Virus record (IMG/VR): IMGVR_UViG_3300029288_004207
Coordinates: 16,563-80,562 of that record
DNA from: a virus
Lineage: Duplodnaviria > Caudoviricetes
Direction: 5' to 3' (one strand)
Length of the DNA stretch: 64,000 nt
The translations under genes were made by a program, and so were the position numbers. The notes below the pieces were generated by a model. It worked only from the letters and a program-made list of their open reading frames with translations, searched no databases and was not told the DNA's origin. Positions 1-64,000 of the stretch are shown piece by piece (within the stretch, counting starts at the first letter, position 1; each line of letters begins with the position of its first letter).

Positions 1-1
1 A

Positions 2-181
2 CCGTTCTTGAATAAATTGGATAGTAAGGATATAAATGATGGCAAAGATATCGTTGAGTTGTTAAAAGAATCAGATGAAAATAACGTAATGGGTTCGGTA
101 CTAGGTTTGTTATTTCTAGTTGTAGGGACTCATTTGTCGCCGTTTATAAATGAGTCAATAAAAGAAGTAGCAAAGAAATGA
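2..181 (+). CDS. 3' part of a CDS entering from outside the window, with a hydrophobic segment
   Basis: Open frame from position 2 to TGA 179-181, overlapping the ATG at 178 (ATGA coupling). Confidence 0.55.
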   Translation, partial: PFLNKLDSKDINDGKDIVELLKESDENNVMGSVLGLLFLVVGTHLSPFINESIKEVAKK

Positions 182-783
182 AAATATTAGGTTATCATAT
201 TCAAGATAATATAATCATCAATTCAGATGGTGAATATCGTAATAAAAGTCCCTATATTAGTTTCTTGATGGATAAAAAGCCTGATACAATAAGGATTTTT
301 GGTAATCTTTATCAGTCTGTGTTAGATTTATCAAGATTATTGAATTGGGGGGATAATCTTTTAAAAGAATTGCTGGCAACCTCAAAGATAAAATTTACCC
401 CATATAAAATAGCATATAAACAAGACAGTTTTTTAAGTATCAAGAGGTCTAATTATTTAAGTAAAATGAAATCAAAACTAACTTATTATGGAGATTTATC
501 AAAATATATTATCTTAGATGCTGATACGCCATTGAAAAATGCTATATATGTCAAAGATTGCGGTCAACAGGTATATGATATGTTAGTAGAACTTGGCATG
601 AATCCTATAAATTTAGTTAATCCATTTAAGCAGTATGTTAAAAATAAAATTTTAATAGAAGATTATCATTCGTTGGAATGGCATTTAGAAAAAATGGAAC
701 AAGAATATAATAAAGCATCTGATGTAAAGAAGTTGGTTATAAATCAGATAATGGAAGGTTTGAAAGGTGAAACATCAAAGTAA
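178..783 (+). CDS. stand-alone paralog of the N-terminal (degenerate exonuclease) region of the PolB at 58235-59866
   Basis: Collinear similarity by eye: IIINSDGE/ITITNSNGN, IRIFGNLYQSVLDLSRLL/LKFFWNLDESLAPIFKLM, IAYKQDSFLSIK/LYYRRGKNMIIK, VYDMLVELGMNPINLVNPFKQY/LLKALENIGITTPMTLNSAIGIY. Confidence 0.6.
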   Translation: MKILGYHIQDNIIINSDGEYRNKSPYISFLMDKKPDTIRIFGNLYQSVLDLSRLLNWGDNLLKELLATSKIKFTPYKIAYKQDSFLSIKRSNYLSKMKSKLTYYGDLSKYIILDADTPLKNAIYVKDCGQQVYDMLVELGMNPINLVNPFKQYVKNKILIEDYHSLEWHLEKMEQEYNKASDVKKLVINQIMEGLKGETSK

Positions 784-955
784 ACGTTTTGGACTATACT
801 ATCTAACATTTCTTTTTCTGGTAACTTTAAGTATTATCGGGTTTTTCTTGACATTTGCCTTAAGTTGCCCTTATTATCTTATCCCTATAGGATTATTGAT
901 AATCTTTATTATTTTAGGTTTTAATAAAAAGGTTGATAAGTGGCTGAAAAGGTAG
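767..955 (+). CDS. small two-TM membrane protein
   Basis: 62 aa, two hydrophobic stretches, basic ends, coupled to the upstream ORF. Confidence 0.6.
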   Translation: MKHQSKRFGLYYLTFLFLVTLSIIGFFLTFALSCPYYLIPIGLLIIFIILGFNKKVDKWLKR

Positions 956-958
956 AGT

Positions 959-1126
959 ATGAGAAATGATGAGTTAAAACACAAACGAGTGCAAGGTATA
1001 CCTATAATCAAACATGGTGCGCCCCAGCCTGGAATAACCAAAAAGGAGTTTATGGATGTTTTGGCTAGGGCTGTTCCACCTGTTTCACACGAACCGGAAT
1101 CTGATTCAGAAAGTTCGCAAACATAG
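959..1126 (+). CDS. 55-aa ORF convergent with and overlapping the 3' end of the IS1595 transposase
   Basis: Not in the ORF track. KKEFMDVLARAVPP...PESDSESSQT resembles the equivalent ORF 48794-48982 of the second IS1595 (EAEFESLLDKASQP...PDSKEAETS). Confidence 0.5.
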   Translation: MRNDELKHKRVQGIPIIKHGAPQPGITKKEFMDVLARAVPPVSHEPESDSESSQT

Positions 1127-1970
1127 GTGTCTCGCTCTTGCGATGATTATAGCGGAATGAATATTCGTTAACGTAGGATTGGAGATACTTAGGGGAAACA
1201 TTATGATACACACCACCGATACCACGCTTAACGAGCGACCAGAAACCCTCAATGGTGTTCGTGTGAACGATGCCACGAGAATACTCGTGTATGGAATGAT
1301 TCACTATTTGATGGTTATAACCGTTCTTGTTAAGCGGGTTGTATGCGCTCATTTCATCCGTGTAAACAGTGGTGTTAGGCTCTACGTTCTCTTTTACTTG
1401 GGGTATAATGGTTGCTTGGTCAGTATTAGGCACAACCACCGCTTTAACATCGCCCTTGCGTTCTACAGCCCCGAATACGGGCGTTTTGTCCGCCGTGCCA
1501 CGACCTGTGAGGTTGGCACGTTTGGAATCGTGCATGTTGATTGCCTTACCACCCATGTATGTCTCATCAAGTTCTACTTCACCGGAAAGCATTTTATTCT
1601 CGCCCAAGAGGGTACGAATCTGTTTGAACATACGCCATGCTGTTTTATAGGTAACTCCAAGTTCACGTTGAAGCTGTTTAGCAGATATGCCACAGCGAGT
1701 AGAGGACATGAGGTATATAGCGTAAAACCAAGAGCGCAAAGAGGTCTCGGACTTATGGAATATGCTGTTAGCCGTTGGGGATACATGGCTTCTGCAAAAC
1801 TTGCAGGTATATACTTTACGATTGGCTATTCTGTAATGTGTAGTTACCCTATCGCACTTCTGGCAGAATACGCCTTGCGGATAACGGAGTTTCAAGAGTA
1901 TATCAAGGCACTCATTATCGGTAGGAAATTGCTTGTTAAATTCTTTGATTGTAAACTTTGTAGTAGTCAT
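1065..1970 (-). mobile_element. IS1595-family (ISXO2-like DDE) transposase
   Basis: N-terminal Zn ribbon (CQKC..CKFC), VELDETYMGG, TDE, HTNTIEGFWS, YxNEYSFRYNHR. Start moved to ATG 1970 because of the AAGGAG RBS. Left IR not found. Confidence 0.92.
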
Positions 1971-1999
1971 ATTGCTCCTTTGGTTAATAAGTATGTTTA

Positions 2000-2029
2000 A
2001 TTGTAGCATTAATAAATACGTGTTGTCAA
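2000..2029 (-). promoter_or_regulatory. sigma70-type promoter of the transposase
   Basis: TTGACA-18-TACAAT on the minus strand; same position as the IR-embedded promoter of the second IS. Confidence 0.6.
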
Positions 2030-2070
2030 GGTATAGAATGATATTAATTATAAAGATTATATAAAGAATA

Positions 2071-2424
2071 ATGGAGGAAAATATGGTAAGAGAAAAGTTT
2101 GGTAATTATCCCCCCACTACACGTAAGGTGTATAATCCTCTTAATAAATTGGTTAGGAGGATTATAACATTTATGAAGAACTCTGTAATAGTATTACTAG
2201 TTGCTTCAATAGTAGGGTTAGGAATATACGTGCCAGAAGTAATAAGGGCTAATAGTATTAATATTACGAATATTATATTGATAATTGTTTTGTTGTTTAT
2301 TGCCGTTATGTGTGGTGTTGTTTTAGGTAAAACAGACCGTGAAGAAAAACAAAAAGAAAAAGCAAGAAACGCTAAATTAGATGCAATTATTAGTAAGTTA
2401 GGTATAACTGATAAAGATATATAG
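2071..2424 (+). CDS. two-TM membrane protein
   Basis: GGAGG RBS, two hydrophobic helices, charged C-terminus. Confidence 0.7.
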   Translation: MEENMVREKFGNYPPTTRKVYNPLNKLVRRIITFMKNSVIVLLVASIVGLGIYVPEVIRANSINITNIILIIVLLFIAVMCGVVLGKTDREEKQKEKARNAKLDAIISKLGITDKDI

Positions 2425-2548
2425 TAATACTCAAATATAGAATTTTAAGGTGACAATAGCGGATTATAGAGTAAGTTGTGGCATTGGTATAAAAGTTTTA
2501 CTGTTTCTTATCCGCATTGTAACATGGCGAAGGATATGGGGAGATGTT

Positions 2549-2668
2549 TTACCGATTGAATAGTTGGTCAATAGTGATGATTGTTGCCATGATAACTGTA
2601 GCGGTAACTAACAGTTCCATGTTGGTAACAATCAAGTAGGCGGTAGAAATAGCTATCAATACTTTCAT
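2549..2668 (-). CDS. 39-aa hydrophobic peptide, type I toxin-like
   Basis: GGAGGT-10nt-ATG; MKVLIAISTAYLIVTNMELLVTATVIMATIITIDQLFNR; flanked by an inverted repeat (2526-2541 / 2722-2736). Confidence 0.5.
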   Translation of the reverse strand: MKVLIAISTAYLIVTNMELLVTATVIMATIITIDQLFNR

Positions 2669-2758
2669 TGGCTAATAGACCTCCGGCTAATATTCAAGAA
2701 CAAGGTCAGCCAGTGAACAAGCCCCATATCCTCGCCTACCTTAGTACGGAGTTAAAAG

Positions 2759-2995
2759 ATGAATGATATACCGATAGAATTATTTATAGCTACAGTGATA
2801 ATAGGGTTATGTGCTTATTATTTTGTATATAAGTGGTATAAGACCAACAAACAACTTAAACAATGCCAAAAAGAATTAACGATGTTAAAATCTCAAAATG
2901 GTTTATCGTCAAATAGTTTCACCAAGCCCCATATTTCACCTAGTGATAAGACTACCACTAAAGTTGTTCCTAAGGGTGTTGGGAAAGACGTATAA
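2759..2995 (+). CDS. single-TM membrane protein with short coiled coil
   Basis: GGAG RBS, N-terminal TM helix. Confidence 0.6.
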   Translation: MNDIPIELFIATVIIGLCAYYFVYKWYKTNKQLKQCQKELTMLKSQNGLSSNSFTKPHISPSDKTTTKVVPKGVGKDV

Positions 2996-3125
2996 ATATA
3001 ATAATCAAAGCTGATAGATAGAATAATATAAACGAAACAGATAAAAGTCATCGCACCTAATTATAGTACTAAAGCGTGCTGTTAAGGGATAATTACCTTT
3101 CATAAAGGGGGTTGCGGAAGTAAAA

Positions 3126-3515
3126 ATGCAAACTAAGAAGTCTTTAATAATAATCTGTATTGTATTATTAGTAGTAATTACTGTTATAACCTCTCTATTT
3201 ACGACTGGAACTATTAGTTTACAAGTCGGGCAGTTAGAAAACAAAATATCAGCGCATGAAGCAGTTTTAGTAAACGATATTACTAATGTAAAAGAATCAG
3301 ACTTTCCTTTCTATGTATCTATCATGTATAGTACTACGAGCCAATCTTATACGCACCAGACTATACCAATAAAAATATCTAAAAATGGGGAGTTTGCGAT
3401 AAAACTTATTGGATTAACACCAGATACTACATACTATTATTATGTTAGAGTCATAAGGTCAGATTTTATTGTATTCGGTAATGAGGAAAAAAGTTTTACT
3501 ACGGCAAAGGAATAA
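3126..3515 (+). CDS. membrane-anchored/secreted protein with a fibronectin-III-like C-terminal motif
   Basis: Signal/TM segment; LIGLTPDTTYYYYVRV matches the FnIII LxPxTxYxxxV signature. Confidence 0.6.
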   Translation: MQTKKSLIIICIVLLVVITVITSLFTTGTISLQVGQLENKISAHEAVLVNDITNVKESDFPFYVSIMYSTTSQSYTHQTIPIKISKNGEFAIKLIGLTPDTTYYYYVRVIRSDFIVFGNEEKSFTTAKE

Positions 3516-3565
3516 TTAAAAACTAACTTAATTTAAGAGTTGCAAAATAAATATTACTAATTTAC

Positions 3566-3594
3566 TTGACAAAACAGTATCTTGACTTTATAAT
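3566..3594 (+). promoter_or_regulatory. perfect-consensus sigma70 promoter upstream of the basic peptide and coat gene
   Basis: TTGACA (3566-3571)-17-TATAAT (3589-3594). Confidence 0.85.
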
Positions 3595-3643
3595 ATACAG
3601 AAATGTACTTTATCTTGAAAAGTTATCGGGGGTCTGTTAATAT

Positions 3644-3751
3644 TTGAAAGCAAGACGTTCAGCCAAACAAAAAGCGGCTACCAAGAAAATGATTGCTGCC
3701 GCAAAACGTGCAAATCTCAAAGGTGGGAAAAATAAGCACGGTAAGGGCTAA
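3644..3751 (+). CDS. 35-aa highly basic peptide, putative DNA-condensing virion protein
   Basis: GGGGGT-10nt-TTG; (M)KARRSAKQKAATKKMIAAAKRANLKGGKNKHGKG; below the ORF-track cutoff. Confidence 0.6.
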   Translation: MKARRSAKQKAATKKMIAAAKRANLKGGKNKHGKG

Positions 3752-3851
3752 ATACCCTTAAAAGCACTTTAACAATTGCATATTCCTTTTTTGTAAATCT
3801 GCTTACATTCAAGCAATATAGCAGAAATAATGGTCGGAGGTCTTTGAATGA

Positions 3852-4490
3852 ATGCAGATGATTTTGGGTTGGCAAAACAGCCCCTTCATTCAGTGATGGA
3901 TGAAGCAAACCCATCTAAACGGGGGAAACCTGAAATGGCAATCCCGTACTAAGCAGAAAGAGAACCAATCTTTCGGGCATGTGTAACGACTTTACGGTGG
4001 GTATCTGTTTACAAGATAGATAAAGAGAAAGTCTGCTCTGCAACAAATTAACATCCCTTAATCTTCAGACTAAGTTGCAGTTAACACAAAGGTTAATTTT
4101 CGCAGCCATCTTCGTATATGTGGGCGTGAACCTGGAGCCTGGTCTTAACCAGACCGTAGCTACTATCACGACTCCGACATATTCCAGTGGCGTTGCCGGA
4201 CTCAACGGGGTAATCATGATTGTCTTTGCAGCCATAAGATATAAAATTGTGGCTTTGGGGAGTAATCTCCATTGTAAAACGCATCAAATTCGGGGAAGCC
4301 TAAACTCTTTTAAGAGCATGGTAATCGCCGAGCTAAGCAGGAAAGCTAATGCTTTCTGGGCATGTGGAGAGACTAGATGGTGCGCTTCCAATTTAAATTG
4401 GAAGATGGTATAGTCCGAACCTCATCTAAAGGTGAGTTGACATAACGGATAATCTTCGGAGTTGTCAAGCAAATGTCCGCCGCCGCCTAA
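3852..4490 (+). CDS. putative major coat protein, 67 aa, spliced from exons 3852-3869, 4093-4235 and 4448-4490
   Basis: Spliced product MQMILGLIFAAIFVYVGVNLEPGLNQTVATITTPTYSSGVAGLNGVIMIVFAAMIIFGVVKQMSAAA; two hydrophobic helices; GGAGGT RBS; strong promoter upstream and terminator downstream. Splicing is well supported, the coat function is inferred. Confidence 0.75.
3870..4092 (+). ncRNA. group I intron 1 (223 nt, ORF-less)
   Basis: P1 GGGU|UG with CAGCCC (U3869.G3880); P3 ACCCAUC 3909-3915 / GGUGGGU 3996-4002; P4 ACGGG/CCCGU; P7 GACUUU 3988-3993 / AAAGUC 4028-4033; P9 CUGCAAC/GUUGCAG; terminal G4092. Confidence 0.88.
4236..4447 (+). ncRNA. group I intron 2 (212 nt, ORF-less)
   Basis: P1 AGCCAU with GUGGCU (U4235.G4249); P3 CGCAUC 4280-4285 / GGUGCG 4379-4384; P7 GACUA 4371-4375 / UAGUC 4411-4415; P8 palindrome 4385-4404; P9 CUCAUC/GGUGAG; terminal G4447; removal restores the frame. 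Confidence 0.92.
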
Positions 4491-4516
4491 CAGAATACTT
4501 TCGCCTCAATAGAATT

Positions 4517-4556
4517 GGGGAGATACTTTAGAATTATTTTTGATATCTCCCCTTTT
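4517..4556 (+). terminator. intrinsic terminator after the coat gene
   Basis: GGGGAGATA...TATCTCCCC followed by TTTT. Confidence 0.65.
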
Positions 4557-4572
4557 CTTGTGCCAAAATCTA

Positions 4573-4601
4573 TTGACAAATAGACATAAGTATGATATAT
4601 T
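4573..4601 (+). promoter_or_regulatory. sigma70-type promoter
   Basis: TTGACA-17-TATATT. Confidence 0.65.
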
Positions 4602-4620
4602 ATATATGGAGGGAAGATAA

Positions 4621-4755
4621 ATGAAAGTAATGTTGATAAGAATAGATGAGAAAGACAAACAGTTATTGGAAATAGAGGCAAAAAAACTAGGTTTACCACT
4701 TACGGCTTATTGTCGCATGATATTATTAAAGAATTTACAGAAAGAGGATAAATAA
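4621..4755 (+). CDS. ribbon-helix-helix DNA-binding protein (44 aa)
   Basis: MKVMLIRIDEKDKQLLEIEAKKLGLPLTAYCRMILL: alternating beta strand plus two helices, typical RHH pattern; not in the ORF track. Confidence 0.75.
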   Translation: MKVMLIRIDEKDKQLLEIEAKKLGLPLTAYCRMILLKNLQKEDK

Positions 4756-5040
4756 ATGAAAACAATTCAACTAACAGATAATCAATATAAAGATTTACTT
4801 TGGTTTAAGAATTTCATGACTACTAAATTACGTGTTATAACAAATCAAGAAGTGATAAAAGTAATAGATGATTATCATTTGAATAAAGGAAAAACAGAGG
4901 GTGAATTTAAAAGAATACCTAAAGGCACAGATAGTAAAATGGATTACGAGCCAGAATATACATTTGGTCATTGTATACATGATATTATTGAATCCGTAAT
5001 GATAGAGCAGCAAACTGGGGAAGTAAATTATATTACTTAA
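4756..5040 (+). CDS. hypothetical protein, possible RHH-like N-terminus
   Basis: Coupled TAAATG start; MKTIQLTDNQYKDL. Confidence 0.6.
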   Translation: MKTIQLTDNQYKDLLWFKNFMTTKLRVITNQEVIKVIDDYHLNKGKTEGEFKRIPKGTDSKMDYEPEYTFGHCIHDIIESVMIEQQTGEVNYIT

Positions 5041-5050
5041 AAGATATTAA

Positions 5051-5908
5051 ATGGTGATAAGAAACGAATACGCTATCAATAAACAAAGGGAATCATTAAA
5101 GTTATTTTACCAAACAACTAAAGGTATTGCGTTTAAAAAACGATTAAGCGAACTTGCATCTAAAAATAAACCACATTTAGGGCATAATCATTCACCTGAA
5201 ACTATAGAAAAAATGCGTATCGCTAAATTAGGTAAAAAGATGTCGTTAGAAACTAGACAAAAAATGAGTGAAGCACAAATGGGAGAAAAACACCACATGT
5301 TTGGTAAACATTGTAGTCAAGAGGTTAAAAATAGAGTTAGTGATGGTTTAAGACGTTTATACCAAACTGCTAAAGGTAAAAAGATAAGGGAAATAGTTGA
5401 TAATGCTAATAAAGGCAATCATCATCATTTAGGTCATAAACATTCTGAAGAAGCATTAGAAAAAATGCGTAAGATAAAAACAGGTAAGGTGTTATCTGAA
5501 GAAACAAAAAATAAAATGCGTGAGTCACAAAAAGTTGTTTGGTCTAAGAGTATAGAATACAAAAACGAAAGAGTCGGTAATATAGTAAAAGGAAATAAAA
5601 ATACTAAATACCCTAATAAAAAAGAAACCATAATATTAAATATGTTGCAGGAATTACAACCCGACACTCGGTATTTTATAGGTGGTGGAGATGGATTAAA
5701 AGTCGGTGGTAAAATACCAGATATTTATAATGGTAAAGATAAACTTATAGAGCATTATGGTTATCACTGGCATCACAATCATAATCCGCAAGACCGCATT
5801 GACTTATTCGCTAAATATGGTTTTAAAACTTTAATTATTCAAGAGATGGATTTGATTAAACATCCAGATAAAGTAAGGGAACAATTGATAGCGTTTATAA
5901 ATAGTTAA
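5051..5908 (+). CDS. free-standing homing-type endonuclease: NUMOD3 repeats plus Vsr/DUF559-like (EDxHD-type) nuclease
   Basis: Repeated HLGHxHSxETxxKM motifs; C-terminal IPDI..KLIEHYGYHWH..GFKTLIIQE. Confidence 0.8.
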   Translation: MVIRNEYAINKQRESLKLFYQTTKGIAFKKRLSELASKNKPHLGHNHSPETIEKMRIAKLGKKMSLETRQKMSEAQMGEKHHMFGKHCSQEVKNRVSDGLRRLYQTAKGKKIREIVDNANKGNHHHLGHKHSEEALEKMRKIKTGKVLSEETKNKMRESQKVVWSKSIEYKNERVGNIVKGNKNTKYPNKKETIILNMLQELQPDTRYFIGGGDGLKVGGKIPDIYNGKDKLIEHYGYHWHHNHNPQDRIDLFAKYGFKTLIIQEMDLIKHPDKVREQLIAFINS

Positions 5909-5973
5909 AAAATAAGAGAAATAAACTTGTATTTTGGGGGAAAGCAATTTATAAAATACTAAAGGAAAGGGAT

Positions 5974-6201
5974 ATGACAAGAAAAATTCAAAGATTACTA
6001 GATAAAATAGCCAAGAGAGTTAAAGAGAATGAAAATAAACATGTCTGTGGTTCTCAAGGTTATGGATACGGATTAAATGATAGTTGCCCTGCATGTGAAA
6101 AACAAAATAAATATCATAAGATAATAAGGGTTGATGAAGATGTTAAAATGCCATCGTTATATGGTAGACATGGTATTAAAGAGAAACCAACGATAAGATA
6201 G
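5974..6201 (+). CDS. hypothetical protein with Cys/His motif
   Basis: AAGGAAAGG RBS; HVCG..CPAC. Confidence 0.55.
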   Translation: MTRKIQRLLDKIAKRVKENENKHVCGSQGYGYGLNDSCPACEKQNKYHKIIRVDEDVKMPSLYGRHGIKEKPTIR

Positions 6202-6232
6202 ATATAACGTCAAAATAAATATCTAAAACCCA

Positions 6233-6262
6233 TTGACTTTTACCATTACATAGCATTATAAT
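6233..6262 (+). promoter_or_regulatory. sigma70-type promoter
   Basis: TTGACT-18-TATAAT. Confidence 0.7.
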
Positions 6263-6273
6263 ATAAGTAATTG

Positions 6274-6315
6274 AGGCGAACTATCGTACCGAAATGGTGC
6301 GTGTTCGCCTTTTTT
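6274..6315 (+). terminator. hairpin plus U-tract directly after the promoter (leader terminator or small RNA)
   Basis: AGGCGAAC...GTTCGCCT TTTTT with an inner CGTACC/GGTGCG stem. Confidence 0.65.
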
Positions 6316-6343
6316 ATTAGTTAAAAATAGCAGGGAAAGATAA

Positions 6344-6478
6344 ATGAATTGTCCGAAATGTGGTCATAAAGCTATAAAGAATGGTACTCGCCAGATACGA
6401 CGTAAGGGAGTTAATGGTAAGAGGCAAAGTTATTTATGCACTTCTCCTAAATGCTGGTATCAGTGGGAAACAAGATAA
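6344..6478 (+). CDS. InsA-like Zn-ribbon protein (44 aa)
   Basis: MNCPKCGHKAIKNG...KRQSYLCTSPKC; not in the ORF track. Confidence 0.75.
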   Translation: MNCPKCGHKAIKNGTRQIRRKGVNGKRQSYLCTSPKCWYQWETR

Positions 6479-6605
6479 GCAAGTTACCCATTATATATAG
6501 GGGGATAAAAAAATGGGTAGAACTAGTCAGGCAGTATTATAAATCTTCGCTCGGAATATAGCCGTTAGTTGACAAATATAGCCAGAGTGTCTAAGGTTAA
6601 AGAAC

Positions 6606-7670
6606 ATGAAAATGATACGCACAGTCAAGATAAATAGCCCGGTAAATAAGGGTAAACTTCAAGGGATACGCGAGTTTCTTGTAGAGTACCAAAACTGTGT
6701 TAATTACTTCATTGCGAGACTGTGGAGCGAACAACGTTTTCGCGGCTCATATCTGGATAAACCCTATATAGCTTCGGCGCGGAAACGATTTAATCTCACC
6801 GCCCGTTTAATCCAGTGCGCGGGGAAACAAGCGTTTGAAGTTGTTAAGTCACAGCGTAAAAAAGATACCAAACAATTTCCAAGATTCAAGACACTATCGG
6901 CTACACTGGATAGCCGTTTTTGGTCAATTACTGATAACGAAAACACCTTTAATTGGTTAAAACTACAGTCAGGTTTTACTTACTTAATCCCGTTTACCAA
7001 GTCTAAACTTTGGGATAAGTGGCTTGAAAAAGGATTTATACTCTCCAAATCTATGCGAGTTAGTATCAGAAAAGATAAACTAGAGCTAGAGTTTTTCTTT
7101 GAGCATGAATCACCGGAACTTAAACCCATTGGAAACACCGAGGGATTAGATTTAGGGTACGTTAATCTAGCAACATGTTCTGATGGGCAGATGGTCGGCA
7201 TGAGATTAAATCAGTTTATCCGTACATTCCCCAAACGCAAAAAACATACACATAAGACTATAACAAACAAGGTTTATCAAGAGCTAAAATCCCTTGATTT
7301 AAGCAAGATTAACACACTTGTTTTAGAGAACCTTAAACGAGTAAAGCATAATACACGTGAGACGTTCTCACGAACACATAACAGGCGTTTATCTCATTGG
7401 CTATATGCCAAGGTGATTAGATGGTTGGAACAACGCTGTGAGGAACAGGGAATCCGCATAGAATACAAATCTCCCTGGAAAACTTCACAGAATTGTTCAG
7501 TCTGCCACAAATGGGATAAACGAAATCGTAACGGTGAAAGGTTTAAATGTGTAAACTGTGGGCATGAGGAACATGCGGACGTAATCGGCTCACAAAACCT
7601 CAAGTCGTTAGGATTGGCGGGAGTCTATAGTCTCCGTTTATTACCAACTCTTAATGGTGGGTGTCTATGA
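6606..7670 (+). CDS. tnpB: TnpB / Cas12f-like RNA-guided endonuclease, no tnpA adjacent
   Basis: RuvC-I GLDLG, RuvC-II VLENL, Zn finger CSVC..CVNC, RuvC-III HADVIGS; own promoter TTGACA-17-TAAGGT at 6569-6597. Confidence 0.92.
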   Translation: MKMIRTVKINSPVNKGKLQGIREFLVEYQNCVNYFIARLWSEQRFRGSYLDKPYIASARKRFNLTARLIQCAGKQAFEVVKSQRKKDTKQFPRFKTLSATLDSRFWSITDNENTFNWLKLQSGFTYLIPFTKSKLWDKWLEKGFILSKSMRVSIRKDKLELEFFFEHESPELKPIGNTEGLDLGYVNLATCSDGQMVGMRLNQFIRTFPKRKKHTHKTITNKVYQELKSLDLSKINTLVLENLKRVKHNTRETFSRTHNRRLSHWLYAKVIRWLEQRCEEQGIRIEYKSPWKTSQNCSVCHKWDKRNRNGERFKCVNCGHEEHADVIGSQNLKSLGLAGVYSLRLLPTLNGGCL

Positions 7671-8616
7671 ATGTCTACCATAAAGAGAACTATGAATGTA
7701 AATAAAGCTCATAAATTAGCAAGGTCTAAAGAACCTAGTTGGTTAAGGAGAAAAAGTTTATCGCAGATGTGGCGAGACTTAAAATGATATGGCTAAAAAG
7801 AAAAAGAAGGATGGGTTTCATAATTTGTTTGGTTTATTAAGTGAAAAGGATAAGAAATCACTTAAAAGAATAGCAGTAACAGGATTAACGAAAGGTAGGT
7901 GAGATAAAGTGAAAGACAAGAATCCTTGGGCAAATGTATCAAAAAAAGAACTGAAAGGCATGAAAAAGATTGCCATGACTGGTATGACTGGTGGTAAAGT
8001 CAAAAAACTCAAGTTGCCGAAGTAAAGTAATAAAGAATAAAATAATTAAGGGAGAAAGATAAAGTATGGCGAACAAAAAGATAACTTTTGGCGTAAGTTC
8101 AAGTGAAGTGAAACGAATGAGTAGAGATGTAAAAAGGGGTCTTACACAGTATAAGGGTAAGGATAAATTTGCCTTTAAATCTGTGGCAAATAGAAAACAG
8201 TGGTTTCCTAAAAATGGAAACAGCGGGTTGTAATATGGAGTGAAAAAATGGATTGGTTAAAACTTGATAAAGAAGCTGGACGTAAATTAAAAAAGTTGGA
8301 AAGCAAAGAAGGCAAAGTTGCGAAACGCCGACTTAAAGAGTTTACGTCCATAAGCCCTGCAAAGAAAAAGACCAAGTGGTATTACTAAGATGGGTAAGAA
8401 TTGTTCATACTCATTTAGTGAATACCAAAAAGGTGTTAAAAAACGGCAAAAGTCAATACGAGATTTTGACCGCCGTGAAAAAATTGGTATGAAAAAACTA
8501 AAGAGGCTTTGGAGATAATGGGTAAAAAAGAACGTAAGAAATGTGGTGGTAATCGGCATAATGTAAAAAGGGAAAGACGGCACGAAAGAGCCTTGAAAGA
8601 AAAACGCCACGAATAA
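7671..8616 (+). CDS. run of seven tiny Lys/Arg-rich ORFs: 7671-7787, 7789-7902, 7909-8025, 8066-8233, 8248-8388, 8390-8518, 8518-8616
   Basis: 32-55 aa each, abutting or overlapping start/stop codons, several with SD-like motifs; all below the ORF-track cutoff. Confidence 0.6.
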
Positions 8617-8630
8617 AGAGGTGAAAGTTT

Positions 8631-8891
8631 ATGGGTTTTATGGACAGAAAATATTCAAAAGCTGAAAAACAACAACTTAAAAGTGCTAAACAATCGCTCA
8701 AGAGACAGAAGCAACGGGAAAAACGCCATGAAAGTTTAGAAAAACTCCACGCCAAAACAGAAATGTATAAGGCAAAAGGTTCATTTTATAAAGCCAAGCA
8801 TGGGGCAAAACCACGCCCACTCTTTGATATTTCTATAGGGAAGAAGAAACAAGGTGGTAAAATCAAGCGTAGAAAAATTGGTTTATTATAA
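8631..8891 (+). CDS. small basic protein
   Basis: GAGGTG RBS; very K/R-rich. Confidence 0.7.
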   Translation: MGFMDRKYSKAEKQQLKSAKQSLKRQKQREKRHESLEKLHAKTEMYKAKGSFYKAKHGAKPRPLFDISIGKKKQGGKIKRRKIGLL

Positions 8892-8906
8892 AGTAGGTGA
8901 TATAAT

Positions 8907-9098
8907 ATGACTTACGCTTTACCAAGAAAAAAGAAATTTCCACTTAGGAATAAACAACAGGCTATATCGGCGGTAGCTTATGCCAAAAAGGGAGCAAAAG
9001 AAAGGACAATAACTCCCCAAGAACGTGATATCGTTTTAAGAAAAGTCCATGCTAAATATCCAAGTATTAACATAACTCCTATTAGAGGGAAAAAGTAG
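8907..9098 (+). CDS. small basic protein (YALP..KKFPL..A.SA.AY..V..KYP pattern recalled from phage proteins, DUF6582-like)
   Basis: AGGTGA RBS; family match is by eye only. Confidence 0.55.
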   Translation: MTYALPRKKKFPLRNKQQAISAVAYAKKGAKERTITPQERDIVLRKVHAKYPSINITPIRGKK

Positions 9099-9107
9099 AG
9101 GATTATT

Positions 9108-12100
9108 ATGGCCTTACCAGTTAATTTATTCGGTATTCCGATTAAACCTCCGCCTCCTACACCGCCTACACCGCCTACTACGCCTACGCCTGCACCTACT
9201 TATAGTCCAACACAGGTAGCTCAAAACATACAGCAGAAAGTACAACAAGCAGAAGCTACAGGTAAGACTTATGCGGAAGTAGCTAATGTTTCTCCTACAC
9301 CGCCTACACCGCCCACTACGCCTACGCCTGCACCTACTTATAGTCCAACACAGGTAGCTCAAAACATACAGCAGAAAGTACAACAAGCAGAAGCTACAGG
9401 TAAGACTTATGCGGAAGTAGCTAATGTTTCTCCTACACCGCCTACACCGCCTACTACGCCTACGCCTGCACCTACTTATAGTCCAACACAGGTAGCTCAA
9501 AACATACAGCAGAAAGTACAACAAGTGGAAGTAGCTAATGTTAAGGTTGTTGAACCAAGTAATATTATATATGTTTTAAAAACAACCAATCCTGATAAAT
9601 TTACAGTTCGTGTAGATAATGGGGATAATACCTACAAGCAAGTACAAATGAGCCGTCAAGAAATAATTGATGCTGGCGGGGAAATACCTGTTGTTGGCGA
9701 AGCGTGGAAAGAGATTAATAATCCGTTATCTAATAAAATGTTTTCTACCCCCAATGCTATTACAGAAACAGATATTAATAACGCTTATAAAGAACTTGGG
9801 TTAGAAATACCTGATTTTATATCAGCACCTCGCAATAAAAAGAACATGATTCTTGATGGTGATAATGCTGGTATGTTGGATGGTTTCTTTGATGAAGATG
9901 GTATAGCCTTGTATGAACATCCTGGGCAGTTTAGTAATGTAGAATCTGCTATAAAATATGAAAATACAATAAAAGACCCGATTGCTAAAGAAGCATGGGA
10001 AAATGCTTTTGTAGCTTATTGGGGTAAACTTCCTAGTGAAATAGTGTATACATTACCAAATGATAAGGAAAAAGCTATATCAGCTTTGGGTTATAAAAGT
10101 GTAGATGACCCTGAATTAGTTGCGTTATTAGAACGTTATAAGAGCAATCCAGAAGCCGAAGAATTTAAAACAGAAGCTAACGGTGGTACAATGTCTATTG
10201 CTAAAAAAACATTGTTATCATTCTTGGCTGATGTTCCTTACGATGCCGTCAAAGATTACCAGAGTAGTATTATTAGAGTTGGAACAGATATAACTTCAGG
10301 GACATTCTCACAAATGGTAGCCAGTGAATATGCCCGTAAGCATAATATGTCATTTGCTGATGTTTCTCAAATGATTCGTGATGCGGTTAATGGTAAAGAA
10401 AACGCTAACGTAAATAAATTGAGTGCTTCGGAAAAAGAAGCATTTAATAATTTAGTTACTCGTTGGAGTGCAGGTGCAGATTATATTACAAAGACTGAAG
10501 CAGATAATATAAAAGAATTAGACCCTGAAGGGTATGATTTATTACTCAAAAAAGGTTTAGATGCTTATCAATTAAGACAAGAAACGATTGCTAGTAGTTT
10601 TGAACCTTATGTACTCGCAACAGGCGCAGATGGTTCAAAACAATATGGTTTGATGAAGATGGTAGATGCTTATAACAAGAATGAGTTATCAAAAAAACAG
10701 ATTGAGTTAATTTTAGGTAAAGATGCATTAGATAAAATATTAAAGATATCCGATGAAGTTAATAGCATTAAAAAAGATTTTGAATCACAAATAGTGGATA
10801 CTCTGCCCCCAAATTTACAGGAGGATTATAGGAAAGGATTATCTAAGAATAATTTAGATGAGTTCCAAGAGAATTATCTTAGTTATATAACCAGCCAACA
10901 AGAAAGATACCAGAAATATCAAGATGCTGTTGATACTTTAACCGAATTAGGTTATAAGAAAATAATACCATCTTATAGTCCAACACAGGTAGCTCAAAAC
11001 ATACAGCAGAAAGTACAACAAGCAGAAGCTACAGGTAAGACTTATGCGGAAGTAGCTAATGTTTCTCCTACACCGCCTACACCGCATAATTTAGGTAATG
11101 CGCCTATATCAACTCAAGAACAAGCAACTCAATTTGTTGAAGGCGGTGTCGTTTACTATGATATCCCCTCTTATCTAAGAGATACCAAGACTAAAGATTA
11201 TAAAGTTAATCCTGTATCTGTATTGGTTTTAGAAAATCTTTTTGGCGGGGATAAAGAAGCGGCAAAACCAATCATAGATTCAGCACAAAAGCAACTTGAT
11301 TATTTATCAACTACTATAAACCATCTGCAAAATGATAAGTTAGATAATGCGCAAGTTGAAGCTCTAAGAAAAGCATTAATAGGAGTTGTAGGGCAACCTT
11401 TTAATGCAGATGAAGCATGGTTCTTAAATGCAGATGATTTAATGAAATTAAGGGCAGAAGCACCGGAATTACAAAGAGAATTAGATGATGCATTGGTTAA
11501 AACAAATGCAGAGCAATCATTAAAAGAGTTTTTAGGTAAATTATCGCAGGGTGATTTAGAAAAAGTTGCCGATATTTGGAGTTATGATGTAGAAAGATAT
11601 AGCCCGTTTGCTCAAACAGTAACGGCTTATAATGAAGCAATAAATAAAACACCATTAGCTAAATGGGCAAAAATGCCAGTATACTTTACTCCAGTTGGTA
11701 TGGGATTAGCTGCTACGGAATCTGTTGCCGGATTAGTTTCTCCATATACAATTTCTGATGAAGCTATAGTAAGACAAATTGATGATAACTATACTTATCT
11801 TAATTCAACGGATAAATTAGATGCTGAAGTAAATGATATTTTAGCAAAAGCGTTAAAAGATAACGATATTAAAGTTGATGAAGAAAATGCTTTACAAACC
11901 TACAAAAGCCTTGATGATTCTCAAAAAACAAAGGTTATAAAAGAATATACTCGTAATATGTTGGGATTAGACCCATCTGTTATGGATAAAATAATGACAG
12001 GTGCTATGGTTATAGCAGCAGCCATTGGTTTTAAAGGTCAAGTTTTAAACCCAATAGTTAGTAATATAATAAGTAAATACGGAATAAAAGCACCGGAATT

Positions 12101-15100
12101 TCTTAAGTCACTTAATAAACTCAGTGATTTGGGTTCAAGGGTACTCCATGTTCCGATTACAGGTTTATTCATAGCTGGCAGTGTTCCTACTATTACTAAT
12201 CCAAAAGTAGCATTAGATGATAAGGTAATGGCTATTGTTTTTGATTTTATGATGTTGAGGGGATTAGGTGGTGGATTGATTGGGGCGACTAAAGTAGGGT
12301 TTAAAAGACCAACAACAGAAATTTCACCTAAAATACCAAGTATAGAAATGGCAGTTGACAAGGTAACAAGTAAAGTGGCAAGTCCTGAAGTATTAATAGA
12401 TATAAGTTTAAGTGCTAGACGTTCTGCTAATCTACACGATATAAGTTATAATTTTGGTGAAGCAGTAGCTTATATGAAAAATATTCCAACTGCTACTGTC
12501 AAAGCATTATCATTGGCTATTTTAAATACTACAGAGACAATGAGTAGAGCAGGGCAGGTATTAAGACTTAATATGGCTAATATGACAGATGCCGTATTAC
12601 GTAGTGTTTCCCAAACAATGTTGGAAGCATCTGAATCTTTAAATGCTTTATATACTGCTGTTAGAAATGGGACTATAACAGATGCTATGGCAAGAGAAAT
12701 TTCCGGTAAATTATTACAAGCCAATGAATCTATAAATGATGTAATTAATTCTGTTAAAACTGGCATATCAGAAACTTATGATGCTACTTTAAAGGGATTA
12801 TCAAAGTCATTATTAGATACATCGGAAAATATAAACAGTATCATAAAATCCATCAAGGAAACTGGTGGGAAATTAACCGATGAAGCATTAAGTAATATTT
12901 CTAAAGGGTTATTAGACGCTGAAGAATGGATTGGTAAAACATCAGAATTACTTAAAACAAAATATAGTGAATTAACCGATGAAGCAATTCGTAATTTATC
13001 GGAAGATTTACTTAATATCTCTGACAAGATAACGAGTGTAAAAGATTATATTGCCAAAGGTGAACTTACCGATGCTATGTTGCGTGGTTTATCCGAGCAA
13101 TTATTAAAAGTATCGGATTCAAGTAATAGTGCATGGGAAGTAATTAAAACAAAGGTATCTGATGTAACAGATGCAACATTGCGTGGTGTTTCTGAAAAAA
13201 TGCTGGAAACATCTGAATCGGTAGAAAATGCTATAAAGAGCGTTAAAGATACTGCTGGTAAATTTACGGATAATACTATTAAGGATTTATCTAAAGCATT
13301 ACTTGATATCAGTGAGCTTGTAAATAAAACAATAGAAAATGTAAATACCAAGTATAATCAAGTATCAGATGCAATATTAAAAGATGTCTCCTTACGTTTA
13401 TTGGAAATATCTAATAAATTAAATGAAATTTATCAATCAGTGATAGATGGTACTATTACGGATGCTATGTTGCGTGGTTTATCCGAGCAATTAATGAGCG
13501 TATCGGATTTTACAAATGGGGCTTTAAATACTTTAAAAACAAAATATGAAGCGATAACTGATAAATTATTACGTGATACATCAAAGCAATTACTTGAAGT
13601 ATCTGATAATTTCAATAAGGTTATTACGGCGTTAAAGAAAGCACCATCGGATGCCAGAGATGGAATCTTACGCCAGATATCAGAACAGTCTTTAAAAGCT
13701 AATGAAGCGTTAACTAATACTGTAAATCATATAAAAAATGCGGTAGGTAATGCTAACGATGCTGTAATATTGAAGTTATCTCAAGGATTATTGGATGCTT
13801 CAGAATCACTAACCAAGATGTATGATTATATTGCCAAAGGTGAACTTACAGATGATATATTAAGGAATACATCAAAGCAACTAATGAAAGTCAGCGATAC
13901 CATCAATCAGTCTAGAGAAGTAGTCAAGGCATTAGCTCAAGGTGTTTGGGAATATACTACAGAGATATTACCAGAAAATATAAAGGCTGGCATACGAAGT
14001 CCTTATTATAAGGCTATAGATACTTTATCATCTGATATATCTGAAATATCCAGTGGATTTAAAGATGCTATGTCTGGTAAGCCTAAAGCAGACCATTGGG
14101 TAAGATTTGCACAAGAACGTAATAGGGCATTAGAAGATAATATGGAAGCGGTAGCAGGGGTTACTACTCAACAAGCTAAAAAAGATTTAGAAGAAACACC
14201 TGAATATGATATAGATGAATCACGCTGGCAACTAACTGGTATTATACCTAAGACATATAGAGCGATAGAAGCACGTATCAGTCCGAGAACATCTGCCGGA
14301 CATGTTTATGCTTTAACGGCAGATGTAGGACGTGAAAATATTCCTAAAGGAATGTCTCAACTTACTGCTAGACAGTTAACGCAGGATGTTGAACAAGCAC
14401 AACTTACTTCCAAAATACCTGCAAATAGAGTTCGTGCGTTAGAAGGTACAGGATTACAAGAAGATGGAACTATTGAGGTTAATAAATTGCCTAATGGCAC
14501 AATAGATGTTGTATTCAAAACTCGTGATGGTGATGTTTGGGGAAGGGTTTCAGGTATGCAAAGAGTGCTAGGAGATGTGCTTTACAATGGTACAGCTAAT
14601 GGCAATGTGATATTGGCGCAGATACTTAAAAATGGAATAGAGAAAACTTATAAAACAGCAACACCACAAGAAAAGGTATTATTAGATAATTTAATGAAAA
14701 ATGGTGCAGATGAAATAGCATTTAGTTATGACCCCAATGCTTATGATAGTGTGCTTAAAAAATTTATTAACAATCCTGAATATAAGGATATTCTTAAAAA
14801 AGTAAATGATAATGCTTATCATGAAGTAAGAGATTATTATGTTAATACAGCAGGGGAGAAAGTTCCAGTATCACGAGCATTTGAATGGGAAAGCCAGCAA
14901 ATAGCTCAAGCGTTTACTGCCAGAGGGCATGGAGACCCAGTAGTTGCACCGATGGTATTTGCTACTAGAACAACACCTAAAGATTTTCTAGAAACCATGC
15001 CGGATAAACCATTGGATAATCGTGCTAATGCCATGAGAAAAGCATTTGAGGAAATGAATAAAAGTGGTTTATTAGATAAAGATAAAATATATAACATATT

Positions 15101-18100
15101 TAAAGTTTATCAAGGGCAAGTAGAATATGAACTTGTTAAACCATTAGGATTTGAAACATCTGTAGCCAAGCCAACATCTTATGCTGGTGGAGAAAATGCT
15201 TTATTCCCTAGTACATTTGTAACGAGTATGTTTGATTATCATGGACTTGGGCATCAAATAAGAACTGGTGATAAGATACCTATTATATGGATGACGACTA
15301 AAAATGCCAAAGAATCAGGGTTGGGTGTCCCGACCAGAGGGGAAATATATCTTGGTAAGATATTAGGTGATTTAACTTTAGCCAGACAGAGATTGCCTTG
15401 GAATTGGAGATTTAGGGAAGAAGATAAATATTCTGAAGATGATGTAACTGTTAATAATCCTTTAATGTCTGGAATAAAACAGATTACATTAAAAGCTCGC
15501 CCTGAAGATGCTGAAGCAGGGCGTGTTAGTGCAATCATAAGAGATAATAATGGTAGAGTATTACTTGTAAAGACTAAGGGTGGAAGTACTTATGATTTGC
15601 CTGGTGGTGGAGTTAATAAACGTGGTATCGGTGGAATAATAAAAGAACATCCTGATAATGCTATGAAAGCAGAAATATGGGAAGAACTTGGTTTAAATAC
15701 TGATAAGTTAAATTATATAGGCACGATAGAAAGTAGATTTACTAATAAAAGTCCAAAAGAAAACTTTCGTATCTATGAAGCTGATGTTTCAGGTAAAATA
15801 AAAGATGCTGGTGTTGAAGTAGCAGATTATATTTGGTGGGATGGGAAAAAGGATGTTAAATTATCAGAATTTACCAAAGAAGCGTTACAAAGGGCAAGTG
15901 AACGTGCTACTGAAATAGATGAATTAGTAGCTAAAGATGTTTATACTAATATAGCTGATACATTGATGAAAAAATATGGTAAGTCTAAAGCACCTGATTG
16001 GGATAGTATTTACGAAAAAATTAGAAATAAGAATCATATAGTATTTGATTTAGATAAGACTTTGGTTGACAGTAACGGTAAATTATTGAAGGGGGCAAAA
16101 GAGTTTGTAGATAGACTTAAAAAAGAAGGCAAGCAAGTATCACTATGGACACATTCTACAAGTGAAAGAGCAAATCGTATATTAGATAGAGCAGGATTAT
16201 CTAACTATTTTGATAATGTTGTTACTCGTGAGCAATATGAACCTACGGGTAAAAACCCCAATGCTTTTAAAGATATTAATAAAATAAAAGGTGATGTGCT
16301 TGTTGATGATAGATTTGAAGGGTTTATAAAAGAAGCCGATATAGTTAATGAAATAAAACAAAAAGTTGATAGTGGTGAAACACAAAAAGAAATAAACAAT
16401 AATGAAAAACGCATAAATGAAATTCTTGAAGAACTGAATAAAACAACAGAACAAAAAAGAAAACAACAGTTAATGGAAGAACTTGACCAACTTAACATAG
16501 ATAATATTATAACTAAAAAAGAAGCTGATATAGCCAAAGACATAGATAATATAAAACAGGAAGCAAAGGAAAAAGGTATCAATGAAGATGAATTAATACG
16601 TGATAAACTAATGGATAGAGTAATAGAGGATATTGACCCCTATAGGGATGCTCGCAGAGAATTACGCTATCGCAGAGAAAAATATCCAGAGCAAGAACTA
16701 ATATTAGCAGAAAGAGATAGATTACCTATAGAGACTGATGAATCAAGGAAGTTGCTTGATTATGGCTTAGAAGATTATACAAAAAGTTCTGATGAAGATA
16801 TGGAATCATTCGCCAAGTCTTTTGATGAAAGAGAACTTGGATTAAAAGAAAAAAGAGAAGAACCTGTTTTAAAAATAACCAAAGAAGAAGAACCAGTTAC
16901 CACAGAGCCAGAGGAAGAAATAACACCAACAGAATTAGAAGAGGAAAAAATACCTCCACAAAAACCTGAAGAAGAAATTATACCACCGCCACCAGAGAAA
17001 GAAATTATACCACCGCCACCAGAGAAAGAAATTATACCACCGCCACCATTCAAAGGTTTTATTAAGGCGAGAGATAGTAGTGGTAAGGAAGTTGACCTTG
17101 AAATAAAACCTGGAAGTGTTGTTTGGATACAAGGTCGTCCAAAAGCTAAAGGTAGTGGTAATGCACCAATGTATAAAATTTCATTACCACCTTACACCGA
17201 TGAAACCTTGTATACATCAAGGGAAAATCCCCCTGGCTATAAAGATATGGGATGGGAAGGTAAAGGAAGTGCTAGAGCATCTATTCAATGTTTTCCTAAA
17301 GGAACAAAGATACTTATTAGGCAAAAGAGACTAAATAATAATCAATATAACAGAAAAAGTAGTTACTCTTATGTTCCTAGTGATATGGCTATAGATAAAA
17401 TAAAAATTGGTGATTATGCATTATCTTATAATGAAAAAACTGGTGAAAAGGAATTTAAAGAAATTAAGAATATTTTTAAAAGACAAACTGACAAATTTGT
17501 AAAGATATATCTTTTTAATGGTAATGAAATAATTTGTACACCTGAACATCCAATAGCAATTAATGTAAAAGGAAAGATAGAATGGATAGAAGCCAAAGAA
17601 TTGCAAAATGGTTATGAGATATTACAATATCAATACTCAGGTTTATATATGAGATTAAGTCAGATACCTAATAAGGGTAAAACATTAGAGGAAATATATG
17701 GTGAAGAAAAAGGAAAGGAAATAAAAAGGAAAATATCGGAACATCACTCTAGGCACAATCTAGGACGTATCTTCAGTGAAGAACATAGAAGGCGGATTGG
17801 TGAAAAATCTCGTGGTAGACAATTTACCCTTGAATCACGTGCAAAAATGAGTCATAGCAATAAAATAAGATGGGATAAAGATAATGGTAAGGAAAGAAAA
17901 GAAAGAAGCGAGATTTTTAAAGCTAAGTGGAGGGACTTAAAATATTCTCAAGCAACATTACTTAAAATGGGTGTAAAGTTTAATAAACATGAACAGTTAC
18001 TTTCATTAATACTAGACCATATATGCCCTAAAGAATTTAAATATAATGGCGATGGTAACTTAGGATTATCGTTTGATGGAATACATCCAGATTTTGTAAA

Positions 18101-18935
18101 TGTGAATGGTAAGAAAAAAGTTATAGAAGTATTTGCCGAACATTGGAAAGTAGTAAAATATGGAAGTGTAGAAAATTATATAAAATTAAGGAGTGAAAGA
18201 TTTAAAAATATAGGTTATCAGTCGTTATTTATAAAAAATAAAGAATTTAATGATTTAGAAACATTGCAACATAAAATTATGAATTTTGTCTATAATCCTA
18301 AAACAGAATTAGTAAAAGTAGTAAAGATAGAAACTATATATAAAGAATTACAAGATGTTTATAATTTAGAGGTACAAGATAATAATAATTATTTTGTATA
18401 TGGGATATTAGTACATAATTGTGTTGGCGGGAATCCGCCTACTGATATAGAGAATCTTGACTTGGGGTTCGTGAAGATAAATATCCGATTCGCAAGTGGT
18501 GAACCTCTGATAGAGTTTGTCCAAGATGAAGATGCCAATGCTGGACAAAAATCTCAAACAATCGGCATGGGTAGAGGTCAAATACCTGTAGAAGATTGGC
18601 AGGAAGCAAAAGATAGAGGGGTAAAATATAAGGATTTTATTAAGCAGTATCGTAGTGGAACAAAATCAGCCCCACAATCTTTAATAGAAGAAATAGGAAT
18701 AGCTGAAGAAAAACCTAGAGATAAAATGCAAGAACTTGCTAGACTTATTATTCAAGCGAGTGATGAAGAAAAACAGGCACAAGAAGAAGAAAGCCAAAGA
18801 TTTTTAGAAGAAGCCAAAAAACCAGCTAAAAATTGGTGGGATGAACCTATGTATGAAAATATTGGTCAAACAAGTAATGCGAGATATTATAGGGGAAGAA
18901 GGATACCATCAGCTAATATAGAGGTAGATATTTAG
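9108..18935 (+). CDS. 3275-aa polyvalent protein: Pro/Thr repeats, helical repeat region, NUDIX-like domain, HAD (FCP1/NIF-like) domain, intein
   Basis: GAGGA RBS; TDAMLRGLSEQL-type repeats (~12530-13960); YDLPGGG...EIWEELGL (~15530-15870); FDLDKTLV...LVDDR (~16030-16320). Confidence 0.85.
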   Translation: MALPVNLFGIPIKPPPPTPPTPPTTPTPAPTYSPTQVAQNIQQKVQQAEATGKTYAEVANVSPTPPTPPTTPTPAPTYSPTQVAQNIQQKVQQAEATGKTYAEVANVSPTPPTPPTTPTPAPTYSPTQVAQNIQQKVQQVEVANVKVVEPSNIIYVLKTTNPDKFTVRVDNGDNTYKQVQMSRQEIIDAGGEIPVVGEAWKEINNPLSNKMFSTPNAITETDINNAYKELGLEIPDFISAPRNKKNMILDGDNAGMLDGFFDEDGIALYEHPGQFSNVESAIKYENTIKDPIAKEAWENAFVAYWGKLPSEIVYTLPNDKEKAISALGYKSVDDPELVALLERYKSNPEAEEFKTEANGGTMSIAKKTLLSFLADVPYDAVKDYQSSIIRVGTDITSGTFSQMVASEYARKHNMSFADVSQMIRDAVNGKENANVNKLSASEKEAFNNLVTRWSAGADYITKTEADNIKELDPEGYDLLLKKGLDAYQLRQETIASSFEPYVLATGADGSKQYGLMKMVDAYNKNELSKKQIELILGKDALDKILKISDEVNSIKKDFESQIVDTLPPNLQEDYRKGLSKNNLDEFQENYLSYITSQQERYQKYQDAVDTLTELGYKKIIPSYSPTQVAQNIQQKVQQAEATGKTYAEVANVSPTPPTPHNLGNAPISTQEQATQFVEGGVVYYDIPSYLRDTKTKDYKVNPVSVLVLENLFGGDKEAAKPIIDSAQKQLDYLSTTINHLQNDKLDNAQVEALRKALIGVVGQPFNADEAWFLNADDLMKLRAEAPELQRELDDALVKTNAEQSLKEFLGKLSQGDLEKVADIWSYDVERYSPFAQTVTAYNEAINKTPLAKWAKMPVYFTPVGMGLAATESVAGLVSPYTISDEAIVRQIDDNYTYLNSTDKLDAEVNDILAKALKDNDIKVDEENALQTYKSLDDSQKTKVIKEYTRNMLGLDPSVMDKIMTGAMVIAAAIGFKGQVLNPIVSNIISKYGIKAPEFLKSLNKLSDLGSRVLHVPITGLFIAGSVPTITNPKVALDDKVMAIVFDFMMLRGLGGGLIGATKVGFKRPTTEISPKIPSIEMAVDKVTSKVASPEVLIDISLSARRSANLHDISYNFGEAVAYMKNIPTATVKALSLAILNTTETMSRAGQVLRLNMANMTDAVLRSVSQTMLEASESLNALYTAVRNGTITDAMAREISGKLLQANESINDVINSVKTGISETYDATLKGLSKSLLDTSENINSIIKSIKETGGKLTDEALSNISKGLLDAEEWIGKTSELLKTKYSELTDEAIRNLSEDLLNISDKITSVKDYIAKGELTDAMLRGLSEQLLKVSDSSNSAWEVIKTKVSDVTDATLRGVSEKMLETSESVENAIKSVKDTAGKFTDNTIKDLSKALLDISELVNKTIENVNTKYNQVSDAILKDVSLRLLEISNKLNEIYQSVIDGTITDAMLRGLSEQLMSVSDFTNGALNTLKTKYEAITDKLLRDTSKQLLEVSDNFNKVITALKKAPSDARDGILRQISEQSLKANEALTNTVNHIKNAVGNANDAVILKLSQGLLDASESLTKMYDYIAKGELTDDILRNTSKQLMKVSDTINQSREVVKALAQGVWEYTTEILPENIKAGIRSPYYKAIDTLSSDISEISSGFKDAMSGKPKADHWVRFAQERNRALEDNMEAVAGVTTQQAKKDLEETPEYDIDESRWQLTGIIPKTYRAIEARISPRTSAGHVYALTADVGRENIPKGMSQLTARQLTQDVEQAQLTSKIPANRVRALEGTGLQEDGTIEVNKLPNGTIDVVFKTRDGDVWGRVSGMQRVLGDVLYNGTANGNVILAQILKNGIEKTYKTATPQEKVLLDNLMKNGADEIAFSYDPNAYDSVLKKFINNPEYKDILKKVNDNAYHEVRDYYVNTAGEKVPVSRAFEWESQQIAQAFTARGHGDPVVAPMVFATRTTPKDFLETMPDKPLDNRANAMRKAFEEMNKSGLLDKDKIYNIFKVYQGQVEYELVKPLGFETSVAKPTSYAGGENALFPSTFVTSMFDYHGLGHQIRTGDKIPIIWMTTKNAKESGLGVPTRGEIYLGKILGDLTLARQRLPWNWRFREEDKYSEDDVTVNNPLMSGIKQITLKARPEDAEAGRVSAIIRDNNGRVLLVKTKGGSTYDLPGGGVNKRGIGGIIKEHPDNAMKAEIWEELGLNTDKLNYIGTIESRFTNKSPKENFRIYEADVSGKIKDAGVEVADYIWWDGKKDVKLSEFTKEALQRASERATEIDELVAKDVYTNIADTLMKKYGKSKAPDWDSIYEKIRNKNHIVFDLDKTLVDSNGKLLKGAKEFVDRLKKEGKQVSLWTHSTSERANRILDRAGLSNYFDNVVTREQYEPTGKNPNAFKDINKIKGDVLVDDRFEGFIKEADIVNEIKQKVDSGETQKEINNNEKRINEILEELNKTTEQKRKQQLMEELDQLNIDNIITKKEADIAKDIDNIKQEAKEKGINEDELIRDKLMDRVIEDIDPYRDARRELRYRREKYPEQELILAERDRLPIETDESRKLLDYGLEDYTKSSDEDMESFAKSFDERELGLKEKREEPVLKITKEEEPVTTEPEEEITPTELEEEKIPPQKPEEEIIPPPPEKEIIPPPPEKEIIPPPPFKGFIKARDSSGKEVDLEIKPGSVVWIQGRPKAKGSGNAPMYKISLPPYTDETLYTSRENPPGYKDMGWEGKGSARASIQCFPKGTKILIRQKRLNNNQYNRKSSYSYVPSDMAIDKIKIGDYALSYNEKTGEKEFKEIKNIFKRQTDKFVKIYLFNGNEIICTPEHPIAINVKGKIEWIEAKELQNGYEILQYQYSGLYMRLSQIPNKGKTLEEIYGEEKGKEIKRKISEHHSRHNLGRIFSEEHRRRIGEKSRGRQFTLESRAKMSHSNKIRWDKDNGKERKERSEIFKAKWRDLKYSQATLLKMGVKFNKHEQLLSLILDHICPKEFKYNGDGNLGLSFDGIHPDFVNVNGKKKVIEVFAEHWKVVKYGSVENYIKLRSERFKNIGYQSLFIKNKEFNDLETLQHKIMNFVYNPKTELVKVVKIETIYKELQDVYNLEVQDNNNYFVYGILVHNCVGGNPPTDIENLDLGFVKINIRFASGEPLIEFVQDEDANAGQKSQTIGMGRGQIPVEDWQEAKDRGVKYKDFIKQYRSGTKSAPQSLIEEIGIAEEKPRDKMQELARLIIQASDEEKQAQEEESQRFLEEAKKPAKNWWDEPMYENIGQTSNARYYRGRRIPSANIEVDI
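9154..9525 (+). repeat. 138-bp (46-aa) coding tandem repeat, ~2.7 copies
   Basis: TATAGTCCAACACAGG recurs at 9201, 9339 and 9477. Confidence 0.95.
10973..11085 (+). repeat. 113-bp exact ectopic copy of 9200-9312
   Basis: Identical by base-by-base comparison. Confidence 0.9.
16974..17048 (+). repeat. 27-bp tandem repeat (EIIPPPPEK) x2.8
   Basis: Units start at 16974, 17001 and 17028. Confidence 0.95.
17289..18419 (+). mobile_element. 377-aa intein carrying NUMOD3 plus a Vsr/DUF559-like endonuclease
   Basis: Starts CFPKGTKI, block B CTPEHP, ends VYNLEVQDNNNYFVYGILVHN with Cys at +1; internal IHPDF..KKVIEVFAEHW..GYQSLFI. Confidence 0.9.
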
Positions 18936-19975
18936 TGAAAGAAATTACAAATAAAATATTAAGAGTGATAATCTCTACGTTTTTAGCGTTGGGGTTTGTT
19001 TTTATGTCACATACTCCCGTATTGGCAATATCAAATCCTGATACTATAGCGTTTGGTAGTAGTACCACATATTATAAGATATTTTATAATGTACTAGAAA
19101 ATGATGATTGGCTTATTGTGGCAGAAGGATATGTGTATTATGCCGTTCCACCAACTGATTATTCGGCAAGTGAGGCTTTTACTTTTGAACTTCTTTCTGC
19201 TGATGGACTAACAACTTATGCTGCAACTCCATTACAATCTTACGGTGATAGACCTATAGGAATTTATCTTTCGGCTAACCAAACTGCTACATTAGGATTA
19301 ACAATAGGTAGTGGCTATAAAGTGCGTATTATGGGCAACCCGCTTATATTTGCTTCACCGACAGGCAGTAGTGTTGATGCCACTTTAGGTTCTTCTAGTT
19401 ATATAGACCAATTGTTAGGTGATGATGGAGGTATTCCTACAAGTAATCCTTTAAGAAATGGGATGATAACTGTAGCGCAGAATATGGAAGCAAATGATAT
19501 TCCTATTGATTCCTATCTTGTTACAGTACAAGGTTATCAGTATTTATCGGTTGGCGGGGCTGATTTATTCTTAGAAGGGATACCTAGTTTGTCATTGATG
19601 TGTCCGATATTATTTTCTACTGGTATAGATGTTATAGAATCTGATGCTTCTGAATATACTGGTGCTTATGAACAAACTCTTAATCCATTACAAAAATGGG
19701 GTACTACGGTATCAAATGGATTAACTGCATTAGGCTCTTTTATGGGGATAAATCAAGCATTGGCTGGTAGTGTTGTATTATTCGTTATAGTTATTATGTT
19801 TGCTGTTTTTATTTATTCCAAAACAGAGAGTGGTATTACGGTATTGCTAATGGTTTCTGCAACGCCATTTTTAGGTGCATATTTAGGATTGATGCCGATG
19901 GCATTAGCTTTTATATTTGTTATTATTATAGTAACATTATTGGGGTACTTCTTTTTCTCCAGAGGTGCTTTATGA
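18935..19975 (+). CDS. membrane-anchored exported protein, putative virion envelope/end protein
   Basis: N-terminal signal peptide; three to four C-terminal TM helices. Confidence 0.65.
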   Translation: MKEITNKILRVIISTFLALGFVFMSHTPVLAISNPDTIAFGSSTTYYKIFYNVLENDDWLIVAEGYVYYAVPPTDYSASEAFTFELLSADGLTTYAATPLQSYGDRPIGIYLSANQTATLGLTIGSGYKVRIMGNPLIFASPTGSSVDATLGSSSYIDQLLGDDGGIPTSNPLRNGMITVAQNMEANDIPIDSYLVTVQGYQYLSVGGADLFLEGIPSLSLMCPILFSTGIDVIESDASEYTGAYEQTLNPLQKWGTTVSNGLTALGSFMGINQALAGSVVLFVIVIMFAVFIYSKTESGITVLLMVSATPFLGAYLGLMPMALAFIFVIIIVTLLGYFFFSRGAL

Positions 19976-22677
19976 GTTTATTTAATAGATTCAAAAAGGC
20001 TTTTATAATAGCATTTATATTAACGATTTGTACTGCTGGCGTAGTATATGCTGCTTGGGAATATAAATATCCAACAATAATTACAGATAATTCATCTGTA
20101 ACGAGAACTTATGTTCCTGTAGTATTGGGATGGAAAGGGCAAACATTTGTAGATGCTGGCAAGATAAATTCATCTGCTAATAATACTAATATGCAAATAG
20201 GCGGAACATCACTTAAATATATGATAGCTACGGATAATGTCGCTTGTGTGATTCCAAGTTTAGGGGGTAATGGACAGCAGACTGTTGATTTTTATACAGG
20301 ATATTCACCTATACAAACATCATTTCCAATAGTTCTTGGTAATGATGGTTATGTTTCTATAAAAGATAATGTTGGAATAGAGTTAGGTTTAAATAGTACA
20401 AGCATCTTTAATGGTTATTTGGATACTACGGCTGCGGCATCCCGCTACGATGTGAAGAAACTTGGGGCATTTATAGCCGGAATAAGCACGACTACAGCAG
20501 GCACGGTTGAGGCATCGGTTTATAATGTTTGGCCTATTATTGCCGCATCTGGCACTAGTTCATCAGCTTCCGGCACTTCACATGCTGTTTCCGTAGGCTC
20601 GCCGACCGTGGGGGAACTCTCGGTAATATTTGCTAATTATTACAGTTTGGTCAATTCACCGACTATCACTTGGGCAAGCGACTATATTGAAATATTCCAA
20701 AAAACATCAAATGACGGTGCTGGTCATTATCAAACATCCGGCGCCGCTTACAAAGTAGCAACAGGTTCAGAAGGCGCAAGTGTGACTGTGACTACGAGTG
20801 TTGCGTCTACAGGTACTTATGGCTATTATCGCATTACAGCAGGTACTTATTCTACGTATATCACATCCGGCACGGCGGCAACTGGAAATTCAGTTAATCC
20901 TAACCCTCCGTCTTGCACATCAACCTATGTCAATGCTAATTGTCTCTATATCGCTGTTTCTGCCAGTACCTACAACGGAGTAACAACCCACTCCGTGTTG
21001 AGCTATCCTACAAATTATACTATCGGACAGATTACAGGACAGGTAGCCGGAAGTGGTGCCATAGGTATAGCTTCGTATTATCTGAATACCTCCAGTGCTG
21101 ACCCTGGAACATTTGCACTTAGTGGGTCTAACCCTTGGATAGCTCAGACCATCTGTATCTACCCCGGCAAAGCAACTGCCAGCGCAACGGGCATTACGAG
21201 TGGCGAGATGAAACGGACGTATACCATATCACCAGCTACAACCGATGTCTCGGAAACTTTTGAGTGGGGGGCTGATGGAAACTCACTGGCGACTTCTGGC
21301 GGGTCTGTGACATGGACAGTGTCGGTAGCGGGTACGAGTAAGGCAGAGATTGATACGGCACAATATTATAGTGGGTCACGTTCTGCAAGATTTTATAGAG
21401 ACGGCTCTAATAACCCAACGGCATATTTTTCTCAGTTTGTTTTGAGCTCATCACAATATGTGAGTTTTTATATTCGTAAGGACACAAATTCATACTATCA
21501 AATCGCACATGGGAATGGTTCTTATAGAGCAGTTGTCAGAATCACAGACGGCGAGGTAGTCTGTTACAGTGCTAGTGCAGTTAGCACAGGAATTTTGATA
21601 GCAGCCGATACTTGGTACAAGTTGGCTTTATCCAACTTTAATTGGACTTCTCATACATTTGACATATATATGAATGACTCTTTAATATATACTAACGCTA
21701 CTATGGATGCATCGGCTTCTTCAAGCGGACAGGTAGTTATCAATAATTTAGCCGGCACCTCGGAACTTTGGGTTGACGATATTATGACTGGAACGAATCC
21801 GTCTGTAAATATCTATATAGATGACGTGCTTAAAGACACCGAATATTTAACGAGTGGTGTGCCGGACAATACACAGAATTACCAGATGTTAACAGATGCA
21901 CCTTATACAGATAATGTAACCTTATCAGTTAATGGAACACAGCAATTATATTATTCACCTTCAGAAATGATAAAAGGAAAAACCTATTCTACGGGAAATG
22001 TATCATTAACAAATGGGGATGCAACTGTAACTGGTACTGGAACTACATGGGTGAGTTCAATGGCAGGTGGCATCTTTTATTCAACTGGTGGCGCAACGGA
22101 CAATGTGACTTATGAAATAAGTAGTATTACAGATACAACTCATCTGGAATTAACAACTGTGTATGGCGGGACTACAAATAGTAGCCAAACTTATGCTATG
22201 TATGCTCGTATACCTGATGAAGAAGCAACTGGAGGGGATAATAGTGGAGCAGTGGTTTGGGGAAGTAATTCTAATGTAGTTATAAGCTACGGTGAAATGG
22301 TAAGTTATGCGAGTACCAGCGCAAGTACAAATGAAACATTGATAGGTTTTAATTCACCAGATTCGCCTTTGCCTTCTACTTGGTTTGCAAGTGGGGAAAA
22401 TATAGAGAATCTACCATTTTATGATTCATTTATAGGGGTTTCAGCCAGTACTGGTCAACCTATTCAGACAATTTACTTTATTGCTATAATAGGTTTTGCT
22501 TTTGGAGCTTTTTTATTATTAACTATGTTTACTAGGTCAGCGTTATTAGGTGCAATCGGATTTAATGTTGTATTATTTATAGGTAGTAGTATGACGATAA
22601 TACCGATGTGGATACCATTCGCGACTTTAATTGTTATGTTGGGCATAATGTATCTTTATAGGCAGGTGGCATATTAG
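19972..22677 (+). CDS. 901-aa spike/adhesin-like protein (beta-rich, LamG-like segment, C-terminal TMs)
   Basis: Signal peptide, S/T/G-rich beta ectodomain, GTGTTW motif, three C-terminal hydrophobic helices. Confidence 0.65.
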   Translation: MSLFNRFKKAFIIAFILTICTAGVVYAAWEYKYPTIITDNSSVTRTYVPVVLGWKGQTFVDAGKINSSANNTNMQIGGTSLKYMIATDNVACVIPSLGGNGQQTVDFYTGYSPIQTSFPIVLGNDGYVSIKDNVGIELGLNSTSIFNGYLDTTAAASRYDVKKLGAFIAGISTTTAGTVEASVYNVWPIIAASGTSSSASGTSHAVSVGSPTVGELSVIFANYYSLVNSPTITWASDYIEIFQKTSNDGAGHYQTSGAAYKVATGSEGASVTVTTSVASTGTYGYYRITAGTYSTYITSGTAATGNSVNPNPPSCTSTYVNANCLYIAVSASTYNGVTTHSVLSYPTNYTIGQITGQVAGSGAIGIASYYLNTSSADPGTFALSGSNPWIAQTICIYPGKATASATGITSGEMKRTYTISPATTDVSETFEWGADGNSLATSGGSVTWTVSVAGTSKAEIDTAQYYSGSRSARFYRDGSNNPTAYFSQFVLSSSQYVSFYIRKDTNSYYQIAHGNGSYRAVVRITDGEVVCYSASAVSTGILIAADTWYKLALSNFNWTSHTFDIYMNDSLIYTNATMDASASSSGQVVINNLAGTSELWVDDIMTGTNPSVNIYIDDVLKDTEYLTSGVPDNTQNYQMLTDAPYTDNVTLSVNGTQQLYYSPSEMIKGKTYSTGNVSLTNGDATVTGTGTTWVSSMAGGIFYSTGGATDNVTYEISSITDTTHLELTTVYGGTTNSSQTYAMYARIPDEEATGGDNSGAVVWGSNSNVVISYGEMVSYASTSASTNETLIGFNSPDSPLPSTWFASGENIENLPFYDSFIGVSASTGQPIQTIYFIAIIGFAFGAFLLLTMFTRSALLGAIGFNVVLFIGSSMTIIPMWIPFATLIVMLGIMYLYRQVAY

Positions 22678-23546
22678 TGGGTCTTAAAGCTGGATGGTTA
22701 GCGTTATTTATCTTTGTATGGATAATTGGTGCGTTCTTAGGTTCTACCTTTGAATACCAATCATCTTCAGGTGATGCTGGTTTAGCCTATACTACAGGTA
22801 CGGCTACTTTTGTAACTGATAGCCGTTGGGTAACAAGTGGTGGTGGCGCAACTTGGAATACATCAATGGAAGATGGAAATATCAAAGCTAATGCTGATAC
22901 ATCATGGACAAAAATCAAGCATGTAGGCGGTGCTTATTTATATAGCGGTACTGGTATAGTAGATAATACCCCTTTAACCCTTGATGTTGGGGTAAACGGA
23001 ATTACTGTAGACCATCTTGGATTATTATATATTGTAATTCCTGTTGGTAATACTGGAACGGCGGCAAGTAATGTTTGTACGGTAAATGGAAGCCCTGTAG
23101 CATTAGTGGCAGGAGTAAACGAAATTTCAACTTCAGGCGCAACTGGTTTAATTACGATAACTATTGTTGGTACAACGCAAATATATCTTTATTCACCCTA
23201 TCTTGGGGCTGGTGGCGCAGGAGTGGATTATACAATGGCAGTAAGTCCTGGGTGGGCAGGTACGGGTAGTGGTGGGTACGACCAAAACCCTATCACTACA
23301 TTGAATTATTTAATTAATCTCTCAAATGCTTTCCAAAAATTACCAGTATTGGGAAATATTCCATTACCTGTTCCTAATCCAGAATATTTTAAATCTGCTT
23401 TCAAAGTTGTAACATGGCAATGGTCATTTTTGAATGATTATGCTATGTTCTATTGGATATTCTGTGTTCCTTTTGTGGTTATGGGTGTGCTTAGTATGAT
23501 ATTATTAGTTTACGGGATAATCAGTGGAAACTTGGACATAGGTTGA
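22677..23546 (+). CDS. membrane-anchored beta-rich protein, putative minor virion protein
   Basis: N- and C-terminal TM helices, Gly/Thr-rich ectodomain. Confidence 0.6.
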   Translation: MGLKAGWLALFIFVWIIGAFLGSTFEYQSSSGDAGLAYTTGTATFVTDSRWVTSGGGATWNTSMEDGNIKANADTSWTKIKHVGGAYLYSGTGIVDNTPLTLDVGVNGITVDHLGLLYIVIPVGNTGTAASNVCTVNGSPVALVAGVNEISTSGATGLITITIVGTTQIYLYSPYLGAGGAGVDYTMAVSPGWAGTGSGGYDQNPITTLNYLINLSNAFQKLPVLGNIPLPVPNPEYFKSAFKVVTWQWSFLNDYAMFYWIFCVPFVVMGVLSMILLVYGIISGNLDIG

Positions 23547-23863
23547 TGAAAGTTAGTTTAAAACAGCAAGAACAAGAATTAAGAAATCAGGCTAAGAAGC
23601 GTGGTTTAAAAATAAGATATACCCCACAACTTAAAAAAACACCTTATCGTGCAATGAATCCGATGGCATCAAAAGAACTAGGTATTAAGTGTGGTAAAAA
23701 TATTATTGGTTATACGAAAAATTCAGCGAGAACTAAAAGACGTTTTGTTATGGATATGAGACATGAAATAATAGAATACGATACGATGAAAAAACGAAAG
23801 TTACATTATCCTAAAGCGCATAAAATAGCTAATAGAAAACAAAGAACTGTCGGATATATCTAA
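23543..23863 (+). CDS. basic protein with HExxE...YxxAHxxA motif
   Basis: RHEIIEY..LHYPKAHKIA; zincin-like motif, function unknown. Confidence 0.5.
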   Translation: MMKVSLKQQEQELRNQAKKRGLKIRYTPQLKKTPYRAMNPMASKELGIKCGKNIIGYTKNSARTKRRFVMDMRHEIIEYDTMKKRKLHYPKAHKIANRKQRTVGYI

Positions 23864-23888
23864 ATATTGTGTTTGCGCAACAGGCTAC

Positions 23889-23918
23889 TTGACAAATATA
23901 TAGGTATATGTATATAAT
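23889..23918 (+). promoter_or_regulatory. sigma70-type promoter of the ATPase operon
   Basis: TTGACA-18-TATAAT. Confidence 0.75.
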
Positions 23919-23967
23919 ATAAGAAAATTAGTCGGCGGTCAGCGTAGAAACTAAATAAGGTGGGTTC

Positions 23968-24525
23968 ATGAGTATACAAACTTTTATAGTATTGGTATGT
24001 ATTCTTTTAATGGGGATGGCTTGGTATGCTAATACAAGTAAAAGGGATAAGATATTAATAAGGTACAGACGAAAAAACAAAACACTAATTACTAAATTTG
24101 TTAGTATGCACAAAAAAGACCCACAACACGTTATATTTGATAATCTTCAATTTGATATTATTCCTCATTGTATAGTCTTTCAACATTACAAAAACGGTTT
24201 TATTCACATGCTATTTCCAATTTTTGTTCCCACGCTAGATTTTACTTGGAACTCTCGGTATCCTTTAGACCCCAATACTTTAGAACCTGTTATTATCAGT
24301 CCTGAAGTTAGGGCGGTTATGGATAAAGAAGAATGGATGAAATCTATGGCAAAACATACCGCACCACCATCTACCACTAAAAAACAAACCGTATTTCAGC
24401 AGTATTTACCTTGGATACTTTGTGGTGTGGCAGTATTAGGTATTTTTTATCTTTATACACAAGTAGCTGAATTAAAATCTTGGGCGGAAGCTATGCAGAA
24501 TAATTTTAATGCTATAGCCAAGTAG
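23968..24525 (+). CDS. membrane protein (N- and C-terminal TM)
   Basis: Two hydrophobic segments. Confidence 0.65.
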   Translation: MSIQTFIVLVCILLMGMAWYANTSKRDKILIRYRRKNKTLITKFVSMHKKDPQHVIFDNLQFDIIPHCIVFQHYKNGFIHMLFPIFVPTLDFTWNSRYPLDPNTLEPVIISPEVRAVMDKEEWMKSMAKHTAPPSTTKKQTVFQQYLPWILCGVAVLGIFYLYTQVAELKSWAEAMQNNFNAIAK

Positions 24526-24534
24526 GAGTAAATA

Positions 24535-25050
24535 ATGGCTGATAAAAATGAGTATGACGGTGAAGAAGAATTAGAGCTTGAAGAAGATAATCAGGAAGAA
24601 TCAGAAGATGATGGGGTTCTTGATTATGATGAAGAAGCGCAAGTATTACCAGAACGCAAGATAAGTCTTGATGCAGTCCAAACTTCAAAAGAAGATGCTG
24701 GAGGTGAGGATGAAGAAGCATCGGTAAGGACTGATTTACAAGCTGGTATAAAAACAATAACGCCAAAATTTTCTAATAAGAGATTAAATGAAATACTACA
24801 GCCTATAATGCTATCAGATATTCCATCTGAACAATATATGGATTACGTTAATATGCTTTCGGTAATGTTTATGGAAGAATCTTATGATAATCCACAGGTA
24901 GATTTCATGTCTATATTGACATCAGTTAATGTAGCGGTCTCTCTTGGGCATCAAAAGAAACATGTGATAGATGTACTTGAAATGTTTGGTGCTGCCAGAG
25001 AGGATGAAATGGAAATGAAAAAATTAAGCCAGCAAATATTGGGGAGTTAA
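24535..25050 (+). CDS. acidic hypothetical protein
   Basis: AGGAG RBS; D/E-rich N-terminus. Confidence 0.7.
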   Translation: MADKNEYDGEEELELEEDNQEESEDDGVLDYDEEAQVLPERKISLDAVQTSKEDAGGEDEEASVRTDLQAGIKTITPKFSNKRLNEILQPIMLSDIPSEQYMDYVNMLSVMFMEESYDNPQVDFMSILTSVNVAVSLGHQKKHVIDVLEMFGAAREDEMEMKKLSQQILGS

Positions 25051-25057
25051 AGATTAG

Positions 25058-25963
25058 ATGGTTGCACTTAAAAACCCTGAAGCACCAGCAAGTAAAAAGC
25101 AACTGCATAAATTGGGGGAGTTGCTTAATGTAGATACAAGCAATTTTAAATTAACAATGCAACAATCATGGGATTTGATTGAATCTTTAAGTTCTGCTTT
25201 GGGAGATAATACAGAATCTATTGAAGATTTAGAATCATTAGATAATGATAACGCTTTTAGCGAAGCACATGTTCAAATTGTAGAGGGAGACCAGCGTGGC
25301 GGTAAATCTGTCTATGCTGTTAAAACGATTAAAGAAGATTGGTTAAAAGATGCCGTAAGGATATTCTGCGAAAAAGAACTAGGCATGAAATGTGAAGTTA
25401 TAATGTATTTTAGAAAAACTAGGTCAGCAAAAATAAAGATAACGTCATTTATTGAAACAAATACAGCACAATCAGATTTACAATATATAGGTAAAACTAT
25501 TTATATCAAAATACCAGAAGATTATAAATTACATTCCCCCAAAAGGATATTCAGTAATATTTATATACTTGGTATCCCATTTTATTATATATCTTCATTC
25601 AGGGAAGCACTTAGGTTACTTAAAAAAGGTTTTATTAGAAATGGATGGTTGCTGTTGGATGAGGCGCATCGTGGCATGAGCGCAAGAAATGGTATGTCAA
25701 AAATGGGTAAAGAATTTGTAGGGGAAATATATCAGTTTGGTAAATCGTTATTAGATGTTATTATAATTACACATCATGCTATAATGATAGAATCATTAGC
25801 TAGACTTATTCCTACAAAAAGAGTATATTGTTCTTATAATAAGAGAACAAAGAAAGTAAGTTGCCAAATCAGGGAAAAAGGTATTGAGGGAACTTTAGTA
25901 AAAGAATTTTATGCACCTGATTGGTGGGATAGTTATTATACTAACCAAAAGATAAGAGCGTAG
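25058..25963 (+). CDS. Zot/pI-like morphogenesis (extrusion/packaging) ATPase
   Basis: Walker A GDQRGGKS, Walker B LLLDEAH..SAR, then GKSLLDVIIITHHAIMIESLAR, matching the RHxxxDIIxxTQxxxxIDxxxR pattern; no TM seen. Confidence 0.75.
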   Translation: MVALKNPEAPASKKQLHKLGELLNVDTSNFKLTMQQSWDLIESLSSALGDNTESIEDLESLDNDNAFSEAHVQIVEGDQRGGKSVYAVKTIKEDWLKDAVRIFCEKELGMKCEVIMYFRKTRSAKIKITSFIETNTAQSDLQYIGKTIYIKIPEDYKLHSPKRIFSNIYILGIPFYYISSFREALRLLKKGFIRNGWLLLDEAHRGMSARNGMSKMGKEFVGEIYQFGKSLLDVIIITHHAIMIESLARLIPTKRVYCSYNKRTKKVSCQIREKGIEGTLVKEFYAPDWWDSYYTNQKIRA

Positions 25964-25964
25964 A

Positions 25965-26714
25965 ATGAAAAAAAGAAATATTATTTTAATTGCAAGCCTT
26001 ATTATAATATTGGTATTAACTGGTTGTGTAACAGAAAATCTTGAGCAAGATTTATATACACAGAATGTTTATCCGATTACAGGCAATACTTATAATGTAG
26101 GTAGTACAACATTACCTTATCTTAACGGGTATTTCACTGATTTGTATGTTGCAGATGATTTAGAAGTAACGAATGATGTAAACATCGGTGGAGGGTTGGA
26201 TGTTGATGTAATTATAGGGCAGAATATACAAGTTACTGGTAAAGTAGAAGCTGATAGGTTAATTGGGGATGTTGAAGGATATTCTATTGATGTTGTACAA
26301 GTATCTGATTACAATATAGCGTTAAATGATACGTTATCTTTAGTTTTTCTTTTTATACCCGATGTTATAGTAGTTGATTATTCTGGTAGGGTACAGCATG
26401 ATACTACACTAGAGGATGGGCATACTACTGGTCATTGTCAGGTGGATATTACTGGTATTAATACCATGACATGTAACAATAATTATACAGCATTATTTGA
26501 TGATAATGGGGTTATTGGTTCTCAATATGGGCAAAATGATGTTGTAAATACAGTATTAATTTATGGTGGGAATGATGGAGTTGACGAATCATATATTTTG
26601 GGAGTGGGAACTTGGACTACGGCAACTAAAACATTAAAAATAACATTTAGCACAATTGCGAACACTAATGATGCAACAAATTATATTGAAATAATGGCAG
26701 TTGCTTACAGATAA
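25965..26714 (+). CDS. lipoprotein with fibre-like beta repeats
   Basis: Lipobox LTGC (Cys21); DLYVADDLEVTNDVNIGGGLDV. Confidence 0.6.
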   Translation: MKKRNIILIASLIIILVLTGCVTENLEQDLYTQNVYPITGNTYNVGSTTLPYLNGYFTDLYVADDLEVTNDVNIGGGLDVDVIIGQNIQVTGKVEADRLIGDVEGYSIDVVQVSDYNIALNDTLSLVFLFIPDVIVVDYSGRVQHDTTLEDGHTTGHCQVDITGINTMTCNNNYTALFDDNGVIGSQYGQNDVVNTVLIYGGNDGVDESYILGVGTWTTATKTLKITFSTIANTNDATNYIEIMAVAYR

Positions 26715-27114
26715 GGAGAATAGTGCAATGACCTTTTGGATATTATTAGCTCTAGCAGGTTTTCTAACTTTTTTATCGGTAAGATACTTTAATTTCTGGT
26801 TATCCGCTTGTGGTGCATTAGCGTGGATATTGTTATGGTGGTATAACACACAATATCCCCCCACCAATATAGCAGTAAACTCGTTTGGACATCAAATATT
26901 ATATTATTTATTCATAATGCTTGCCATAGGGACATTTTTTAATTGGGTAAGGAATAGGGATAGATTACCAAGCGGATATACAAGAACCGCAAAAGAACAG
27001 GCTGAATACGAAAGTGATTATAAGTCTGCTTCCAATGGTGAGATAGATGAAAGAATAGCTTATCATGATAAGGTTCAAAAAGCGTTAAGAACTGGAAAAT
27101 ATCATCGGAGATAA
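26701..27114 (+). CDS. three-TM membrane protein
   Basis: Hydrophobic helices; probable start at the ATG after AAGGAG. Confidence 0.65.
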   Translation: MLTDKENSAMTFWILLALAGFLTFLSVRYFNFWLSACGALAWILLWWYNTQYPPTNIAVNSFGHQILYYLFIMLAIGTFFNWVRNRDRLPSGYTRTAKEQAEYESDYKSASNGEIDERIAYHDKVQKALRTGKYHRR

Positions 27115-27117
27115 CTA

Positions 27118-27366
27118 ATGGAGAGTTATAAAATAACACCAAGGGGTAGAATGTATGCACAAAATATTTATGCCCCTAGAACTGCTGGATACAAAGTACT
27201 ATGGTTACTTAATCATAGAGATGAATTAAGTAAAGACCAAATATATAAGGAAGTACCCGATGCTTCATGGCATACTTTAAGAAAATTAAGGAAATTAGGT
27301 GCTATACAGATTGTAGCAAGCACAACGGAGGTTGGCTATGGGAATATTGGACAGTCTAGTTGGTAA
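27118..27366 (+). CDS. possible winged-helix protein
   Basis: YKITPRG..KVLWLL..LSKDQI..LRKLRKLGAI pattern. Confidence 0.45.
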   Translation: MESYKITPRGRMYAQNIYAPRTAGYKVLWLLNHRDELSKDQIYKEVPDASWHTLRKLRKLGAIQIVASTTEVGYGNIGQSSW

Positions 27367-27571
27367 GAAAAAACAAACCACCGAAGAAATAGAGGCTGAA
27401 ACAGAAAGGCTTGAAGCTGAAGATAGAAAAGCTGGATTTGAACTATCAATACAGCAAAAAAGATGGGCGGCACAGGAATTAAAATCTAGGGGAGTAAGTG
27501 CTAGAAGTTTTGGTAATACTAATGAAGATGGGACTTGGCAAAAGATAATCTCTTGGCTTCGCACACATTGA
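27332..27571 (+). CDS. small coiled-coil protein
   Basis: GGAGGT RBS; EEIEAETERLEAE. Confidence 0.6.
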   Translation: MAMGILDSLVGKKKQTTEEIEAETERLEAEDRKAGFELSIQQKRWAAQELKSRGVSARSFGNTNEDGTWQKIISWLRTH

Positions 27572-27636
27572 GGAGGTGATAAATATGCCTGCTAAAGCAC
27601 AAGTGAGGATATTAAATAGTTTATAGAAAGAAGTTA

Positions 27637-29319
27637 ATGACATTTATGCAGAGTATTTCAATTATCATACCTACATGTAATGAATCTGAAAATATTAAGA
27701 CTCTTTTACAGGGAATATGGGATGTTTTAGTTCCATATAAACTTGAATTAAAATATGAAATTATTGTAGTAGATGATAGTGATGATAATACCGCAATAAT
27801 AGCTAAATCTTTAGGTGCAAAAGTCGTTAAAGGACAACGTAAAGGATTAGGGCAAGCGATTATAGATGGGTTTGACGCTTCACGGAATGACGTTTGTTTA
27901 TGTATGGATGCAGATGGAAGTCACGAACCTTTAGCGATACCTAGTTTACTCAAACCTATTTTAGAGCAAGGATATGATGTTGTAATAGGTAGTCGTTATG
28001 TAAAAAATGGTGATGTTAGTAAGTGGTCGCTTGGTCGCAGAATAAAATCAATAGTTGGCGTAAAACTTATGCAACTCGTTACCGGAGTAAAAGATTCAAA
28101 CTCCGGTTTCTTTGCGTTTCGTAAAGAAGTAATCAAAGACGCTAAACTTAATGGTAAAACTTGGAAGATAATGCTTGAAGTGTTATTCAAAGGAAAGTGG
28201 ATTAGTAAAGTTGAAGTTCCGATTAAATTTGGTGATAGGCTGTATGGCATAAGTAAACGTTCTACAAAGCAGGTAGTTAAAGATGCGCTTAATCTTATAA
28301 AACTTGTGGTGTATAGATATAGGCATTTCGTTAGTTTCGCTTTGGTTGGTGGTGTAGGAAATCTTTGGCATTTTGGATTGCTTTGGATATTAACAGAATA
28401 TGCCGATGTTTATTATATGTGGTCTGCGGTTATTGCCGTATTAATTGCTGGAACTTCTAACTATATAATGAACCATTATATTACTTTTAAGAATGAAAAG
28501 AACAATAACCGCAATTTATTCTTTGGATGGTTAAAATACGAGTCTGGAAATGGAATAGGTGATTTATTACAGCTTGGTTTACTTTGGTTATTAACTGATA
28601 GTTTTGGTATCTGGTATATGGCAAGTACCGCAATCGCTACTGGTATTACATTGTTTTTTAAATTTACACTACTCAAGAAAATTGTATGGGGTAAAAAGAA
28701 AAAGAGTGCTAAAGATGCAGATTATGAATGGGTAGCGTTTTACAAGGGGCTTCCTTGGCAAAAACGGTGGAAACAACTATTGGCTAGAATAGTAAAAGAG
28801 TTCGCAGAATGGAAAGATGGCAACGCTGGTAATATATTAGAGGTCGGATGTGGTAGTTCACCTTCGGCGTTGCTTATAAATCATGATGACTATATAGGAT
28901 TAGACCCCAATGGTGATAAGATAGAATACATGCAATCAAAGAACCTAAAAAATGTCCGTTACCATCAAGGGACGCTTGGAAATACAGTATTATCAGAAAA
29001 GTTTGATACTATCTTATTTGTGGAAGTAATAGAGCATTTGCCAAATAGAGATATGGCGATTTATAACTTATCAAAAATGTACGAATTATTGAATGATAAT
29101 GGGAAGTTAATCATTGCCACACCTAACTTTGATGGGTTTATGGGTAAGGCAATGGACAATCTTTATGGGATATTCCAAAAAGGTGCATATAAGGATGAGC
29201 ATCAATTAAAGTTTGGGTTACAGTCTCTTAAAGAGTTAGTAGAAAGTTGTGGATTTAAATATGTTAAGAGCAAGATACCGTCTGGTGCAGATATGATATG
29301 TCTTTTTGAAAAGCATTAA
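27637..29319 (+). CDS. fusion: DPM1-like GT2 glycosyltransferase + GtrA-like membrane domain + class I SAM methyltransferase
   Basis: IIIPTCNE, VVDD, MDADGSH, GSRY, SNSGFFAFR; four-TM SFALVGGVG..SNY; ILEVGCGS, FVEVIEHL, IIATPN. Confidence 0.85.
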   Translation: MTFMQSISIIIPTCNESENIKTLLQGIWDVLVPYKLELKYEIIVVDDSDDNTAIIAKSLGAKVVKGQRKGLGQAIIDGFDASRNDVCLCMDADGSHEPLAIPSLLKPILEQGYDVVIGSRYVKNGDVSKWSLGRRIKSIVGVKLMQLVTGVKDSNSGFFAFRKEVIKDAKLNGKTWKIMLEVLFKGKWISKVEVPIKFGDRLYGISKRSTKQVVKDALNLIKLVVYRYRHFVSFALVGGVGNLWHFGLLWILTEYADVYYMWSAVIAVLIAGTSNYIMNHYITFKNEKNNNRNLFFGWLKYESGNGIGDLLQLGLLWLLTDSFGIWYMASTAIATGITLFFKFTLLKKIVWGKKKKSAKDADYEWVAFYKGLPWQKRWKQLLARIVKEFAEWKDGNAGNILEVGCGSSPSALLINHDDYIGLDPNGDKIEYMQSKNLKNVRYHQGTLGNTVLSEKFDTILFVEVIEHLPNRDMAIYNLSKMYELLNDNGKLIIATPNFDGFMGKAMDNLYGIFQKGAYKDEHQLKFGLQSLKELVESCGFKYVKSKIPSGADMICLFEKH

Positions 29320-29441
29320 GGAGTAAAAGTATGCCAACGAGAGGAAAGTACCATCCCAAACCGAAAGCAGGTTATCAATCACTATTAAAAAGAGTATTTG
29401 GCGATGGTAAATTTGCAAAAAGTAAAAGGAAAAATAAATAA

Positions 29442-29690
29442 ATGCAGATGCCAAAGTTTCATAGTAAGATATCACTTATAATAGGTGCTATATCCTCTTT
29501 TATTTTGGCATTTACAGGTTTATGGTGTGGAGTATATTTTAATTTAATAATAGGTTTGTACCAATTTATTGTAGGATTAGTATTGGGTATCCATTGTGTT
29601 GATATGATACGATACTATAAAAAACATCGTATAGTAAAAATAGAAAAAACAGATACACATAGGATTATTACTAAGGAGAGTGAAGAATGA
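29442..29690 (+). CDS. small membrane protein
   Basis: Two TM helices. Confidence 0.55.
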   Translation: MQMPKFHSKISLIIGAISSFILAFTGLWCGVYFNLIIGLYQFIVGLVLGIHCVDMIRYYKKHRIVKIEKTDTHRIITKESEE

Positions 29691-29938
29691 ATATAAATAA
29701 ATTATTTAGTTATGATAAAACGCCATTGATATTTGATATTAAGTATAAAGTTATTTATTGTTGTTTATGGATTGTAGCGTTTGGATTCTTTGCTATATGT
29801 ATTGTTGGTAGGCTGATTAATGAGACACCGATAGTAGTAATATTTGGTGTATTAACTTTGATATCATTGCTTATGAAAGATATTATAGTAATGAATAATT
29901 TGTCTAAACAGTTAAAAAGTAAAAATGAACAAAAATAA
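29687..29938 (+). CDS. small membrane protein
   Basis: Two TM helices, ATGA coupling. Confidence 0.55.
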   Translation: MNINKLFSYDKTPLIFDIKYKVIYCCLWIVAFGFFAICIVGRLINETPIVVIFGVLTLISLLMKDIIVMNNLSKQLKSKNEQK

Positions 29939-30278
29939 GTTTTCGTGTTTCTGGCACGCATTAAAAATAATTTGGCATGAAAGAATGTTTAAAGTATGGT
30001 TAATGATATGTTTAATAGGAATAGTTATAGGATTAATTGTAGGAATAGGCATGACACAGTTAGTGTTGCTTGTGGCTATTGCTTGTATGGGGTTAGCGTT
30101 GGAGGTTGCTAATACTGGTATAGAAAAAATGATGGATGTTATTAATCCACAGTATAGTGAAAAAGTAAAAATTGTAAAAGACTTGTACGGCGCAGTTCCA
30201 GCATTTGTTTATAGTGCTTATGTGATTAGTTGGTTGATATTAGTTGCGCCGAAAATTTTTGAGATGATGGTAAACTAA
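29925..30278 (+). CDS. dgkA: prokaryotic diacylglycerol/undecaprenol kinase family protein
   Basis: HERMF, ALEVANTGIEKMMD (ExxNxxxE), KIVKD; three TM helices. Confidence 0.8.
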   Translation: MNKNKFSCFWHALKIIWHERMFKVWLMICLIGIVIGLIVGIGMTQLVLLVAIACMGLALEVANTGIEKMMDVINPQYSEKVKIVKDLYGAVPAFVYSAYVISWLILVAPKIFEMMVN

Positions 30279-30328
30279 AATAGCTAGAAGAAATGAAATA
30301 AATAGTGGTCGTTCCACAATAGGAGTAA

Positions 30329-30724
30329 GTGATGTTAATTGTAATAGAATCTACTAATTCTGAAAAACCTATTAATTATATGGCAGATATAATAGAATAT
30401 CAATCTTTAGTAAGACAAATATTAAAAAAGACAATCATTCCTTATAAAAGTTTATTAAAATTGATACGAGAATTATCATCTCATGATTTGATATGTGCAT
30501 TTATTCCCTATCATATGAATAATATTTACAATGAGAAAATAATTAATTATGTTCAGGAAATGCACAAGTTATATAATAGTATGATATTGGTCATTCCAAA
30601 TAGAGATGAATATATAAAATTATATGGAATGTCGGATATAAATATTAGAGGGATATCAAACTTTAAGAGTATTCTAAATTTATTATTAGATGTCAGAGAA
30701 TTAAATGCAGGTAGGGAAACGTAA
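30329..30724 (+). CDS. AT-rich hypothetical protein
   Basis: AGGAG RBS with GTG start; no motif recognised. Confidence 0.5.
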   Translation: MMLIVIESTNSEKPINYMADIIEYQSLVRQILKKTIIPYKSLLKLIRELSSHDLICAFIPYHMNNIYNEKIINYVQEMHKLYNSMILVIPNRDEYIKLYGMSDINIRGISNFKSILNLLLDVRELNAGRET

Positions 30725-30791
30725 GGGGTAAATAATGAATTATATTAAAAATATTAGTTGTATCAAAATATTAGAAAATTTGTTATAAGGG

Positions 30792-31052
30792 ATGATTCCA
30801 AAAATGAACTTAAAAGAAAAAGCAATCGCTACGGGAACAAACATGGTTATTAAAAAGATAGGATTAAACGGTTTTGTAAATGAGTACTCAAAAATGGGAG
30901 ATAAATATGATGCAGAGGCAGGTAAGAAATATAAGTCTGCTGAAGAAGAAGTTGCGCATTTTGTAGAAATAGTACCTTTATTAAAACCTGTCGAAAAAAC
31001 ATTAGTTCAGTTAACTCGCAACTACCGTAGGGAAAAAGGATTGTTAGTATAA
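30792..31052 (+). CDS. hypothetical protein
   Basis: Open frame with AAGGG RBS. Confidence 0.6.
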   Translation: MIPKMNLKEKAIATGTNMVIKKIGLNGFVNEYSKMGDKYDAEAGKKYKSAEEEVAHFVEIVPLLKPVEKTLVQLTRNYRREKGLLV

Positions 31053-31099
31053 AATTACCTAATGTAAGGTAATTATAATTATTTATAAGGATTTTTTAA

Positions 31100-31807
31100 A
31101 TGGGAAGATACAATAATCAACAACGTTCTATATTTATGATTACATACGCACGTTGGATAAAGGTATTATTGCATTTATTAATATTAGTTGATATTGGGAT
31201 TCTATTATTCATATTTTATAAATTATTTGTATCTAATACTATAAATGGTAGTAATAGTGTGTTTTTAATTATAATATTGGTAGTATTATTAGTGTGGTTT
31301 ATTTATGAATCAAAAAAGGTAATATATAAGTATTTATTTCCATCGTTTAAAATATCAGCACTTATATTAGTATCATTTGTATTATTATTGTCATTTGCGA
31401 AAATCTCTCCTTTTAGCGAATATAAAGACACAATATTTAATAAAATTAGTTCAATGAAATGTTCTCCAACTAAAGAAGTTTTACCTGATATTCCTTTTGG
31501 AACTTATGCTATGGATAAAATGTTGATGTTTGAAGAAAACATAACAATTAAATTAAATAGAGATTATACATATGAAATAAATTCAGAAGGTAAATTAGCT
31601 GGAGAAACATTTGGTAAAGAAAAAATAGTAGGTTATTATGAAACTACAAAAGATTATATTACATTTATAAATGATTTAGACCAAAGAAGGGTAACTTGTT
31701 CTTATAGGTATTCTGAAAAATTTGAATGTTTATATTTGTATATATCAGAACATAGCGAACCTCAAGCATATTATAAACAAGGAATTATAGATAATATATT
31801 AAATTAA
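31100..31807 (+). CDS. AT-rich three-TM protein with C-terminal beta domain
   Basis: Hydrophobic N-terminal half; IKLNRDYTYEI..GYYE lipocalin-like strands. Confidence 0.6.
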   Translation: MGRYNNQQRSIFMITYARWIKVLLHLLILVDIGILLFIFYKLFVSNTINGSNSVFLIIILVVLLVWFIYESKKVIYKYLFPSFKISALILVSFVLLLSFAKISPFSEYKDTIFNKISSMKCSPTKEVLPDIPFGTYAMDKMLMFEENITIKLNRDYTYEINSEGKLAGETFGKEKIVGYYETTKDYITFINDLDQRRVTCSYRYSEKFECLYLYISEHSEPQAYYKQGIIDNILN

Positions 31808-31820
31808 GATAGGGGTTTTA

Positions 31821-33536
31821 ATGATTACTTGGTTTAAAAAATATTGGATAGAATTATTGGTTTTTGGCGGTATTTTTGCTGTATTATTAAACAATTTGAG
31901 TCCAGAAATTACATGGATGAATACTGATAGTGATGGTGCGCATTATATATTAGCGGCGAAGTATTTAACAACTGCTCACCACATGAGCGCACCACTTTAT
32001 CTGTTACTTGGTCATTTATTTCTTTATATTCCATTAGGTACTGAAGCATGGCGCATGGGATTAATGAGTGTACTTGGTTCGTTTGGATGTGCTATATTTA
32101 TTTACTTAATAGTAAGACATTTAATTGAACATAATGTGCCTAATTTGGTAAATAAAGTAATATTACGTAGAAATAATCCAATAAATAAAGCACGATGGTA
32201 TGCGTTAATTTCTGTAATAGTATTTGGTGGTTCTGCCCTTGTTATCAGCCAGTCTATTATTATTGAAACTTACATGTTATCTACCATGTGTGCAGTAGGT
32301 GGATATTACTTTGCGTTAAAAAAGCATTGGGCATGGGCTGGTGTTGTTGTAGGGTTGGGAATGGCTATTCACCCGTTCCTATCGTTTATATCATGGGCAG
32401 TTATGTTCTTTGCGTTCAAGGAAATGCGTCAATGGAAGCACTTTTTAATCACGGTAAGTTTCTTTGCGTTTTATTTGTATATTCCTATCGTAGCTCATGT
32501 AAATCCCAATAATGATATGTGGGGTAATGAAACATCTAAAGGTTTCTTTGGTGGAACGCTTGGAATGGTTATGATGTTGACTGGCGGTATTGCCATGTGG
32601 GATATGCCCAAACGCTTAATTGATACCGTACTTATTGTAGTTTATAGTGTTGGGTTAGGTATTATCCCTATGGTTTGGTATTTTATTAAGCAAAAAACTT
32701 GGCGTAGTTCATTACTATGGCTAACGCTTATTCCTATTGCCTATTTTGCGATTAACTTAGCTATGGAAACCTACGTGTATGGCGTGGTAACAATAGCATT
32801 TGGTTCTATAGTAGTAGGATTAGGGTTGAGCAAATTAAAATGGCGTTGGGCGATTGCCACATTAATAATTGCTATTGGATTACTTGGTTTTAATGCTAAT
32901 TATTATGATATTGGACGAACACTTGACCCTGAAATGTCGGCAGAAAAGTTTTACCATGAGGAACTAGCTAAAATACCTGATGGCGATAAGTTTATGGGTG
33001 GTGGCTGGACTTGGGCAATGGTATATCTTTATAACCGTGAAGAAGGTAGAAATATCATACCTATATCTATAGATGCTTTAACTGATTCTGAAAATTATTG
33101 GCAAGTATTAGATAGAATGGGTATTAAATATTCCAAAGAGTTTACTAATCCAGATGAAGGTTTGATTTCAAGGCAAGGTAAAATAGCACAATCAATCGCA
33201 GAACTTAATGATGGTGTTTGGATTGCTAAAGAAACTAAGCCTGAAGTTTATCAATATTCTATTGAACCAGCCAAAGGTAATGAGGCTTATATTGGGCGTT
33301 GGATAAGGCAGGAAATAGAACCTGGAAATTGGCAATGGAAGCCGTCAAATCCAATAAAGTATATTTCTGGAGAACTTGAAGTAAAAGAATGGAATCATGT
33401 TCTTTGGAGTAGCACGAATGGATTTTATGTTATAGGATTAGGTGCTATAGGATGGTGCTTTATATGGGTATCTTGGAATTATATTAAACAGTGGAAAAAG
33501 AAAAAAGAGAATATTGATGAAGTTGTTAAACAATGA
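31821..33536 (+). CDS. GT-C membrane glycosyltransferase, DUF2723/TMEM260-like protein O-glycosyltransferase
   Basis: DSDGAHYILAA..TAHHMSAPLYLLLGHLF..GTEAWRMGLMS; multi-TM. Confidence 0.78.
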   Translation: MITWFKKYWIELLVFGGIFAVLLNNLSPEITWMNTDSDGAHYILAAKYLTTAHHMSAPLYLLLGHLFLYIPLGTEAWRMGLMSVLGSFGCAIFIYLIVRHLIEHNVPNLVNKVILRRNNPINKARWYALISVIVFGGSALVISQSIIIETYMLSTMCAVGGYYFALKKHWAWAGVVVGLGMAIHPFLSFISWAVMFFAFKEMRQWKHFLITVSFFAFYLYIPIVAHVNPNNDMWGNETSKGFFGGTLGMVMMLTGGIAMWDMPKRLIDTVLIVVYSVGLGIIPMVWYFIKQKTWRSSLLWLTLIPIAYFAINLAMETYVYGVVTIAFGSIVVGLGLSKLKWRWAIATLIIAIGLLGFNANYYDIGRTLDPEMSAEKFYHEELAKIPDGDKFMGGGWTWAMVYLYNREEGRNIIPISIDALTDSENYWQVLDRMGIKYSKEFTNPDEGLISRQGKIAQSIAELNDGVWIAKETKPEVYQYSIEPAKGNEAYIGRWIRQEIEPGNWQWKPSNPIKYISGELEVKEWNHVLWSSTNGFYVIGLGAIGWCFIWVSWNYIKQWKKKKENIDEVVKQ

Positions 33537-33789
33537 TATTTGGAATAAAGATACAAACAGTCATTATGTGGTGTTCCTCGCACTTTGTTTTGGGTTTTGT
33601 GGCGGGGTTAGCGGTGTTCTTGTTGACCTTGACCATCTATTATATTTCGCAGGGTGGAAACCTATCCCGTATGAATGGATGGCTGGTAGACCATTACACA
33701 TTACGATGGCTATTTTGGCTGGTTGTCTCGCTCTCTATAGTATTGCACGTCTTACAAGATTGGGGTCTAAATTGGTTTTAAAAAAATAG
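33514..33789 (+). CDS. short YdjM-like membrane metal-dependent hydrolase fragment
   Basis: LVDLDH..GRPLH motifs between TM helices. Confidence 0.5.
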   Translation: MMKLLNNDIWNKDTNSHYVVFLALCFGFCGGVSGVLVDLDHLLYFAGWKPIPYEWMAGRPLHITMAILAGCLALYSIARLTRLGSKLVLKK

Positions 33790-33799
33790 TGAGTAAACA

Positions 33800-35479
33800 A
33801 TGAAGCAAATATTATCACATAAGACATTATTAACTATAATAGGGCTATTTTTATTTAGTCTTATTATAATTTTACCACCACTAATACATGGGTATGTTTA
33901 TCCGAATATCGGGGATGATACTTCCGTTTATCTTGATAGGATAGAACTCATGGGCAAAGGTGAAGTTAGTGTACAATATACAGGCTATATGCTAATTGGT
34001 TATCCTATGCTATTTATGGAGAAATTATTACATTGGAGTATAGATACGCAATTTTTATGGATTAACTATCTTGTATTAATAATTGCGGGATTAGTATTGT
34101 TCTTTGTGTTCTCTAAACTTGTCAATAAGATTGCTGGAGTTATATCGCTTCTCACTGTTATATTCTGTTCGCAAGGTGTTATGTACCTATTCTATTATGG
34201 GCAAATATTTAATATCATAAATCTTACGATTGTATTACCGATACTACTATTATTCTGTGTAAATTACATAACGCAAGGGAAATGGTATAATCTTATTTTA
34301 ACTATCTTGCTATCGGTGTTATTTAGTAGCTTTCATACTAATGGTATTTATCTGCCAGCTTTAGCAGGAATTGGTTTGGTTTTCTACCTTATATATTGTA
34401 CTGTGAAAAAGGTAGAAATAAATAAAAGAATAGTTATAGTTTCTGGCACAATAACTGTTATTGCTATTGTGGCATTTATTGTATTAGTATTACTTCCAAC
34501 TGCTACGGTTCTTAAAGAGTATGTAAAAAATCCATTGATTTCCTCTTTAAATAATATCGGTAAGGGAATGACAGTCCCTCTTTATAGTTGGGCAATATCC
34601 ATACTTACGCCATTCATGTTGGGCATTATTGTTATATCCGCACTGTATTATAAAAATATAAAAGAAAAATTCAATAATAAGCATAAAATATTGTTTTATA
34701 TTCTATTGATACTTACAGTTATATTGGTTATTGTATCATTCGGTAAAATATCACTAGACCCTTGGAGACAAGCGGTTGATTTGGTTATTATTATTTCCAT
34801 GCTATTATCGGTATTGATGGGTATATTGTTATATAAACATAAATCTATCGTTTTAATAATACTTGTAGTTTTAATAATAAGTTTTGGGTCTGTTTTCCAT
34901 ATAAATTCGTGGTTTAAATATAATAGTGCCATGCGTGATATTGATTTTCAAGCTATTGAATATATGAAAGATTATAAGACATTTAGTTGCTCATCTAAAG
35001 TTGCTTTTTGGGTTTATGAGCGATATACCGATTGTAAACATAAAGATAACGATGGCGAAATTATTATTATGCGAAGTGAACCAATGACACCACGAAGCAC
35101 TGAAGATAATATATGGTATCAAAAACATGGCTGGCAACCCACTGATGAGTATGAATTAGTTAAAGAGTTTAGTGATAATCAGGTAGAAATAGATATTTAT
35201 GTTGTAAAAGAATATTTTAGATTTGAACGATTACAAAACCTATTATCAGATATGCAAGAATTTGGATTATTGAATGGTTCTCCAGAGTTATTAGGTAAAT
35301 CCGGTTGGGTATGTCCTAACTGCGGAAAAAGATATATGGGATATGCTGATAATACCTGTATATTTACAGATAATCCACCTATGTTATTTTATCAGTGTAA
35401 TGTGTGTGATTATAAGTATAAGTTTAAACCGATTGAAACTGGAAATTGGTATGACGCTGTGATGATGGAAGTAAAATGA
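33800..35479 (+). CDS. multi-TM GT-C-like protein with a C-terminal Zn ribbon
   Basis: TM1 followed by GDDTSVYL, ~11 TMs, AMRDIDFQAIEY domain, CPNC..CNVC tail. Confidence 0.6.
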   Translation: MKQILSHKTLLTIIGLFLFSLIIILPPLIHGYVYPNIGDDTSVYLDRIELMGKGEVSVQYTGYMLIGYPMLFMEKLLHWSIDTQFLWINYLVLIIAGLVLFFVFSKLVNKIAGVISLLTVIFCSQGVMYLFYYGQIFNIINLTIVLPILLLFCVNYITQGKWYNLILTILLSVLFSSFHTNGIYLPALAGIGLVFYLIYCTVKKVEINKRIVIVSGTITVIAIVAFIVLVLLPTATVLKEYVKNPLISSLNNIGKGMTVPLYSWAISILTPFMLGIIVISALYYKNIKEKFNNKHKILFYILLILTVILVIVSFGKISLDPWRQAVDLVIIISMLLSVLMGILLYKHKSIVLIILVVLIISFGSVFHINSWFKYNSAMRDIDFQAIEYMKDYKTFSCSSKVAFWVYERYTDCKHKDNDGEIIIMRSEPMTPRSTEDNIWYQKHGWQPTDEYELVKEFSDNQVEIDIYVVKEYFRFERLQNLLSDMQEFGLLNGSPELLGKSGWVCPNCGKRYMGYADNTCIFTDNPPMLFYQCNVCDYKYKFKPIETGNWYDAVMMEVK

Positions 35480-36171
35480 AAGCAATTGCTATAATACCAT
35501 GTTATCAAGAGGAACAAACAATAGCAGACTTGGTATTTAAGATGTATGAATTTGTTGGACAAACAATAGTGGTAGATGATAACTCAAGCGATAATACGGG
35601 TAAAATTGCACAGCAGGCTGGGGCTAAAGTTCTTAAAAAATTTGGCAAACGTGGTTTTGGTTCTGCTATGCGTGCTGGTATAGACGATGCTTTATCTGGT
35701 GATTGTGAAATAATAGTGACACTTGACGGAGATGGACAACATAATCCTAGTGAAGCATTTAAAGTAATTAAGCCGATAGAAGAAGGAATTGCGGATGTTG
35801 TTATTGGCTCACGTTTTTTAGAGAATAACACAAATATCCCCAAGTATCGCAAGTTTGGTATAAAAGTAATTACTGCTATATATAATATAGGAAGTAAGCA
35901 AAAATTAACTGATTCACAATGTTGTTTTAGAGCATATCGGCGTGATGTGTTAAGCAAGATGCCAATGAAAGAAAATGGATTTACATTTAGTACGGAGACT
36001 TTAATACGAGCTAGAGCTATGGGATATAAGATTATGGAAGTTCCCATTAGTGTGTTGTATCATAAACAGTTTTCTAAAAATTCAACACTCAACCCTATCA
36101 TTCATGGTATTTCAGTAGCTATTAGAACTTTATTATTAAGATTTAAGATTGAACATTTATCTAAAATCTGA
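35476..36171 (+). CDS. GT2 glycosyltransferase (DPM1-like)
   Basis: IIPCYQEE, VVDDNSSD, LDGDGQH, GSRF, DSQCCFRAY. Confidence 0.92.
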   Translation: MKAIAIIPCYQEEQTIADLVFKMYEFVGQTIVVDDNSSDNTGKIAQQAGAKVLKKFGKRGFGSAMRAGIDDALSGDCEIIVTLDGDGQHNPSEAFKVIKPIEEGIADVVIGSRFLENNTNIPKYRKFGIKVITAIYNIGSKQKLTDSQCCFRAYRRDVLSKMPMKENGFTFSTETLIRARAMGYKIMEVPISVLYHKQFSKNSTLNPIIHGISVAIRTLLLRFKIEHLSKI

Positions 36172-36179
36172 TGTAAGTT

Positions 36180-38261
36180 ATGATAGTATTACAAATAATA
36201 ACGGCTATCTTAATCACATTATTACCTGGGTATTTATTATTAAGATTATTCAGGATAAAAAAGTTATCATCATTGGATAGTATTTTATATTTAGTTGGTT
36301 TAGGAATAATCTTTAATTTGATTGTAGGATTATTAGCAAACTTTGTTATTGGCTTTGATGTAATTCATGTAGTAGGGCTTTACATGCTTTTATTAGTCTT
36401 GTTAATATTTAGCGTTGTGTTTGCTGGCAATACTGTAGAAATAAAGTGGCAAGGCTGGAAACCGTTTATTATTCCATTTGGAGTTTTTATTGTTGCTTTG
36501 CTTATGCAATATCAAACTACTTTAATTTCATCCAGTTTAGTTGGTAGCGATATTCAATTGGAATATTTTTATTCAAACTGGACATTAACCGATTCTTTTT
36601 GGAATCCATCATTATCGTTTACTACGATGACAAGTGCATTGGGTGTAAATATATTATTACCATTTTATAATAGAATGACTGGAATGGATTTGATTTTAGT
36701 CTATAAAATAATAACTCCATTGATGTTTGCCGTATTACCATTGATTTTATATCGCATATTCAGATTGCAATTTGGTGAACTTATATCAATATTAGCTTGT
36801 GTATTTTTTATAACAATGCCGATGTATACAATGGATTTACCGCAGTTAATAAGGCAAGAGCAATCAGAGTTATTTTTTGTATTAGTTGTATTAGTAGTAT
36901 TATCTGATGATTTATCAATATGGAATAAGATTATATTGGGCGGTTTATTCGGAATAGCTACGATTGTAATGCACTATGGGTTAGCCATTGGATTTATCGG
37001 ATATATGTTTGGTGGTTTTATTATTACCTTTATTTTATTATTGTGGTGGCGTAAAAAAATAACAGATAAGAAACCTGTATGGCATAGGTTCGCATATTTA
37101 ATCATAGCTGTAGTAGCCTTGGTATCATATATTGGGTATTACTCAAATGTCAATAATAAACTTTCTATGTGGGTTAGTTCTATACCATCAACTATTGTAG
37201 GACGTACTGTTAGTGAAGCTCAAGCTGGTGCAAGTAATAATCCAATGGATGCGATTATAGAAACGAGAGATTTATCAGGAGACAACTATACTGTAAGCGA
37301 TATACCAAAAGACGCTTATATGAAAAATCAACTTGCATCAAATAATGAAGTTGAAGTGCCAGAGTTTCTAAAAAAGTTTCCGTTTCTTAATCCATTCTGG
37401 CGTGAGCCGTTAGTTCAAACAGCAATAGGATTAGACTTTGGCAGGGCTTCAATTTACGGGAAAGTATGGCGTATATTGCAATATATGATAGAACTTTGTC
37501 TTATGATAGGTTTCTTGGCAATCTTGTTTAAGCCACGCAAGGAAATGAAAATTGAATATATGGCGTTGGTGATAACGAGTTTCTTTATTATCGTTGGGCT
37601 TTATGTGTTGTCAACTTATTCTTATGGTATGGGTGTTGCGAGGATATGGCAGATTACCTTATTGTTTATGTCCCCATGTTTCGTTATTGGTGCAAGTATA
37701 ATAGGTAAGTTGATTTGCAAGGTATTTAAAAAAGTCGTTAGTGAAAGCAAAATTGTATTAATTAGTACTTTGGTAATATTTATACCATATTTTATGTTTA
37801 ATTCTGGTATCGTTTTTGAAGTTGCCAAACTGCAACCTAAAGGATTTATAGACGTTCCTTACTCATTATCATTAAGCGGTGAAAGGGTAGACCTTGCTGG
37901 ATTTTTTGATAAAGATGATACATTAGCGGTTGATTGGTTAAAAGATAATATGGGTGATTTACCAGTTTATGCCGATGCAAACGGAGTAAAACTTTTAATA
38001 CAGCGTATGGGTATCACAATGGATATGGATTTGGGAACAAGCCTTGCTGGAACAATCCGATTATTAGAAAAAATGAAAGCTGATGGACAAGGTTATATAT
38101 TTTTACGCAAGATAAATGTTGATAGGCAAATGTTTACATTCCAAGGGGAATACGCTAGTCGTAGAAGTTATACATTTGATGAACTTGATATGATAATTAA
38201 AAAAATGGCAAACGGACAACTAGTTTATGATAATGGGGCAAGGATTTATAAGGTAGAATAA
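36180..38261 (+). CDS. DUF2206-like multi-TM protein (GT-C fold candidate)
   Basis: GSDIQLEY, LIRQEQSELF, HYGLA, RIWQITLLF..PCF, IPYFMFNSGIVFE. Confidence 0.7.
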   Translation: MIVLQIITAILITLLPGYLLLRLFRIKKLSSLDSILYLVGLGIIFNLIVGLLANFVIGFDVIHVVGLYMLLLVLLIFSVVFAGNTVEIKWQGWKPFIIPFGVFIVALLMQYQTTLISSSLVGSDIQLEYFYSNWTLTDSFWNPSLSFTTMTSALGVNILLPFYNRMTGMDLILVYKIITPLMFAVLPLILYRIFRLQFGELISILACVFFITMPMYTMDLPQLIRQEQSELFFVLVVLVVLSDDLSIWNKIILGGLFGIATIVMHYGLAIGFIGYMFGGFIITFILLLWWRKKITDKKPVWHRFAYLIIAVVALVSYIGYYSNVNNKLSMWVSSIPSTIVGRTVSEAQAGASNNPMDAIIETRDLSGDNYTVSDIPKDAYMKNQLASNNEVEVPEFLKKFPFLNPFWREPLVQTAIGLDFGRASIYGKVWRILQYMIELCLMIGFLAILFKPRKEMKIEYMALVITSFFIIVGLYVLSTYSYGMGVARIWQITLLFMSPCFVIGASIIGKLICKVFKKVVSESKIVLISTLVIFIPYFMFNSGIVFEVAKLQPKGFIDVPYSLSLSGERVDLAGFFDKDDTLAVDWLKDNMGDLPVYADANGVKLLIQRMGITMDMDLGTSLAGTIRLLEKMKADGQGYIFLRKINVDRQMFTFQGEYASRRSYTFDELDMIIKKMANGQLVYDNGARIYKVE

Positions 38262-38334
38262 AAAAATATTGTGTAGGGTATTGCGTAAACGAAACATTCG
38301 TGATAATATATGGGTAGATAGGTATTAGTATAAA

Positions 38335-39306
38335 ATGATGAAATTTAAAGAACTCACTAAATTTACAATAAGGCATTTTAAAACAGATAGTAAGTTAGCT
38401 TTTATTAGTAGGATGGTAAGATTTGGATTATTGAGTGTTCCAGTTATGATAGGTGAAATTAAAGTACATAAATATAGGAATGATGGCGCAGTTATTAAAA
38501 ATGTCTGGGATAACAAGATGCTATTAAATCTTTCAGACAAAGGTATCAACACAGATTTGTGGCTTTCTGACAAAAGAGAGCCTTTGATTTGTACTAAATT
38601 TCGTCAGATGTTAAGAAATGGTATGGTTGTGTATGATATTGGGGCGAATATAGGTTATTATGCTTTACAGGAAGCAAGAATAGTTGGTAAAAGTGGATAT
38701 GTTTATGCCATAGAACCTATTCCAGAAAATACACAAGCACTTTCGGTCAATATAAAGCTCAATAATTTTAATAATATTGAAATACATGGTATAGCTATTG
38801 GGGAAGAACCGCATGAAGGTAGGATAAATGTTTCTGGAATGAGCAATTTATCTACAATGTTAGATAAAAGCGGATACCGTGATTATGGCGATTCTATTCC
38901 AGTAAATGTAGAATCTGTTGATAGTTTTATGGTTGGTAAAAAACCACCAGATGTTATACGTATGGATACCGAGGGATATGAAACAAATATTATAAAAGGT
39001 ATGGGTAAATTATTAGTTAGTGGTAGACCCCTCATTCTTTTTATTGAAATTCATTTTGATATGTTGAGACACAGTGTTATTCCCATGCTACAGACTTTAA
39101 AAAACTTTGGATTTAAGATTAAATGGGCTTCACATGAAACGCATCCGATAATCAATAATTCGTGGATTAAACCATTTGTTAATTTATGTGAAAAAGGTAT
39201 GGGGGCAAGCGGGTATTTAAAAGTTAGTATAGATGATTTAATAGCACAAGAAAAGTTCCTAAGTGGACAGGTTGAAAATCTGGAAGTTATATTTGAGAGA
39301 AAATAA
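38335..39306 (+). CDS. FkbM-family methyltransferase
   Basis: YDIGANIGYY, YAIEP, RMDTEGYE. Confidence 0.92.
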   Translation: MMKFKELTKFTIRHFKTDSKLAFISRMVRFGLLSVPVMIGEIKVHKYRNDGAVIKNVWDNKMLLNLSDKGINTDLWLSDKREPLICTKFRQMLRNGMVVYDIGANIGYYALQEARIVGKSGYVYAIEPIPENTQALSVNIKLNNFNNIEIHGIAIGEEPHEGRINVSGMSNLSTMLDKSGYRDYGDSIPVNVESVDSFMVGKKPPDVIRMDTEGYETNIIKGMGKLLVSGRPLILFIEIHFDMLRHSVIPMLQTLKNFGFKIKWASHETHPIINNSWIKPFVNLCEKGMGASGYLKVSIDDLIAQEKFLSGQVENLEVIFERK

Positions 39307-40193
39307 TGTTAGTTATTAAAGTAGTTAGAATATGTTTGTATCCACTACGATTTATATTTGGTAGTGGTATAGGCAATATTCGTATATTAAAATGGTTATT
39401 TACTAATGTGGTTAATTTGATACCGCCAAGATTTATTGTTCTTGATGCCAATGGTTGCAAACTGGGGATGACTATAGGTAGAGGTCGTGGATTTGATAGT
39501 ATGGCTTCAGGATTAGTATTTGGTAAAGGGTATGAGGTAGGTACGACTAAATTATTTCAGAAACTTGTGAAATCAGGAATGAACATTATAGATATTGGCG
39601 CACATATCGGATATTATACAGTGCTTGCTTCAAGGTTAGTTGGAGAAAATGGTAAGGTATGGGCGTTTGAGCCAGAACCACGTAATTTTTCAGAGCTTCG
39701 TAAAAATATTATTCTTAATCAATCAAATAACGTTTCGTATTATCGTATGGCAGTTGGTGATAAAATTAAAATGTCAGAACTTTACTATTCTACTAAATGG
39801 TCAGGTGAATGTAGCCTTGTTGAAATAAAACAGCGTCCTAAAGATAAGGTATCAGTAGAAGTTGTAACATTAGATGAAGCGTTGAAAGACCATCACGTAG
39901 ATATAATTAAAATGGATGTTGATGGTGGAGAGATGATGGTTCTTGATGGGGCAAGAAAACTTATTGAGCAAAACAAAAATCTTATAATGTTTACTGAATG
40001 CTGGAAATATGGATTAGAAGGTGCTAATCATACAATTAAAGATTATTGGGATAAACTAAATGGTTTATTCAAGTATATTTATCAAATAGATGAGCATAAT
40101 GCTTCTATAAAGTTATTAACACTTGAAAAACTCACAGACATACTTTCAAGGGTTGACGGAATAAATATTATTTGTTCAAAGAATAAATTATGA
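39306..40193 (+). CDS. FkbM-family methyltransferase
   Basis: IDIGAHIGYY, WAFEP, KMDVDGGE. Confidence 0.92.
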   Translation: MLVIKVVRICLYPLRFIFGSGIGNIRILKWLFTNVVNLIPPRFIVLDANGCKLGMTIGRGRGFDSMASGLVFGKGYEVGTTKLFQKLVKSGMNIIDIGAHIGYYTVLASRLVGENGKVWAFEPEPRNFSELRKNIILNQSNNVSYYRMAVGDKIKMSELYYSTKWSGECSLVEIKQRPKDKVSVEVVTLDEALKDHHVDIIKMDVDGGEMMVLDGARKLIEQNKNLIMFTECWKYGLEGANHTIKDYWDKLNGLFKYIYQIDEHNASIKLLTLEKLTDILSRVDGINIICSKNKL

Positions 40194-40918
40194 ATATACC
40201 TGTAGGATTATTAAACAATAAACGACCCCATATCGTTAGACGCTTACTGATATTAAGTAGTCTATTAAAAGAGCATGATGAGGTATTAGATATAGGGTGT
40301 GGTGTTGGTAGTTATATCACAGACACATTAGGATACTTACCTATAAAAATAACAGCGATAGATTATGACGATAATAGTATTGAATATGCAAAGCGTCATA
40401 ACCAACATAAAAATGTGGAATATATTGTGGCTTCTGGTGAAAGTTACCGCACGGAAAAGCAATTTGATGTTATTGTTTGCTCACATGTATTAAAGCATTG
40501 CTTATATCCCGAAGTATTACTTAAAAATATAAATAGATTATTAAAAGAAGATGGTAAGTTATTTTTGGCTATTCCTAATGGATATGGATGTTTTGAATTT
40601 GAGAACTTTGTTCCAAGACAGATAATGAAAACTAATATAGGTAAAAAAATAATTAATAAACTAATGAGCAATGTTAAAGATACATTGAACCATGAAAATC
40701 CGCACATACAGTTTTTTACACCGACTAAGATAGTAGATTTACTTATTTATTTAAAGTATAAAATATTAGATGAATATAATGAACAGATAATAGGTGGGGT
40801 AATTACGGATAGGACTATCTTAAAATTTCCATTTATGGAAAGGCTTAATTTATATTTAGGTGATAAATTGCCTTTTTGGATTTCTAATGGTTGGATATTA
40901 ATATGTCGCAAGAGTTAA
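40190..40918 (+). CDS. class I SAM-dependent methyltransferase
   Basis: VLDIGCGVG, FDVIVCSHVL, LFLAIPN. Confidence 0.88.
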   Translation: MNIPVGLLNNKRPHIVRRLLILSSLLKEHDEVLDIGCGVGSYITDTLGYLPIKITAIDYDDNSIEYAKRHNQHKNVEYIVASGESYRTEKQFDVIVCSHVLKHCLYPEVLLKNINRLLKEDGKLFLAIPNGYGCFEFENFVPRQIMKTNIGKKIINKLMSNVKDTLNHENPHIQFFTPTKIVDLLIYLKYKILDEYNEQIIGGVITDRTILKFPFMERLNLYLGDKLPFWISNGWILICRKS

Positions 40919-41676
40919 AGAAACAAATAAAAGAATTTTGGGATAAAGTACCTTGTGGTACTGGTGGTATTCCTTATCCTGAAGGAACAAAGGAATATTA
41001 TGAAGCGATTGCACAGAATCGTTTTAAGAAAGAGTTTTATATCGCAGATTTTGTAGACTTTGAAAGATGGCGTGGTAAAAAAGTTTTAGAAATAGGTTGT
41101 GGGGCTGGAAGTGACCTTATAAAATTTGCGCAACATGGAGCAGATATTACGGGAATAGATTTATCATCTAAATCAATAGAACTTGCAAGTAAAAGATTAG
41201 AAGTTTATGGATTAAGTGGCAAAGCTATAGAGGCAGATGCAGAAACTTTACAATTTGAAGATAATACTTTTGACGCAATTTATTCTTGCGGAGTACTTCA
41301 TCATACTCCAGATATTATAAAAGCAATCAGTGAGGTAAGGCGTGTTCTTAAACCAGATGGTGAAATACGCATTATGCTTTATCATAGACCATCAATTGTA
41401 TGTTTACAGATGTGGATATTATTTGGTCTATTAAAGGGTAATCCGTTTAAGAGCATAGATGATATATTTTATAATAACCATGAAAGTGTTGGTACGAAAG
41501 TATTAACCGTAAGAGAAACGCATGAACTATTCAAAGATTTTAAAGACTTGGATATTAAAACGATTGTGACCATGCACGATATAAGATACGCACGTAATAG
41601 ATATCTTCCAGCGTGGTTCATGAAACTTGTTCCGCATAGTTTGGGTTGGAATTTACTTATTAAGGGAAAGAAATGA
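40891..41676 (+). CDS. class I SAM-dependent methyltransferase
   Basis: VLEIGCGAG, GIDLS, FDAIYSCGVLHH, VLKPDG. Confidence 0.9.
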   Translation: MDINMSQELKKQIKEFWDKVPCGTGGIPYPEGTKEYYEAIAQNRFKKEFYIADFVDFERWRGKKVLEIGCGAGSDLIKFAQHGADITGIDLSSKSIELASKRLEVYGLSGKAIEADAETLQFEDNTFDAIYSCGVLHHTPDIIKAISEVRRVLKPDGEIRIMLYHRPSIVCLQMWILFGLLKGNPFKSIDDIFYNNHESVGTKVLTVRETHELFKDFKDLDIKTIVTMHDIRYARNRYLPAWFMKLVPHSLGWNLLIKGKK

Positions 41677-42041
41677 ACATAAAAGATAAATTATTTAAAC
41701 AAACGAGCATAGGACAATGGTGGGGTAAATTTGGGCTTGCTGGTTCACAGATTGCCATATTTGTTTCTGGATATACTTTTATCATGGTATCGGTTGATGC
41801 TTATACTCCTATATCAGCGTTCTTTGAAAAAAGTGGGTATATACTTTCATTTTGGTTATATATAGGGGTTGTATTAATACCTATTATAGTAGCTTACTTT
41901 TTAGCATGGAAATTATTAGTACGAAGTTTCTTTAAACAGTGGGCTAATCAATTCTGGAAAGAAAGTGATGATGGTCTTAACAAGGTAATAAAACAAAATG
42001 CGGAAATTATAAAACGATTAGATAATTTGGAGAAGAAATGA
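41673..42041 (+). CDS. two-TM membrane protein
   Basis: Hydrophobic helices, ATGA coupling. Confidence 0.6.
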   Translation: MNIKDKLFKQTSIGQWWGKFGLAGSQIAIFVSGYTFIMVSVDAYTPISAFFEKSGYILSFWLYIGVVLIPIIVAYFLAWKLLVRSFFKQWANQFWKESDDGLNKVIKQNAEIIKRLDNLEKK

Positions 42042-43207
42042 ATCTGCTATTCATTCACGAAGTAGATTATTTAGGTAAGGTAGTTTATGACTATCAACTA
42101 CTTGTGGAAGCGATGTCTATGCGTGGTCATAAAGTATATGCGATAGATTATCCTAATATGAATTGCCATAATAAAAAACTGCCAAAAGAAGAAATTGTTA
42201 GTCGTGCCATCAAAGGTTCTGAAGTTCATTTAATCCATCCTTGGTTTATGAAAATTAAGGGTATAAATCGTATTACAGCGTTTGCTACACATTATTTAAC
42301 TATTGAAAAAATTATAAAAGAGAAGAAAATAGATGCAATCGTATTATATTCAGTTCCTACCAATGGATTACAGGCATTATGGTTAGCATCAAAGTATGAT
42401 ATCCCTATTGTATTCAGGTCTTTAGATATTATTCATAAATTTGTTCCACGAATGTTATCAGGCATAACGAAAGATTTAGAAAGTACCATATATAAATATG
42501 TTGATAAAGTTCTTACGTTAACACCCAAACTTTCGGATTATGTTGTATCTTTAGGGGCTGATAAGGATAATATGGAAGTATTACCAATGACTGTTGATAC
42601 ACAATTATTTAATCTTGATGTTGATGGAAGTTGGGTAAGGAAAATGTTGGGTTATTCGGACAAAGATAAAATTATATTATTTATAGGAACGTTATATAAA
42701 TTCAGTGGCTTAGAACGGTATTTATCAGCGTTTGATATGGTATTAGGTAATGTTCATAATGCTCAATTATTAATTGTTGGTGATGGAGAGCAAAAGCGAG
42801 AACTTGAAAGTTATATAAAGGCATTACATTTACATGATTATGTCAGAATGGTAGGATTTCAGCCTTATATTAATATGCCAGCGTATATTAATGCTTCGGA
42901 TATCTGTATTTTACCGTTTGAAGAAAATGAAATAACCAAAGATATATTCCCTGGTAAAATCGCCCAATATCTTGCTTGCGGTAAGCCAGTGATAATGACA
43001 CCACTTAAAGGTGTAAAATCTATGATAGATGGTGAAAGTCAAGGTGTTGTGTATTCAAAATATTTTGGTAGTGATACTACAAAGTTATTACTTGATAACG
43101 ATAGAATAAAACAGTTAGGTAAAAATGGATTAGAATATGTAAAAGAGTATTGTGATAGCGATAAAATAGCAGGGCAACTGGAAAATATTTTAGATAGGAT
43201 AAAATAA
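42038..43207 (+). CDS. GT4 (GT-B) glycosyltransferase
   Basis: ILFIGTL, LLIVGDG, ASDICILP, FPGKIAQYLACGKPVI. Confidence 0.92.
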   Translation: MNLLFIHEVDYLGKVVYDYQLLVEAMSMRGHKVYAIDYPNMNCHNKKLPKEEIVSRAIKGSEVHLIHPWFMKIKGINRITAFATHYLTIEKIIKEKKIDAIVLYSVPTNGLQALWLASKYDIPIVFRSLDIIHKFVPRMLSGITKDLESTIYKYVDKVLTLTPKLSDYVVSLGADKDNMEVLPMTVDTQLFNLDVDGSWVRKMLGYSDKDKIILFIGTLYKFSGLERYLSAFDMVLGNVHNAQLLIVGDGEQKRELESYIKALHLHDYVRMVGFQPYINMPAYINASDICILPFEENEITKDIFPGKIAQYLACGKPVIMTPLKGVKSMIDGESQGVVYSKYFGSDTTKLLLDNDRIKQLGKNGLEYVKEYCDSDKIAGQLENILDRIK

Positions 43208-44250
43208 TGACAAAAATTTGTTTGGTAAGCGGAACACGTCCAGAGGTTATAAAAATGTCCCCGATAATTAAAGAGTGCGAAGCGCAAAAGTTGGATTATT
43301 TTCTTCTACATACCGGACAACATTATTCACATAAAATGAGCGGTATTTTTTGGGAACAACTAGAATTGTCAAGTCCTGATTACAACTTAAATATAGGTAA
43401 TGAATCTAATAATCAGAAACTTATTAAAATGATGCAAGGTATAGAATCAGTATTTGAAAAAGAGAAACCTGATGTAGTATTAGTAGAAGGTGATACAACT
43501 ACTGTATTAGCTACATCATTAGCTTCTTATAATAAACATATTGCTTTAGGACACGTAGAAGCAGGTTTAAGATGTCATGATAACGCAATGCCAGAAGAAA
43601 TCAATCGTATCATTGCTGACCATTGTGCTACATTATTATTTGCACCAACAAAATATGCCGAATTAAATTTAAAGAAAGATGAGTCATTCAAAAATATTTA
43701 CCAAGTAGGAAATACGATAGCCGATGTTGTAAAACAATATATGCCACAAAAAACTAACTCCGTTCATTATTTACTGGCTACAATTCATAGGCAGGAAAAC
43801 GTTGACAACGCACAAAGATTTGGAGAGATATTAAAAGGGTTAGATACGATTAGAAAAAACTTGAATATATCTATTTTATACCCTATACATCCACGTTCTA
43901 AAAAAATGATGGCACAATTCGGTTTACAGACTAATGTTAAGATTATAGAACCTGTTGATTATCTAAAAATGCTTGAACTTGAATATAATGCTGATTTAAT
44001 ATTAACAGATAGCGGTGGAGTTCAAGAAGAAGCCTGTATATTAAATGTTCCCTGTGTAACTATGAGGGATAATACAGAACGGCAAGAAACTGTAGAAATT
44101 GGTGCAAACATTATTTCAGGTGCAGATTCGGAATATATCTATGAATGTGCTAAAGTAATGTTAAACAAAAAGAAAGATTGGCAACATCCTTATGGGGATG
44201 GTAATACAGCAAAAAGAATAATTGATATTGTTAAGGAGAAATATGTCTAA
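43207..44250 (+). CDS. wecB: UDP-N-acetylglucosamine 2-epimerase (non-hydrolysing)
   Basis: GTRPE, HTGQHY, GHVEAGLR, PEEINR, DSGGVQEEA, YGDG. Confidence 0.95.
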   Translation: MTKICLVSGTRPEVIKMSPIIKECEAQKLDYFLLHTGQHYSHKMSGIFWEQLELSSPDYNLNIGNESNNQKLIKMMQGIESVFEKEKPDVVLVEGDTTTVLATSLASYNKHIALGHVEAGLRCHDNAMPEEINRIIADHCATLLFAPTKYAELNLKKDESFKNIYQVGNTIADVVKQYMPQKTNSVHYLLATIHRQENVDNAQRFGEILKGLDTIRKNLNISILYPIHPRSKKMMAQFGLQTNVKIIEPVDYLKMLELEYNADLILTDSGGVQEEACILNVPCVTMRDNTERQETVEIGANIISGADSEYIYECAKVMLNKKKDWQHPYGDGNTAKRIIDIVKEKYV

Positions 44251-45166
44251 AATATTAATCACTGGCTCATTAGGATTCGTGGGTAGTAATCTCACTCCAG
44301 AATTAAAAAAGCGTGGACATGAAGTATTAAGGACTGATTTAATGCACCATGAGGGGAAAGATTATATTCGTATGGATATAAATCAACCAGACCAAATAGA
44401 AAGAGTAATGTCGCAGTTTAAACCGGACTTCGTTTATAATCTTGCCGCCGAGTATGGTCGCTGGAATTGTGAAGATTATGATAATAATGCGATTATCACC
44501 AACTTACTTGGCACTCGTAATATGTTAAAAGCCCAAATGAAATATGGTTTTAAAATGATACATTTTTCAAGTGCAGAAGTTTATGGTGATTATCCTGATA
44601 CAATGTATGAAGAAGTTATGGATAATTTACCTATTAGACAATTGAATGAATATGCCATTGATAAATGGCATAACGAACTGCAAATATTATCGTTTGCAGA
44701 AATGCACGGTAATCAATGCGTAAGAGTTAGACCTGGTTGTATGTATGGTATTTACGAATATTATCATCCATATAGAGGAGTAATTCCTAAGTTTATTTAC
44801 CATGCTTTAAAGAATGAGCCTTATACTGTTTACTTAGGGCATACTAGAATACATGATTATATTGAGGATAGTTGCCGAACATACGCTAACATTGTAGATA
44901 ATTTCAAAGCTGGAGAAGTATATAATGTTGGTGGTAAACCAGAATGGAATCATACAATTAAAGAACTTTCCGATTTCATACTTAAAACGGTAGGGTGTGA
45001 TGATAGTAAGGTAATGTATAAAGAGTCAGAACCTTACACAACTGTCCATAAAACATTAGATTCAAGCAAAGCCATAAGAGATTTAGGGCATAATCCGTTA
45101 ACTCCGATGGATATAGGTATTCCTAAAACCGTTAAATGGATGGAATCTATTTATGGGAGAAAATAA
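44222..45166 (+). CDS. NAD-dependent sugar epimerase/dehydratase (extended SDR)
   Basis: ILITGSLGFVG, FSSAEVYG, YAIDK (YxxxK). Confidence 0.9.
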   Translation: MILLRRNMSKILITGSLGFVGSNLTPELKKRGHEVLRTDLMHHEGKDYIRMDINQPDQIERVMSQFKPDFVYNLAAEYGRWNCEDYDNNAIITNLLGTRNMLKAQMKYGFKMIHFSSAEVYGDYPDTMYEEVMDNLPIRQLNEYAIDKWHNELQILSFAEMHGNQCVRVRPGCMYGIYEYYHPYRGVIPKFIYHALKNEPYTVYLGHTRIHDYIEDSCRTYANIVDNFKAGEVYNVGGKPEWNHTIKELSDFILKTVGCDDSKVMYKESEPYTTVHKTLDSSKAIRDLGHNPLTPMDIGIPKTVKWMESIYGRK

Positions 45167-45452
45167 AATGAGATTAAGAATAAGGGATAAAGAACTACTA
45201 TTCCTTAGTATATTCGGTTTCTTTGTTATATTTATAGTAACAGCTTTTACTTTATCATTTAAACCATCTCCAATAGATTTGCAAGGTAATGTTTATAACT
45301 ATGGGGTATTTTTACTTAATCATCCTTGGGTAAGATATCTTATGATAGCATTTCAAAGTTTAATTTATATTGCTTTGGGAATGTGTGTAAAATATAGCTT
45401 TGTAAAAGAAAATAAGGAACGGAGTAAAAGTGATGGAGACAAAAGCATTTAA
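45153..45452 (+). CDS. two-TM membrane protein
   Basis: Hydrophobic helices. Confidence 0.55.
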   Translation: MGENKMRLRIRDKELLFLSIFGFFVIFIVTAFTLSFKPSPIDLQGNVYNYGVFLLNHPWVRYLMIAFQSLIYIALGMCVKYSFVKENKERSKSDGDKSI

Positions 45453-46776
45453 TTATAGACAAGCGTTAAAAAATGGTGAAATTAAGATAGGTATATGGGG
45501 TTGTGGCTATATTGGATTCACTACGATGATAAACTTTGCAAAAGAGGGAGTTTATTCTATCGGATATGATACTAATCAAAATGTGATAGATAGTATTAAA
45601 GACGGTAAACTACATATCGTTAATCTTGATTATTGGATAGGGTATCATATTGAGAAACTTGTTAAGGATATGATAGTAGCTACATCAAACTGGAAAGAAA
45701 TGTTGGATGATTTTACAAAAATACATTTTATCGCTGTTCCAACAGAGAAAGGTGGAGAACCTTGGTTTGAACCTTTACAAAATGTAATGGATAGGATGGC
45801 GAGTAAAAACAAATCTGATATTCCAGATATTATTATAATTGAAAGCACTTTAACACCTGGGATGTTTGATAAAATAGTATTAGGAACATTGTCCAATAAT
45901 GGATGGGATATTGGTAAAGATATATTAGTAGGTATTGCGCCACGCAGAGATTGGTTTGATTCTCCAGATAAGAACCTTAAATCATTAAATCGTGTAATTG
46001 GTGGAACAACTTTAGAAACTACTGATTTAATGAGAGATGTTTTAAGTATCGTATGTGACAAACTAATATTATCGGATGCTTCTACAACTGAATTAGTTAA
46101 ATCAGTAGAAAACACGATATTTGAGATATGTGCGGTATTCGCTTCGCAACTTGCCTATGCTTACCCCGATAGAAATATAAAAGAAGTATTAAGGCTTGCT
46201 TCTACGCATTGGCGTATACCATTATATTATCCAACTGTGGGGCGTGGTGGTTATTGTACCCCAGTTGCCCCGAAATATGTTAAAGATGGTGCGGAAAAAC
46301 CAGACTTTTTAACATTAGTAGAAGATACGCTTATTTTTGATGAATACCAACCTAAATATATAGCTAAACAAATGGCAGAAAAAGTAAATGGTGGCAGTAT
46401 AGGAATATTGGGATTGAGTTATAAACGGGACTTACGTGTTCATACACTATCACCATCATTACCTATTATAAAGGAACTCGTAAGTAATAATATAGACGTT
46501 AAAGTATTTGACCCGTATTATACGGCACTTGATATCTATCAGATTACTGGGGTTAAATCATTCAATTATCCTGAAGAACTTAATCAATTTGATGGTATTA
46601 TTATTATTCCCCCACATAGGATATTCAGCCAAACACCAAAACGTATACTATTAGAAAACTTGAAACAAGGTGTTAAGATATTGGATAATGAAGGTATTTG
46701 GAGTGAACATAAAAGCTCATTCTTGGAAAAAGGTATTGATTATCACTATGTAGGTGATAAAGGATGGTGTCTGTAA
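45430..46776 (+). CDS. UDP-sugar 6-dehydrogenase (WecC/WbpO-like)
   Basis: GIWGCGYIG, IAVPT, IIESTLTPG, ELVKSVEN, GGYCTP, GLSYK..LR. Confidence 0.9.
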   Translation: MMETKAFNYRQALKNGEIKIGIWGCGYIGFTTMINFAKEGVYSIGYDTNQNVIDSIKDGKLHIVNLDYWIGYHIEKLVKDMIVATSNWKEMLDDFTKIHFIAVPTEKGGEPWFEPLQNVMDRMASKNKSDIPDIIIIESTLTPGMFDKIVLGTLSNNGWDIGKDILVGIAPRRDWFDSPDKNLKSLNRVIGGTTLETTDLMRDVLSIVCDKLILSDASTTELVKSVENTIFEICAVFASQLAYAYPDRNIKEVLRLASTHWRIPLYYPTVGRGGYCTPVAPKYVKDGAEKPDFLTLVEDTLIFDEYQPKYIAKQMAEKVNGGSIGILGLSYKRDLRVHTLSPSLPIIKELVSNNIDVKVFDPYYTALDIYQITGVKSFNYPEELNQFDGIIIIPPHRIFSQTPKRILLENLKQGVKILDNEGIWSEHKSSFLEKGIDYHYVGDKGWCL

Positions 46777-46814
46777 TATGATACCTAAGAAAATTATAGG
46801 AAAAATATTTAAAT

Positions 46815-47048
46815 ATGTTTAAATTACGGCGTAAAAATAAAAAAGGGCAAATAGGGTTAACAAAAGAGGAAATGCGAGATGCTGTTTATGATGGTATCCG
46901 ATTAGCATCTGATACACAAAGTGAACTTGAAAAAGAACAAGAAGAAAAAAGAAAAAGGCTAGAATATTTCAATTCATTGTCTCCACGTTTGAAGAAGCGG
47001 TTAATAAGATTCTGGAAGGAGAAAGAAGGTCGAGATGGCAAAAAGTAA
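46815..47048 (+). CDS. small charged protein
   Basis: Open frame; no motif. Confidence 0.5.
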   Translation: MFKLRRKNKKGQIGLTKEEMRDAVYDGIRLASDTQSELEKEQEEKRKRLEYFNSLSPRLKKRLIRFWKEKEGRDGKK

Positions 47049-47165
47049 ATATCAATTAAAAATCAAGGGTATGAAAGGCAAATTCAAGAATTTTAATAAT
47101 AGCAAGACTAATCCAACGTGGCTAAGAACTCGCAGAAGTAAAAAGCGTGATATGTTGAGGGAACT

Positions 47166-47540
47166 ATGGGTGTAGCCCAAGTATTATTTGAGGTAGAGGT
47201 TATTGTAGAAACTGGTAATAAAGAATACAAGCCTCTAAATTGGTATGGTAAAGCGGAATGGACTAGAACTAAAATCCGTAAGATGTATCATATTCCAGCA
47301 CGTAATCAGAACCACGCATGGAAAAAAGCTCAAAAATATGGAACTCCTAAATCTTGTCATAAAATAGATGCTGTATCAGCATTATCTAATATAGAAAATA
47401 TAAAACTAGACCAAGAGCCAATAATTAGTAAACTTAATCCGTATCTTAATGCAATTGCTATGGACGAACTCATATGGAAAAAGAAAAAATCTAAAAAACA
47501 ACACAATAAAAGTAAAAAACCTATTGACAATATTGAATGA
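47166..47540 (+). CDS. basic hypothetical protein
   Basis: GAGG RBS; no motif. Confidence 0.55.
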   Translation: MGVAQVLFEVEVIVETGNKEYKPLNWYGKAEWTRTKIRKMYHIPARNQNHAWKKAQKYGTPKSCHKIDAVSALSNIENIKLDQEPIISKLNPYLNAIAMDELIWKKKKSKKQHNKSKKPIDNIE

Positions 47541-47577
47541 ATATACTAATATGTATGTAGGTGGATAGGTAAATAGT

Positions 47578-47724
47578 ATGGTAATGAAAAAGGAAACGAA
47601 TAATATTTGTGATAAATGTGGTAGTTCTCATACTGTAAGGCATGGGACTAATACTACTATAAGTAAAGGTAAAAGACATCGCAGGAAGTGTCAGGATTGT
47701 GGACACACTTTTTATGAGGAGTAA
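47578..47724 (+). CDS. InsA-like Zn-ribbon protein (48 aa)
   Basis: CDKCGSSHTVRHG..RHRRKCQDCGHTF; promoter TTGACA-17-TAATAT at 47524-47552; not in the ORF track. Confidence 0.75.
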   Translation: MVMKKETNNICDKCGSSHTVRHGTNTTISKGKRHRRKCQDCGHTFYEE

Positions 47725-47956
47725 AATTAATGAAATATCTATTCATCATAATACTAGGAATAATATTATTGGTTGGTGGAATAATATTGCTAACACCATT
47801 AGGAGAAAAAGTAGCTGATGTTTCTTATAGTGGGCAAGAAATATTTTATAATGAAGAAGATTATATAAGTTTTAAGCAAGATATTATCAAGTATGAAGTA
47901 AAAATAGATAAATTAAGGTAAGTATCCCTTGACATACAGTAAGAGGCTAGAATAAA

Positions 47957-48793
47957 ATGGCAACGTGGACAAAGAAGATATTAGAGTGGACAGAAGGTAA
48001 AAAGGCTTTCCTGTCAGTGGTTTTTACTTGGCAATTACCAGAGGCATGGTCACGTTGTGTGTGGTATAAACAGCAAGGATATGATGTTAATGTCGGAGGT
48101 GTTGCCGTCTCTCTATTCCCTGATTATCTCAAAGGTGTGGCGAATGTAAATGGTATGAAAATAGATGCATTATCAAAGCACAATGACCAAGCTACAAGGT
48201 TTTCCACAGGTTGTATAAATGCATGTAATTTTTGCGCAGTACCAATTACCGAGGGTGATTTAAAACCAATCAAAGGCAAACCTCTCCCGATCGTTTGTGA
48301 TAATAACCCGCTTGCATTACCGAGAAAGTATTTTGATTATATGATAGATATTCTAAAACCAGTCCATGGCGTTGACACAAATCAGGGTTTAGATTGCAGA
48401 ATAATCAATCAATATCATGTAGACCGATTGCGTGAACTTGACTTAAAAATAGTTCGTTTTGCTTGGGATAATATCAATGAGGAAAAACATGTTATAGATG
48501 CGATTAATTTATGTCTTAATTCAGGTATCCCCAAAAGCAAGATTAGAGTTTACGTTCTTGTTGGCTACCATGATACGCCAGAGGATGCATTATATAGAAT
48601 GCAGACGCTTAAAAACATGGGATTGGCAAAAAACAGTCCAATGAGATACCAGCCAATACGGGGTGATAAAGCATTAATAAAAGATAGTTACCTGGAAAAT
48701 ACTTGGACTGAATACGAAATGAAACGCTTTATGCATTATTGGTTTAGACAAGCATGGGTTAGTAAAATACCATATAACGAATGGAGGGGCTAA
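47957..48793 (+). CDS. radical SAM protein (IS passenger)
   Basis: GCINACNFCAVP (CxxxCxxC), NQGLDCR, RFAWD, YVLVGY. Confidence 0.88.
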   Translation: MATWTKKILEWTEGKKAFLSVVFTWQLPEAWSRCVWYKQQGYDVNVGGVAVSLFPDYLKGVANVNGMKIDALSKHNDQATRFSTGCINACNFCAVPITEGDLKPIKGKPLPIVCDNNPLALPRKYFDYMIDILKPVHGVDTNQGLDCRIINQYHVDRLRELDLKIVRFAWDNINEEKHVIDAINLCLNSGIPKSKIRVYVLVGYHDTPEDALYRMQTLKNMGLAKNSPMRYQPIRGDKALIKDSYLENTWTEYEMKRFMHYWFRQAWVSKIPYNEWRG

Positions 48794-48982
48794 ATGCAAA
48801 ATAAGCAAAAACCAGAGAAGCCACTTAAAGAAGCGGAATTTGAGAGCCTACTGGACAAGGCATCCCAACCACTGGAGCAACCGCAAAAACCCGATTCAAA
48901 AGAAGCTGAAACATCGGAGTCTCCGACTTCCGGTGATTGTAACGAAAACCATACTCATTCAGATAGTCCTGAAGATATTTAG
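48794..48982 (+). CDS. IS-associated small ORF convergent with the transposase
   Basis: Similar to 959-1126. Confidence 0.5.
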   Translation: MQNKQKPEKPLKEAEFESLLDKASQPLEQPQKPDSKEAETSESPTSGDCNENHTHSDSPEDI

Positions 48983-49748
48983 GAGATACAGCATGACGAG
49001 TACCATCAAGACCACGCTTAACGAGGCTCCAGAAGCCCTCAACCGTGTTCACATGGTTGTTACCAATGGCGTATTGCCCTTTGCAGTGATTAACAACCCC
49101 ATGAGTGTATCCGAGCTTCTGAACATAGTTATAGCTGGCAAGTTCATCTGTATGGATAGTGTTTTCAGTGGTACGGGGGACGTGATTCCAGATGATAGGC
49201 ATTATAGTACGTGCCTTAACGTCCTTAGTGACCGTAGTGCTGACTTGTCCTTGTTCCCGATGAATGAGACCTACAACGGGCGTTTTACCCTCTGCGCCTC
49301 GCCCTGGAGGGCCGGAGTGCTTTCCGCCGATGTATGTCTCGTCAACCTCTATATGACCGTTCATCTTACCGTGTTTTTCATCCATCAACTTGCGAATCAT
49401 GGTGAACATTCTCCAAGCCGTCTTGTAAGTAACCCCTATTTCACGCTGAAGCTGTTTGGCACTTATCCCGCAGCGAGTGCTGGACATCAAAAACATAGCA
49501 TGAAACCAGTAACGAAGTGGCGTGGGGGATTTGTGGAATATCGTTCCGGCTGTAGGCGATACTGCATGACCGCAAAACTCACAGGTGTAATCTTTTGCGC
49601 CAACCCGATGAAAGTGTTTGGTTATCTTCAGGCACTTAGGGCAGTAAACACCATCGGGATAACGACCCTTGAATATGCGTTCAAGGCAAGCATCATCGGT
49701 AGGATACTTCTCGTTAAAATCTTTGAGTGTGTATTTTGCGGTTTTCAT
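48825..49748 (-). CDS. IS1595-family transposase
   Basis: CPKC..CEFC, IEVDETYIGG, TDE, HVNTVEGFWS; promoter TTGACA-17-TATACT (49807-49779) partly within the right IR. Confidence 0.95.
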   Translation of the reverse strand: MKTAKYTLKDFNEKYPTDDACLERIFKGRYPDGVYCPKCLKITKHFHRVGAKDYTCEFCGHAVSPTAGTIFHKSPTPLRYWFHAMFLMSSTRCGISAKQLQREIGVTYKTAWRMFTMIRKLMDEKHGKMNGHIEVDETYIGGKHSGPPGRGAEGKTPVVGLIHREQGQVSTTVTKDVKARTIMPIIWNHVPRTTENTIHTDELASYNYVQKLGYTHGVVNHCKGQYAIGNNHVNTVEGFWSLVKRGLDGTRHAVSPKYLQDYLNEYGFRYNHRKSETPMFQLLLNRVFAVAPVVGMPCPVGSQIPLL

Positions 49749-50063
49749 TTTAGTCTCCCAAATTCAATCTCTAATAGGAGTATAGCACAAAATGTACTGT
49801 ATGTCAAGGGATACTTACCTAAATTAAATACATTATCGTCATCACCTCCGATTATTGTAGAATTTGATGTTAGTCTCAAAGATAATGATATGATATTTCC
49901 TTATGGGGAAAGATATTCTAATAATTGGGCATTTGGTTTTGCGGTAGTAATGATAGGTTTTATGATACTGGCTATTCGGCAAGTAGTGAGGAAAGAGTAA
50001 ATGGACAAACAAAATGATACTATGTGGAAGTTATTGGCATTTTAAAAAGGTAAAGGAGAATTA

Positions 50064-50390
50064 ATGATGCAATACGTAGGTTGGGTATTAATAGGTTTAA
50101 TCGTAGTAATTTTGGCATGGATTTCATTCGGTTCAAAAAAGAAAAGATGGTATAAAGTATACCTTGCAAATAATGATGTGATGCTTCTCCAAAGAGATTT
50201 AAAAGAACGTTGGTGGAGAACATCAGACCGTTATCTTAGGTTTGTTGATGAGTTTGGTAGGGAACATACTTTTCCGACTAATGGGCATGGATGGATATTA
50301 TATTGGGTAGAAGTTCCTGATAAACAACTTGAACTAGCCAAAGAAGAAATAAAGCGGATTAAGGAAGAAAGAGCCAAAGAAAATGAATAA
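50064..50390 (+). CDS. single-TM protein
   Basis: AAGGAG RBS, N-terminal TM. Confidence 0.65.
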   Translation: MMQYVGWVLIGLIVVILAWISFGSKKKRWYKVYLANNDVMLLQRDLKERWWRTSDRYLRFVDEFGREHTFPTNGHGWILYWVEVPDKQLELAKEEIKRIKEERAKENE

Positions 50391-50742
50391 AATATCTTGG
50401 GGTGCGTTTGCCGTAAGCCACATGGGGGAAGTTAATGAGTTTAAATTAATGGCAGAGGCAATTTTACCAGTCATGACGGATGCAAGTGTTTCTCGTTCTG
50501 CTAAACGTAAAACATTGAGTGATATGGTAGACAATTTAAGTGAAGATACTTTCAAACATAAAGAAATAGCCGAACAGATAATGGAAATAATAAACATGAA
50601 AGAAGATGTATGCAAAGAATACGTTGATGCTGAAGCACAGGTTTGTGGCATACTATCTTGGATACCTAGAATGGAACAACATCGGACATTATTGAAAAAT
50701 GAAGTTATCAAACATCGTAAACACTATGGATTAAATATATAG
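50383..50742 (+). CDS. hypothetical protein
   Basis: Overlap-coupled open frame. Confidence 0.6.
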   Translation: MNKISWGAFAVSHMGEVNEFKLMAEAILPVMTDASVSRSAKRKTLSDMVDNLSEDTFKHKEIAEQIMEIINMKEDVCKEYVDAEAQVCGILSWIPRMEQHRTLLKNEVIKHRKHYGLNI

Positions 50743-50757
50743 GAGTGATATAATAAA

Positions 50758-51816
50758 ATGGTAAATCCTCGTGAAGAAAGAACCAATGAGCCAATTTCTA
50801 ATGAACCAAAATCCACAGAACCTATGCTTCGTAAAGAACCACCTCGTCCTATTAGAGTAAAACGTAATTATGATGAGGATGAAGAAAATCCGATAGTAGA
50901 TAGACCAAGAGGTTATGGTGGTAATGGCGGTAATGGCGGTAAGTTATCTATAATGCCATTTGCAATTGTTCTTGTCGTAGCGGTACTTCTATCTTATGCT
51001 TGGTTAGGTTTAGCCAATGGTGGAAAGTTTGTTACGCAAGAGAGTGATGCACTAAATTGGAGTGGGTTTGACGCTCGTGTTGATGGTAGGATAGATACGA
51101 AGTGGGGTTCATTCAGTGATAAAATAACTGCTATAGATGGTAGGGTAGCTACATCTGAAGTAAAAACAGCAGAAATAAATGATAATATTAGTGATATAAA
51201 ATCTAGATTAACTGCGCTGGAAAATAATCCTAACAGTAATTTACAATCACAAATAAATGCCCTAACAACAGAAATAGTAAATATAAAATCTCAAATAGCA
51301 AATGTAGAAAATACCAATACTGCTATAGTAGCGGATATCGCCAATATAAAATCAAGATTAGAAAAATTAGAGGAAACAGTAAATACATCTTCGGGGGCTA
51401 CAAGTGATGCACCTTTTACGGTAGAAACAAGAATAATAAATAAGAATATCTCTTTTGATGCGTCAACTAATGCAACGACATTGGGGTTTGGTGTAAAGGT
51501 TATTTTGGTAAATGGTTCAACAAGAGACTTGGAAGATATAGAACTATCTATTCCTGTGAGTTTGTCAATGTATACTTCTTACGGTTCTGGACATGTTAGC
51601 GTATGGTCGGAATCGTCAAGCAAGTGGTATCTTACGGATAGAGATTATGGTTATGATGAGGCGTTTGCTACATTAGTAGGAACTGATATTACACTTGACA
51701 AGAGTGATACAGAAAAAATAACAGTAGGGATGTCAGTTGTTGTTAGTGGTGAAGTTCAGGACTTTGACGTTGATATTGACGATGGCGATATAGAAATTGA
51801 ATGGGGGTATGAGTAA
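50758..51816 (+). CDS. single-TM protein with coiled coil and C-terminal Ig-like beta domain
   Basis: AGGAG RBS, TM near aa 66-85, heptad-rich middle. Confidence 0.7.
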   Translation: MVNPREERTNEPISNEPKSTEPMLRKEPPRPIRVKRNYDEDEENPIVDRPRGYGGNGGNGGKLSIMPFAIVLVVAVLLSYAWLGLANGGKFVTQESDALNWSGFDARVDGRIDTKWGSFSDKITAIDGRVATSEVKTAEINDNISDIKSRLTALENNPNSNLQSQINALTTEIVNIKSQIANVENTNTAIVADIANIKSRLEKLEETVNTSSGATSDAPFTVETRIINKNISFDASTNATTLGFGVKVILVNGSTRDLEDIELSIPVSLSMYTSYGSGHVSVWSESSSKWYLTDRDYGYDEAFATLVGTDITLDKSDTEKITVGMSVVVSGEVQDFDVDIDDGDIEIEWGYE

Positions 51817-52096
51817 TATGGGATTAAGTAATCTAAAAAACAAATATAAATGGTATAATGATAAACTAAGACTTAAATTCAAGAGTTATTGGAACTATAT
51901 CTTGAGTGTTATGGGTGTAGAGTTAATTCTTTACTTCGTAGTTCATAACTGGATGGAACAACCAATGACATTCTATTGGATTGCTATTCCTCTTGGTATT
52001 GTAGGTTGTATTTTGTGGTATCTATCTTATAAAGTTCAACAGCAGGATAAACAATTGTGGTATAAAGAGGAACGTAATAGAGAGATTAATGGATAA
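51797..52096 (+). CDS. two-TM membrane protein
   Basis: Hydrophobic helices. Confidence 0.55.
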   Translation: MNGGMSNMGLSNLKNKYKWYNDKLRLKFKSYWNYILSVMGVELILYFVVHNWMEQPMTFYWIAIPLGIVGCILWYLSYKVQQQDKQLWYKEERNREING

Positions 52097-52285
52097 ATGG
52101 CAAATTGGTACTACCCTAATGTTGTGGCAAAGATTGCACCTAAAGATATACAATGTTCCGATTGTGAAAATATCATAATCAGGTTTAAGGAATATTTTAA
52201 GCATAATCATGGTAGATACTGTCATAAATGTTCTGAATTGTATGACGGTAAATACGCAAAAGTAGATATGGATGGGCTATTATAA
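52097..52285 (+). CDS. small Zn-finger protein
   Basis: CSDC..YCHKC. Confidence 0.6.
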   Translation: MANWYYPNVVAKIAPKDIQCSDCENIIIRFKEYFKHNHGRYCHKCSELYDGKYAKVDMDGLL

Positions 52286-52297
52286 AGGAATATAAAG

Positions 52298-52912
52298 ATG
52301 GTTAAACGGATTTTAGCATTTATAGTTATAGCACTTGTTTCCTATGGCACTATGATATGTGGTAAACTTGGTGAACATCCAGTATTACTCTATATAGGTA
52401 TGATAATTGGTGGTGCATTGGCACTAGGATTTATTGTTTGGTTAATGAAACTCATGGCTCGTTTTATGGGTTGGGCTATGACTTCAGCTTTATATCTTGC
52501 TTCAGCGATAACTATTATGGGGCTATTGGCTTGGTATGAAGTTATCCCGACATTTGCTGGGGTAATGGCATCATTTGGACTTAGTATATTATTGGTAGTT
52601 ATGATAATTCGTAAACTTGCAAATTGGGCGCAAAAATCAGTAGTTGGTAGTGAAGTGTTTTCATGGGTATCAGGCTATGAAATAAAAAACATTATCCAGA
52701 AAGATAAAATATTAGATAAAGATACTGTAATAGAATTAAATGCCGAAATAAAGAATTTAATTGCAGTATTGCGTGGATTGCAATATAATAAAACTGATGC
52801 TAAAGAAGCGGCAATTTACGTTGTACAGCAGTATCCACAAGAACCAATGGATAGTAAAATAATCAGGGCTGTACAATACTTAAGTCCTGATGTAAGTGGA
52901 AGAAAGAACTAA
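52298..52912 (+). CDS. four-TM protein with a RuvA C-terminal-like helical domain
   Basis: LIAVLRGLQYNKTDAKEAA..MDSKIIRAVQYL. Confidence 0.55.
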   Translation: MVKRILAFIVIALVSYGTMICGKLGEHPVLLYIGMIIGGALALGFIVWLMKLMARFMGWAMTSALYLASAITIMGLLAWYEVIPTFAGVMASFGLSILLVVMIIRKLANWAQKSVVGSEVFSWVSGYEIKNIIQKDKILDKDTVIELNAEIKNLIAVLRGLQYNKTDAKEAAIYVVQQYPQEPMDSKIIRAVQYLSPDVSGRKN

Positions 52913-52923
52913 AGGAGTCAAAA

Positions 52924-55722
52924 ATGAAAAGTAAAATTGTTGGAATTATGTTAGCAATTGTAATGATTGCAAGTTTTGGGATGGTTATACCTGCCCAAGT
53001 AGACGGTGATATTATCTACAATGGAGATGTCACTGGTTTTGCTGGTGCAGTAGGTAACGTTGTTGCAGGAACTACTACCGGAGAAGGACTTAATACAATT
53101 ATTGCCGGAACAATAACTGATGGGGTAGATGGACAATGGGCTTCTTTTACCGGAACGATTACAGGTGATGTTATAGGTGACATTTCTGGTAGTGTGAACT
53201 ATAACGGTTTTGATACTTTGTTTACTGAAATTACTAATTCTGGAGCTACGGGGCATGTCTATTTAATGGGATATTTTGCTGGAGAAGTAGGATGCTTCGT
53301 TGGGCAATTTGTTACTCAAGCAGATGCTATAGAACCTGTTACCAGTATTGACATTGAGGTAGAATCAGATGCAGTTAACGTTGGAGAATCATTAACTTTT
53401 AATGCTGTAACTACTCCTGCTGGTGCTGAAATAAGGTGGAGTGTTTACAATAGTGTAGGAAGCGCAACCATTGATGAATTAACGGGAGTACTAACAGGAG
53501 TAGAAGTAGGTAATGTCACTGTAATTGCCAGTGTCTTGAATAGACCTATCTTTACTAAGAACTACAATATTGCAATTACTCCTGAACCACTAACAGCGCA
53601 AGAAACTATTGTTGCAACAGCTAATAGACTTTTAGAAACGCAAAATAACGATGGTGGATGGGACTGGAGTAATATTGATACTGATGGGACTACTGGTTTG
53701 CCATCTCCGTCTAATACCATTGGTGTAACTGCTTGGGGTTTGCTAAAAGGTAATATGATTACTCCTAATGCAGACTATATCAATGCTTGTATTTTATCAT
53801 ACAACTTAATGCAAGCAAATTCTTTAGTATTGGCTACTAATAGAATACGTGGTTCTGATATTGGGATGCTTGCAGAATTAACATCTATAACTGGCGATTC
53901 TACTTATGCTGATTTTGCTAAAACTAGGTGGGATGTCGCCAAAACAGAATACGCTGGTGGTACTGCTGTTGGTTTCGCACAGTATTTAGAAACCAGACGA
54001 GTTGCAAGCCAAGTAGCACTTGTAGCTTGGGATATTAACCTTTATGTCCAAGGTTTAATAGAATTAAGCCAGTACTATCCAGAATGTGCTACTGATGCAC
54101 AAGATATGGCAGAGGAAATATATACGTTCCTATACACTAATACTAATCTTCCTACTGATACTGCTACTGGGTGGTATTATCTGACTATATCAGGTGCTTT
54201 GGAATCATTCTCTACAACTAATATCCACCCTGAAACGGTAACAGAACTTAGAACTGAATTAGTTGAAGCCCAAAATGTAAATGGTTCATTCCCTTCCGAC
54301 ACTGATGAAGGCGATGAAGAAGATTTACAGACTACGGCTTATGCTACGATGGCATTACTTTCATCTGGAAATGCTTACGATAATGCTTCTAAAGCTGTAG
54401 AATACTTAATTGAAATGTCTGTAGGTTTTGCAACTGATGTAAGTACTGGAGCTACGGAAGTTTGGTCTGAAGTAAACCAAGCACTATTAGCTTTTGTTAC
54501 TGCCCATATTAATATAAGTGTCACTCAAGGTATAGGCGGTACAATATCTCCTAATGATACTGTTGAAGTTGCTTACGGTGATAGTCAATCTTTTGATATA
54601 ACTCCTGATGCTAATTATCATGTTTTGGATGTTTTGGTAGACGGTGTTTCAGTAGGTGCAGTAAGTAATTATGAGTTTGCAAACGTAAATACTGACCATA
54701 CTATAACAGCTAACTTTGCTATAGATACGTTTACTTTAACCATCGGAATAACTAATGGAACAGTAGTAAAAAATCCAAATCAAGATATGTATGATTATGG
54801 AACAATCGTAACATTAACAGTAAATGCGAATAGTGGTTATGCTTTTAACGGATGGTCTGGAGATTTATCAGGTTATGAAAATCCAACAGCTATATTAATG
54901 GATTCAGATAAAAATGTAGTTGTTAATATGCGTATTACTGGTGGAGGTAGTGGTGGTGGAAGTAGTGGAGGTGGTTCATATACGGATACTAATATACTTG
55001 GTGATAGTGGGTATATCTACAAAAATTCAGATGGTGAGACAACTAGAGAATTTAATGCTACGGATGGAACACTGTCAATCAATATTCCTAAAGGGACGGA
55101 AATGCTGGATAAGAACGGCAATCCGTTAGATAAATTTGATGTAAAACCGGATAATACATCATACCCGTTGCCTGATAATGCTAATGTAATTGGGTTGGCT
55201 TATAGTTTTACTCCTAATGGTGCGCAGTTTAGTCCACCGATAAATATTATCTTTAATTATTCCGAAGTAGATATTCCAGATGGAGTAAATGAAAGTGACT
55301 TGGTGATAGCCTACTTTGATATCGTAAGTGGTGAATGGGTAGAGTTAGAATGTGTTGTTGATACGGTAAATAATACCATTACAGCAAAAGTGTACCACTT
55401 TACTACGTATGCAGTTATAGGTAAAGAAGAACCTATTGTAACACCTACTCCAACACCTACTCCAACACCTACGTCTACGCCAACAACCACACCAACGCCA
55501 ACAACCACACCAACGCCAACAACCACACCAACAATAGAGCCGACAGAAACACCTACTACAAGTGTTACTACAACTACAACGCCTACTACAACATGGACAA
55601 CGACATCTACACCGATTGTAAAACCAAAGAATAGTCCTGTTGTATGGATAATACTTGGCATAATATTACTTGGAATAGTTGTTTGGGTTGTTGTGTTAGT
55701 TATAAAACGTAAAAGAAAATAG
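52924..55722 (+). CDS. 932-aa cell-surface protein: Ig-like, (alpha/alpha) prenyltransferase-like barrel, InlB-B repeats, host-like C-terminal beta domain, P/T linker, TM anchor
   Basis: Signal peptide; TQNNDGGW / AQNVNGSF QW-like motifs; ANSGYAFNGWSG; AYSFTPNGAQFSPPI..DLVIAYFD..WVEL..NTITAKVYHFT; TPTPT linker; TM plus KRKRK. Confidence 0.8.
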   Translation: MKSKIVGIMLAIVMIASFGMVIPAQVDGDIIYNGDVTGFAGAVGNVVAGTTTGEGLNTIIAGTITDGVDGQWASFTGTITGDVIGDISGSVNYNGFDTLFTEITNSGATGHVYLMGYFAGEVGCFVGQFVTQADAIEPVTSIDIEVESDAVNVGESLTFNAVTTPAGAEIRWSVYNSVGSATIDELTGVLTGVEVGNVTVIASVLNRPIFTKNYNIAITPEPLTAQETIVATANRLLETQNNDGGWDWSNIDTDGTTGLPSPSNTIGVTAWGLLKGNMITPNADYINACILSYNLMQANSLVLATNRIRGSDIGMLAELTSITGDSTYADFAKTRWDVAKTEYAGGTAVGFAQYLETRRVASQVALVAWDINLYVQGLIELSQYYPECATDAQDMAEEIYTFLYTNTNLPTDTATGWYYLTISGALESFSTTNIHPETVTELRTELVEAQNVNGSFPSDTDEGDEEDLQTTAYATMALLSSGNAYDNASKAVEYLIEMSVGFATDVSTGATEVWSEVNQALLAFVTAHINISVTQGIGGTISPNDTVEVAYGDSQSFDITPDANYHVLDVLVDGVSVGAVSNYEFANVNTDHTITANFAIDTFTLTIGITNGTVVKNPNQDMYDYGTIVTLTVNANSGYAFNGWSGDLSGYENPTAILMDSDKNVVVNMRITGGGSGGGSSGGGSYTDTNILGDSGYIYKNSDGETTREFNATDGTLSINIPKGTEMLDKNGNPLDKFDVKPDNTSYPLPDNANVIGLAYSFTPNGAQFSPPINIIFNYSEVDIPDGVNESDLVIAYFDIVSGEWVELECVVDTVNNTITAKVYHFTTYAVIGKEEPIVTPTPTPTPTPTSTPTTTPTPTTTPTPTTTPTIEPTETPTTSVTTTTTPTTTWTTTSTPIVKPKNSPVVWIILGIILLGIVVWVVVLVIKRKRK

Positions 55723-55735
55723 TTTGTGCGAATAT

Positions 55736-55780
55736 GAGGGGATGGTATACTGTTGAGTTAAATACTATCCCCTCTTTGTT
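55736..55780 (+). terminator. intrinsic terminator
   Basis: GAGGGGATGGTAT / ATACTATCCCCTC plus TTTGTT. Confidence 0.7.
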
Positions 55781-55921
55781 TGGTGGTTAATTATGTCTAT
55801 AAAAGATTTATTTAAAATAATAAATGATAAGAGATTGAAACTAGATATACCTTTAATTACCTCTACCTCTTGACAAAATACCATACCTATGTTTATTGAA
55901 ATTAAGAATACGGAGTGAATA

Positions 55922-58129
55922 ATGAAGGTACTTTATGTTTTACTGATTCTCTTAGCCCTGCTCCTTCCGTTTCCGCTTTCGCAGGGTATCCAGGCTGATG
56001 AAAGCACTTTAATTTCTTTTGCGGTGTTTTCCGATACGCATATCTGTTCTTATTATCCAGATTATCAGGTTAAACTATCCCAGGTTGTTGATAAAATAAA
56101 TACGAAAGAACCTGAATTTTCTATCGGATTAGGGGATATGATAGGTGGCGGTAGTACGGAAGCGGTCTATAATTCCGAGTGGTCTAATATGTCCAGCGAA
56201 CTAGACGGGCTAGATATGCCTTATTACCTGGTGATGGGCAACCATGAATCCGTCTCCGGCTGGACGAGAGAGCAGAATATCAATAAATGGCTTTCCGTGA
56301 CTGGATACGAATATGAAAATTACTCTTTCGATAATGGAGATTTTCACTTTATTGTTTTAGATACCGTCAGTGCCAACCAGACCGGAAGAGACTGGCTTGC
56401 TGATGACCTGGACGCCACAGAAAAACTTACCGTTGTGTTCACACATAGGCCGGTGGCTGATGTCGGCGGTCAGGCTTGGGAAGCATGGGACAGCAGTATT
56501 AAGACGATACTTGAATCCTATAGCGAGAAAATTGTTGCCGTCTTTAACGGTCATCTGCATGAAAATGTCGATGATGAAATCAACGGCATCAAATATTACA
56601 CCATACCGGAAGTCTATTATAATGCGACATGGAGCCTCGTTACTGTCTACTCGACCGGAGAGATTGAAATCAGGGGTTACGGCAACGGCAAAAGTTACCT
56701 CCCTGAATCAAGTGCTTATCTTGATATATTTTTCAGCTATTCCAGCGATATCGAGATTGATAATTTTGCCGTCTCGGAAAATAGAATAGACTATCCTTTG
56801 AAAGTCCACCTCACCTCAAGTAATTTTAATTTCAACAATGTTCAGTCTGACGGTGATGACATCAGGTTTTCCTCCGGCGACACCGTGCTGCCGCATGAAA
56901 TCGATTACTGGACTAACGGTGACGCGGTGGTGTGGGTGAAAGTCCCCTATCTCACAGCGGGAGAAATAGACACCATTCAAATGTATTACGGGAGCACTGC
57001 CGGCAACGCGGAGAATCCCCGTAACGTATGGGGGCAGGAAACACTTATTAATTATTTCACGGGAACGTCAAATATAACGGGGACAAACTTATCCTCAATG
57101 CCATCCAACGGCTACGTTGGAGTATACGGAGTGAGAGATACGATAGACTCCCCTGCCGTTGGCACGACCTACGTTACCGAGTATTCAGGAACGTGGGACT
57201 TTTCCGCTGAAGGGTTAGAGTTAATCTGGTGGCTTAAATGTAATAGAGATTCGACAGCCTTTACCTCGACTAGACTTTATGTTTACGATGCATCCGGTAA
57301 CTACAGATACAAAAATATCAGCTTTACCGCCAATACTCCTAAAAAAGCGGTTTGGACGATTGCTAACGGAACAGCGTCAGCAACGCCGCCTGATTTATCC
57401 GCTATCACTAAAATAACGTGGGAAATCAAAGCCGCCGATACAACCGCCTTTAATAAGAATCTAGACCTGTGCTATGTCTACAAAGGCTATAACGTAGTTC
57501 TGCACTTTAACGAGAGCTCAGGCAATGAACTCCATAATTCAACCATCATGGGCGACTACGCTGCCCCTGGAACAGTTTACAACGGGACATGGGACACGTC
57601 AGCTTTGATATTCAACGGAAGTTCAACTTACGCCGAGTTCCTTTACAGTGATGAGTTCAACTGCTACGAACAGGGATATACGGTAGATGGTTGGGTGTCC
57701 AGCCAATCGACTTCCAACGTCAAGGTGATTGCGGATTACGGGGAACTGTATACGACTCCCATTCCCATGCGCCTGCACCTGTTAAACATGGCAGCCAGAA
57801 TCATTACCTATGACGGAACAATCAACAGCCAGGCTACTGCGGGGACGCTCTCCGTCAATACGATGGCTTATGTGGCAGCTACTTTCAACTCGTCTTATGT
57901 AATCGCTTATAAAGACGGCGTGTCGAGCAGCCCTACCGCGAGAACGGCGGTTGTTCCCTCATTTGTTGGCAAGCTAAACATCGGCAGAACGCCGTCAAGC
58001 GCAAACTACTGGAACGGGAAAATAGACGAGTTTCGCTGGATAAATGTACCTCGAAGTAATGACTACATAGCGGGAGAGTATATCAACTTAAAGGGCGTAT
58101 TCCAAAAAGACTATGTAAGCATTGACTAA
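55922..58129 (+). CDS. secreted metallophosphoesterase + DUF2341 + LamG fusion
   Basis: SDTH, GDMI, GNHE, FTH, GHLH; DIRFS..HEIDYW..VVWVKVP; GKIDEFRW; higher GC than the flanks. Confidence 0.88.
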   Translation: MKVLYVLLILLALLLPFPLSQGIQADESTLISFAVFSDTHICSYYPDYQVKLSQVVDKINTKEPEFSIGLGDMIGGGSTEAVYNSEWSNMSSELDGLDMPYYLVMGNHESVSGWTREQNINKWLSVTGYEYENYSFDNGDFHFIVLDTVSANQTGRDWLADDLDATEKLTVVFTHRPVADVGGQAWEAWDSSIKTILESYSEKIVAVFNGHLHENVDDEINGIKYYTIPEVYYNATWSLVTVYSTGEIEIRGYGNGKSYLPESSAYLDIFFSYSSDIEIDNFAVSENRIDYPLKVHLTSSNFNFNNVQSDGDDIRFSSGDTVLPHEIDYWTNGDAVVWVKVPYLTAGEIDTIQMYYGSTAGNAENPRNVWGQETLINYFTGTSNITGTNLSSMPSNGYVGVYGVRDTIDSPAVGTTYVTEYSGTWDFSAEGLELIWWLKCNRDSTAFTSTRLYVYDASGNYRYKNISFTANTPKKAVWTIANGTASATPPDLSAITKITWEIKAADTTAFNKNLDLCYVYKGYNVVLHFNESSGNELHNSTIMGDYAAPGTVYNGTWDTSALIFNGSSTYAEFLYSDEFNCYEQGYTVDGWVSSQSTSNVKVIADYGELYTTPIPMRLHLLNMAARIITYDGTINSQATAGTLSVNTMAYVAATFNSSYVIAYKDGVSSSPTARTAVVPSFVGKLNIGRTPSSANYWNGKIDEFRWINVPRSNDYIAGEYINLKGVFQKDYVSID

Positions 58130-58130
58130 A

Positions 58131-58208
58131 AGGTGTCAGCTTATTAGCCCTAGGCTTGCCACCTTTAAGACCACCTAGCCTACCTAAAGCAACGGCTGCA
58201 GGGTTTTT
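58131..58208 (-). pseudogene. fragment of a KGG-type small basic protein
   Basis: Reads KNPAAVALGRLGGLKGGKPRANKLTP with no in-frame start codon. Confidence 0.6.
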
Positions 58209-58234
58209 ACTTTCTATAAAAATATAATATTTCT

Positions 58235-59866
58235 TTATACTTTGATAGGTTCACTATCATATACTTTATTGCTTAGTAATGATTTACCACTGTTAGGGAA
58301 TGCCTTGAAAATTCTATCTTGAGACATTTTTATTTCAACTAAATCAATGGTATTATGATGTTCTGTTATTTCTCCTACCATATTTATATCATGTAGTATT
58401 TCAACTGCTTCAAATAATGTTATTCGTTTATCCATTGATATTTTATAATGATTAGTTTTAGGATTAGATTTAATAGCATCCATTGCCATATCATAAGTTA
58501 TGGAATGAGGTTTTTTGTCCTTATAAATAATCCAACCTGGGGATAATACTAAAGCAGGACAAGGTTCATTCTCACGCCAAGTCCCCAAAGATTTATCTTT
58601 ACTAATAAGTGTTTTTGTCGCTTGTTTCGTACTCATTACTCCATCTGTTGATATTGCTATGACGCTATCAGCTAGTTCATTCTGCATGATAAAATCAAAT
58701 ACTTGTAATCTTGCTTGTGCATAAATCCATCCTGCTATCATAGGGTTATAAGTAGCAGATGTTTTGTCTTTCTCAAATTGTGCATTGGTTTTTCCAACAT
58801 AACCTACAATTATTCCTTTACATAAGTCATTTTCTATTTCACCTAACTGGCGCATATCAAATAACCGTTTAACAATATTTTCCATTGGCTTTTTGTAGTT
58901 ATTAAATTTCACATACCATCCACCAACAATTTTAAAAGTTCCCACTTTATATTTATAGATTGAAAGTAATTCTTCTAATGTTAAATAGGTGTTGAATGTT
59001 CCTATTGGGTAAATTACATCGCCATTAGCATTAACATAAGCAAACGGATGAATCTTAACATCTTTGTTAATAGTTAGTTCTACTTCAAAAAACCCAGTGA
59101 TATTGCCAGCTATTATATCTTTAACATGTTTAGAGGAATAGTCTTTTGAATAAGGTATATATTCAGCGTTAGCAAAGTCTCTTACTTCTGATAACCATTT
59201 ACCATAGGATGATGAGACATCGTATGAGTAACTTTCTTGGAAGTGTCCTACATTTGTCGCCGTTATCCATCCTTGTCTATTAGCACAGTGTTTAGCATAG
59301 ACTAATATATTAACTGCTTCTGGTGGCACACACTTAATACTAGGAGTAAGTTGGATATTCCTCATAGAACTTTCGTAAATACCAATAGCAGAATTTAAAG
59401 TCATGGGAGTAGTTATACCTATGTTCTCTAAAGCCTTGAGTAGTTTATTACAACGTTCTAATAGTTCTTGTGCGTTATGAGGTTCAGGTTCATTGGGTAA
59501 AAGAGGTTCTAGACCATAAATACAACACATATATGGATGTTCAGATGTTTTACTTTTTAAAATATGATTTCCTTTGATAATCATATTCTTACCACGCCGA
59601 TAATAAAGATGAGTAGCCTTATCAAAAGTGGTATTTAGTAGTGCTTTACATTCATCGGGTGGCATAAGTTTAAATATAGGTGCTAGGCTTTCATCTAAAT
59701 TCCAAAAGAACTTTAATTCTCTGGACATTCCATCACGGTATGGTGTATAGAGGAAATCCCATAGTTCATTACTATCCTTGGATGTAATAGAATTCCCATT
59801 TGAATTTGTTATTGTAATGCCATTATCATCTACAGATGTATAATATGCGACTAGATGCTTTATCAC
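58235..59866 (-). CDS. polB: divergent family B DNA polymerase of the protein-primed / pipolin-like type
   Basis: Motif A YDVSSSYG, TPR1-like YPIGTFNTYLTLEEL, motif B KGIIVGYVGK, motif C ISTDG, LGTW; N-terminal exonuclease motifs degenerate. Confidence 0.78.
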   Translation of the reverse strand: MIKHLVAYYTSVDDNGITITNSNGNSITSKDSNELWDFLYTPYRDGMSRELKFFWNLDESLAPIFKLMPPDECKALLNTTFDKATHLYYRRGKNMIIKGNHILKSKTSEHPYMCCIYGLEPLLPNEPEPHNAQELLERCNKLLKALENIGITTPMTLNSAIGIYESSMRNIQLTPSIKCVPPEAVNILVYAKHCANRQGWITATNVGHFQESYSYDVSSSYGKWLSEVRDFANAEYIPYSKDYSSKHVKDIIAGNITGFFEVELTINKDVKIHPFAYVNANGDVIYPIGTFNTYLTLEELLSIYKYKVGTFKIVGGWYVKFNNYKKPMENIVKRLFDMRQLGEIENDLCKGIIVGYVGKTNAQFEKDKTSATYNPMIAGWIYAQARLQVFDFIMQNELADSVIAISTDGVMSTKQATKTLISKDKSLGTWRENEPCPALVLSPGWIIYKDKKPHSITYDMAMDAIKSNPKTNHYKISMDKRITLFEAVEILHDINMVGEITEHHNTIDLVEIKMSQDRIFKAFPNSGKSLLSNKVYDSEPIKV

Positions 59867-60438
59867 TTACTTTTCCCTTTTATTCTTAATTGTTTAATTC
59901 TATTTTGGTGTAGTTTAATGCGTCTTTGCCATTCAGTTTTTTCTTCAGGTGTTTTAGCAAATGCTAAACGATTTTTACTATGATTAATATCATCTTGGCT
60001 TTGTCTGATAGTTTGGTCTATAACATTTTTCCCAGTTATTTTACGTCTATTTGCTTTTGTCTTTTTACGTGGTGTTTTTACTACTTTACCAGAAGTATCT
60101 CTGATAGCGTATTTGTCTTTATATTTGTTAAAGAAGTTGAATGTTAGCGTTCTTGCTCTATCACGCCGTTCTTTGCTACCAGTAAGTATTAAATCATTTT
60201 CATTACTCGCTAATCCTTTTCTTACATACAATTGCCTAATAGATTTATAGTATTTATTTAATATGTACCGTTCCTTTTCATGTTTTTGATAGAAATCTCT
60301 AAATCTACGCATACGAGTTTCAATCATAACTTTTAAGTAACGATGGTCTTTAATAGATTCCATTGATATATCTTGATAAGCACTTGCCTCTGCTGGCAAA
60401 AAACCTCTATTGATAAAGTACCTATAACCAACGCTCAT
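59863..60438 (-). CDS. basic helical protein upstream of polB, terminal-protein candidate
   Basis: K/R-rich; overlap-coupled to polB; the function is inferred from gene order only. Confidence 0.4.
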   Translation of the reverse strand: MSVGYRYFINRGFLPAEASAYQDISMESIKDHRYLKVMIETRMRRFRDFYQKHEKERYILNKYYKSIRQLYVRKGLASNENDLILTGSKERRDRARTLTFNFFNKYKDKYAIRDTSGKVVKTPRKKTKANRRKITGKNVIDQTIRQSQDDINHSKNRLAFAKTPEEKTEWQRRIKLHQNRIKQLRIKGKSK

Positions 60439-60439
60439 T

Positions 60440-61000
60440 TTACTCTCCCTTATTGAAATCCTTAAATACTGTTGGCATTTTGTTTATGAGAAAAGAATAT
60501 AATTTAGTAAAAGATTGAGCCTCGTCTTTTATATATTTTTCTATTGTAGCATAATCCTTTTGTTGATACCATTCTGCTATACTTGCTCCTGTATCCTGTT
60601 TACCAGCTAAATTGTGGAGAGAGCATCCTTTGAACTCTCCGCCATTACAGAGTAATGCTACTGGATATAAATCTATATAAGGATGATTATATAGGTTTAT
60701 AGCGTTTGTTTTCATGCCATATTTATTCCAGTGTGTACCTAACATTACGAAGTCAAAATCAGCTAACTTATAACCGATAGGGATGAAAGCCCACCTATTA
60801 TTGATATTAAAGGTGTTGTAGAACTGTTTAAGGATATCTTCTTCACTACTCTCCCATGATTTTAGAATAGTTAATGGGGTAAGTATTTCACCAGTTTTAG
60901 AACTTATTTGTTGATAACTTATTGTTATAATTGGGTCTTTATTGAAATCAATCGGCTTAGTAGGGCTGTATGTCTCTAGGTCTAAATAGAACTCTGGCAT
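60440..61000 (-). CDS. stand-alone DEDD 3'-5' exonuclease (PolB-exo / RNase_H_2-like)
   Basis: YLDLET (ExoI), SEEDIL, GYKLADFDF (ExoII), YIDL, YIKDE (ExoIII). Confidence 0.82.
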   Translation of the reverse strand: MPEFYLDLETYSPTKPIDFNKDPIITISYQQISSKTGEILTPLTILKSWESSEEDILKQFYNTFNINNRWAFIPIGYKLADFDFVMLGTHWNKYGMKTNAINLYNHPYIDLYPVALLCNGGEFKGCSLHNLAGKQDTGASIAEWYQQKDYATIEKYIKDEAQSFTKLYSFLINKMPTVFKDFNKGE

Positions 61001-61147
61001 TTATTGCTCCTTTGGATTATCTAAAATTGGGTTTACGGTGCTTTTACGGCAAGTTTTACAAAAATATCTTTGTTTAAAAATATGATTACTACCAGCCCCT
61101 TGTCCAAACTTCACCAATTTATTGTTGTTGCATTTAGGACATTTCAT
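61001..61147 (-). CDS. InsA-like Zn-ribbon protein (48 aa)
   Basis: MKCPKCNNNKLVKFG..KQRYFCKTC; promoter TTGACA-17-TATACT at 61199-61171; not in the ORF track. Confidence 0.78.
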   Translation of the reverse strand: MKCPKCNNNKLVKFGQGAGSNHIFKQRYFCKTCRKSTVNPILDNPKEQ

Positions 61148-61219
61148 GTATTGACAACCTCGCTATGTATAGTATATACTATAGGTTGGTAAATGTCAAT
61201 AGTAGTAAAGATATGTTTG

Positions 61220-61312
61220 ATGTTAATTAAACAATCTTTTAAATATGAATTGAAACCAAATAATAAACAAGAAATATATTGTTCTAAACCTATTGAAAAA
61301 TTAATGAAATAG
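61220..61312 (+). pseudogene. remnant of a TnpB N-terminal HTH
   Basis: MLIKQSFKYELKPNNKQE resembles the IS605 OrfB HTH start, then stops after 30 aa. Confidence 0.45.
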
Positions 61313-61327
61313 TATTATATTATAAGT

Positions 61328-61576
61328 ATGCTAAGTCTAAAGACTATTAAAAAATATGAACCTGAAATGAAGCGACTAAAAGTTAGTGAAGTAGCAAGGT
61401 CGCCACGAGGGTTCATCCCCGCATATAAACGTGCTAAAGGAAATCCTAAAAAACTAAGTGAAAACTGGAAAATAAAGCGTAATGCTTTTATTGCCAGAAC
61501 ATTACCACAATATAAGAAAAATCCAACAAAACGTAGGTTACTTTCTTTGAGGGCTTGGGCTTATGAACCTAAATAG
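61328..61576 (+). CDS. small basic protein
   Basis: SEVARSPRGF..WKIKRNAFIAR..PTKRRLLSLRAWAYEP. Confidence 0.7.
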   Translation: MLSLKTIKKYEPEMKRLKVSEVARSPRGFIPAYKRAKGNPKKLSENWKIKRNAFIARTLPQYKKNPTKRRLLSLRAWAYEPK

Positions 61577-61742
61577 AAATTTGTTTATTTTACTTTGTGT
61601 GAAAATGAGTAATTTTTTGTTTTAATTTATCTACATTTTTTAGTTCATGTTGCCATATAAATAAAATATCATATCCAAGTTCTGCTAATGTTGCCATTAT
61701 TAAATCCCCCACTCTTTTCTCTTGTGTCTTAATATGTATTAG

Positions 61743-62457
61743 TTATTTATTTGGAAACCAATTCCAAATAGGTTCTTTTTTAGATATTTCAGGTAAATAA
61801 ATGCCATCTGTTTTTTCAGGTCTAACATATTTTACAAGAAAATCTACCACACCTTTACGTTCTATTCTCCAAACGCAACCCTCGGCTTTATCAACTGCCC
61901 CGTGATAACCATGCTCACCAAGTATATCAATAGCATATTGTATTGAAATAGTATTGCCCCGATGTAATAGTTTTGGTACTGTAAAACCACCTTGCTTTAC
62001 ACGATTGAGTAAAGCGTCATATTGTAATCTGGTATGGTCTTTCATTAAGTCAAATATAACAAGAGGTTCATGGGGTAATTTATAGATAGTACCGTGTGCT
62101 TGCATAAGCCATTCGCCACAAACACGCTCACCCTCTTGTAAAACATAACGAAAATCTTGTTTCATTTTCTTCTACCCATTTTCCCCAATGCCAATGTTGC
62201 TCATAAGGTGATGTAGAAGCAAGATAACCAGCACGAGTTATGGCTATAATTTTACCTTTAAATAATGCTACACCTACATTACTACCGTCCAGTTTTTCTG
62301 TAACAATTATCTCATCGTGGCGGTCACGTTTTCTTTCTGTAGCAATTCTTGATTGTCCTTCGTGACAGTGTTTATCACTAGGAGTAATTCTACTACCCTC
62401 TAAGTGCGGTATTGTTCCATAATTTTTAATTCCTAAAGGTTTTCTATCTTCAGTCAT
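61743..62457 (-). pseudogene. RNA ligase (Rnl2-like nucleotidyltransferase) split by a +1 frameshift at 62151-62154
   Basis: EKLDGSN in 62457-62128; CGEW and FDL in 62165-61743; one extra T in AGA TTTT CGT joins the frames. Confidence 0.8.
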
Positions 62458-62508
62458 ATTACCCCTTATCAGACGAACTACAATTAATAACAGTAGTCAT
62501 ATATTTAT

Positions 62509-62721
62509 TTAATGTTGATTATTCCCTATCCAATCATGGAATCCAGCACCTCTTCGCTTTTGAGATTCCGAGCGAGTATCTTTAAGTGGTGATAATGCTT
62601 TAAAATAACACCAGCATATTTCATCGCTTGAGTTATTAGTAAATCTATCACCTTGAAGCGGCTTTTTAACGGAACATTCATTTTGAAATTTACAATCTTC
62701 TGGACAATAATAATTTGGCAT
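62509..62721 (-). CDS. small Cys-rich protein
   Basis: AGGAG RBS; CPEDC..C..CWC. Confidence 0.5.
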   Translation of the reverse strand: MPNYYCPEDCKFQNECSVKKPLQGDRFTNNSSDEICWCYFKALSPLKDTRSESQKRRGAGFHDWIGNNQH

Positions 62722-62732
62722 ATTTACTCCTA

Positions 62733-63638
62733 TTAGCGGTTTAATCTTAATTGTAAGTATTCAAGAACATCTTTAATTCCTAAGTCATTCATGCAATAAT
62801 CATATAATTTAGGGTGTAATCCTTTAAGAATATCAAATCTATTATTTTTTTCTTTATGTATCCCAAATAGGCAAAATATACATCCTGTATGGTCTACCCC
62901 TTTATCATATATATTACAATAAGGTATATTGTTTTGTTTAATGTAATCCCAATTATCTTTTTCAGTCCAAAAACCTAATGGAGTAGAAGATTCTCCACCT
63001 TCCAAGAATGAATTACATCCATGTTGTAAATATATACGTTCCCTTACCAATGAATCAACCGCCATAGTTCCGATAAAAGGAGATAACCCCGTTTCCTTCC
63101 TAAAAATTTTAAATGGTTTCTTTTTTAACATGTCACAACATTGTTCTGAAGTCTTAAATGGAGCATCTACGAGGAACTTCCATCTTTCACTGATTTTGAA
63201 TCTTCCATTTTTACCATTCCACCTAACATTTTTAAGATACTCGCTATGAGTTGTACGATATTGGCGAATATATAAAGCCTGTTCCTTTGATATAACTGGA
63301 TAACCATATTTATCTAGAACTTGTTTAAATGAAAGTTTGGGACGTATTATAGTGATGTTATCACTTGTACGAACAAATTTTTTTATTTCTGGATACTCTA
63401 ATCCAGTGTCAGAAAAAACAGCAGGAATATTAGGATAAATACTTCTTACTAAATGTTTCAATACAGTAGAGTTTAATCCACCACTAAAACTAATATAAAC
63501 ATTACCATTCATTCTACGATAGAATTGACGTATTTTCATTTTACTAATAAACACCTTTTCTAAAAGAGGTAATGATTGTTTATCTATTAAACATTTCTTA
63601 GTAACCATATTGTTAGTATTTATTAAATTAGATGACAT
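62733..63638 (-). CDS. PAPS-reductase-family (PP-loop) protein
   Basis: YISFSGGLNS, DTGLEYPE, CCDMLKKKP, TGCIFC. Confidence 0.88.
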   Translation of the reverse strand: MSSNLINTNNMVTKKCLIDKQSLPLLEKVFISKMKIRQFYRRMNGNVYISFSGGLNSTVLKHLVRSIYPNIPAVFSDTGLEYPEIKKFVRTSDNITIIRPKLSFKQVLDKYGYPVISKEQALYIRQYRTTHSEYLKNVRWNGKNGRFKISERWKFLVDAPFKTSEQCCDMLKKKPFKIFRKETGLSPFIGTMAVDSLVRERIYLQHGCNSFLEGGESSTPLGFWTEKDNWDYIKQNNIPYCNIYDKGVDHTGCIFCLFGIHKEKNNRFDILKGLHPKLYDYCMNDLGIKDVLEYLQLRLNR

Positions 63639-63640
63639 AT

Positions 63641-63883
63641 CTATTTATTACCTGTTTTAGACGCATTAGAATCAATAACAGATGGCTTTATAGAGGTAAA
63701 GCGACCACTTCTATCTCTTGGTTGTGGAATTAAAGGGTGAATAGTTATTCTACCACAAGAGTTACAGATATATTGTTGATGCTTTGTTTTCTTAGTGTTG
63801 TCAAAATTATCCCTTGCCCATTTTAACCCGAATTTTGCCAAAGAAGGCAATTTACATTTAGGACATCTAAGATTATTAGTCAT
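63641..63883 (-). CDS. InsA-like Zn-ribbon protein
   Basis: CPKC..KFG..QQYICNSC; promoter TTGACT-17-TATTAT at 63934-63906. Confidence 0.75.
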   Translation of the reverse strand: MTNNLRCPKCKLPSLAKFGLKWARDNFDNTKKTKHQQYICNSCGRITIHPLIPQPRDRSGRFTSIKPSVIDSNASKTGNK

Positions 63884-64000
63884 ACAACCCCCTATCTACC
63901 TAACAATAATAGCATACAATGGTGCAAAAGTCAAGTGATGATGAATGTAGAAAAATACTGGAATAAAAAGTGTGGAATAGAAGGTGTTGTCATGCCCCCC

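Follow-up and report, generated by a model that had tools for sequence, protein, structure and literature searches.

The 64,000-nt stretch of viral DNA analysed in this work (hereafter the window) raises the question of whether a short gene on its plus strand is split by two self-splicing group I introns, and of what such a gene would encode. The first-pass annotation of the sequence had proposed a hidden coat protein gene that is split in this manner and invisible to gene callers. The reading preferred here is that of a split hairpin-capsid gene with two group I introns, which is an intron hot spot throughout the virus population. We assign this reading a probability of about 0.8. The features of the locus are listed in Table 1.

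Layout of the split gene and its predicted product

Table 1. Features of the split gene, its transcription unit and other genes of the window.
Feature	Position	Strand	Remarks
Promoter-like site, sigma-70-type (TTGACA, 17 nt, TATAAT)	3566..3594	+	Predicted; 12/12 consensus matches
ORF of 35 codons, very basic peptide	3644..3751	+	From translation; between promoter and hairpin-protein gene
Ribosome-binding site GGAGG	3836..3840	+	Read from sequence; 11 nt 5' of the ATG at 3852
Predicted exon 1, 18 nt	3852..3869	+	Codons 1-6; first six residues are those of the intron-less alleles P0003 and L001
Predicted group I intron 1, 223 nt, ORF-less	3870..4092	+	After codon 6, phase 0
Predicted exon 2, 143 nt	4093..4235	+	Codons 7 to 54.67; helix 1, conserved loop and most of helix 2
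Predicted group I intron 2, 212 nt, ORF-less	4236..4447	+	Inside codon 54 (between AT and G), phase 2
Predicted exon 3, 43 nt including TAA	4448..4490	+	Third base of codon 54, codons 55-67, TAA
Intrinsic-terminator-like hairpin	4517..4559	+	9-bp G+C-rich stem, 18-nt loop, then UUUUCUU
Free-standing NUMOD3-motif endonuclease-like gene	5051..5908	+	Pfam NUMOD3, E 5.7e-20
Zot/pI-like ATPase	25058-25963		Zot-like, E 1.2e-5; downstream of the split gene

The segment 3566-4559 is read as one transcription unit whose main product would be a hairpin protein of 67 residues. The joined exons form an open frame of 67 aa (a 204-nt gene), and the introns are together about twice as long as this coding sequence. 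The promoter, ribosome-binding site, exons, introns and terminator were found at every coordinate at which the first-pass annotation had placed them, with the same sizes of 18, 223, 143, 212 and 43 nt. The primary transcript would not be translatable into the hairpin protein because two ORF-less group I ribozymes interrupt the gene.

The leader downstream of the promoter (about 3625-3643) is similar to the leader of the intron-less allele L001. The 35-codon ORF is preceded by a copy of the ribosome-binding block TCGGGGGTCT, and the same block precedes the main gene in L001. One related locus (L034) has a homolog of this ORF, and it is a guess that its product is a DNA-binding virion protein like SSV1 VP2. 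The terminator-like hairpin has a folding energy of -23 kcal/mol (z = -4.7) and 0 of 200 shuffled sequences fold as well. This hairpin was missed by a simple terminator scan because of its 18-nt loop. L001 has a similar hairpin 3' of its gene.

A search for intron-less alleles had been suggested together with the original proposal, and such alleles were found. They encode proteins of 65-67 aa that match the predicted spliced protein, and they are located on related metagenomic contigs of 58-102 kb. The predicted spliced protein is identical to the uninterrupted allele P0003 in 66 of 67 residues, and approximately 60 other proteins of 59-68 aa also match the predicted product. The search with exon 2 (P0001) identified 60 relatives with E values down to 2.5e-19. 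Exon 2 and the corresponding part of L001 are 71% identical in DNA and 98% identical in protein, which indicates purifying selection.

The junctions were located by comparison with the same alleles. Positions 4096-4235 and 4448-4496 of the window are aligned by blastn to the adjoining segments 10022-10161 and 10162-10211 of L001, where the exon 3 match (84% identity) begins immediately after the exon 2 match. The predicted intron 2 junction is confirmed to the base in this comparison. Removing intron 1 also restores colinearity with the intron-less alleles, and the positions of the terminal residues G4092 and G4447 are fixed by colinearity with these alleles.

It is hardly credible that no splicing takes place and that the 112-aa ORF at 4075-4413 or other unspliced frames are the real products. 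This ORF is open, and similar read-through proteins of 95-138 aa have been produced by public gene callers. However, the similarity stops at the exon boundaries in every relative, the tails of the read-through proteins vary among contigs and match intron RNA, and the uninterrupted alleles end at 65-67 aa. The unspliced ORF had itself been named in the first-pass annotation as a product that might turn out to be conserved, and the similarity to relatives was found to end exactly at the exon ends. The same truncated or intron read-through calls of the gene, of which there are many in public protein sets, also mean that the supposed invisibility to gene callers holds only partly.

The nucleotide query 3500-4620 had no blastn match among 50,697 phage records, and the protein-profile scan of 2.9 million IMG/VR contigs gave no relative. 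The scan of a genome collection with the protein profile gave two MAG contigs only. The contig that carries the split gene is itself an IMG/VR virus record, which bears on the first-pass suggestion that viruses of this kind could be missed systematically. The further suggestion made there, that splicing could control virion production, is speculative.

Intron models and their spread across related loci

Both introns were matched by Rfam RF00028 (Intron_gpI), which was the check proposed for them, when the region 3400-4700 was scanned. Intron 2 (4226-4437, plus strand, 71.7 bits, E 6.5e-18) is above the gathering score of 50 bits for this family, and intron 1 (3850-4054, plus strand, 45.4 bits, E 5e-10) is below it. 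Neither intron was returned by the Rfam scans of the whole 64-kb window under gathering and E-value thresholds. These blank scans are a filter artefact because the same introns reach the above scores over 1.3 kb, and they are therefore no evidence for the absence of introns. The covariance model R1, which was built from introns of the same family with intron 1 excluded from the training set, gave 214 bits for intron 2 and 88.7 bits for intron 1. The matches of R1 in the window are introns 1 and 2 only. In 165 kb, R1 has 46 matches, all of which are at the hairpin-protein gene and on the strand of that gene.

The expected core elements were identified in both introns. P1 of intron 1 is formed by 3866-3871/3878-3883 with the splice-site pair U3869.G3880, and P7 is formed by 3988-3992/4029-4033. 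The corresponding elements of intron 2 are 4230-4237/4247-4254 with U4235.G4249 for P1 and 4371-4375/4411-4415 for P7. The P7 strands are GACUW/WAGUC in both introns. The U.G pair, P7 and terminal G that the first-pass annotation had described for each intron are thus present in both. The P1 helices are short (5-8 bp) and not significant alone, because helices of at least 6 bp were found by the same search at 27% of random T positions. A U.G-closed P1 is a necessary and not a sufficient criterion for a group I intron. The U.G rule at the splice site also holds in 15 related introns, and their guide sequences vary to match the site. RNAalifold analysis of eight family introns exhibits compensatory (double) changes in 25 of 36 core pairs across P2-P8, where the P7 pseudoknot is outside the scoring. 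No tRNA genes were found in the window, and a tRNA-intron reading was dropped on that ground.

On this evidence, it is almost certain that the two predicted elements are genuine group I introns and that the exons have exactly the limits given. The guide sequence of each intron would pair with the 3' end of the preceding exon, with the U.G pair closing P1. Each intron would then excise itself by two guanosine-dependent transesterifications, and the exons of 18, 143 and 43 nt would be joined. Judging from the sequence, both introns are very probably still competent for splicing.

The opposite possibility is that both introns are degenerate remnants which have lost the ability to splice, that the gene is dead here and that a paralog supplies its function. 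Such a paralog would be the second hairpin-domain gene, a fused copy at G000:C1:15228-15434 that is located upstream of the window. The score of intron 1 under the Rfam threshold and the absence of an endonuclease ORF from both introns also fit decay. We consider decay very improbable, since the U.G pair, terminal G, P7 and conserved junction motifs are kept in both introns, the family-model scores are 214 and 89 bits, and the same arrangement is kept in many independent contigs. In addition, the exons left after excision are intact, in frame and one residue off P0003 despite 29% DNA divergence.

The predicted introns of the window belong to a family that is spread across related loci. The hairpin-protein gene is broken in about half of 57 related loci. 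Insertion sites were obtained from tblastn maps and splice reconstructions, which exhibit at least 10 distinct intron positions in the gene and up to four introns per allele. The reconstructions with full-length ORFs place introns after codons 6.0, 6.33, 13.67, 22.0, 23.33, 30.67, 45.67, 46.67, 53.67, and 58.67. The Rfam scores are at least 47 bits at sites 30.67, 45.67, 53.67, and 58.67, are 41-45 bits at site 6, and are weak (25 bits) at site 23.33. Reconstruction failed or was ambiguous for L017 (no in-frame T...G solution), L020, L024, L051, L052, L054, and L060, and the sites near codons 18-20, 55-57, and 62 are provisional for that reason.

The family introns are about 190-220 nt in size. 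Intron 1 has a counterpart at its own site in L024 with 75% identity, and intron 2 is 77-83% identical to the same-site introns of L017, L044, and L051. Between introns of different sites, the identity is 69-84% over stretches of 67-131 nt. Some relatives have tandem paralogous copies of the gene. The multi-intron alleles appear to contain micro-exons of 8-22 nt. The allele of L055 would have three introns and a micro-exon of 22 nt. The 8-nt micro-exon would be found in L059 and L063, where it is the sole solution common to both loci that restores the family motif.

The gene is accordingly proposed as a hot spot for one intron family across the virus population. The insertion sites share target ends of 3-4 nt (GGGU, CAU, CGU), which fits spread by guide-sequence retargeting or by reverse splicing. 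LAGLIDADG ORFs within introns and the neighbouring NUMOD3 endonuclease would probably help this spread. An ORF of the former type is located inside the intron of L049; LAGLIDADG ORFs are carried by some related introns, and the introns of the window are ORF-less. The product of the NUMOD3 gene exhibits a weak match to TIGR01453 (group I intron endonuclease), and no nuclease family was assigned to it in the Pfam and TIGR searches. By our own reading, its C-terminal part may contain a PD-(D/E)xK-like motif. The hairpin-protein gene has a homolog of this gene as its neighbour at 17 related loci, including 12 intron-bearing ones, and no homolog was found in the intron-less L001. The NUMOD3 gene may be the partner of the split gene in homing.

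Probable capsid role of the hairpin protein and proposed host of the virus

The 67-residue protein consists of two hydrophobic helices that are joined by a highly conserved loop. Its AF2 model is a helical hairpin (helices 2-32 and 37-66) with a mean pLDDT of 71. Most likely, a large non-tailed dsDNA virus would use this protein as its major virion (capsid) subunit, and the hairpin capsid proteins of spindle-shaped archaeal viruses would be its distant homologs. The coat protein function that had been claimed for it is moderately supported by profile comparisons, in which all matches to capsid families are below curated or conventional significance thresholds.

The family profile was compared by hhalign with all 88 ORFs of SSV1 and His1. 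VP3, VP21, and VP1 took ranks 1-3 (P values of 1e-4, 1e-4, and 0.006) and outranked the other multi-TM proteins of both viruses, with a sub-threshold probability of about 58% for SSV1 VP3 and His1 VP21. VP1 of PDB 7XDI is the top Foldseek match (E 1.6) and the sole natural sequence match (E 5.4), both of which are sub-threshold. Weak matches were obtained for phrog_5402 (14 of 26 family members, best E 9.6e-4) and phrog_11172 (10 of 26). Pfam His1_capsid (PF25665) matches six of the 26 members at a sub-threshold best E of 6.6e-4, and the type found in the window is unmatched. A look-alike ESM Atlas cluster carries His1_capsid. Designed SAKe Kelch-repeat proteins, which were matched by a PDB profile at E about 1e-10, were rejected because these scores add up from six identical repeats that each match the loop motif with 8 bits.

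Taken together, the protein is probably a capsid subunit. Helical hairpins are simple in fold, and a hydrophobic composition may raise scores artificially. In an alternative reading with the same introns and exons, the product would be another small membrane protein, for example one that acts in lysis like a holin, a pilin-like protein or part of a secretion system, or a factor of budding or membrane remodelling. This would agree with the sub-threshold level of every capsid-family match, with the holin phrog_4712 that is touched by three of 26 family members, and with the label of Na+/H+ antiporter MnhF subunit that JGI pipelines gave to some members, which implies that such hairpins are unspecific. 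We regard such a function as unlikely, since holins diverge fast yet the loop is nearly invariant across the hairpin-protein family, and since three known capsid proteins occupy the first three ranks among 88 ORFs. The tandem paralogs in relatives recall VP1/VP3, and the very strong expression signals around the gene (promoter, ribosome-binding site and terminator) were likewise counted toward the capsid role.

The Zot/pI-like ATPase downstream of the split gene was also counted toward the capsid role. No capsid, portal or terminase families were found among roughly 30 window ORFs scanned with Pfam and PHROG. A crAss-like phage, which was suggested by a giant ORF with an intein and by low G+C, was rejected as no tailed-phage genes were found in these scans. 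Large ORFs are located 3' of the hairpin-protein gene in the window and in relatives. No terminal repeats were found on the 80.5-kb contig, and its completeness is estimated by CheckV at 51%.

The host was assigned from an IS element, MAG binning and consensus-type expression signals, which point with some confidence to a bacterium and possibly to Chloroflexota. All named relatives of the IS1595 transposase are from Chloroflexota or Dehalococcoidia, and one relative (77% identical) is encoded together with uvrA, ffh, and leuS by a contig of cellular origin. An archaeal host, as for all known viruses with the spindle-type hairpin capsid, is rather unlikely; in that case, AT-rich sequence would be mimicking bacterial signals. 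In its favour, the capsid family has so far been archaeal, the window also encodes DUF2206, a TFIIS-type zinc ribbon and N-glycosylation-type enzymes, and TTTATAAT could equally serve as an archaeal TATA box. There are practically no known reports of group I introns from archaea, which was counted against such a host. The perfect -35/-10 pair here, the extended -10 promoter element in L001, and the G+C-rich hairpins with U-run terminators after the gene also speak for a bacterium, as do the affinities of the IS1595 transposase, the two family members on contigs binned to Dehalococcoidales or Chloroflexota MAGs, and the FtsH encoded in relatives. Dehalococcoides elements that combine a pI-like ATPase with VP1-like proteins (bioRxiv 10.64898/2026.09.15.751708) point in the same direction.

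With a bacterial host, the capsid type of spindle viruses would not be limited to archaea. The preferred reading also means that a central structural gene of a whole uncultured virus group would escape ORF-based annotation. Gene calls are truncated or read through and the filtered Rfam scan is blank, so catalogues of hallmark genes would be expected to under-call such viruses. A short conserved target with a dozen alternative sites and matching guides is a natural experiment on group I site choice, and reverse splicing and endonuclease-driven homing can be tested against each other directly with these sequences. Micro-exons of 8-22 nt between ribozymes probe the minimum exon length that still forms P1 and P10.

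Comparison with known systems

We tentatively propose, at somewhat less than even odds, that this is the most intron-saturated protein gene described in viruses of prokaryotes: a coat gene with at least 10 and perhaps thirteen sites, up to four introns per allele and retargeting guides, in a bacterial, probably Chloroflexota, lineage with a spindle-type capsid. In phages, Staphylococcus phage Twort has three group I introns in orf142, and T4 has introns in td, nrdB, and nrdD. Both are similar to the split gene in that phage protein genes harbour self-splicing group I introns, of which there are several in a gene or genome and which may or may not contain homing endonuclease ORFs; they differ from it in the class of host gene and the type of virus. 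To our knowledge, neither exons of 8-22 nt nor so many alternative sites in so short a gene have been reported.

The group I intron of cyanophage psbA and the adjacent free-standing endonuclease F-CphI are known for "collaborative homing". The arrangement in the window is similar, with ORF-less group I introns and a free-standing endonuclease gene beside the gene that they interrupt. However, the endonuclease here is of the NUMOD3 type and the link is one of recurrent gene neighbourhood only.

Group I introns have been reported in the major capsid protein genes of crAss-like phages of the Delta and Zeta groups (Yutin et al. 2021, PMC7886860). Those phages also exhibit several group I introns per capsid gene, dense mobile elements and difficult annotation. 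They differ in having large MCP genes, in being tailed and in introns that were recognised via endonuclease ORFs, whereas the gene described here is a 204-nt hairpin-protein gene of a putative non-tailed virus with ORF-less introns and at least 10 sites across the population.

The capsid proteins of spindle-shaped viruses, namely SSV1 VP1/VP3 (Fuselloviridae; SSV19 VP1 is PDB 7XDI) and His1 VP21 (Halspiviridae; PF25665), are likewise hairpins of about 70-90 aa with two hydrophobic helices. They were the best matches in every library tried, none at the curated threshold. They share the helix 1 end G-x-x-L-x-P-x-N with the hairpin family and the L-P-L-F start of helix 2 with its distant members, whereas the invariant loop T-I-T-T-P-T-Y is particular to the hairpin family. 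The genome here is at least 80 kb compared to 14-17 kb in spindle-shaped viruses, and its expression signals are bacterial-looking. Introns are not known from any of these spindle-virus capsid genes, and no paper that combines the two subjects was found.

The IME1 elements of Dehalococcoides are 21-28 kb and have been proposed to be filamentous, and the best matches of their small TM proteins are SSV1 VP1 and phrog_11172 (Nesbo et al., bioRxiv 10.64898/2026.09.15.751708). They are smaller than the virus described here, and introns are unmentioned in that text. As far as they can be likened by their description, the virus described here would, like IME1, be non-tailed and Chloroflexota-associated, and both have a Zot/pI-like ATPase and small TM proteins that resemble VP1, weakly so in the case of the hairpin protein.

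Structure of the split gene and detection of its introns

The 67-codon hairpin-protein gene comprises three exons, with 435 nt of intron to 204 nt of exon. The coordinates of the gene, exons, introns and flanking signals proposed in the first-pass annotation all hold on re-reading of the sequence, and the features are listed in the table below. The search with the exon-2 peptide (P0001) returned about 60 proteins, 43-82 aa long, at E values as low as 2.5e-19. The spliced protein that had been predicted agrees with the intron-less allele P0003 (67 aa, on 58-83 kb contigs) at all residues but one (T for Q, in the loop). In the DNA alignment, window 4096-4235 corresponds to 10022-10161 of L001, the related locus that carries the intron-less allele, and window 4448-4496 corresponds to L001 10162-10211. 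The L001 bases directly adjoin, therefore intron 2 is exactly 4236-4447, inside codon 54 (AT/G). Intron 1 (3870-4092) was placed at the boundary of codons 6 and 7 by protein colinearity. The exons are 71% identical to L001 in DNA and 98% identical in protein, a difference that points to purifying selection acting on the frame read after splicing. The 112-aa ORF at 4075-4413, which had been named as the possible rival product, is not conserved since similarity stops at the exon boundaries in all relatives.

Features of the split gene and its surroundings in the window
Feature	Position	Strand	Details
IS1595-family transposase/IS copy	1065-2009	-	G+C 0.44-0.49 vs 0.30 for the element
Promoter-like TTGACA-17 nt-TATAAT	3566-3594	+	perfect consensus match
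ORF for a very basic peptide	3644-3751		35 codons; between promoter and split gene
GGAGG	3836-3840	+	11 nt ahead of ATG 3852
Exons 1, 2 and 3	3852-3869, 4093-4235, 4448-4490
Intron 1 P1	3866-3871/3878-3883		U3869.G3880
Intron 1 P7	3988-3992/4029-4033		GACUU with AAGUC
Intron 1 terminal G	4092		G4092
Intron 2 P1	4230-4237/4247-4254		U4235.G4249
Intron 2 P7	4371-4375/4411-4415		GACUA with UAGUC
Intron 2 terminal G	4447		G4447
G+C-rich hairpin + U-run	4517-4559	+	9 bp; 3' of gene; fold z = -4.7
NUMOD3-motif protein	5051-5908		285 aa; 560 nt downstream of gene; NUMOD3 E 5.7e-20
TnpB-type RNA-guided nuclease gene	6606-7670	+	inserted near split gene
Giant ORF	9108-18935		3275 aa; intein (~residues 2760-3104), NUDIX and HAD phosphatase domains

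Both introns, which had been assigned to group I by eye, were matched by Rfam Intron_gpI (gathering score 50 bits) when the stretch 3400-4700 was scanned alone: 4226-4437 on the + strand at 71.7 bits (E 6.5e-18) and 3850-4054 on the + strand at 45.4 bits (E 5e-10). The 80.5-kb record, searched independently, gave the same two matches and no further ones. The Rfam scan of the whole 64-kb window at gathering and E-value thresholds returned neither intron. The same introns score when 1.3 kb is scanned, therefore speed filters conceal them in routine scans, and empty whole-window Intron_gpI scans may conceal real introns. The U.G pair at the 5' splice site, P7 and the terminal G were located in both introns as claimed. 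Neither intron contains an ORF, the longest stop-free stretches being 49 and 58 codons that enter from the exons. The consensus of eight aligned family introns has 36 pairs, and 25 of them show compensatory double changes (in P2, P3, P4, P5, P6 and P8), which strongly supports selection to maintain the ribozyme fold. Both introns are predicted to be competent to splice.

The G+C content at 3800-4500 rises to 0.42-0.49 from ~0.30, a rise that structured RNA would be expected to show. The guide of intron 2 recognises the 5' exon sequence GCAGCCAT, which is present twice in exon 2 (4102-4109 and 4228-4235; spacing 126 nt, in frame), where it encodes F-A-A-I and F-A-A-M. The ribosome-binding block ahead of the ORF at 3644-3751 duplicates the one located 5' of the L001 hairpin gene, and because it is sited behind this duplicate the ORF looks like an inserted cassette. 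This ORF has one homolog, in the related locus L034, and its product could be a DNA-binding virion peptide.

Intron sites and proposed intron spread in related loci

The metagenome scan identified 57 related loci. Their tblastn map exhibits a whole gene in about half of them and a gene broken at differing codons in the remainder. Rfam group I introns were found in relatives after codons 6, 31, 46, 54 and 59, with a weak match after 23/24 (25.4 bits). The covariance model R1, which was built from the eight aligned introns, was searched against the window and 34 loci (165 kb, both strands). All 46 matches are on the strand of the gene and in or beside it, and introns outside the training set score up to 158 bits.

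Splice sites were reconstructed by requiring U as the last base of the exon and G as the last base of the intron, and the accepted frames are full-length at 65-67 aa. The sites, in codons, are 6.0 (window, L024, L033, L044, L045, L020), 6.33 (L019, L031, L032), 13.67 (L007), 22.0 (L064, L065), 23.33 (L052, with L055 and L047 read by eye), 30.67 (L046, L047, L055, L049), 45.67 (L022, L055), 46.67 (L053), 53.67 (window, L044, L051, L064) and 58.67 (L016, L033). The placement of additional sites near codons 18-20, 55-57 and 62 is provisional. Three introns are present in L055, with a 22-nt micro-exon (read by eye), and four in L060. Two group I introns lie nearly back to back in L059 (2105-2506) and L063 (2092-2500), where an 8-nt micro-exon, TTATCCCT, is proposed because no other splice solution common to the two loci restores the family motif. 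Tandem paralogs in L017 and L024 have introns in the second copy only. The exon segment of codons 7-24 and its following intron are tandemly duplicated in L054 (419-1009); this duplication either is real and arose as an intron moved, or reflects misassembly.

Intron 1 of the window is similar to the introns of sites 46 and 59, and intron 2 to the intron of site 31. Sites 6 and 45.67 both present GGGU, which pairs with the guide GCCC(C); the exon at site 23.33 likewise ends in GGGU. At sites 53.67 and 46.67 the target is CCAU or UCAU and the guide is GUGGCU or GUGAC, and at site 58.67 the target GGCGU is paired by the guide GCGCC. Guides that follow their targets, together with the relatedness of introns from separate sites, would be expected of a single intron family that moves into new positions with similar short target sequences, and we propose such a spread here.

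Two types of candidate endonuclease accompany these introns. The site-30.67 intron of L049 (691 nt) holds a 205-aa ORF with a LAGIVDGEG motif that matches Pfam LAGLIDADG_1 weakly (E 0.0015), and L060 carries a related ORF. The NUMOD3-motif protein of the window is absent in the intron-less L001, and in 17 loci, including 12 with introns, its homologs adjoin the hairpin-protein gene. Its C-terminal motif, P-D ... I-E-H-x-G, looks like that of a PD-(D/E)xK or Vsr-type nuclease, although family searches assigned this part to no nuclease family. It is plausible that this protein is a free-standing homing endonuclease that would carry the ORF-less introns along.

Hairpin protein, gene content and host

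The 67-aa protein itself has no match in Pfam and NCBIfam. AlphaFold2 with 20 homologs predicted two helices (2-32 and 37-66; mean pLDDT 71). In PDB, the SSV19 capsid protein VP1 (7XDI chain A) is the top Foldseek match (E 1.6, TM 0.50) and also the sole natural protein recovered with the sequence profile (E 5.4). The wider family profile A2 (26 sequences) aligned with SSV1 VP3 and with His1 VP21 in hhalign at P 1e-4 and probability ~58% each. In a control ranking of the complete set of 88 SSV1 and His1 ORFs (45 aa or longer) against this profile, SSV1 VP3 was first, His1 VP21 second and SSV1 VP1 third, and other multi-TM proteins of both viruses ranked below them. One PHROG fusellovirus structural family matches 14 of the 26 members and another matches 10, Pfam His1_capsid matches six (best E 6.6e-4), and a look-alike cluster in ESM Atlas carries His1_capsid.

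These signals are each weak but agree, and we interpret the protein, from profiles and predicted structure, as belonging distantly to the class of hairpin capsid proteins. The earlier coat-protein claim is moderately supported, and the protein is probably the major virion subunit (probability about 0.65). Two tandem paralogous hairpin genes, 76-96% identical, are present in L004, L010, L025, L027, L028, L041 and other loci. A second, intron-less hairpin-domain copy (G000:C1:15228-15434; E 7.9e-8 against the family profile) lies upstream of the window, fused into a 237-aa open frame, and fused forms of 117-236 aa occur among public proteins (P0074, P0090, P0099, P0105).

The IMG/VR record (80.5 kb) has a CheckV completeness of 51%, and no terminal repeats were found on the contig. 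Relatives of 58-102 kb exhibit a common order of hairpin gene, small basic ORFs and giant ORF, with giant-ORF counterparts of 2803 aa and 1564 aa in the same position. The window encodes a Zot/pI-like ATPase and many glycosylation genes, and no tailed-phage hallmarks were found among the ORFs scanned. Among the relatives, an FtsH-like AAA protease (AAA + Peptidase_M41) is encoded, at 6399-8333 in L001; it is typically a bacterial gene and unusual in a virus.

The host is likely bacterial, judging from the sigma-70-type promoters and hairpin + U-run terminators of the element, the relatives of its IS1595 transposase, and two hairpin-family members on contigs binned to Chloroflexota. Named relatives of the transposase are all from Chloroflexota or Dehalococcoidia and therefore provide a host lead; one relative, 77% identical, neighbours uvrA, ffh and leuS on a cellular contig.

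Comparison with known systems

The tandem paralogs, together with the fused paralog upstream of the window, recall the VP1/VP3 pair of fuselloviruses. Dehalococcoides IME1 elements have been reported to encode small VP1-like proteins as well as a pI-like ATPase (bioRxiv 10.64898/2026.09.15.751708). Introns are not mentioned in that preprint. Among the papers searched, none linked group I introns to capsid proteins of the spindle type. Group I introns are known in phage structural genes, and one crAss-like capsid gene contains several of them (PMC7886860). Set against these systems, the findings are new in the type of host gene (67 codons, for a hairpin protein in a non-tailed virus), in the ratio of intron to exon, and in the number of alternative intron sites with their tiny exons.

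Follow-up and report, generated by a model that had tools for sequence, protein, structure and literature searches.

The question raised by this locus is whether an operon of membrane-anchored proteins, headed by a small helix-loop-helix protein and carrying a P-loop ATPase, builds a virus particle or serves another kind of mobile element. We infer that it belongs to a virus, probably from a hitherto undescribed group of dsDNA viruses of bacteria that have no tail, assemble at membranes and are known here from genes alone. The window (i.e. the whole 64,000-nucleotide stretch analysed) and 16.5 kb upstream of it form a contig of 80.5 kb with a GC content of 33 %. No terminal repeats were found in this contig, which may therefore be incomplete, and no inverted repeats were seen either. 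Its listing as a virus record is a classification by the database and no proof of a virus. Feature coordinates are collected in Table 1.

Joining the three exons of the first gene gives a 67-aa helix-loop-helix protein, the two-helix coat candidate of a preliminary description. The joins fit a paralogue alignment, Rfam introns and intron-less alleles: a paralogue (L001:15225-15935) aligns through its N-terminus with the spliced product, both exon junctions included (46 % identity, E 9e-15), and intron-less 67-aa alleles with 99 % amino-acid identity are present in other metagenomes. Both introns were matched in local Rfam searches, window-wide scans having missed them; at intron 1, the last base of the 5' exon is U and the last base of the intron is G. 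Intron identity and exact exon joins are the established part of the proposed coat expression, in which the consensus promoter would give high output of the hairpin protein once both group I introns splice out. A miRNA match at the hairpin closing this unit was rejected as spurious, the hairpin and T-run being terminator-like.

The coat is under extreme purifying selection. Compared with an intron-less allele, 50 of 204 nucleotides differ, with 43 synonymous codon changes and a single non-synonymous one, and its family (about 90 clusters) retains 66-99 % identity where neighbouring genes are only 41-60 % identical; this constraint is of the kind expected of a lattice-forming protein. Coat-like hairpins turn up in longer proteins as well: one makes up the N-terminus of a paralogue of 236 aa, another anchors an exported protein of 493 aa (L017) at its C-terminus.

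The coat profile was compared with known capsid proteins. Against the fusellovirus VP1/VP3 profile, hhalign gave an alignment that takes in both helices as well as the loop (80.9 % probability, E 1.2e-5), versus 4 % and 0.1 % for unrelated 2-TM ORFs and 1.4 % for a reversed control. The top score among 200 architecture-preserving shuffles was 32.6 against 35.0 for the real profile, and two shuffles reached a probability of at least 50 %. For so short and hydrophobic a profile this likeness is suggestive, with homology itself putative; among the candidate particle shapes (spindle, pleomorphic vesicle, filament) it tilts the reading towards a spindle-shaped or pleomorphic one. No similarity was detectable to VP21 of His1, the virus cited for comparison in the preliminary description; the Pfam family His1_capsid was touched by only one of 25 coat members (E 0.06), and the hairpin is unrelated to inovirus pVIII.

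Table 1. Features of the locus (window coordinates), with the basis of each assignment
Feature	Position	Strand	Basis or remark
Perfect sigma70-type promoter, TTGACA-17-TATAAT	3566..3594	+	12/12 match; heads coat transcription unit
Highly basic 35-aa mini-ORF (13 K+R, no D/E)	3644..3751	+	Translation; 5' of coat gene; function inferred
Coat exon 1 (6 codons)	3852..3869	+	GGAGG 11 nt upstream
Group I intron 1	3870..4092	+	Rfam Intron_gpI, 45.4 bits, E 2.5e-10; missing from intron-less alleles
Coat exon 2	4093..4235	+	Paralogue alignment, intron-less alleles
Group I intron 2	4236..4447	+	Rfam Intron_gpI, 71.7 bits, E 3e-18; fold z -3.0
Coat exon 3 and stop codon	4448..4490	+	Paralogue alignment, intron-less alleles
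Hairpin and T-run, intrinsic-terminator-like	4505..4562	+	Sequence reading; closes coat unit
Mobile insertions: NUMOD3 homing endonuclease (5051-5908), TnpB (6606-7670)	5051..7670	+	Domain matches
Series of tiny Lys/Arg-rich ORFs	7671..9098	+	E.g. 8631-8891, 28 K+R/86 aa; function inferred
Giant protein, 3275 aa	9108..18935	+	Pfam/PHROG scans; C-terminal part kept in relatives
Intein, 377 aa (Cys1 ... His-Asn/Cys+1), NUMOD3-type endonuclease insert	17289..18419	+	Pfam Intein_splicing, PT-HINT; PDB inteins
Protein A: signal peptide, ectodomain, 3-4 C-terminal TM helices	18935..19975	+	Signal/TM prediction, relatives
Protein B: signal peptide, variable ectodomain	19972..22677	+	C-terminal 150 aa conserved, 3 TM helices
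Protein C: N-terminal anchor	22677..23546	+	C-terminal half conserved, one TM helix
Basic protein, 106 aa, 29 K+R	23543..23863	+	61 % identity to gene adjoining hairpin gene in L008
Protein D: conserved, 2-TM	23968..24525	+	Own 12/12 promoter at 23889
Protein E: conserved, soluble	24535..25050	+	Directly 5' of ATPase
pI/Zot-type P-loop ATPase, soluble, no TM segment	25058..25963	+	Pfam, PDB, fold and hhalign matches
Lipobox (LTGC) exported protein	25965..26714	+	Varies among relatives
Conserved small membrane protein (26701-27114); small proteins (27118-27366, 27332-27571)	26701..27571	+	Relatives
Glycosylation island	27637..46776	+	Domain matches; first genes syntenic with module in relatives
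GT2-GtrA-methyltransferase	27637-29319	+	Island gene, synteny kept in relatives
DgkA	29925-30278	+	Island gene, synteny kept in relatives
GT-C/TMEM260-like	31821-33536	+	Island gene, synteny kept in relatives
EpsG-like	33800-35479	+	Island gene, synteny kept in relatives
Replication operon, promoter at 61199	58235..61199	-	PolB and two further genes
PolB, divergent, protein-primed-type	58235-59866	-	phrog_11768, E 8e-16
191-aa protein	59863-60438	-	Replication operon
Exonuclease-like	60440-61000	-	Replication operon

Relatives have about 1 kb between the coat gene and the giant gene, where mobile insertions are found here; the tiny basic ORFs that follow these insertions are candidate DNA-condensing proteins. 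The giant protein combines a Pro/Thr-rich triplicated N-terminal repeat, coiled-coil repeats and a conserved C-terminal domain, with NUDIX (15522-15839) and HAD phosphatase (16035-16343) domains, and its intein sits directly before the most conserved part. Downstream of it are encoded four Sec-signal/TM-anchored proteins, A-D, which with the products of 25965-26714 and 26701-27114 bear out the earlier count of at least six structural candidates carrying an N-terminal signal/anchor and/or a C-terminal TM. Protein A has the top full-length identity to relatives among the large module proteins (55-60 %), its AF2 model being unusable (pLDDT 52); protein B is a candidate spike or receptor-binding protein.

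The ATPase, already described as Zot/pI-like, is a homologue of inovirus pI/Zot. It has a Walker A motif at residue 77, a Walker B motif near residue 198 and a two-helix N-terminal extension. It scores 25.3 bits against Pfam Zot (cutoff 20.3), its top PDB match both by sequence and by fold is the Zot N-terminal domain (2r2a, TM 0.66), hhalign relates it to M13 pI (95 % probability, E 2.7e-8), and inovirus Zot proteins rank first in a viral structure library. The 37-kDa protein of plasmavirus L2 is also among its structural matches (E 1.6e-5), with a low TM-score (0.33), and His1 ORF16 is unrelated.

At least 8 independent contigs from metagenomes, 47-97 kb long, show the gene order coat, tiny ORFs, giant, A, B, C, D, E, ATPase, small TM proteins, GT2/GtrA and GT-C, and contigs with coat homologues reach 106 kb. 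Neither GenBank phages nor PLSDB plasmids nor IMG/VR contained this architecture. In two further lineages (L008 and L034), the spike, hairpin and giant genes are linked directly to PolB. PolB itself is real, its family profile matching His1 pPolB with 99.2 % probability, but it lies outside the 3852-27571 block in which the preliminary description had placed it. The archaeal-virus-like architecture claimed there likewise exists, its synteny conserved across many uncultured elements, the analogy with His1 being one of architecture only.

The host signals are bacterial, as had been proposed: promoters, Sec signal peptides, a lipobox, group I introns and, in relatives, FtsH. Sigma70 sites scoring at least 11/12 number 20, five of them perfect, versus 6.1 ± 2.2 in simulations (threefold), those that were checked lie at operon starts, and an SD-like motif accompanies about 60 % of genes. 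The narrower suggestion of a wall-less host akin to Dehalococcoides is conjectural, neither the GC content of 33 % nor the IS relatives (below 50 % identity) pointing to a particular host. The reported lack of tailed-phage and lysis genes was upheld: scans of the window and the 16.5 kb upstream with Pfam/PHROGs (all ORFs above about 150 aa and many smaller ones) matched no capsid, HK97 type included, portal, terminase or lysin, and returned only weak tail-like signals (phrog_167, phrog_1980).

Taken as viral, the stretch would be the virion-building operon of large (about 50-105 kb) dsDNA viruses of uncultured bacteria that use neither an icosahedral head nor a tail. Once inserted in the cytoplasmic membrane, the hairpin protein would be the main component of the coat or envelope. 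Sec would export A, B and C, which conserved TM anchors at their C-termini would hold in place and whose variable ectodomains would serve as spikes or adsorption proteins, while the adjoining polyprenyl-phosphate-sugar pathway (GT2-GtrA and GT-C) would glycosylate the Thr/Ser-rich loop and linkers at the external face of this membrane. The divergent PolB and the separate exonuclease would copy the genome, and the giant and small basic proteins would accompany the DNA. The ATPase would drive DNA-coat assembly at the membrane and lysis-free release by extrusion or budding.

We rate as rather unlikely a mobile element that is not viral, whether it resembles a plasmid or moves in vesicles or through a mating apparatus of a new type. 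The hairpin, which VirB2/TraA-type conjugative pilins match in size and topology, would then act as a pilin-like subunit or remodel membranes, with A, B and C as surface adhesins and the ATPase as the motor of secretion or of pilus assembly. Cargo typical of plasmids is present (ArdC with an MPTase-PolyVal domain, PadR, TelA/vWA, several IS), no particle gene of known fold was found, and the elements range between 47 and 106 kb in size; a point against the viral reading is that the ATPase lacks the TM segment typical of genuine inovirus pI proteins, which carry 1-2 TM domains (PMC6813254). However, the 80.5 kb contain no relaxase, T4SS ATPase (VirB4/VirD4-type), partition gene or plasmid Rep family, the ATPase finds no match among 72,556 plasmids and by every method has inovirus morphogenesis proteins as nearest relatives, and the likeness of the coat profile is to a family of viral capsid proteins.

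Two other viral origins were weighed. An archaeal virus, with bacterial-looking signals arising by chance in an AT-rich genome, could account for DUF2206, a TFIIS-type zinc ribbon, the pPolB related to that of His1, the fusellovirus-like coat profile and source contig names resembling landfill/sediment sample series, presumably methanogen-rich. It is nonetheless improbable: full -35/-10 consensus sites show the enrichment and operon-start placement given above, a lipobox, DgkA, TelA and an ISL3 transposase nearest those of Firmicutes are present, relatives carry FtsH, and the element holds two group I introns and NUMOD3 endonucleases, which are not known from archaea or archaeal viruses. Hardly any credence is given to a tailed phage with head genes off the contig or too divergent, in which the giant protein would act as tape measure and A-C would belong to the baseplate or fibres. 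The phrog_167 tape-measure match (giant residues 1333-2359, E 6e-13) covers coiled-coil repeats, and A-D bear signal peptides and TM anchors, unlike tail proteins, even if 74 residues of B (672-745) match tail fibre phrog_1980 (E 2e-7). The missing terminal repeats would suit head genes lying off the contig, but in 80.5 kb all soluble ORFs of 280 aa or more are annotated, so that none is left for terminase, portal or capsid, no lysin was found there, and hairpin and tiny ORFs stand directly 5' of the giant gene in every relative.

The favoured lineage of membrane-assembled bacterial viruses can be set beside known families. In Fuselloviridae (SSV1 VP1/VP3) the coat protein is similarly small (about 70-90 aa), its two hydrophobic helices enclosing a Thr/Ser-rich loop whose motif aligns too; membrane-inserted structural proteins and non-lytic release, as proposed here, are further common traits. 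These viruses differ in their archaeal hosts, 15-kb circular genomes and replication without PolB, and lack the giant protein, the glycosylation island and an ATPase of pI type. Halspiviridae (His1) resemble the element in gene plan as annotated (2-TM capsid protein, signal-plus-anchor proteins, glycosyltransferase, pPolB) and by PolB homology, but His1 has a 14.5-kb genome with inverted terminal repeats and an archaeal host. Inoviridae/Tubulavirales share the homologous ATPase domain, the absence of lysis genes and a block of small or anchored membrane proteins closed by the ATPase (cf. M13 genes VIII-III-VI-I), whereas their genomes are 5-15 kb circular ssDNA replicated by rolling circle, versus about 80 kb with PolB here. 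Their pI has a TM segment (PMC6813254), unlike the soluble ATPase of the element, and pVIII has no kinship with the hairpin coat. Plasmaviridae (Acholeplasma phage L2) and Pleolipoviridae, whose virions are membrane vesicles, have a conserved core of spike, small membrane protein and NTPase (PMC5867852, PMC5882103); the element has candidate counterparts of this core, and some pleolipoviruses use pPolB, but their genomes are 7-17 kb and the likeness of structural proteins would be architectural. The wide size range, ArdC and five IS/TnpB elements fit either a plasmid or a virion of flexible capacity.

The hairpin coat protein put forward in the preliminary description was confirmed and its description extended: joining three exons yields a 67-aa helix-loop-helix protein, supported by a paralogue, by Rfam intron matches and by intron-less alleles. 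The joined product could be aligned from end to end, through both joins, to the N-terminal part of a 236-aa paralogue that the same contig encodes (46 % identity, E 9e-15). Both stretches between the exons were identified as group I introns when searched locally against Rfam (71.7 and 45.4 bits, i.e. above and just below the gathering score of 50 for this model), having been missed by window-wide Rfam scans. Their excision is exact and restores the reading frame, the exon joins being confirmed by the paralogue and the intron-less alleles. An intron-less 67-aa allele (99 % identity) was found on contigs of 58, 75 and 83 kb, and its DNA alignment with the coat gene displayed two gaps at the intron positions, with the 18-nt first exon displaced by the aligner. 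Between the two genes, 50 of 204 nucleotides differed, with 43 synonymous codon changes and only one that altered an amino acid; the genes next to the coat gene reached just 44-58 % identity between these two elements. The coat gene is therefore far more constrained than any other gene of the lineage. Searching with the coat profile retrieved about 90 clusters of 59-73-aa proteins from public metagenomes. A coat-like hairpin also makes up the N-terminus of the 236-aa paralogue and, in a related metagenome locus (L017), anchors a 493-aa exported protein at its C-terminus. The coat transcription unit ends with a hairpin and a T-run. In nearly all aligned family members, the coat loop contains Asn-x-Thr and, after it, a series of Thr/Ser residues; together with the adjacent GT-C enzymes, this motif suggests glycosylation of the coat itself.

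By hydropathy and alignments, the coat is a short protein in which a loop connects two hydrophobic helices, as in the fusellovirus VP1/VP3 capsid family. The coat profile matched a seven-sequence VP1/VP3 profile over both helices and the loop (hhalign 80.9 %, E 1.2e-5). This score is supported because the controls scored lower, i.e. 4 % and 0.1 % for unrelated two-TM ORFs of the window, only 5.9 % for His1 VP21 and 1.4 % for the reversed profile; among 200 shuffles keeping the helix-loop-helix layout (mean 15.8 +/- 3.6), none reached the real value of 35.0, the maximum of 32.6 being close to it. We consider this likeness to VP1/VP3 as suggestive rather than as proof. No match was obtained with M13 pVIII (hhalign 0.06 %), and the pVIII-type major coat of inoviruses is a single helix, in contrast to the two-helix hairpin described here. 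The likeness to His1 proposed earlier held for the polymerase (99.2 % by profile) but not for the coat, which did not match VP21 (hhalign 2.5-9 %), nor for the ATPase, which is unrelated to the His1 ATPase. Assignment of the coat to the His1 capsid family (Pfam PF25665) was rejected, as only one of 25 members of the coat family matched (E 0.061); an ESM Atlas lead to His1_capsid (11 % of a neighbouring cluster) likewise failed the Pfam and hhalign tests.

Downstream of the coat gene, small Lys/Arg-rich ORFs, a giant gene, genes A to E, the ATPase gene, genes for a lipobox protein and small TM proteins, and a glycosylation island follow in this order, which is shared by at least eight independent metagenome contigs of 47-97 kb. 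Relatives have a spacer of about 1 kb between the coat gene and the downstream giant gene; here it has received a NUMOD3 endonuclease and a TnpB by insertion. The giant protein (3275 aa) comprises coiled-coil repeats, a NUDIX domain, a HAD domain and an intein at residues 2728-3104, whose host is a structural, non-replication protein. Self-BLAST of the giant gene unveiled three near-identical copies of a ~46-codon Pro/Thr-rich unit at its start and a fourth 1.8 kb downstream. Proteins A, B and C carry Sec-type signal peptides and conserved C-terminal TM anchors, with variable ectodomains in B and C; D has two TM segments and E is soluble. The AF2 model of A, built from an eight-sequence alignment, reached a pLDDT of 52 and was left out of fold searches, and the ESM Atlas was uninformative for this protein. 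Searches of PDB sequences returned intein and NUDIX matches at most when B, the giant protein or PolB was the query.

Coordinates of the features discussed (window positions unless a locus is named; L001, the 16.5 kb of the same contig upstream of the window; L008 and L029/L030, related metagenome loci)
Feature	Position	Remarks
Transposase/TnpB genes	1065-2009 (-), 6606-7670 (+), 48825-49748 (-); L001 5883-7163 (-)	
Coat gene	3852-3869, 4093-4235, 4448-4490	three exons
Coat loop	4130-4200	
Free-standing NUMOD3 endonuclease	5051-5908	
Giant gene	9108-18935	
Pro/Thr-rich units, three copies	9154-9525	
Pro/Thr-rich unit, fourth copy	10972-11085	
Intein	17289-18419	Cys1, His-Asn/Cys+1, canonical; NUMOD3-type endonuclease insert; directly before the most conserved C-terminal part of the giant protein
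A; B; C	18935-19975; 19972-22677; 22677-23546	
D; E	23968-24525; 24535-25050	
ATPase	25058-25963	
ATPase N-terminal extension	25058-25250	residues 1-65
Lipobox protein	25965-26714	
Glycosylation island	27637-46776	
Radical-SAM protein; PAPS-reductase-like protein	47957-48793; 62733-63638 (-)	phrog_9298 (radical-SAM)
Two large exported proteins	52924-55722; 55922-58129	
PolB	58235-59866 (-)	
Tandem repeats	L001 1-127	two of 60 bp
Direct repeat, 354 bp	L001 140-493/1396-1748	96 % identical
Direct repeat, 309 bp	L001 5537-5845/10110-10415	99 % identical
ArdC and PadR-vWA-TelA block	L001 8818-9678 (-), 11144-15120 (+)	
Coat paralogue	L001 15225-15935	
DpdA homologue	L008 3272-4030	
FtsH-type protease	L029/L030 6387-8333	

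The ATPase had been described as Zot/pI-like, and several lines of evidence agree with this. It contains Walker A and Walker B motifs, and Pfam Zot was its sole family match, above the cutoff. The Zot N-terminal domain (PDB 2r2a) was the top PDB match by sequence profile as well as the top match to the AF2 model (pLDDT 79; Foldseek TM 0.66), and hhalign gave 95 % probability with M13 pI. When a viral structure library was ranked, inovirus Zot proteins came first, and the plasmavirus L2 37-kDa protein also appeared. Neither the ATPase nor its aligned relatives have a hydrophobic or TM segment. Because a protein counts as a genuine inovirus pI only when it has one or two TM domains and lies among inovirus genes (PMC6813254), the ATPase is classified as a relative, not a member, of inovirus pI. 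Its N-terminus bears a conserved two-helix extension (residues 13-23 and 34-47 are helical in the model), which is absent from shorter homologues of 232-244 aa in three related loci (L018, L023 and L026) and which may be a DNA- or partner-binding module. The ATPase family comprises at least 29 clusters in public metagenomes; no relative was found in PLSDB. Nothing turned up in IMG/VR with the ATPase, with its alignment or with the coat, whose own alignment varied too much to serve as a search pattern.

The 543-aa PolB product matched a PHROG DNA polymerase family, with no Pfam match of its own. The proposed protein-primed type was substantiated at the level of homology to the pPolB clade: the profile of its family (585 representatives) matched His1 pPolB with a probability of 99.2 % (E 2.5e-19, 410 columns), and PF03175, i.e. 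the protein-primed family B DNA polymerases, was matched by two of 46 relatives. Its motif C reads STDG with D408 as the sole invariant Asp, so it departs from the canonical DTD of the pPolB clade, and an intact N-terminal exonuclease is lacking; an exonuclease-like domain is encoded by a separate gene (weak PF10108 match). Protein-primed polymerases of this family go with linear genomes that have ITRs and a terminal protein. No ITR or DTR was detected in the 80.5-kb contig, which may be incomplete; in two relatives (L010 and L011), 58 nt separate the end of the PolB gene from that of the contig. In two others, L008 and L034 (PolB 74 % and 46 % identical, respectively), the polymerase adjoins spikes, a 65-70-aa hairpin and a giant gene; the replication and structural modules therefore co-travel in three lineages.

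As anticipated from the window alone, no tailed-phage or lysis genes were found. All ORFs above about 150 aa and many smaller ones were scanned over the 80.5-kb contig, including the 16.5 kb outside the window, without any Pfam or PHROG match to an HK97-fold major capsid protein, portal or large terminase; the same scan detected no lysin, relaxase, T4SS (VirB4-type ATPase, coupling protein) or partition family. The sole terminase trace was a 90-aa ORF (19.7 bits to a terminase PHROG), which is too short to be a terminase. Two other PHROG matches, both weak, were obtained: the coiled-coil part of the giant protein matched a tape measure, and 74 residues of B matched a tail fibre. Likewise, no Rep family was found in the contig; genomes of Inoviridae/Tubulavirales are circular ssDNA of 5-15 kb with a rolling-circle Rep, in contrast to the 80.5-kb contig and PolB operon observed here. 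A, the ATPase and PolB had no relative among GenBank phages. No description of the lineage was found in the literature searched, which was open-access only, so that this absence is no proof of novelty.

The earlier interpretation, i.e. an undescribed lineage of large dsDNA spindle-shaped, filamentous or enveloped viruses of a wall-less bacterium, stands in part. There is indeed a morphogenesis module that is new, conserved, non-tailed and membrane-based and that carries bacterial signals, and the best inference is that it builds a virus particle, which we consider probable. The main rival, a non-viral mobile element equipped with a surface apparatus, appears rather improbable. With two IS1595 transposases, one TnpB and one ISL3, the load of transposable elements is heavy if the genome is taken as virus-like; together with the two group I introns and the intein, it argues against a tight packaging-size limit. 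On the reading as a virus, it is conceivable, albeit tentatively, that these elements are large dsDNA viruses of bacteria in which a membrane-inserted hairpin coat shares ancestry with the capsid protein of archaeal spindle viruses, and the assembly ATPase with pI of filamentous phages.

To our knowledge, bacterial dsDNA viruses of such size are tailed or icosahedral. A spindle-shaped or pleomorphic virion counts as a hallmark of archaeal viruses, as the pI ATPase does for small ssDNA filamentous phages. If the proposal were true, the 'archaea-only' spindle/pleomorphic virion design and the inovirus assembly motor would meet in one bacterial virus group, whose capacity would be flexible (50-105 kb) and which would glycosylate proteins by a pathway of its own. 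Were a coat like that of fuselloviruses, a motor of the pI type, a pPolB and a dedicated glycosylation island combined in one bacterial lineage, the boundary between the virospheres of bacteria and archaea would become less sharp, the assembly of inoviruses and that of spindle viruses would gain a candidate connection, and virus mining based on capsid markers would prove to miss whole groups. The 67-aa coat and the ATPase provide specific markers for tracing hosts and particles.

Concerning the host, the sigma70 promoters noted previously proved well above expectation: TTGACA-N16-18-TATAAT sites with at least 11 of 12 matches numbered 20 (five of them perfect) against 6.1 +/- 2.2 in simulations, and the sites that were inspected head operons (those of the coat, D and padR). 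About 60 % of genes are preceded by an SD-like motif. Further features counted as bacterial were the group I introns, the lipobox, DgkA, TelA, an ISL3 transposase nearest to Firmicutes and FtsH in relatives. Taken together, these sequence features point to a bacterial host. The best matches of the IS transposases to plasmids (below 50 % identity, Firmicutes and mixed phyla) support such a host but name none. The window, which covers bases 16563-80562 of a single 80,562-bp contig catalogued as viral, has a GC content of 33 %, and tRNA genes are absent from the contig and 11 related loci. A 3.3-kb contig binned in a Lutibacter MAG (0.8x coverage) was rejected as host evidence because it is short and because Bacteroidota, as far as we know, do not use such promoter or SD signals.

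Several additional features were recorded. The left contig end opens with two 60-bp tandem repeats, and two long direct repeats lie further in; these could be of origin, telomere or regulatory type. The same upstream part encodes ArdC (anti-restriction and MPTase-PolyVal domain) and a PadR-vWA-TelA block, whose vWA protein strongly matched a phage family (phrog_7371, E 1.5e-43). The window encodes a radical-SAM protein and a PAPS-reductase-like protein, and L008, a close relative, encodes a DpdA homologue; these genes hint at a putative DNA modification system of 7-deazaguanine or sulfur type. Between the glycosylation island and the PolB operon, two large exported proteins are encoded. In one of them, Big_2 and InlB B-repeat domains are accompanied by a TM anchor and a Pro/Thr linker; in the other, DUF2341 and LamG domains accompany a metallophosphatase. 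Both proteins may act in host-envelope remodelling or adsorption. Finally, relatives of 75-83 kb encode a full-length FtsH-type AAA protease (AAA and Peptidase_M41) 1.7 kb upstream of the coat gene, an unusual cargo and a possible marker for host tracing.

What the first reader, a model, noticed from the sequence alone, without database searches (positions are those of the whole stretch)
58235..61199. Split replicase operon: exonuclease-dead, motif-divergent PolB plus separate proofreading exonuclease and terminal-protein candidate
Seen: one promoter drives Zn ribbon, DEDD exonuclease, a basic 191-aa protein and PolB, all translationally coupled. The PolB lacks Exo carboxylates, has V for the motif-B Asn (KGIIVGYVGK), STDG for DTDS and no clear KxY. 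Established: pPolBs have YxDTDS and KxY with an adjacent terminal-protein gene; pipolin piPolBs have a TTD-type motif C, lack KxY and prime de novo. Inference: a distinct PolB clade with trans-acting proofreading, either protein-primed or primer-independent.
Basis: partly seen in the sequence, partly recalled or inferred. Interest (0 to 1): 0.75.

Follow-up and report, generated by a model that had tools for sequence, protein, structure and literature searches.

The report
Exonuclease-dead protein-primed-type polymerase with borrowed proofreader
A large virus-like element, probably of Chloroflexota bacteria, encodes a phi29/ABV-type DNA polymerase whose own proofreading domain has lost its catalytic residues, in one tight operon with an intact exonuclease captured from the host and a small, very basic protein in the usual terminal-protein position; together they look like a modular replicase not described for this polymerase class.

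Summary
One near-consensus promoter heads four abutting genes on the minus strand: a 48-aa Zn ribbon, a 186-aa exonuclease, a 191-aa basic protein and a 543-aa polymerase.

- **Polymerase.** It is a family B polymerase. The AlphaFold2 model (pLDDT 96) matches phi29 DNA polymerase over its whole length (Z 20.8; other PolBs about 11). The closest sequence family is the protein-primed polymerase of Acidianus bottle-shaped virus (ABV). The polymerase catalytic residues are invariant, and relatives carry inteins inside motifs A and B. No acidic residue of the N-terminal exonuclease-like domain is conserved, so that domain looks dead.
- **Family.** It has at least 586 clusters, no Pfam or NCBIfam model, and was not found in 401 sampled host-class genomes.
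- **Exonuclease.** It keeps an intact DEDDy set. It is not a split-off piece of the polymerase: its clade nests inside chromosomal genes of Dehalococcoidia/Chloroflexota, so it was captured from the host.
- **191-aa protein.** It travels with the polymerase in relatives but matches no known fold or terminal protein, so that role stays an inference.
- **piPolB.** Membership is not supported.

The contig is incomplete, so terminal repeats could not be tested. I rate this a new variant of a known kind, of moderately high interest.

The parts
61171..61199 (-). Sigma-70-type promoter of the operon (TTGACA, 17 nt, TATACT)
   Evidence: Best-scoring site in 57.9-64 kb, 11 of 12 matches. It overlaps a mirror-image site on the + strand at 61151-61180.
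61001..61147 (-). 48-aa four-Cys Zn-ribbon protein, probably a DNA-binding regulator
   Evidence: NCBIfam NF050000 IS1/IS1595 N-terminal zinc-binding domain, 31.2 bits against a cut-off of 28. It is a paralogue of the 80-aa Zn ribbon at 63883-63641 (E 3e-9). Its stop codon abuts the exonuclease ATG.
60440..61000 (-). 186-aa stand-alone DEDDy 3'-5' exonuclease of host origin
   Evidence: In 20 homologues D7, D110, Y156 and E160 are invariant, E9 nearly so, and ExoII reads FD or FE. Homologues hit PF13482 (6 of 20, best 6.4e-9), PF10108 (5 of 20) and PF03104 (2 of 20). The viral clade nests in Chloroflexota sequences.
59863..60438 (-). 191-aa very basic all-alpha protein: terminal-protein or accessory-factor candidate
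   Evidence: pI 10.5, 50 Lys+Arg. The AF2 model (pLDDT 81) shows an N-terminal helical domain, a disordered basic loop at 111-136 and a C-terminal helical hairpin. It lies directly upstream of the polymerase in L002, L004, L005 and L006. No fold or sequence match was found.
58235..59866 (-). 543-aa divergent protein-primed-type family B DNA polymerase with an inactive exonuclease-like N-terminal domain
   Evidence: AF2 pLDDT 96. phi29 DNA polymerase matches at Z 20.8 over 451 residues. The ABV protein-primed polymerase profile matches at probability 97.7, E 2e-12, and phrog_11768 at E 7.8e-16. D216, G358 and D408 are 76/76 and K350 is 75/76. No conserved acidic residue occurs in residues 1-200.
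178..783 (+). 201-aa stand-alone paralogue of the polymerase's N-terminal (dead exonuclease-like) domain
   Evidence: It matches positions 1-151 of the polymerase-family HMM at E 6e-17, and was found again by the whole-record search.

Best explanation
The four genes form the replication operon of a large, probably linear, non-integrating virus-like element of Chloroflexota (Dehalococcoidia-like) bacteria.

Shown:
- The 543-aa protein has the phi29/ABV-type family B polymerase fold. Its polymerase active site is intact: motif A Asp216 with the steric-gate Tyr221, motif B Lys350, motif C Asp408.
- Its N-terminal exonuclease-like domain keeps no conserved carboxylates.
- The 186-aa protein is an intact DEDDy exonuclease whose lineage was captured once from host chromosomal genes.
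- Exonuclease, basic protein and polymerase are co-inherited and translationally coupled.

Inferred:
- The exonuclease works as a trans-acting proofreading subunit of the polymerase, much as epsilon serves Pol III alpha.
- The basic 191-aa protein, encoded where phi29, PRD1 and Bam35 encode their terminal proteins, primes replication at the genome ends or otherwise tethers the polymerase to DNA.
- The dead exonuclease domain is kept as a structural scaffold.
For: Fold: pLDDT 96; Foldseek top hits are phi29 DNA polymerase, E 9e-14; Z 20.8, 451 aligned residues, model 1-508 against phi29 4-575; the next PolBs score about Z 11.

Family link: and (59 of 76 members hit phrog_11768 and no other PHROG; phrog_11768 is the ABV protein-primed polymerase family; hhalign probability: ABV 97.7, Bam35 95.9, phi29 80, PRD1 74; 7 of 76 members hit PF03175).

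Active site and function: invariant D216, D408 and G358; K350 in 75 of 76; inteins inserted after motif A residue 218 and at K350; Hint and LAGLIDADG domains in the 727-938-aa members.

Dead exonuclease domain: no invariant acidic residue; the ExoI columns are A/G and Y/F; ABV FDIET aligns with YYTSV.

Exonuclease intact and host-derived: viral clade 100/99 support, nested in a 100/98 Chloroflexota clade; cellular homologues sit in ordinary chromosomal contexts.

Coupling and synteny.

Non-integrating: (0 of 401 host-class genomes), with the positive control.

Gene position: in phi29, PRD1 and Bam35 the terminal-protein gene lies directly upstream of the polymerase gene, 0.2-4.3 kb from a genome end. 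In ABV an unannotated ORF163 holds that position, with the polymerase 2.5-4.5 kb from the record start. Here the operon lies 2.8-5.8 kb from the contig end. No PrimPol, Toprim or DnaB is present on the 80.5 kb held.
Against: - There is no biochemical evidence for any activity or for a physical polymerase-exonuclease contact.
- The exonuclease association is seen only in the narrow clade (polymerase identity of about 45% or more).
- The 191-aa protein has no detectable similarity to any terminal protein or known fold.
- The contig has no terminal repeats and is rated about 51% complete, so linearity, inverted terminal repeats and the absence of a primase are all untested.
- The TPR2 region is about 26 residues shorter than in phi29, which argues against phi29-style intrinsic processivity.
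- The exonuclease-dead call rests on alignments that are low-confidence in the N-terminal 130 residues.
Confidence: 0.6

Rival explanations
1. The polymerase replicates without proofreading, and the captured exonuclease has another job, such as recombination or end processing, repair, degradation of host DNA, or countering a host defence. On this reading its place in the operon reflects only early timing.
For: Cellular homologues sit beside HerA-type ATPases, restriction-modification genes, GmrSD and a reverse transcriptase, not beside polymerases. None of 28 loci carrying the exonuclease has the polymerase family within 10 kb. Most of the polymerase family appears to manage without this exonuclease: the exonuclease search returned only 38 proteins, against 586 polymerase clusters. 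Eukaryotic mavirus and polinton-like-virus protein-primed polymerases lost the exonuclease domain outright (PMC11161782).
Against: Translational coupling in the order exonuclease, basic protein, polymerase is kept in every relative where the DNA could be read. The full DEDDy catalytic set is retained in the viral clade. The capture happened once and was then co-inherited with the polymerase.
Confidence: 0.25
2. The 191-aa protein is not a terminal protein but a DNA-binding accessory factor: a processivity factor, a genome-end or origin binder like phi29 p6, or a single-strand binder. Priming would then be done de novo by the polymerase (as in piPolBs) or by a primase encoded on the missing half of the genome.
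For: The protein is extremely basic (pI 10.5) with a disordered Lys/Arg loop and a coiled-coil hairpin. It has a weak hit to a PHROG DNA-binding protein family (E 0.013). It shows no similarity to the phi29, PRD1 or Bam35 terminal proteins. The vestigial TPR2 suggests a need for an extra processivity factor. The polymerase shares with piPolBs the loss of the first motif-C Asp and of KxY (PMC5695915). The record is only about 51% complete.
Against: The gene sits in the position that terminal-protein genes hold in phi29, PRD1 and Bam35. A conserved loop, R-D-x-[ST]-G-[KR], and invariant Tyr106, Tyr110 and Thr122 offer hydroxyl candidates for priming. The piPolB hallmark KH-X8-KTRG is absent. No primase was found on the 80.5 kb held.
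Confidence: 0.35
3. The 543-aa protein is an inactivated polymerase homologue with a structural or regulatory role, like PolB2, the Pol epsilon C-terminal module or poxvirus F12.
For: It has unusual residues at motif B (Val354 for Asn, Val357 for Tyr) and motif C (Ser406 for Asp), and it lacks KxY.
Against: The two metal-binding Asp residues, the motif-B Lys and Gly, and the steric-gate Tyr/Phe are invariant or nearly so across 76 diverse members. Inteins sit in motifs A and B. ABV and the biochemically active piPolBs also lack the first motif-C Asp (PMC5695915).
Confidence: 0.04

Closest known systems
[quoted passage not shown]
   Same: It is the closest sequence family (hhalign probability 97.7, E 2e-12; the only PHROG hit). 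Both lack the first motif-C Asp (YLTDS against ISTDG), have a very short TPR2 region, and have Gly at the KxY Lys position.
   Different: ABV keeps ExoI (FDIET), and the profile alignment does not settle its other Exo motifs; this family has no conserved Exo carboxylates. ABV is a 23.8-kb archaeal virus, whereas this is an element of at least 80.5 kb with bacterial promoters and a bacterial host signal. The family is about as far from ABV as phi29 and PRD1 are.
phi29 DNA polymerase (Salasmaviridae; PDB 2PYJ, 2EX3, 1XHX)
   Same: It is the best structural match over the whole chain (Z 20.8, 451 residues). The spacing from motif A to motif B is identical at 134 residues, consistent with a TPR1-type insertion. 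A small gene lies directly upstream of the polymerase, where phi29 has its terminal-protein gene.
   Different: Sequence identity is 13%. The exonuclease site is dead. The TPR2 hairpin is about 26 residues shorter. KxY is absent. Asn387 and Tyr390 are replaced in this clade. The genome is at least four times larger.
Primer-independent PolB (piPolB) of pipolins (PMC5695915)
   Same: The first Asp of motif C is substituted and the canonical KxY is missing. Both are divergent relatives of protein-primed polymerases.
   Different: piPolBs keep active exonuclease motifs and both TPR1 and TPR2, carry KH-X8-KTRG, and reside in integrated elements. Here the exonuclease motifs are lost, TPR2 is vestigial, there is no KTRG, and the gene was not found in 401 sampled host-class genomes.
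Bacterial Pol III alpha with its epsilon (DnaQ) subunit
   Same: Functional analogy only: a polymerase without its own working proofreading site, paired with a separate DEDD exonuclease subunit.
   Different: The polymerase fold is unrelated (family C). The physical pairing is proven there and only inferred here.
Mavirus and polinton-like-virus protein-primed polymerases that lost the exonuclease domain (PMC11161782)
   Same: They are protein-primed-type polymerases without cis proofreading.
   Different: In those the domain is deleted and a helicase is gained. Here the domain is kept but degenerate, and a stand-alone exonuclease is gained.

Membership tests
Family B DNA polymerase | PolB fold: exonuclease-like N-terminal domain plus palm, fingers and thumb | tested here: met
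   AF2 pLDDT 96. phi29 matches at Z 20.8 and KOD, RB69, Pol II and Pol delta at Z 10-11.
Family B DNA polymerase | Catalytic Asp of motif A (DxxSLYPS), Lys of motif B (KxxxNSxYG), second Asp of motif C (DTDS) | tested here: met
   D216 76/76, K350 75/76, G358 76/76, D408 76/76, Y/F221 75/76.
Family B DNA polymerase | First Asp of motif C (YxDTDS) | tested here: not met
   Position 406 is S/G/A/T/N across the family. ABV and piPolBs (PMC5695915) show the same loss.
Protein-primed PolB (PF03175 DNA_pol_B_2) | Match to the curated Pfam model | tested here: inconclusive
   The window protein has no hit, even at E up to 1. 7 of 76 relatives hit PF03175, best E 2.4e-8.
Protein-primed PolB | TPR1 insertion between motifs A and B | tested here: inconclusive
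   The D216-K350 spacing of 134 residues equals phi29 D249-K383, and 451 of about 570 phi29 residues align. No residue-level superposition was available.
Protein-primed PolB | TPR2 hairpin between motifs B and C | tested here: not met
   The stretch from G358 to N374 is about 16 residues, against about 43 in phi29. The profile alignment shows two 10-residue gaps. ABV is equally short.
Protein-primed PolB | Active ExoI, ExoII and ExoIII carboxylates | tested here: not met
   No invariant acidic residue occurs in residues 1-200 of 76 members. The ExoI columns are A/G and Y/F. D58 is kept in 63/76 and E/D134 in 45/76.
Protein-primed PolB | Linear genome with inverted terminal repeats and a covalently bound terminal protein | not testable with these tools
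   The contig has no ITR or DTR and is rated about 51% complete.
piPolB (pipolins) | KH-X8-KTRG in place of KxY, intact Exo motifs, residence in an integrated pipolin | tested here: not met
   The region reads PGWIIYKDKKPH, with family consensus SSGxV...DK[KRH]P. The Exo motifs are lost. The polymerase was found in 0 of 401 host-class genomes.
PolB_SITDG cluster (Kazlauskas et al. 2020, PMC7544198) | Motif C SITDG with a hydrophobic residue replacing the first Asp; found in cyanobacteria and algae; linked to the main PolB group | not tested
   No member sequence was at hand. Here the replaced position is small or polar, and the nearest relatives are protein-primed polymerases.
DEDDy 3'-5' exonuclease (DnaQ-like / PolB-exo-like; PF10108, PF13482) | ExoI DxE, ExoII Asp, ExoIII Yx3[DE] | tested here: met
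   D7 is invariant, E9 is kept in at least 90%, ExoII reads FD or FE, and Y156 and E160 are invariant.
DEDDy 3'-5' exonuclease (PF10108, PF13482) | Score above the curated Pfam cut-off | tested here: inconclusive
   The window protein scores 16.2 bits against a cut-off of 24 for PF10108. Of 20 relatives, 6 hit PF13482, 5 hit PF10108 and 2 hit PF03104.
Terminal protein | Gene directly upstream of the protein-primed polymerase and co-inherited with it | tested here: met
   Seen in the window and in L002, L004, L005 and L006. phi29, PRD1 and Bam35 have the same layout.
Terminal protein | Sequence or fold similarity to a known terminal protein; covalent dNMP linkage | tested here: inconclusive
   hhalign probability is below 1% against the phi29, PRD1 and Bam35 terminal proteins and ABV ORF163. 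No fold match was found. Terminal proteins are notoriously unconserved, and covalent linkage cannot be tested here.

The most novel reading that the evidence does not exclude
A lineage of protein-primed polymerases that had lost proofreading regained it by recruiting a host DEDDy exonuclease as a separate subunit. This would have let a protein-primed (or primer-independent) replicon grow well beyond the roughly 50-kb size usually quoted for such polymerases. It would be a DNA-virus parallel to Pol III alpha-epsilon and to the ExoN acquisition of large nidoviruses. The 191-aa protein would be a new terminal-protein family.
Probability: 0.3. Interest if true: 0.8.

Novelty: new variant of a known kind. 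Interest (0 to 1): 0.62.

Why it matters
- **Genome size.** Protein-primed PolBs are described as replicases of small linear genomes, under 50 kb (PMC5695915, PMC7544198), with built-in proofreading. Here a large, unannotated branch of at least 586 clusters has a degenerate exonuclease site. One sub-branch, on elements with contigs of 40-80 kb, carries a host-derived exonuclease in the same coupled operon.
- **What it would give if the proteins work together.** It would be a natural example of modular, trans-acting proofreading in family B polymerases. It would also be a tractable system for asking how fidelity modules are swapped as genomes grow.
- **Practical value.** It could supply new strand-synthesis enzymes, or naturally error-prone ones, for orthogonal replication tools.
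- **Host link.** The exonuclease tree independently ties this tailless virus-like element to Dehalococcoidia/Chloroflexota hosts.

Tried and rejected
- **Sequence-only searches of the polymerase.** Pfam and NCBIfam gave no polymerase match and PDB sequences gave nothing, whether queried as a single sequence or as a profile.
- **tblastn against deposited phage genomes.** Three family members gave no match.
- **Pattern scans with polymerase alignments.** IMG/VR gave no relatives with A1, A5, A6 or A7. GTDB genomes gave none with A1. A2 was too diverse to seed a scan. The metagenome scan gave only five short loci.
The 40-65-kb contigs of close relatives, and every context for the wider family, therefore stayed out of reach.
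- **Contig ends.** I found no terminal direct or inverted repeats and no internal copy of the right end.
- **Fission hypothesis.** I looked for similarity between the exonuclease and the polymerase's N-terminal domain or the exonuclease domains of protein-primed polymerases. None was significant, and the hypothesis is rejected together with the tree.
- **191-aa protein.** The ESM Atlas, Foldseek against PDB and BFVD, VIA wide search and hhalign against four terminal-protein or upstream proteins gave only generic helical hairpins.
No such paper was found in the library.
- **Zot-like ATPase as a probe for complete relatives in IMG/VR.** Nothing was found.
- **Global hhalign mode.** It gave a meaningless alignment.
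- **PolB_SITDG sequences.** They could not be retrieved from the paper's supplements.
Full report
**1. What is in the sequence**

On the minus strand of window 58235-61199 lie four abutting ORFs:
- a 48-aa four-Cys protein (61147-61001);
- a 186-aa protein (61000-60440);
- a 191-aa protein (60438-59863);
- a 543-aa protein starting at a GTG (59866-58235).

The junctions read TAA-ATG, TAA-A-ATG and an overlapping GTGA, each preceded by a purine-rich ribosome-binding site. The best sigma-70-like site in 57.9-64 kb is TTGACA-17-TATACT at 61199-61171, directly upstream of the first gene.

**2. Setting**

The window is the last 64 kb of a single 80,562-bp IMG/VR record. That record is classed linear and rated about 51% complete by CheckV.
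- Window 1-58.1 kb runs on the + strand and carries membrane, surface and glycosylation genes. Earlier notes of this scan read these as the particle module of a tailless virus-like element.
- The last 5.8 kb runs on the opposite strand. It holds two early-looking operons: a Zn ribbon, a PAPS-reductase-like gene and a frameshifted RNA ligase, followed by the operon studied here.
- The contig has no terminal direct or inverted repeats and no circular overlap.

**3. The 543-aa protein is a family B polymerase of the protein-primed type**

Sequence-only tools see almost nothing: no Pfam, NCBIfam or PDB sequence hit. The single sequence match is PHROG 11768, 'DNA polymerase', at E 7.8e-16.

An exhaustive HMMER search found 586 representative clusters at E up to 1e-3, mostly 500-550 aa. 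With 76 of them as the alignment, AlphaFold2 gave a model with pLDDT 96 and pTM 0.92.
- Foldseek ranks nine phi29 DNA polymerase chains first (E 1e-11 to 9e-14), far ahead of other PolBs at about 1e-5.
- VIA-align gives Z 20.8 with 451 aligned residues, model 1-508 against phi29 4-575. KOD, RB69, Pol II, Pol delta and herpes and pox polymerases score about Z 11.

PHROG 11768 turned out to be the family of the Acidianus bottle-shaped virus (ABV) protein-primed polymerase: ABV ORF653 hits it at E 5.6e-299. Profile comparison gives these probabilities:

| Reference polymerase | hhalign probability | E-value |
|---|---|---|
| ABV | 97.7 | 2e-12 |
| Bam35 | 95.9 | 6.1e-09 |
| phi29 | 80 | 1.4e-05 |
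| PRD1 | 74 | 2.8e-05 |

In addition, 59 of 76 family members hit PHROG 11768 and no other PHROG, and 7 of 76 reach Pfam DNA_pol_B_2. The family is about as distant from ABV as phi29 and PRD1 are. It is therefore a separate deep branch of the protein-primed assemblage.

**4. Active site**

Profile alignments to phi29 and ABV, together with phi29 numbering checked on the record, place the motifs as follows.
- Motif A: D216 aligns with phi29 D249, and Y221 with the steric-gate Y254.
- Motif B: K350 to G358 aligns with K383 to G391.
- Motif C: D408 aligns with D458.

Across 76 diverse members D216, G358 and D408 are invariant, K350 is kept in 75 of 76, and position 221 is Tyr or Phe.

- The motif-B Asn column is V 26, N 22, T 12, A 11, so valine is a clade trait rather than a family trait.
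- The first motif-C Asp is replaced by a small residue throughout the family. It is also replaced in ABV (YLTDS) and in the biochemically active piPolBs (PMC5695915).
- The KxY position reads G-W-I here and G-Q-Y in ABV.
- A family-specific D-K-[KRH]-P motif follows the KxY-equivalent position (K451 is Lys or Arg in 71 of 76; P453 is kept in 70 of 76).

The six longest family members (727-938 aa) are not fusions with other enzymes. They carry Hint and LAGLIDADG inteins inserted right after motif A (query residue 218) or at motif B K350. Those are the classic locations in essential polymerases. An inactivated pseudo-polymerase is therefore very unlikely.

**5. The cis exonuclease domain looks dead**

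- The N-terminal 200 residues align structurally with the phi29 exonuclease domain.
- The 76-member alignment has no invariant or near-invariant acidic residue in that stretch.
- The ExoI strand reads hydrophobic-A-Y-x. The aligned ABV segment FDIET corresponds to YYTSV.
- Only partial remnants survive: D58 in 63 of 76, at an ExoII-like W-[DN]-L-D, and E/D134 in 45 of 76.
- The sequence alignments are low-confidence in this region, and I had no access to model coordinates. The call rests mainly on the lack of any conserved carboxylate set.
- The same record also encodes a stand-alone 201-aa paralogue of this domain (window 178-783; E 6e-17). This suggests the domain has a non-catalytic function of its own.

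**6. TPR subdomains**

The spacing from motif A to motif B (134 residues) is identical to phi29, and most of the phi29 chain aligns, which fits a TPR1-type insertion. The TPR2 hairpin is nearly absent: about 16 residues against about 43 in phi29. ABV is the same. phi29-style intrinsic processivity and strand displacement cannot be assumed.

**7. The 186-aa exonuclease is intact and was captured from the host**

- Twenty homologues conserve D7 and E9 (ExoI), the ExoII FD or FE, D110, and Y156-x3-E160 (ExoIII).
- Relatives hit PF13482, PF10108 ('exonuclease related to the exonuclease domain of PolB') and PF03104.
- A pattern scan of GTDB genomes found 27 loci in Dehalococcoidia/Chloroflexota and in many archaea, some on complete chromosomes.
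- None of these loci has the polymerase family within 10 kb.
- Their neighbours are HerA-type ATPases, restriction-modification genes, GmrSD, a reverse transcriptase or housekeeping genes.
- In a maximum-likelihood tree the 18 virus-associated sequences form one clade (support 100/99). That clade nests several nodes deep inside a Chloroflexota clade (100/98), with the archaeal sequences mostly on the other side.
- Profile comparison shows no significant similarity between this exonuclease and the polymerase's N-terminal domain, or the exonuclease domains of ABV, phi29, PRD1 or Bam35.

So the operon is not a split polymerase. It is a polymerase with a dead cis domain plus an exonuclease acquired once from a Chloroflexota host.

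**8. The 191-aa protein**

- It has few homologues (seven in the database search), and where the DNA could be read the homologous gene lies directly upstream of the polymerase gene (L002, L004, L005, L006). L006 belongs to a more distant polymerase lineage, 52% identical.
- It has pI 10.5, with 50 Lys+Arg in 191 residues.
- Its model (pLDDT 81) shows a helical N-terminal domain, a disordered but strongly conserved loop (Y-K-D-K-Y-A-I-R-D-x-[ST]-G-K ... T-P-R-K) and a C-terminal helical hairpin.
- No fold or profile search gave a meaningful match, including comparisons with the phi29, PRD1 and Bam35 terminal proteins and ABV ORF163.
- Its position copies that of the terminal-protein genes of phi29, PRD1 and Bam35.

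A terminal-protein role is therefore a reasonable inference, at roughly 40%. It is not a finding.

**9. Distribution and lifestyle**

- The polymerase family was not found in five exonuclease-bearing MAGs, nor in 401 genomes sampled from the same class. The same search finds it in the window's own record.
- It is absent from 50,697 deposited phage genomes by tblastn with three members, and from IMG/VR by four pattern scans.
- Close relatives sit on contigs of 40-67 kb.
- This fits non-integrating, seldom-binned extrachromosomal elements.
- No PrimPol, Toprim or DnaB domain occurs on the 80.5 kb held, though half the genome may be missing.
- The right contig end lies only about 66 bp beyond the promoter of the first early operon (63934-63906). 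On the minus strand it begins with a run of six G. That is compatible with a true genome terminus, but also with an assembly or sequencing artefact.

**10. Mechanism proposed**

Shown:
- the fold;
- the intact polymerase site;
- the degenerate cis exonuclease site;
- the intact trans exonuclease of host origin;
- tight coupling and co-inheritance of the three genes.

Inferred:
- the exonuclease docks on the polymerase and proofreads in trans, by analogy with Pol III alpha-epsilon;
- the basic protein primes or anchors replication at the genome ends;
- the dead domain is kept as a scaffold.

Rivals are a non-proofreading role for the exonuclease, an accessory DNA-binding role for the 191-aa protein with de novo or primase-dependent priming, and, least likely, an inactive polymerase.

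**11. Comparison with what is known, and novelty**

- Protein-primed PolBs without cis proofreading are known in mavirus and polinton-like viruses. There the domain was deleted and a helicase gained (PMC11161782).
- piPolBs share the motif-C and KxY changes but keep their exonuclease site, TPR2 and a KTRG motif (PMC5695915).
- A PolB_SITDG cluster from cyanobacteria and algae has a similar-sounding motif C but links to the main PolB group (PMC7544198). I could not test it.
- I found no description of a prokaryotic protein-primed-type PolB family with a retained but degenerate exonuclease domain, nor of one paired with a host-derived stand-alone exonuclease.
- I classify the finding as a new variant of a known kind.
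This prevented a family-wide survey of gene context.

Noticed in passing
window 178-783 (+): A 201-aa stand-alone paralogue of the polymerase's N-terminal (dead exonuclease-like) domain, matching HMM positions 1-151 at E 6e-17. It suggests that this domain has a function independent of the polymerase.
   Followed up: partly
window 61743-62457 (-): An RNA ligase (PF09414, phrog_38169) is split into two ORFs that overlap by 38 nt (62457-62128 and 62165-61743). This could be a frameshift, a sequencing error or programmed frameshifting.
   Followed up: no
window 63641-63883 (-) and 61001-61147 (-): Two paralogous IS1/IS1595-type Zn-ribbon proteins (E 3e-9) each head one of the two early operons. 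A Cys-rich protein also sits upstream of the exonuclease gene in the related locus L005. They may be operon-specific regulators.
   Followed up: partly
window 61151-61199: Two near-consensus promoters (each TTGACA ... TATACT, 11 of 12 matches) overlap face to face on opposite strands between the replication operon and a divergent 82-aa basic-protein gene (61328-61576).
   Followed up: no
window 63886-64000 (contig right end): The first early promoter lies about 66 bp from the contig end, and the end reads as a run of six G on the minus strand. This may be a true genome terminus with a reiterated end, as in protein-primed genomes, or an artefact.
   Followed up: partly
G000:C1:1-120 (outside the window): The left contig end starts inside a 60-bp tandem repeat, which is probably an assembly break.
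   Followed up: no
P0026, P0062, P0161 (after motif A); P0155 and probably P0101 (motif B): Relatives of the polymerase carry Hint and LAGLIDADG inteins inserted exactly in catalytic motifs A and B.
   Followed up: partly
L007:1795-3990, L008:3677-5872, L018:4737-6467, L021:953-2761: In Dehalococcoidia genomes the cellular homologue of the exonuclease is often followed by a HerA-type (DUF87, HAS-barrel) ATPase. This may be a two-gene nuclease-ATPase module of unknown role. The exonuclease itself is not in PADLOC.
   Followed up: partly
window 62733-63638 (-): A PAPS-reductase-like protein (PF01507, phrog_424) in the neighbouring early operon may be a DNA-modification enzyme.
   Followed up: no
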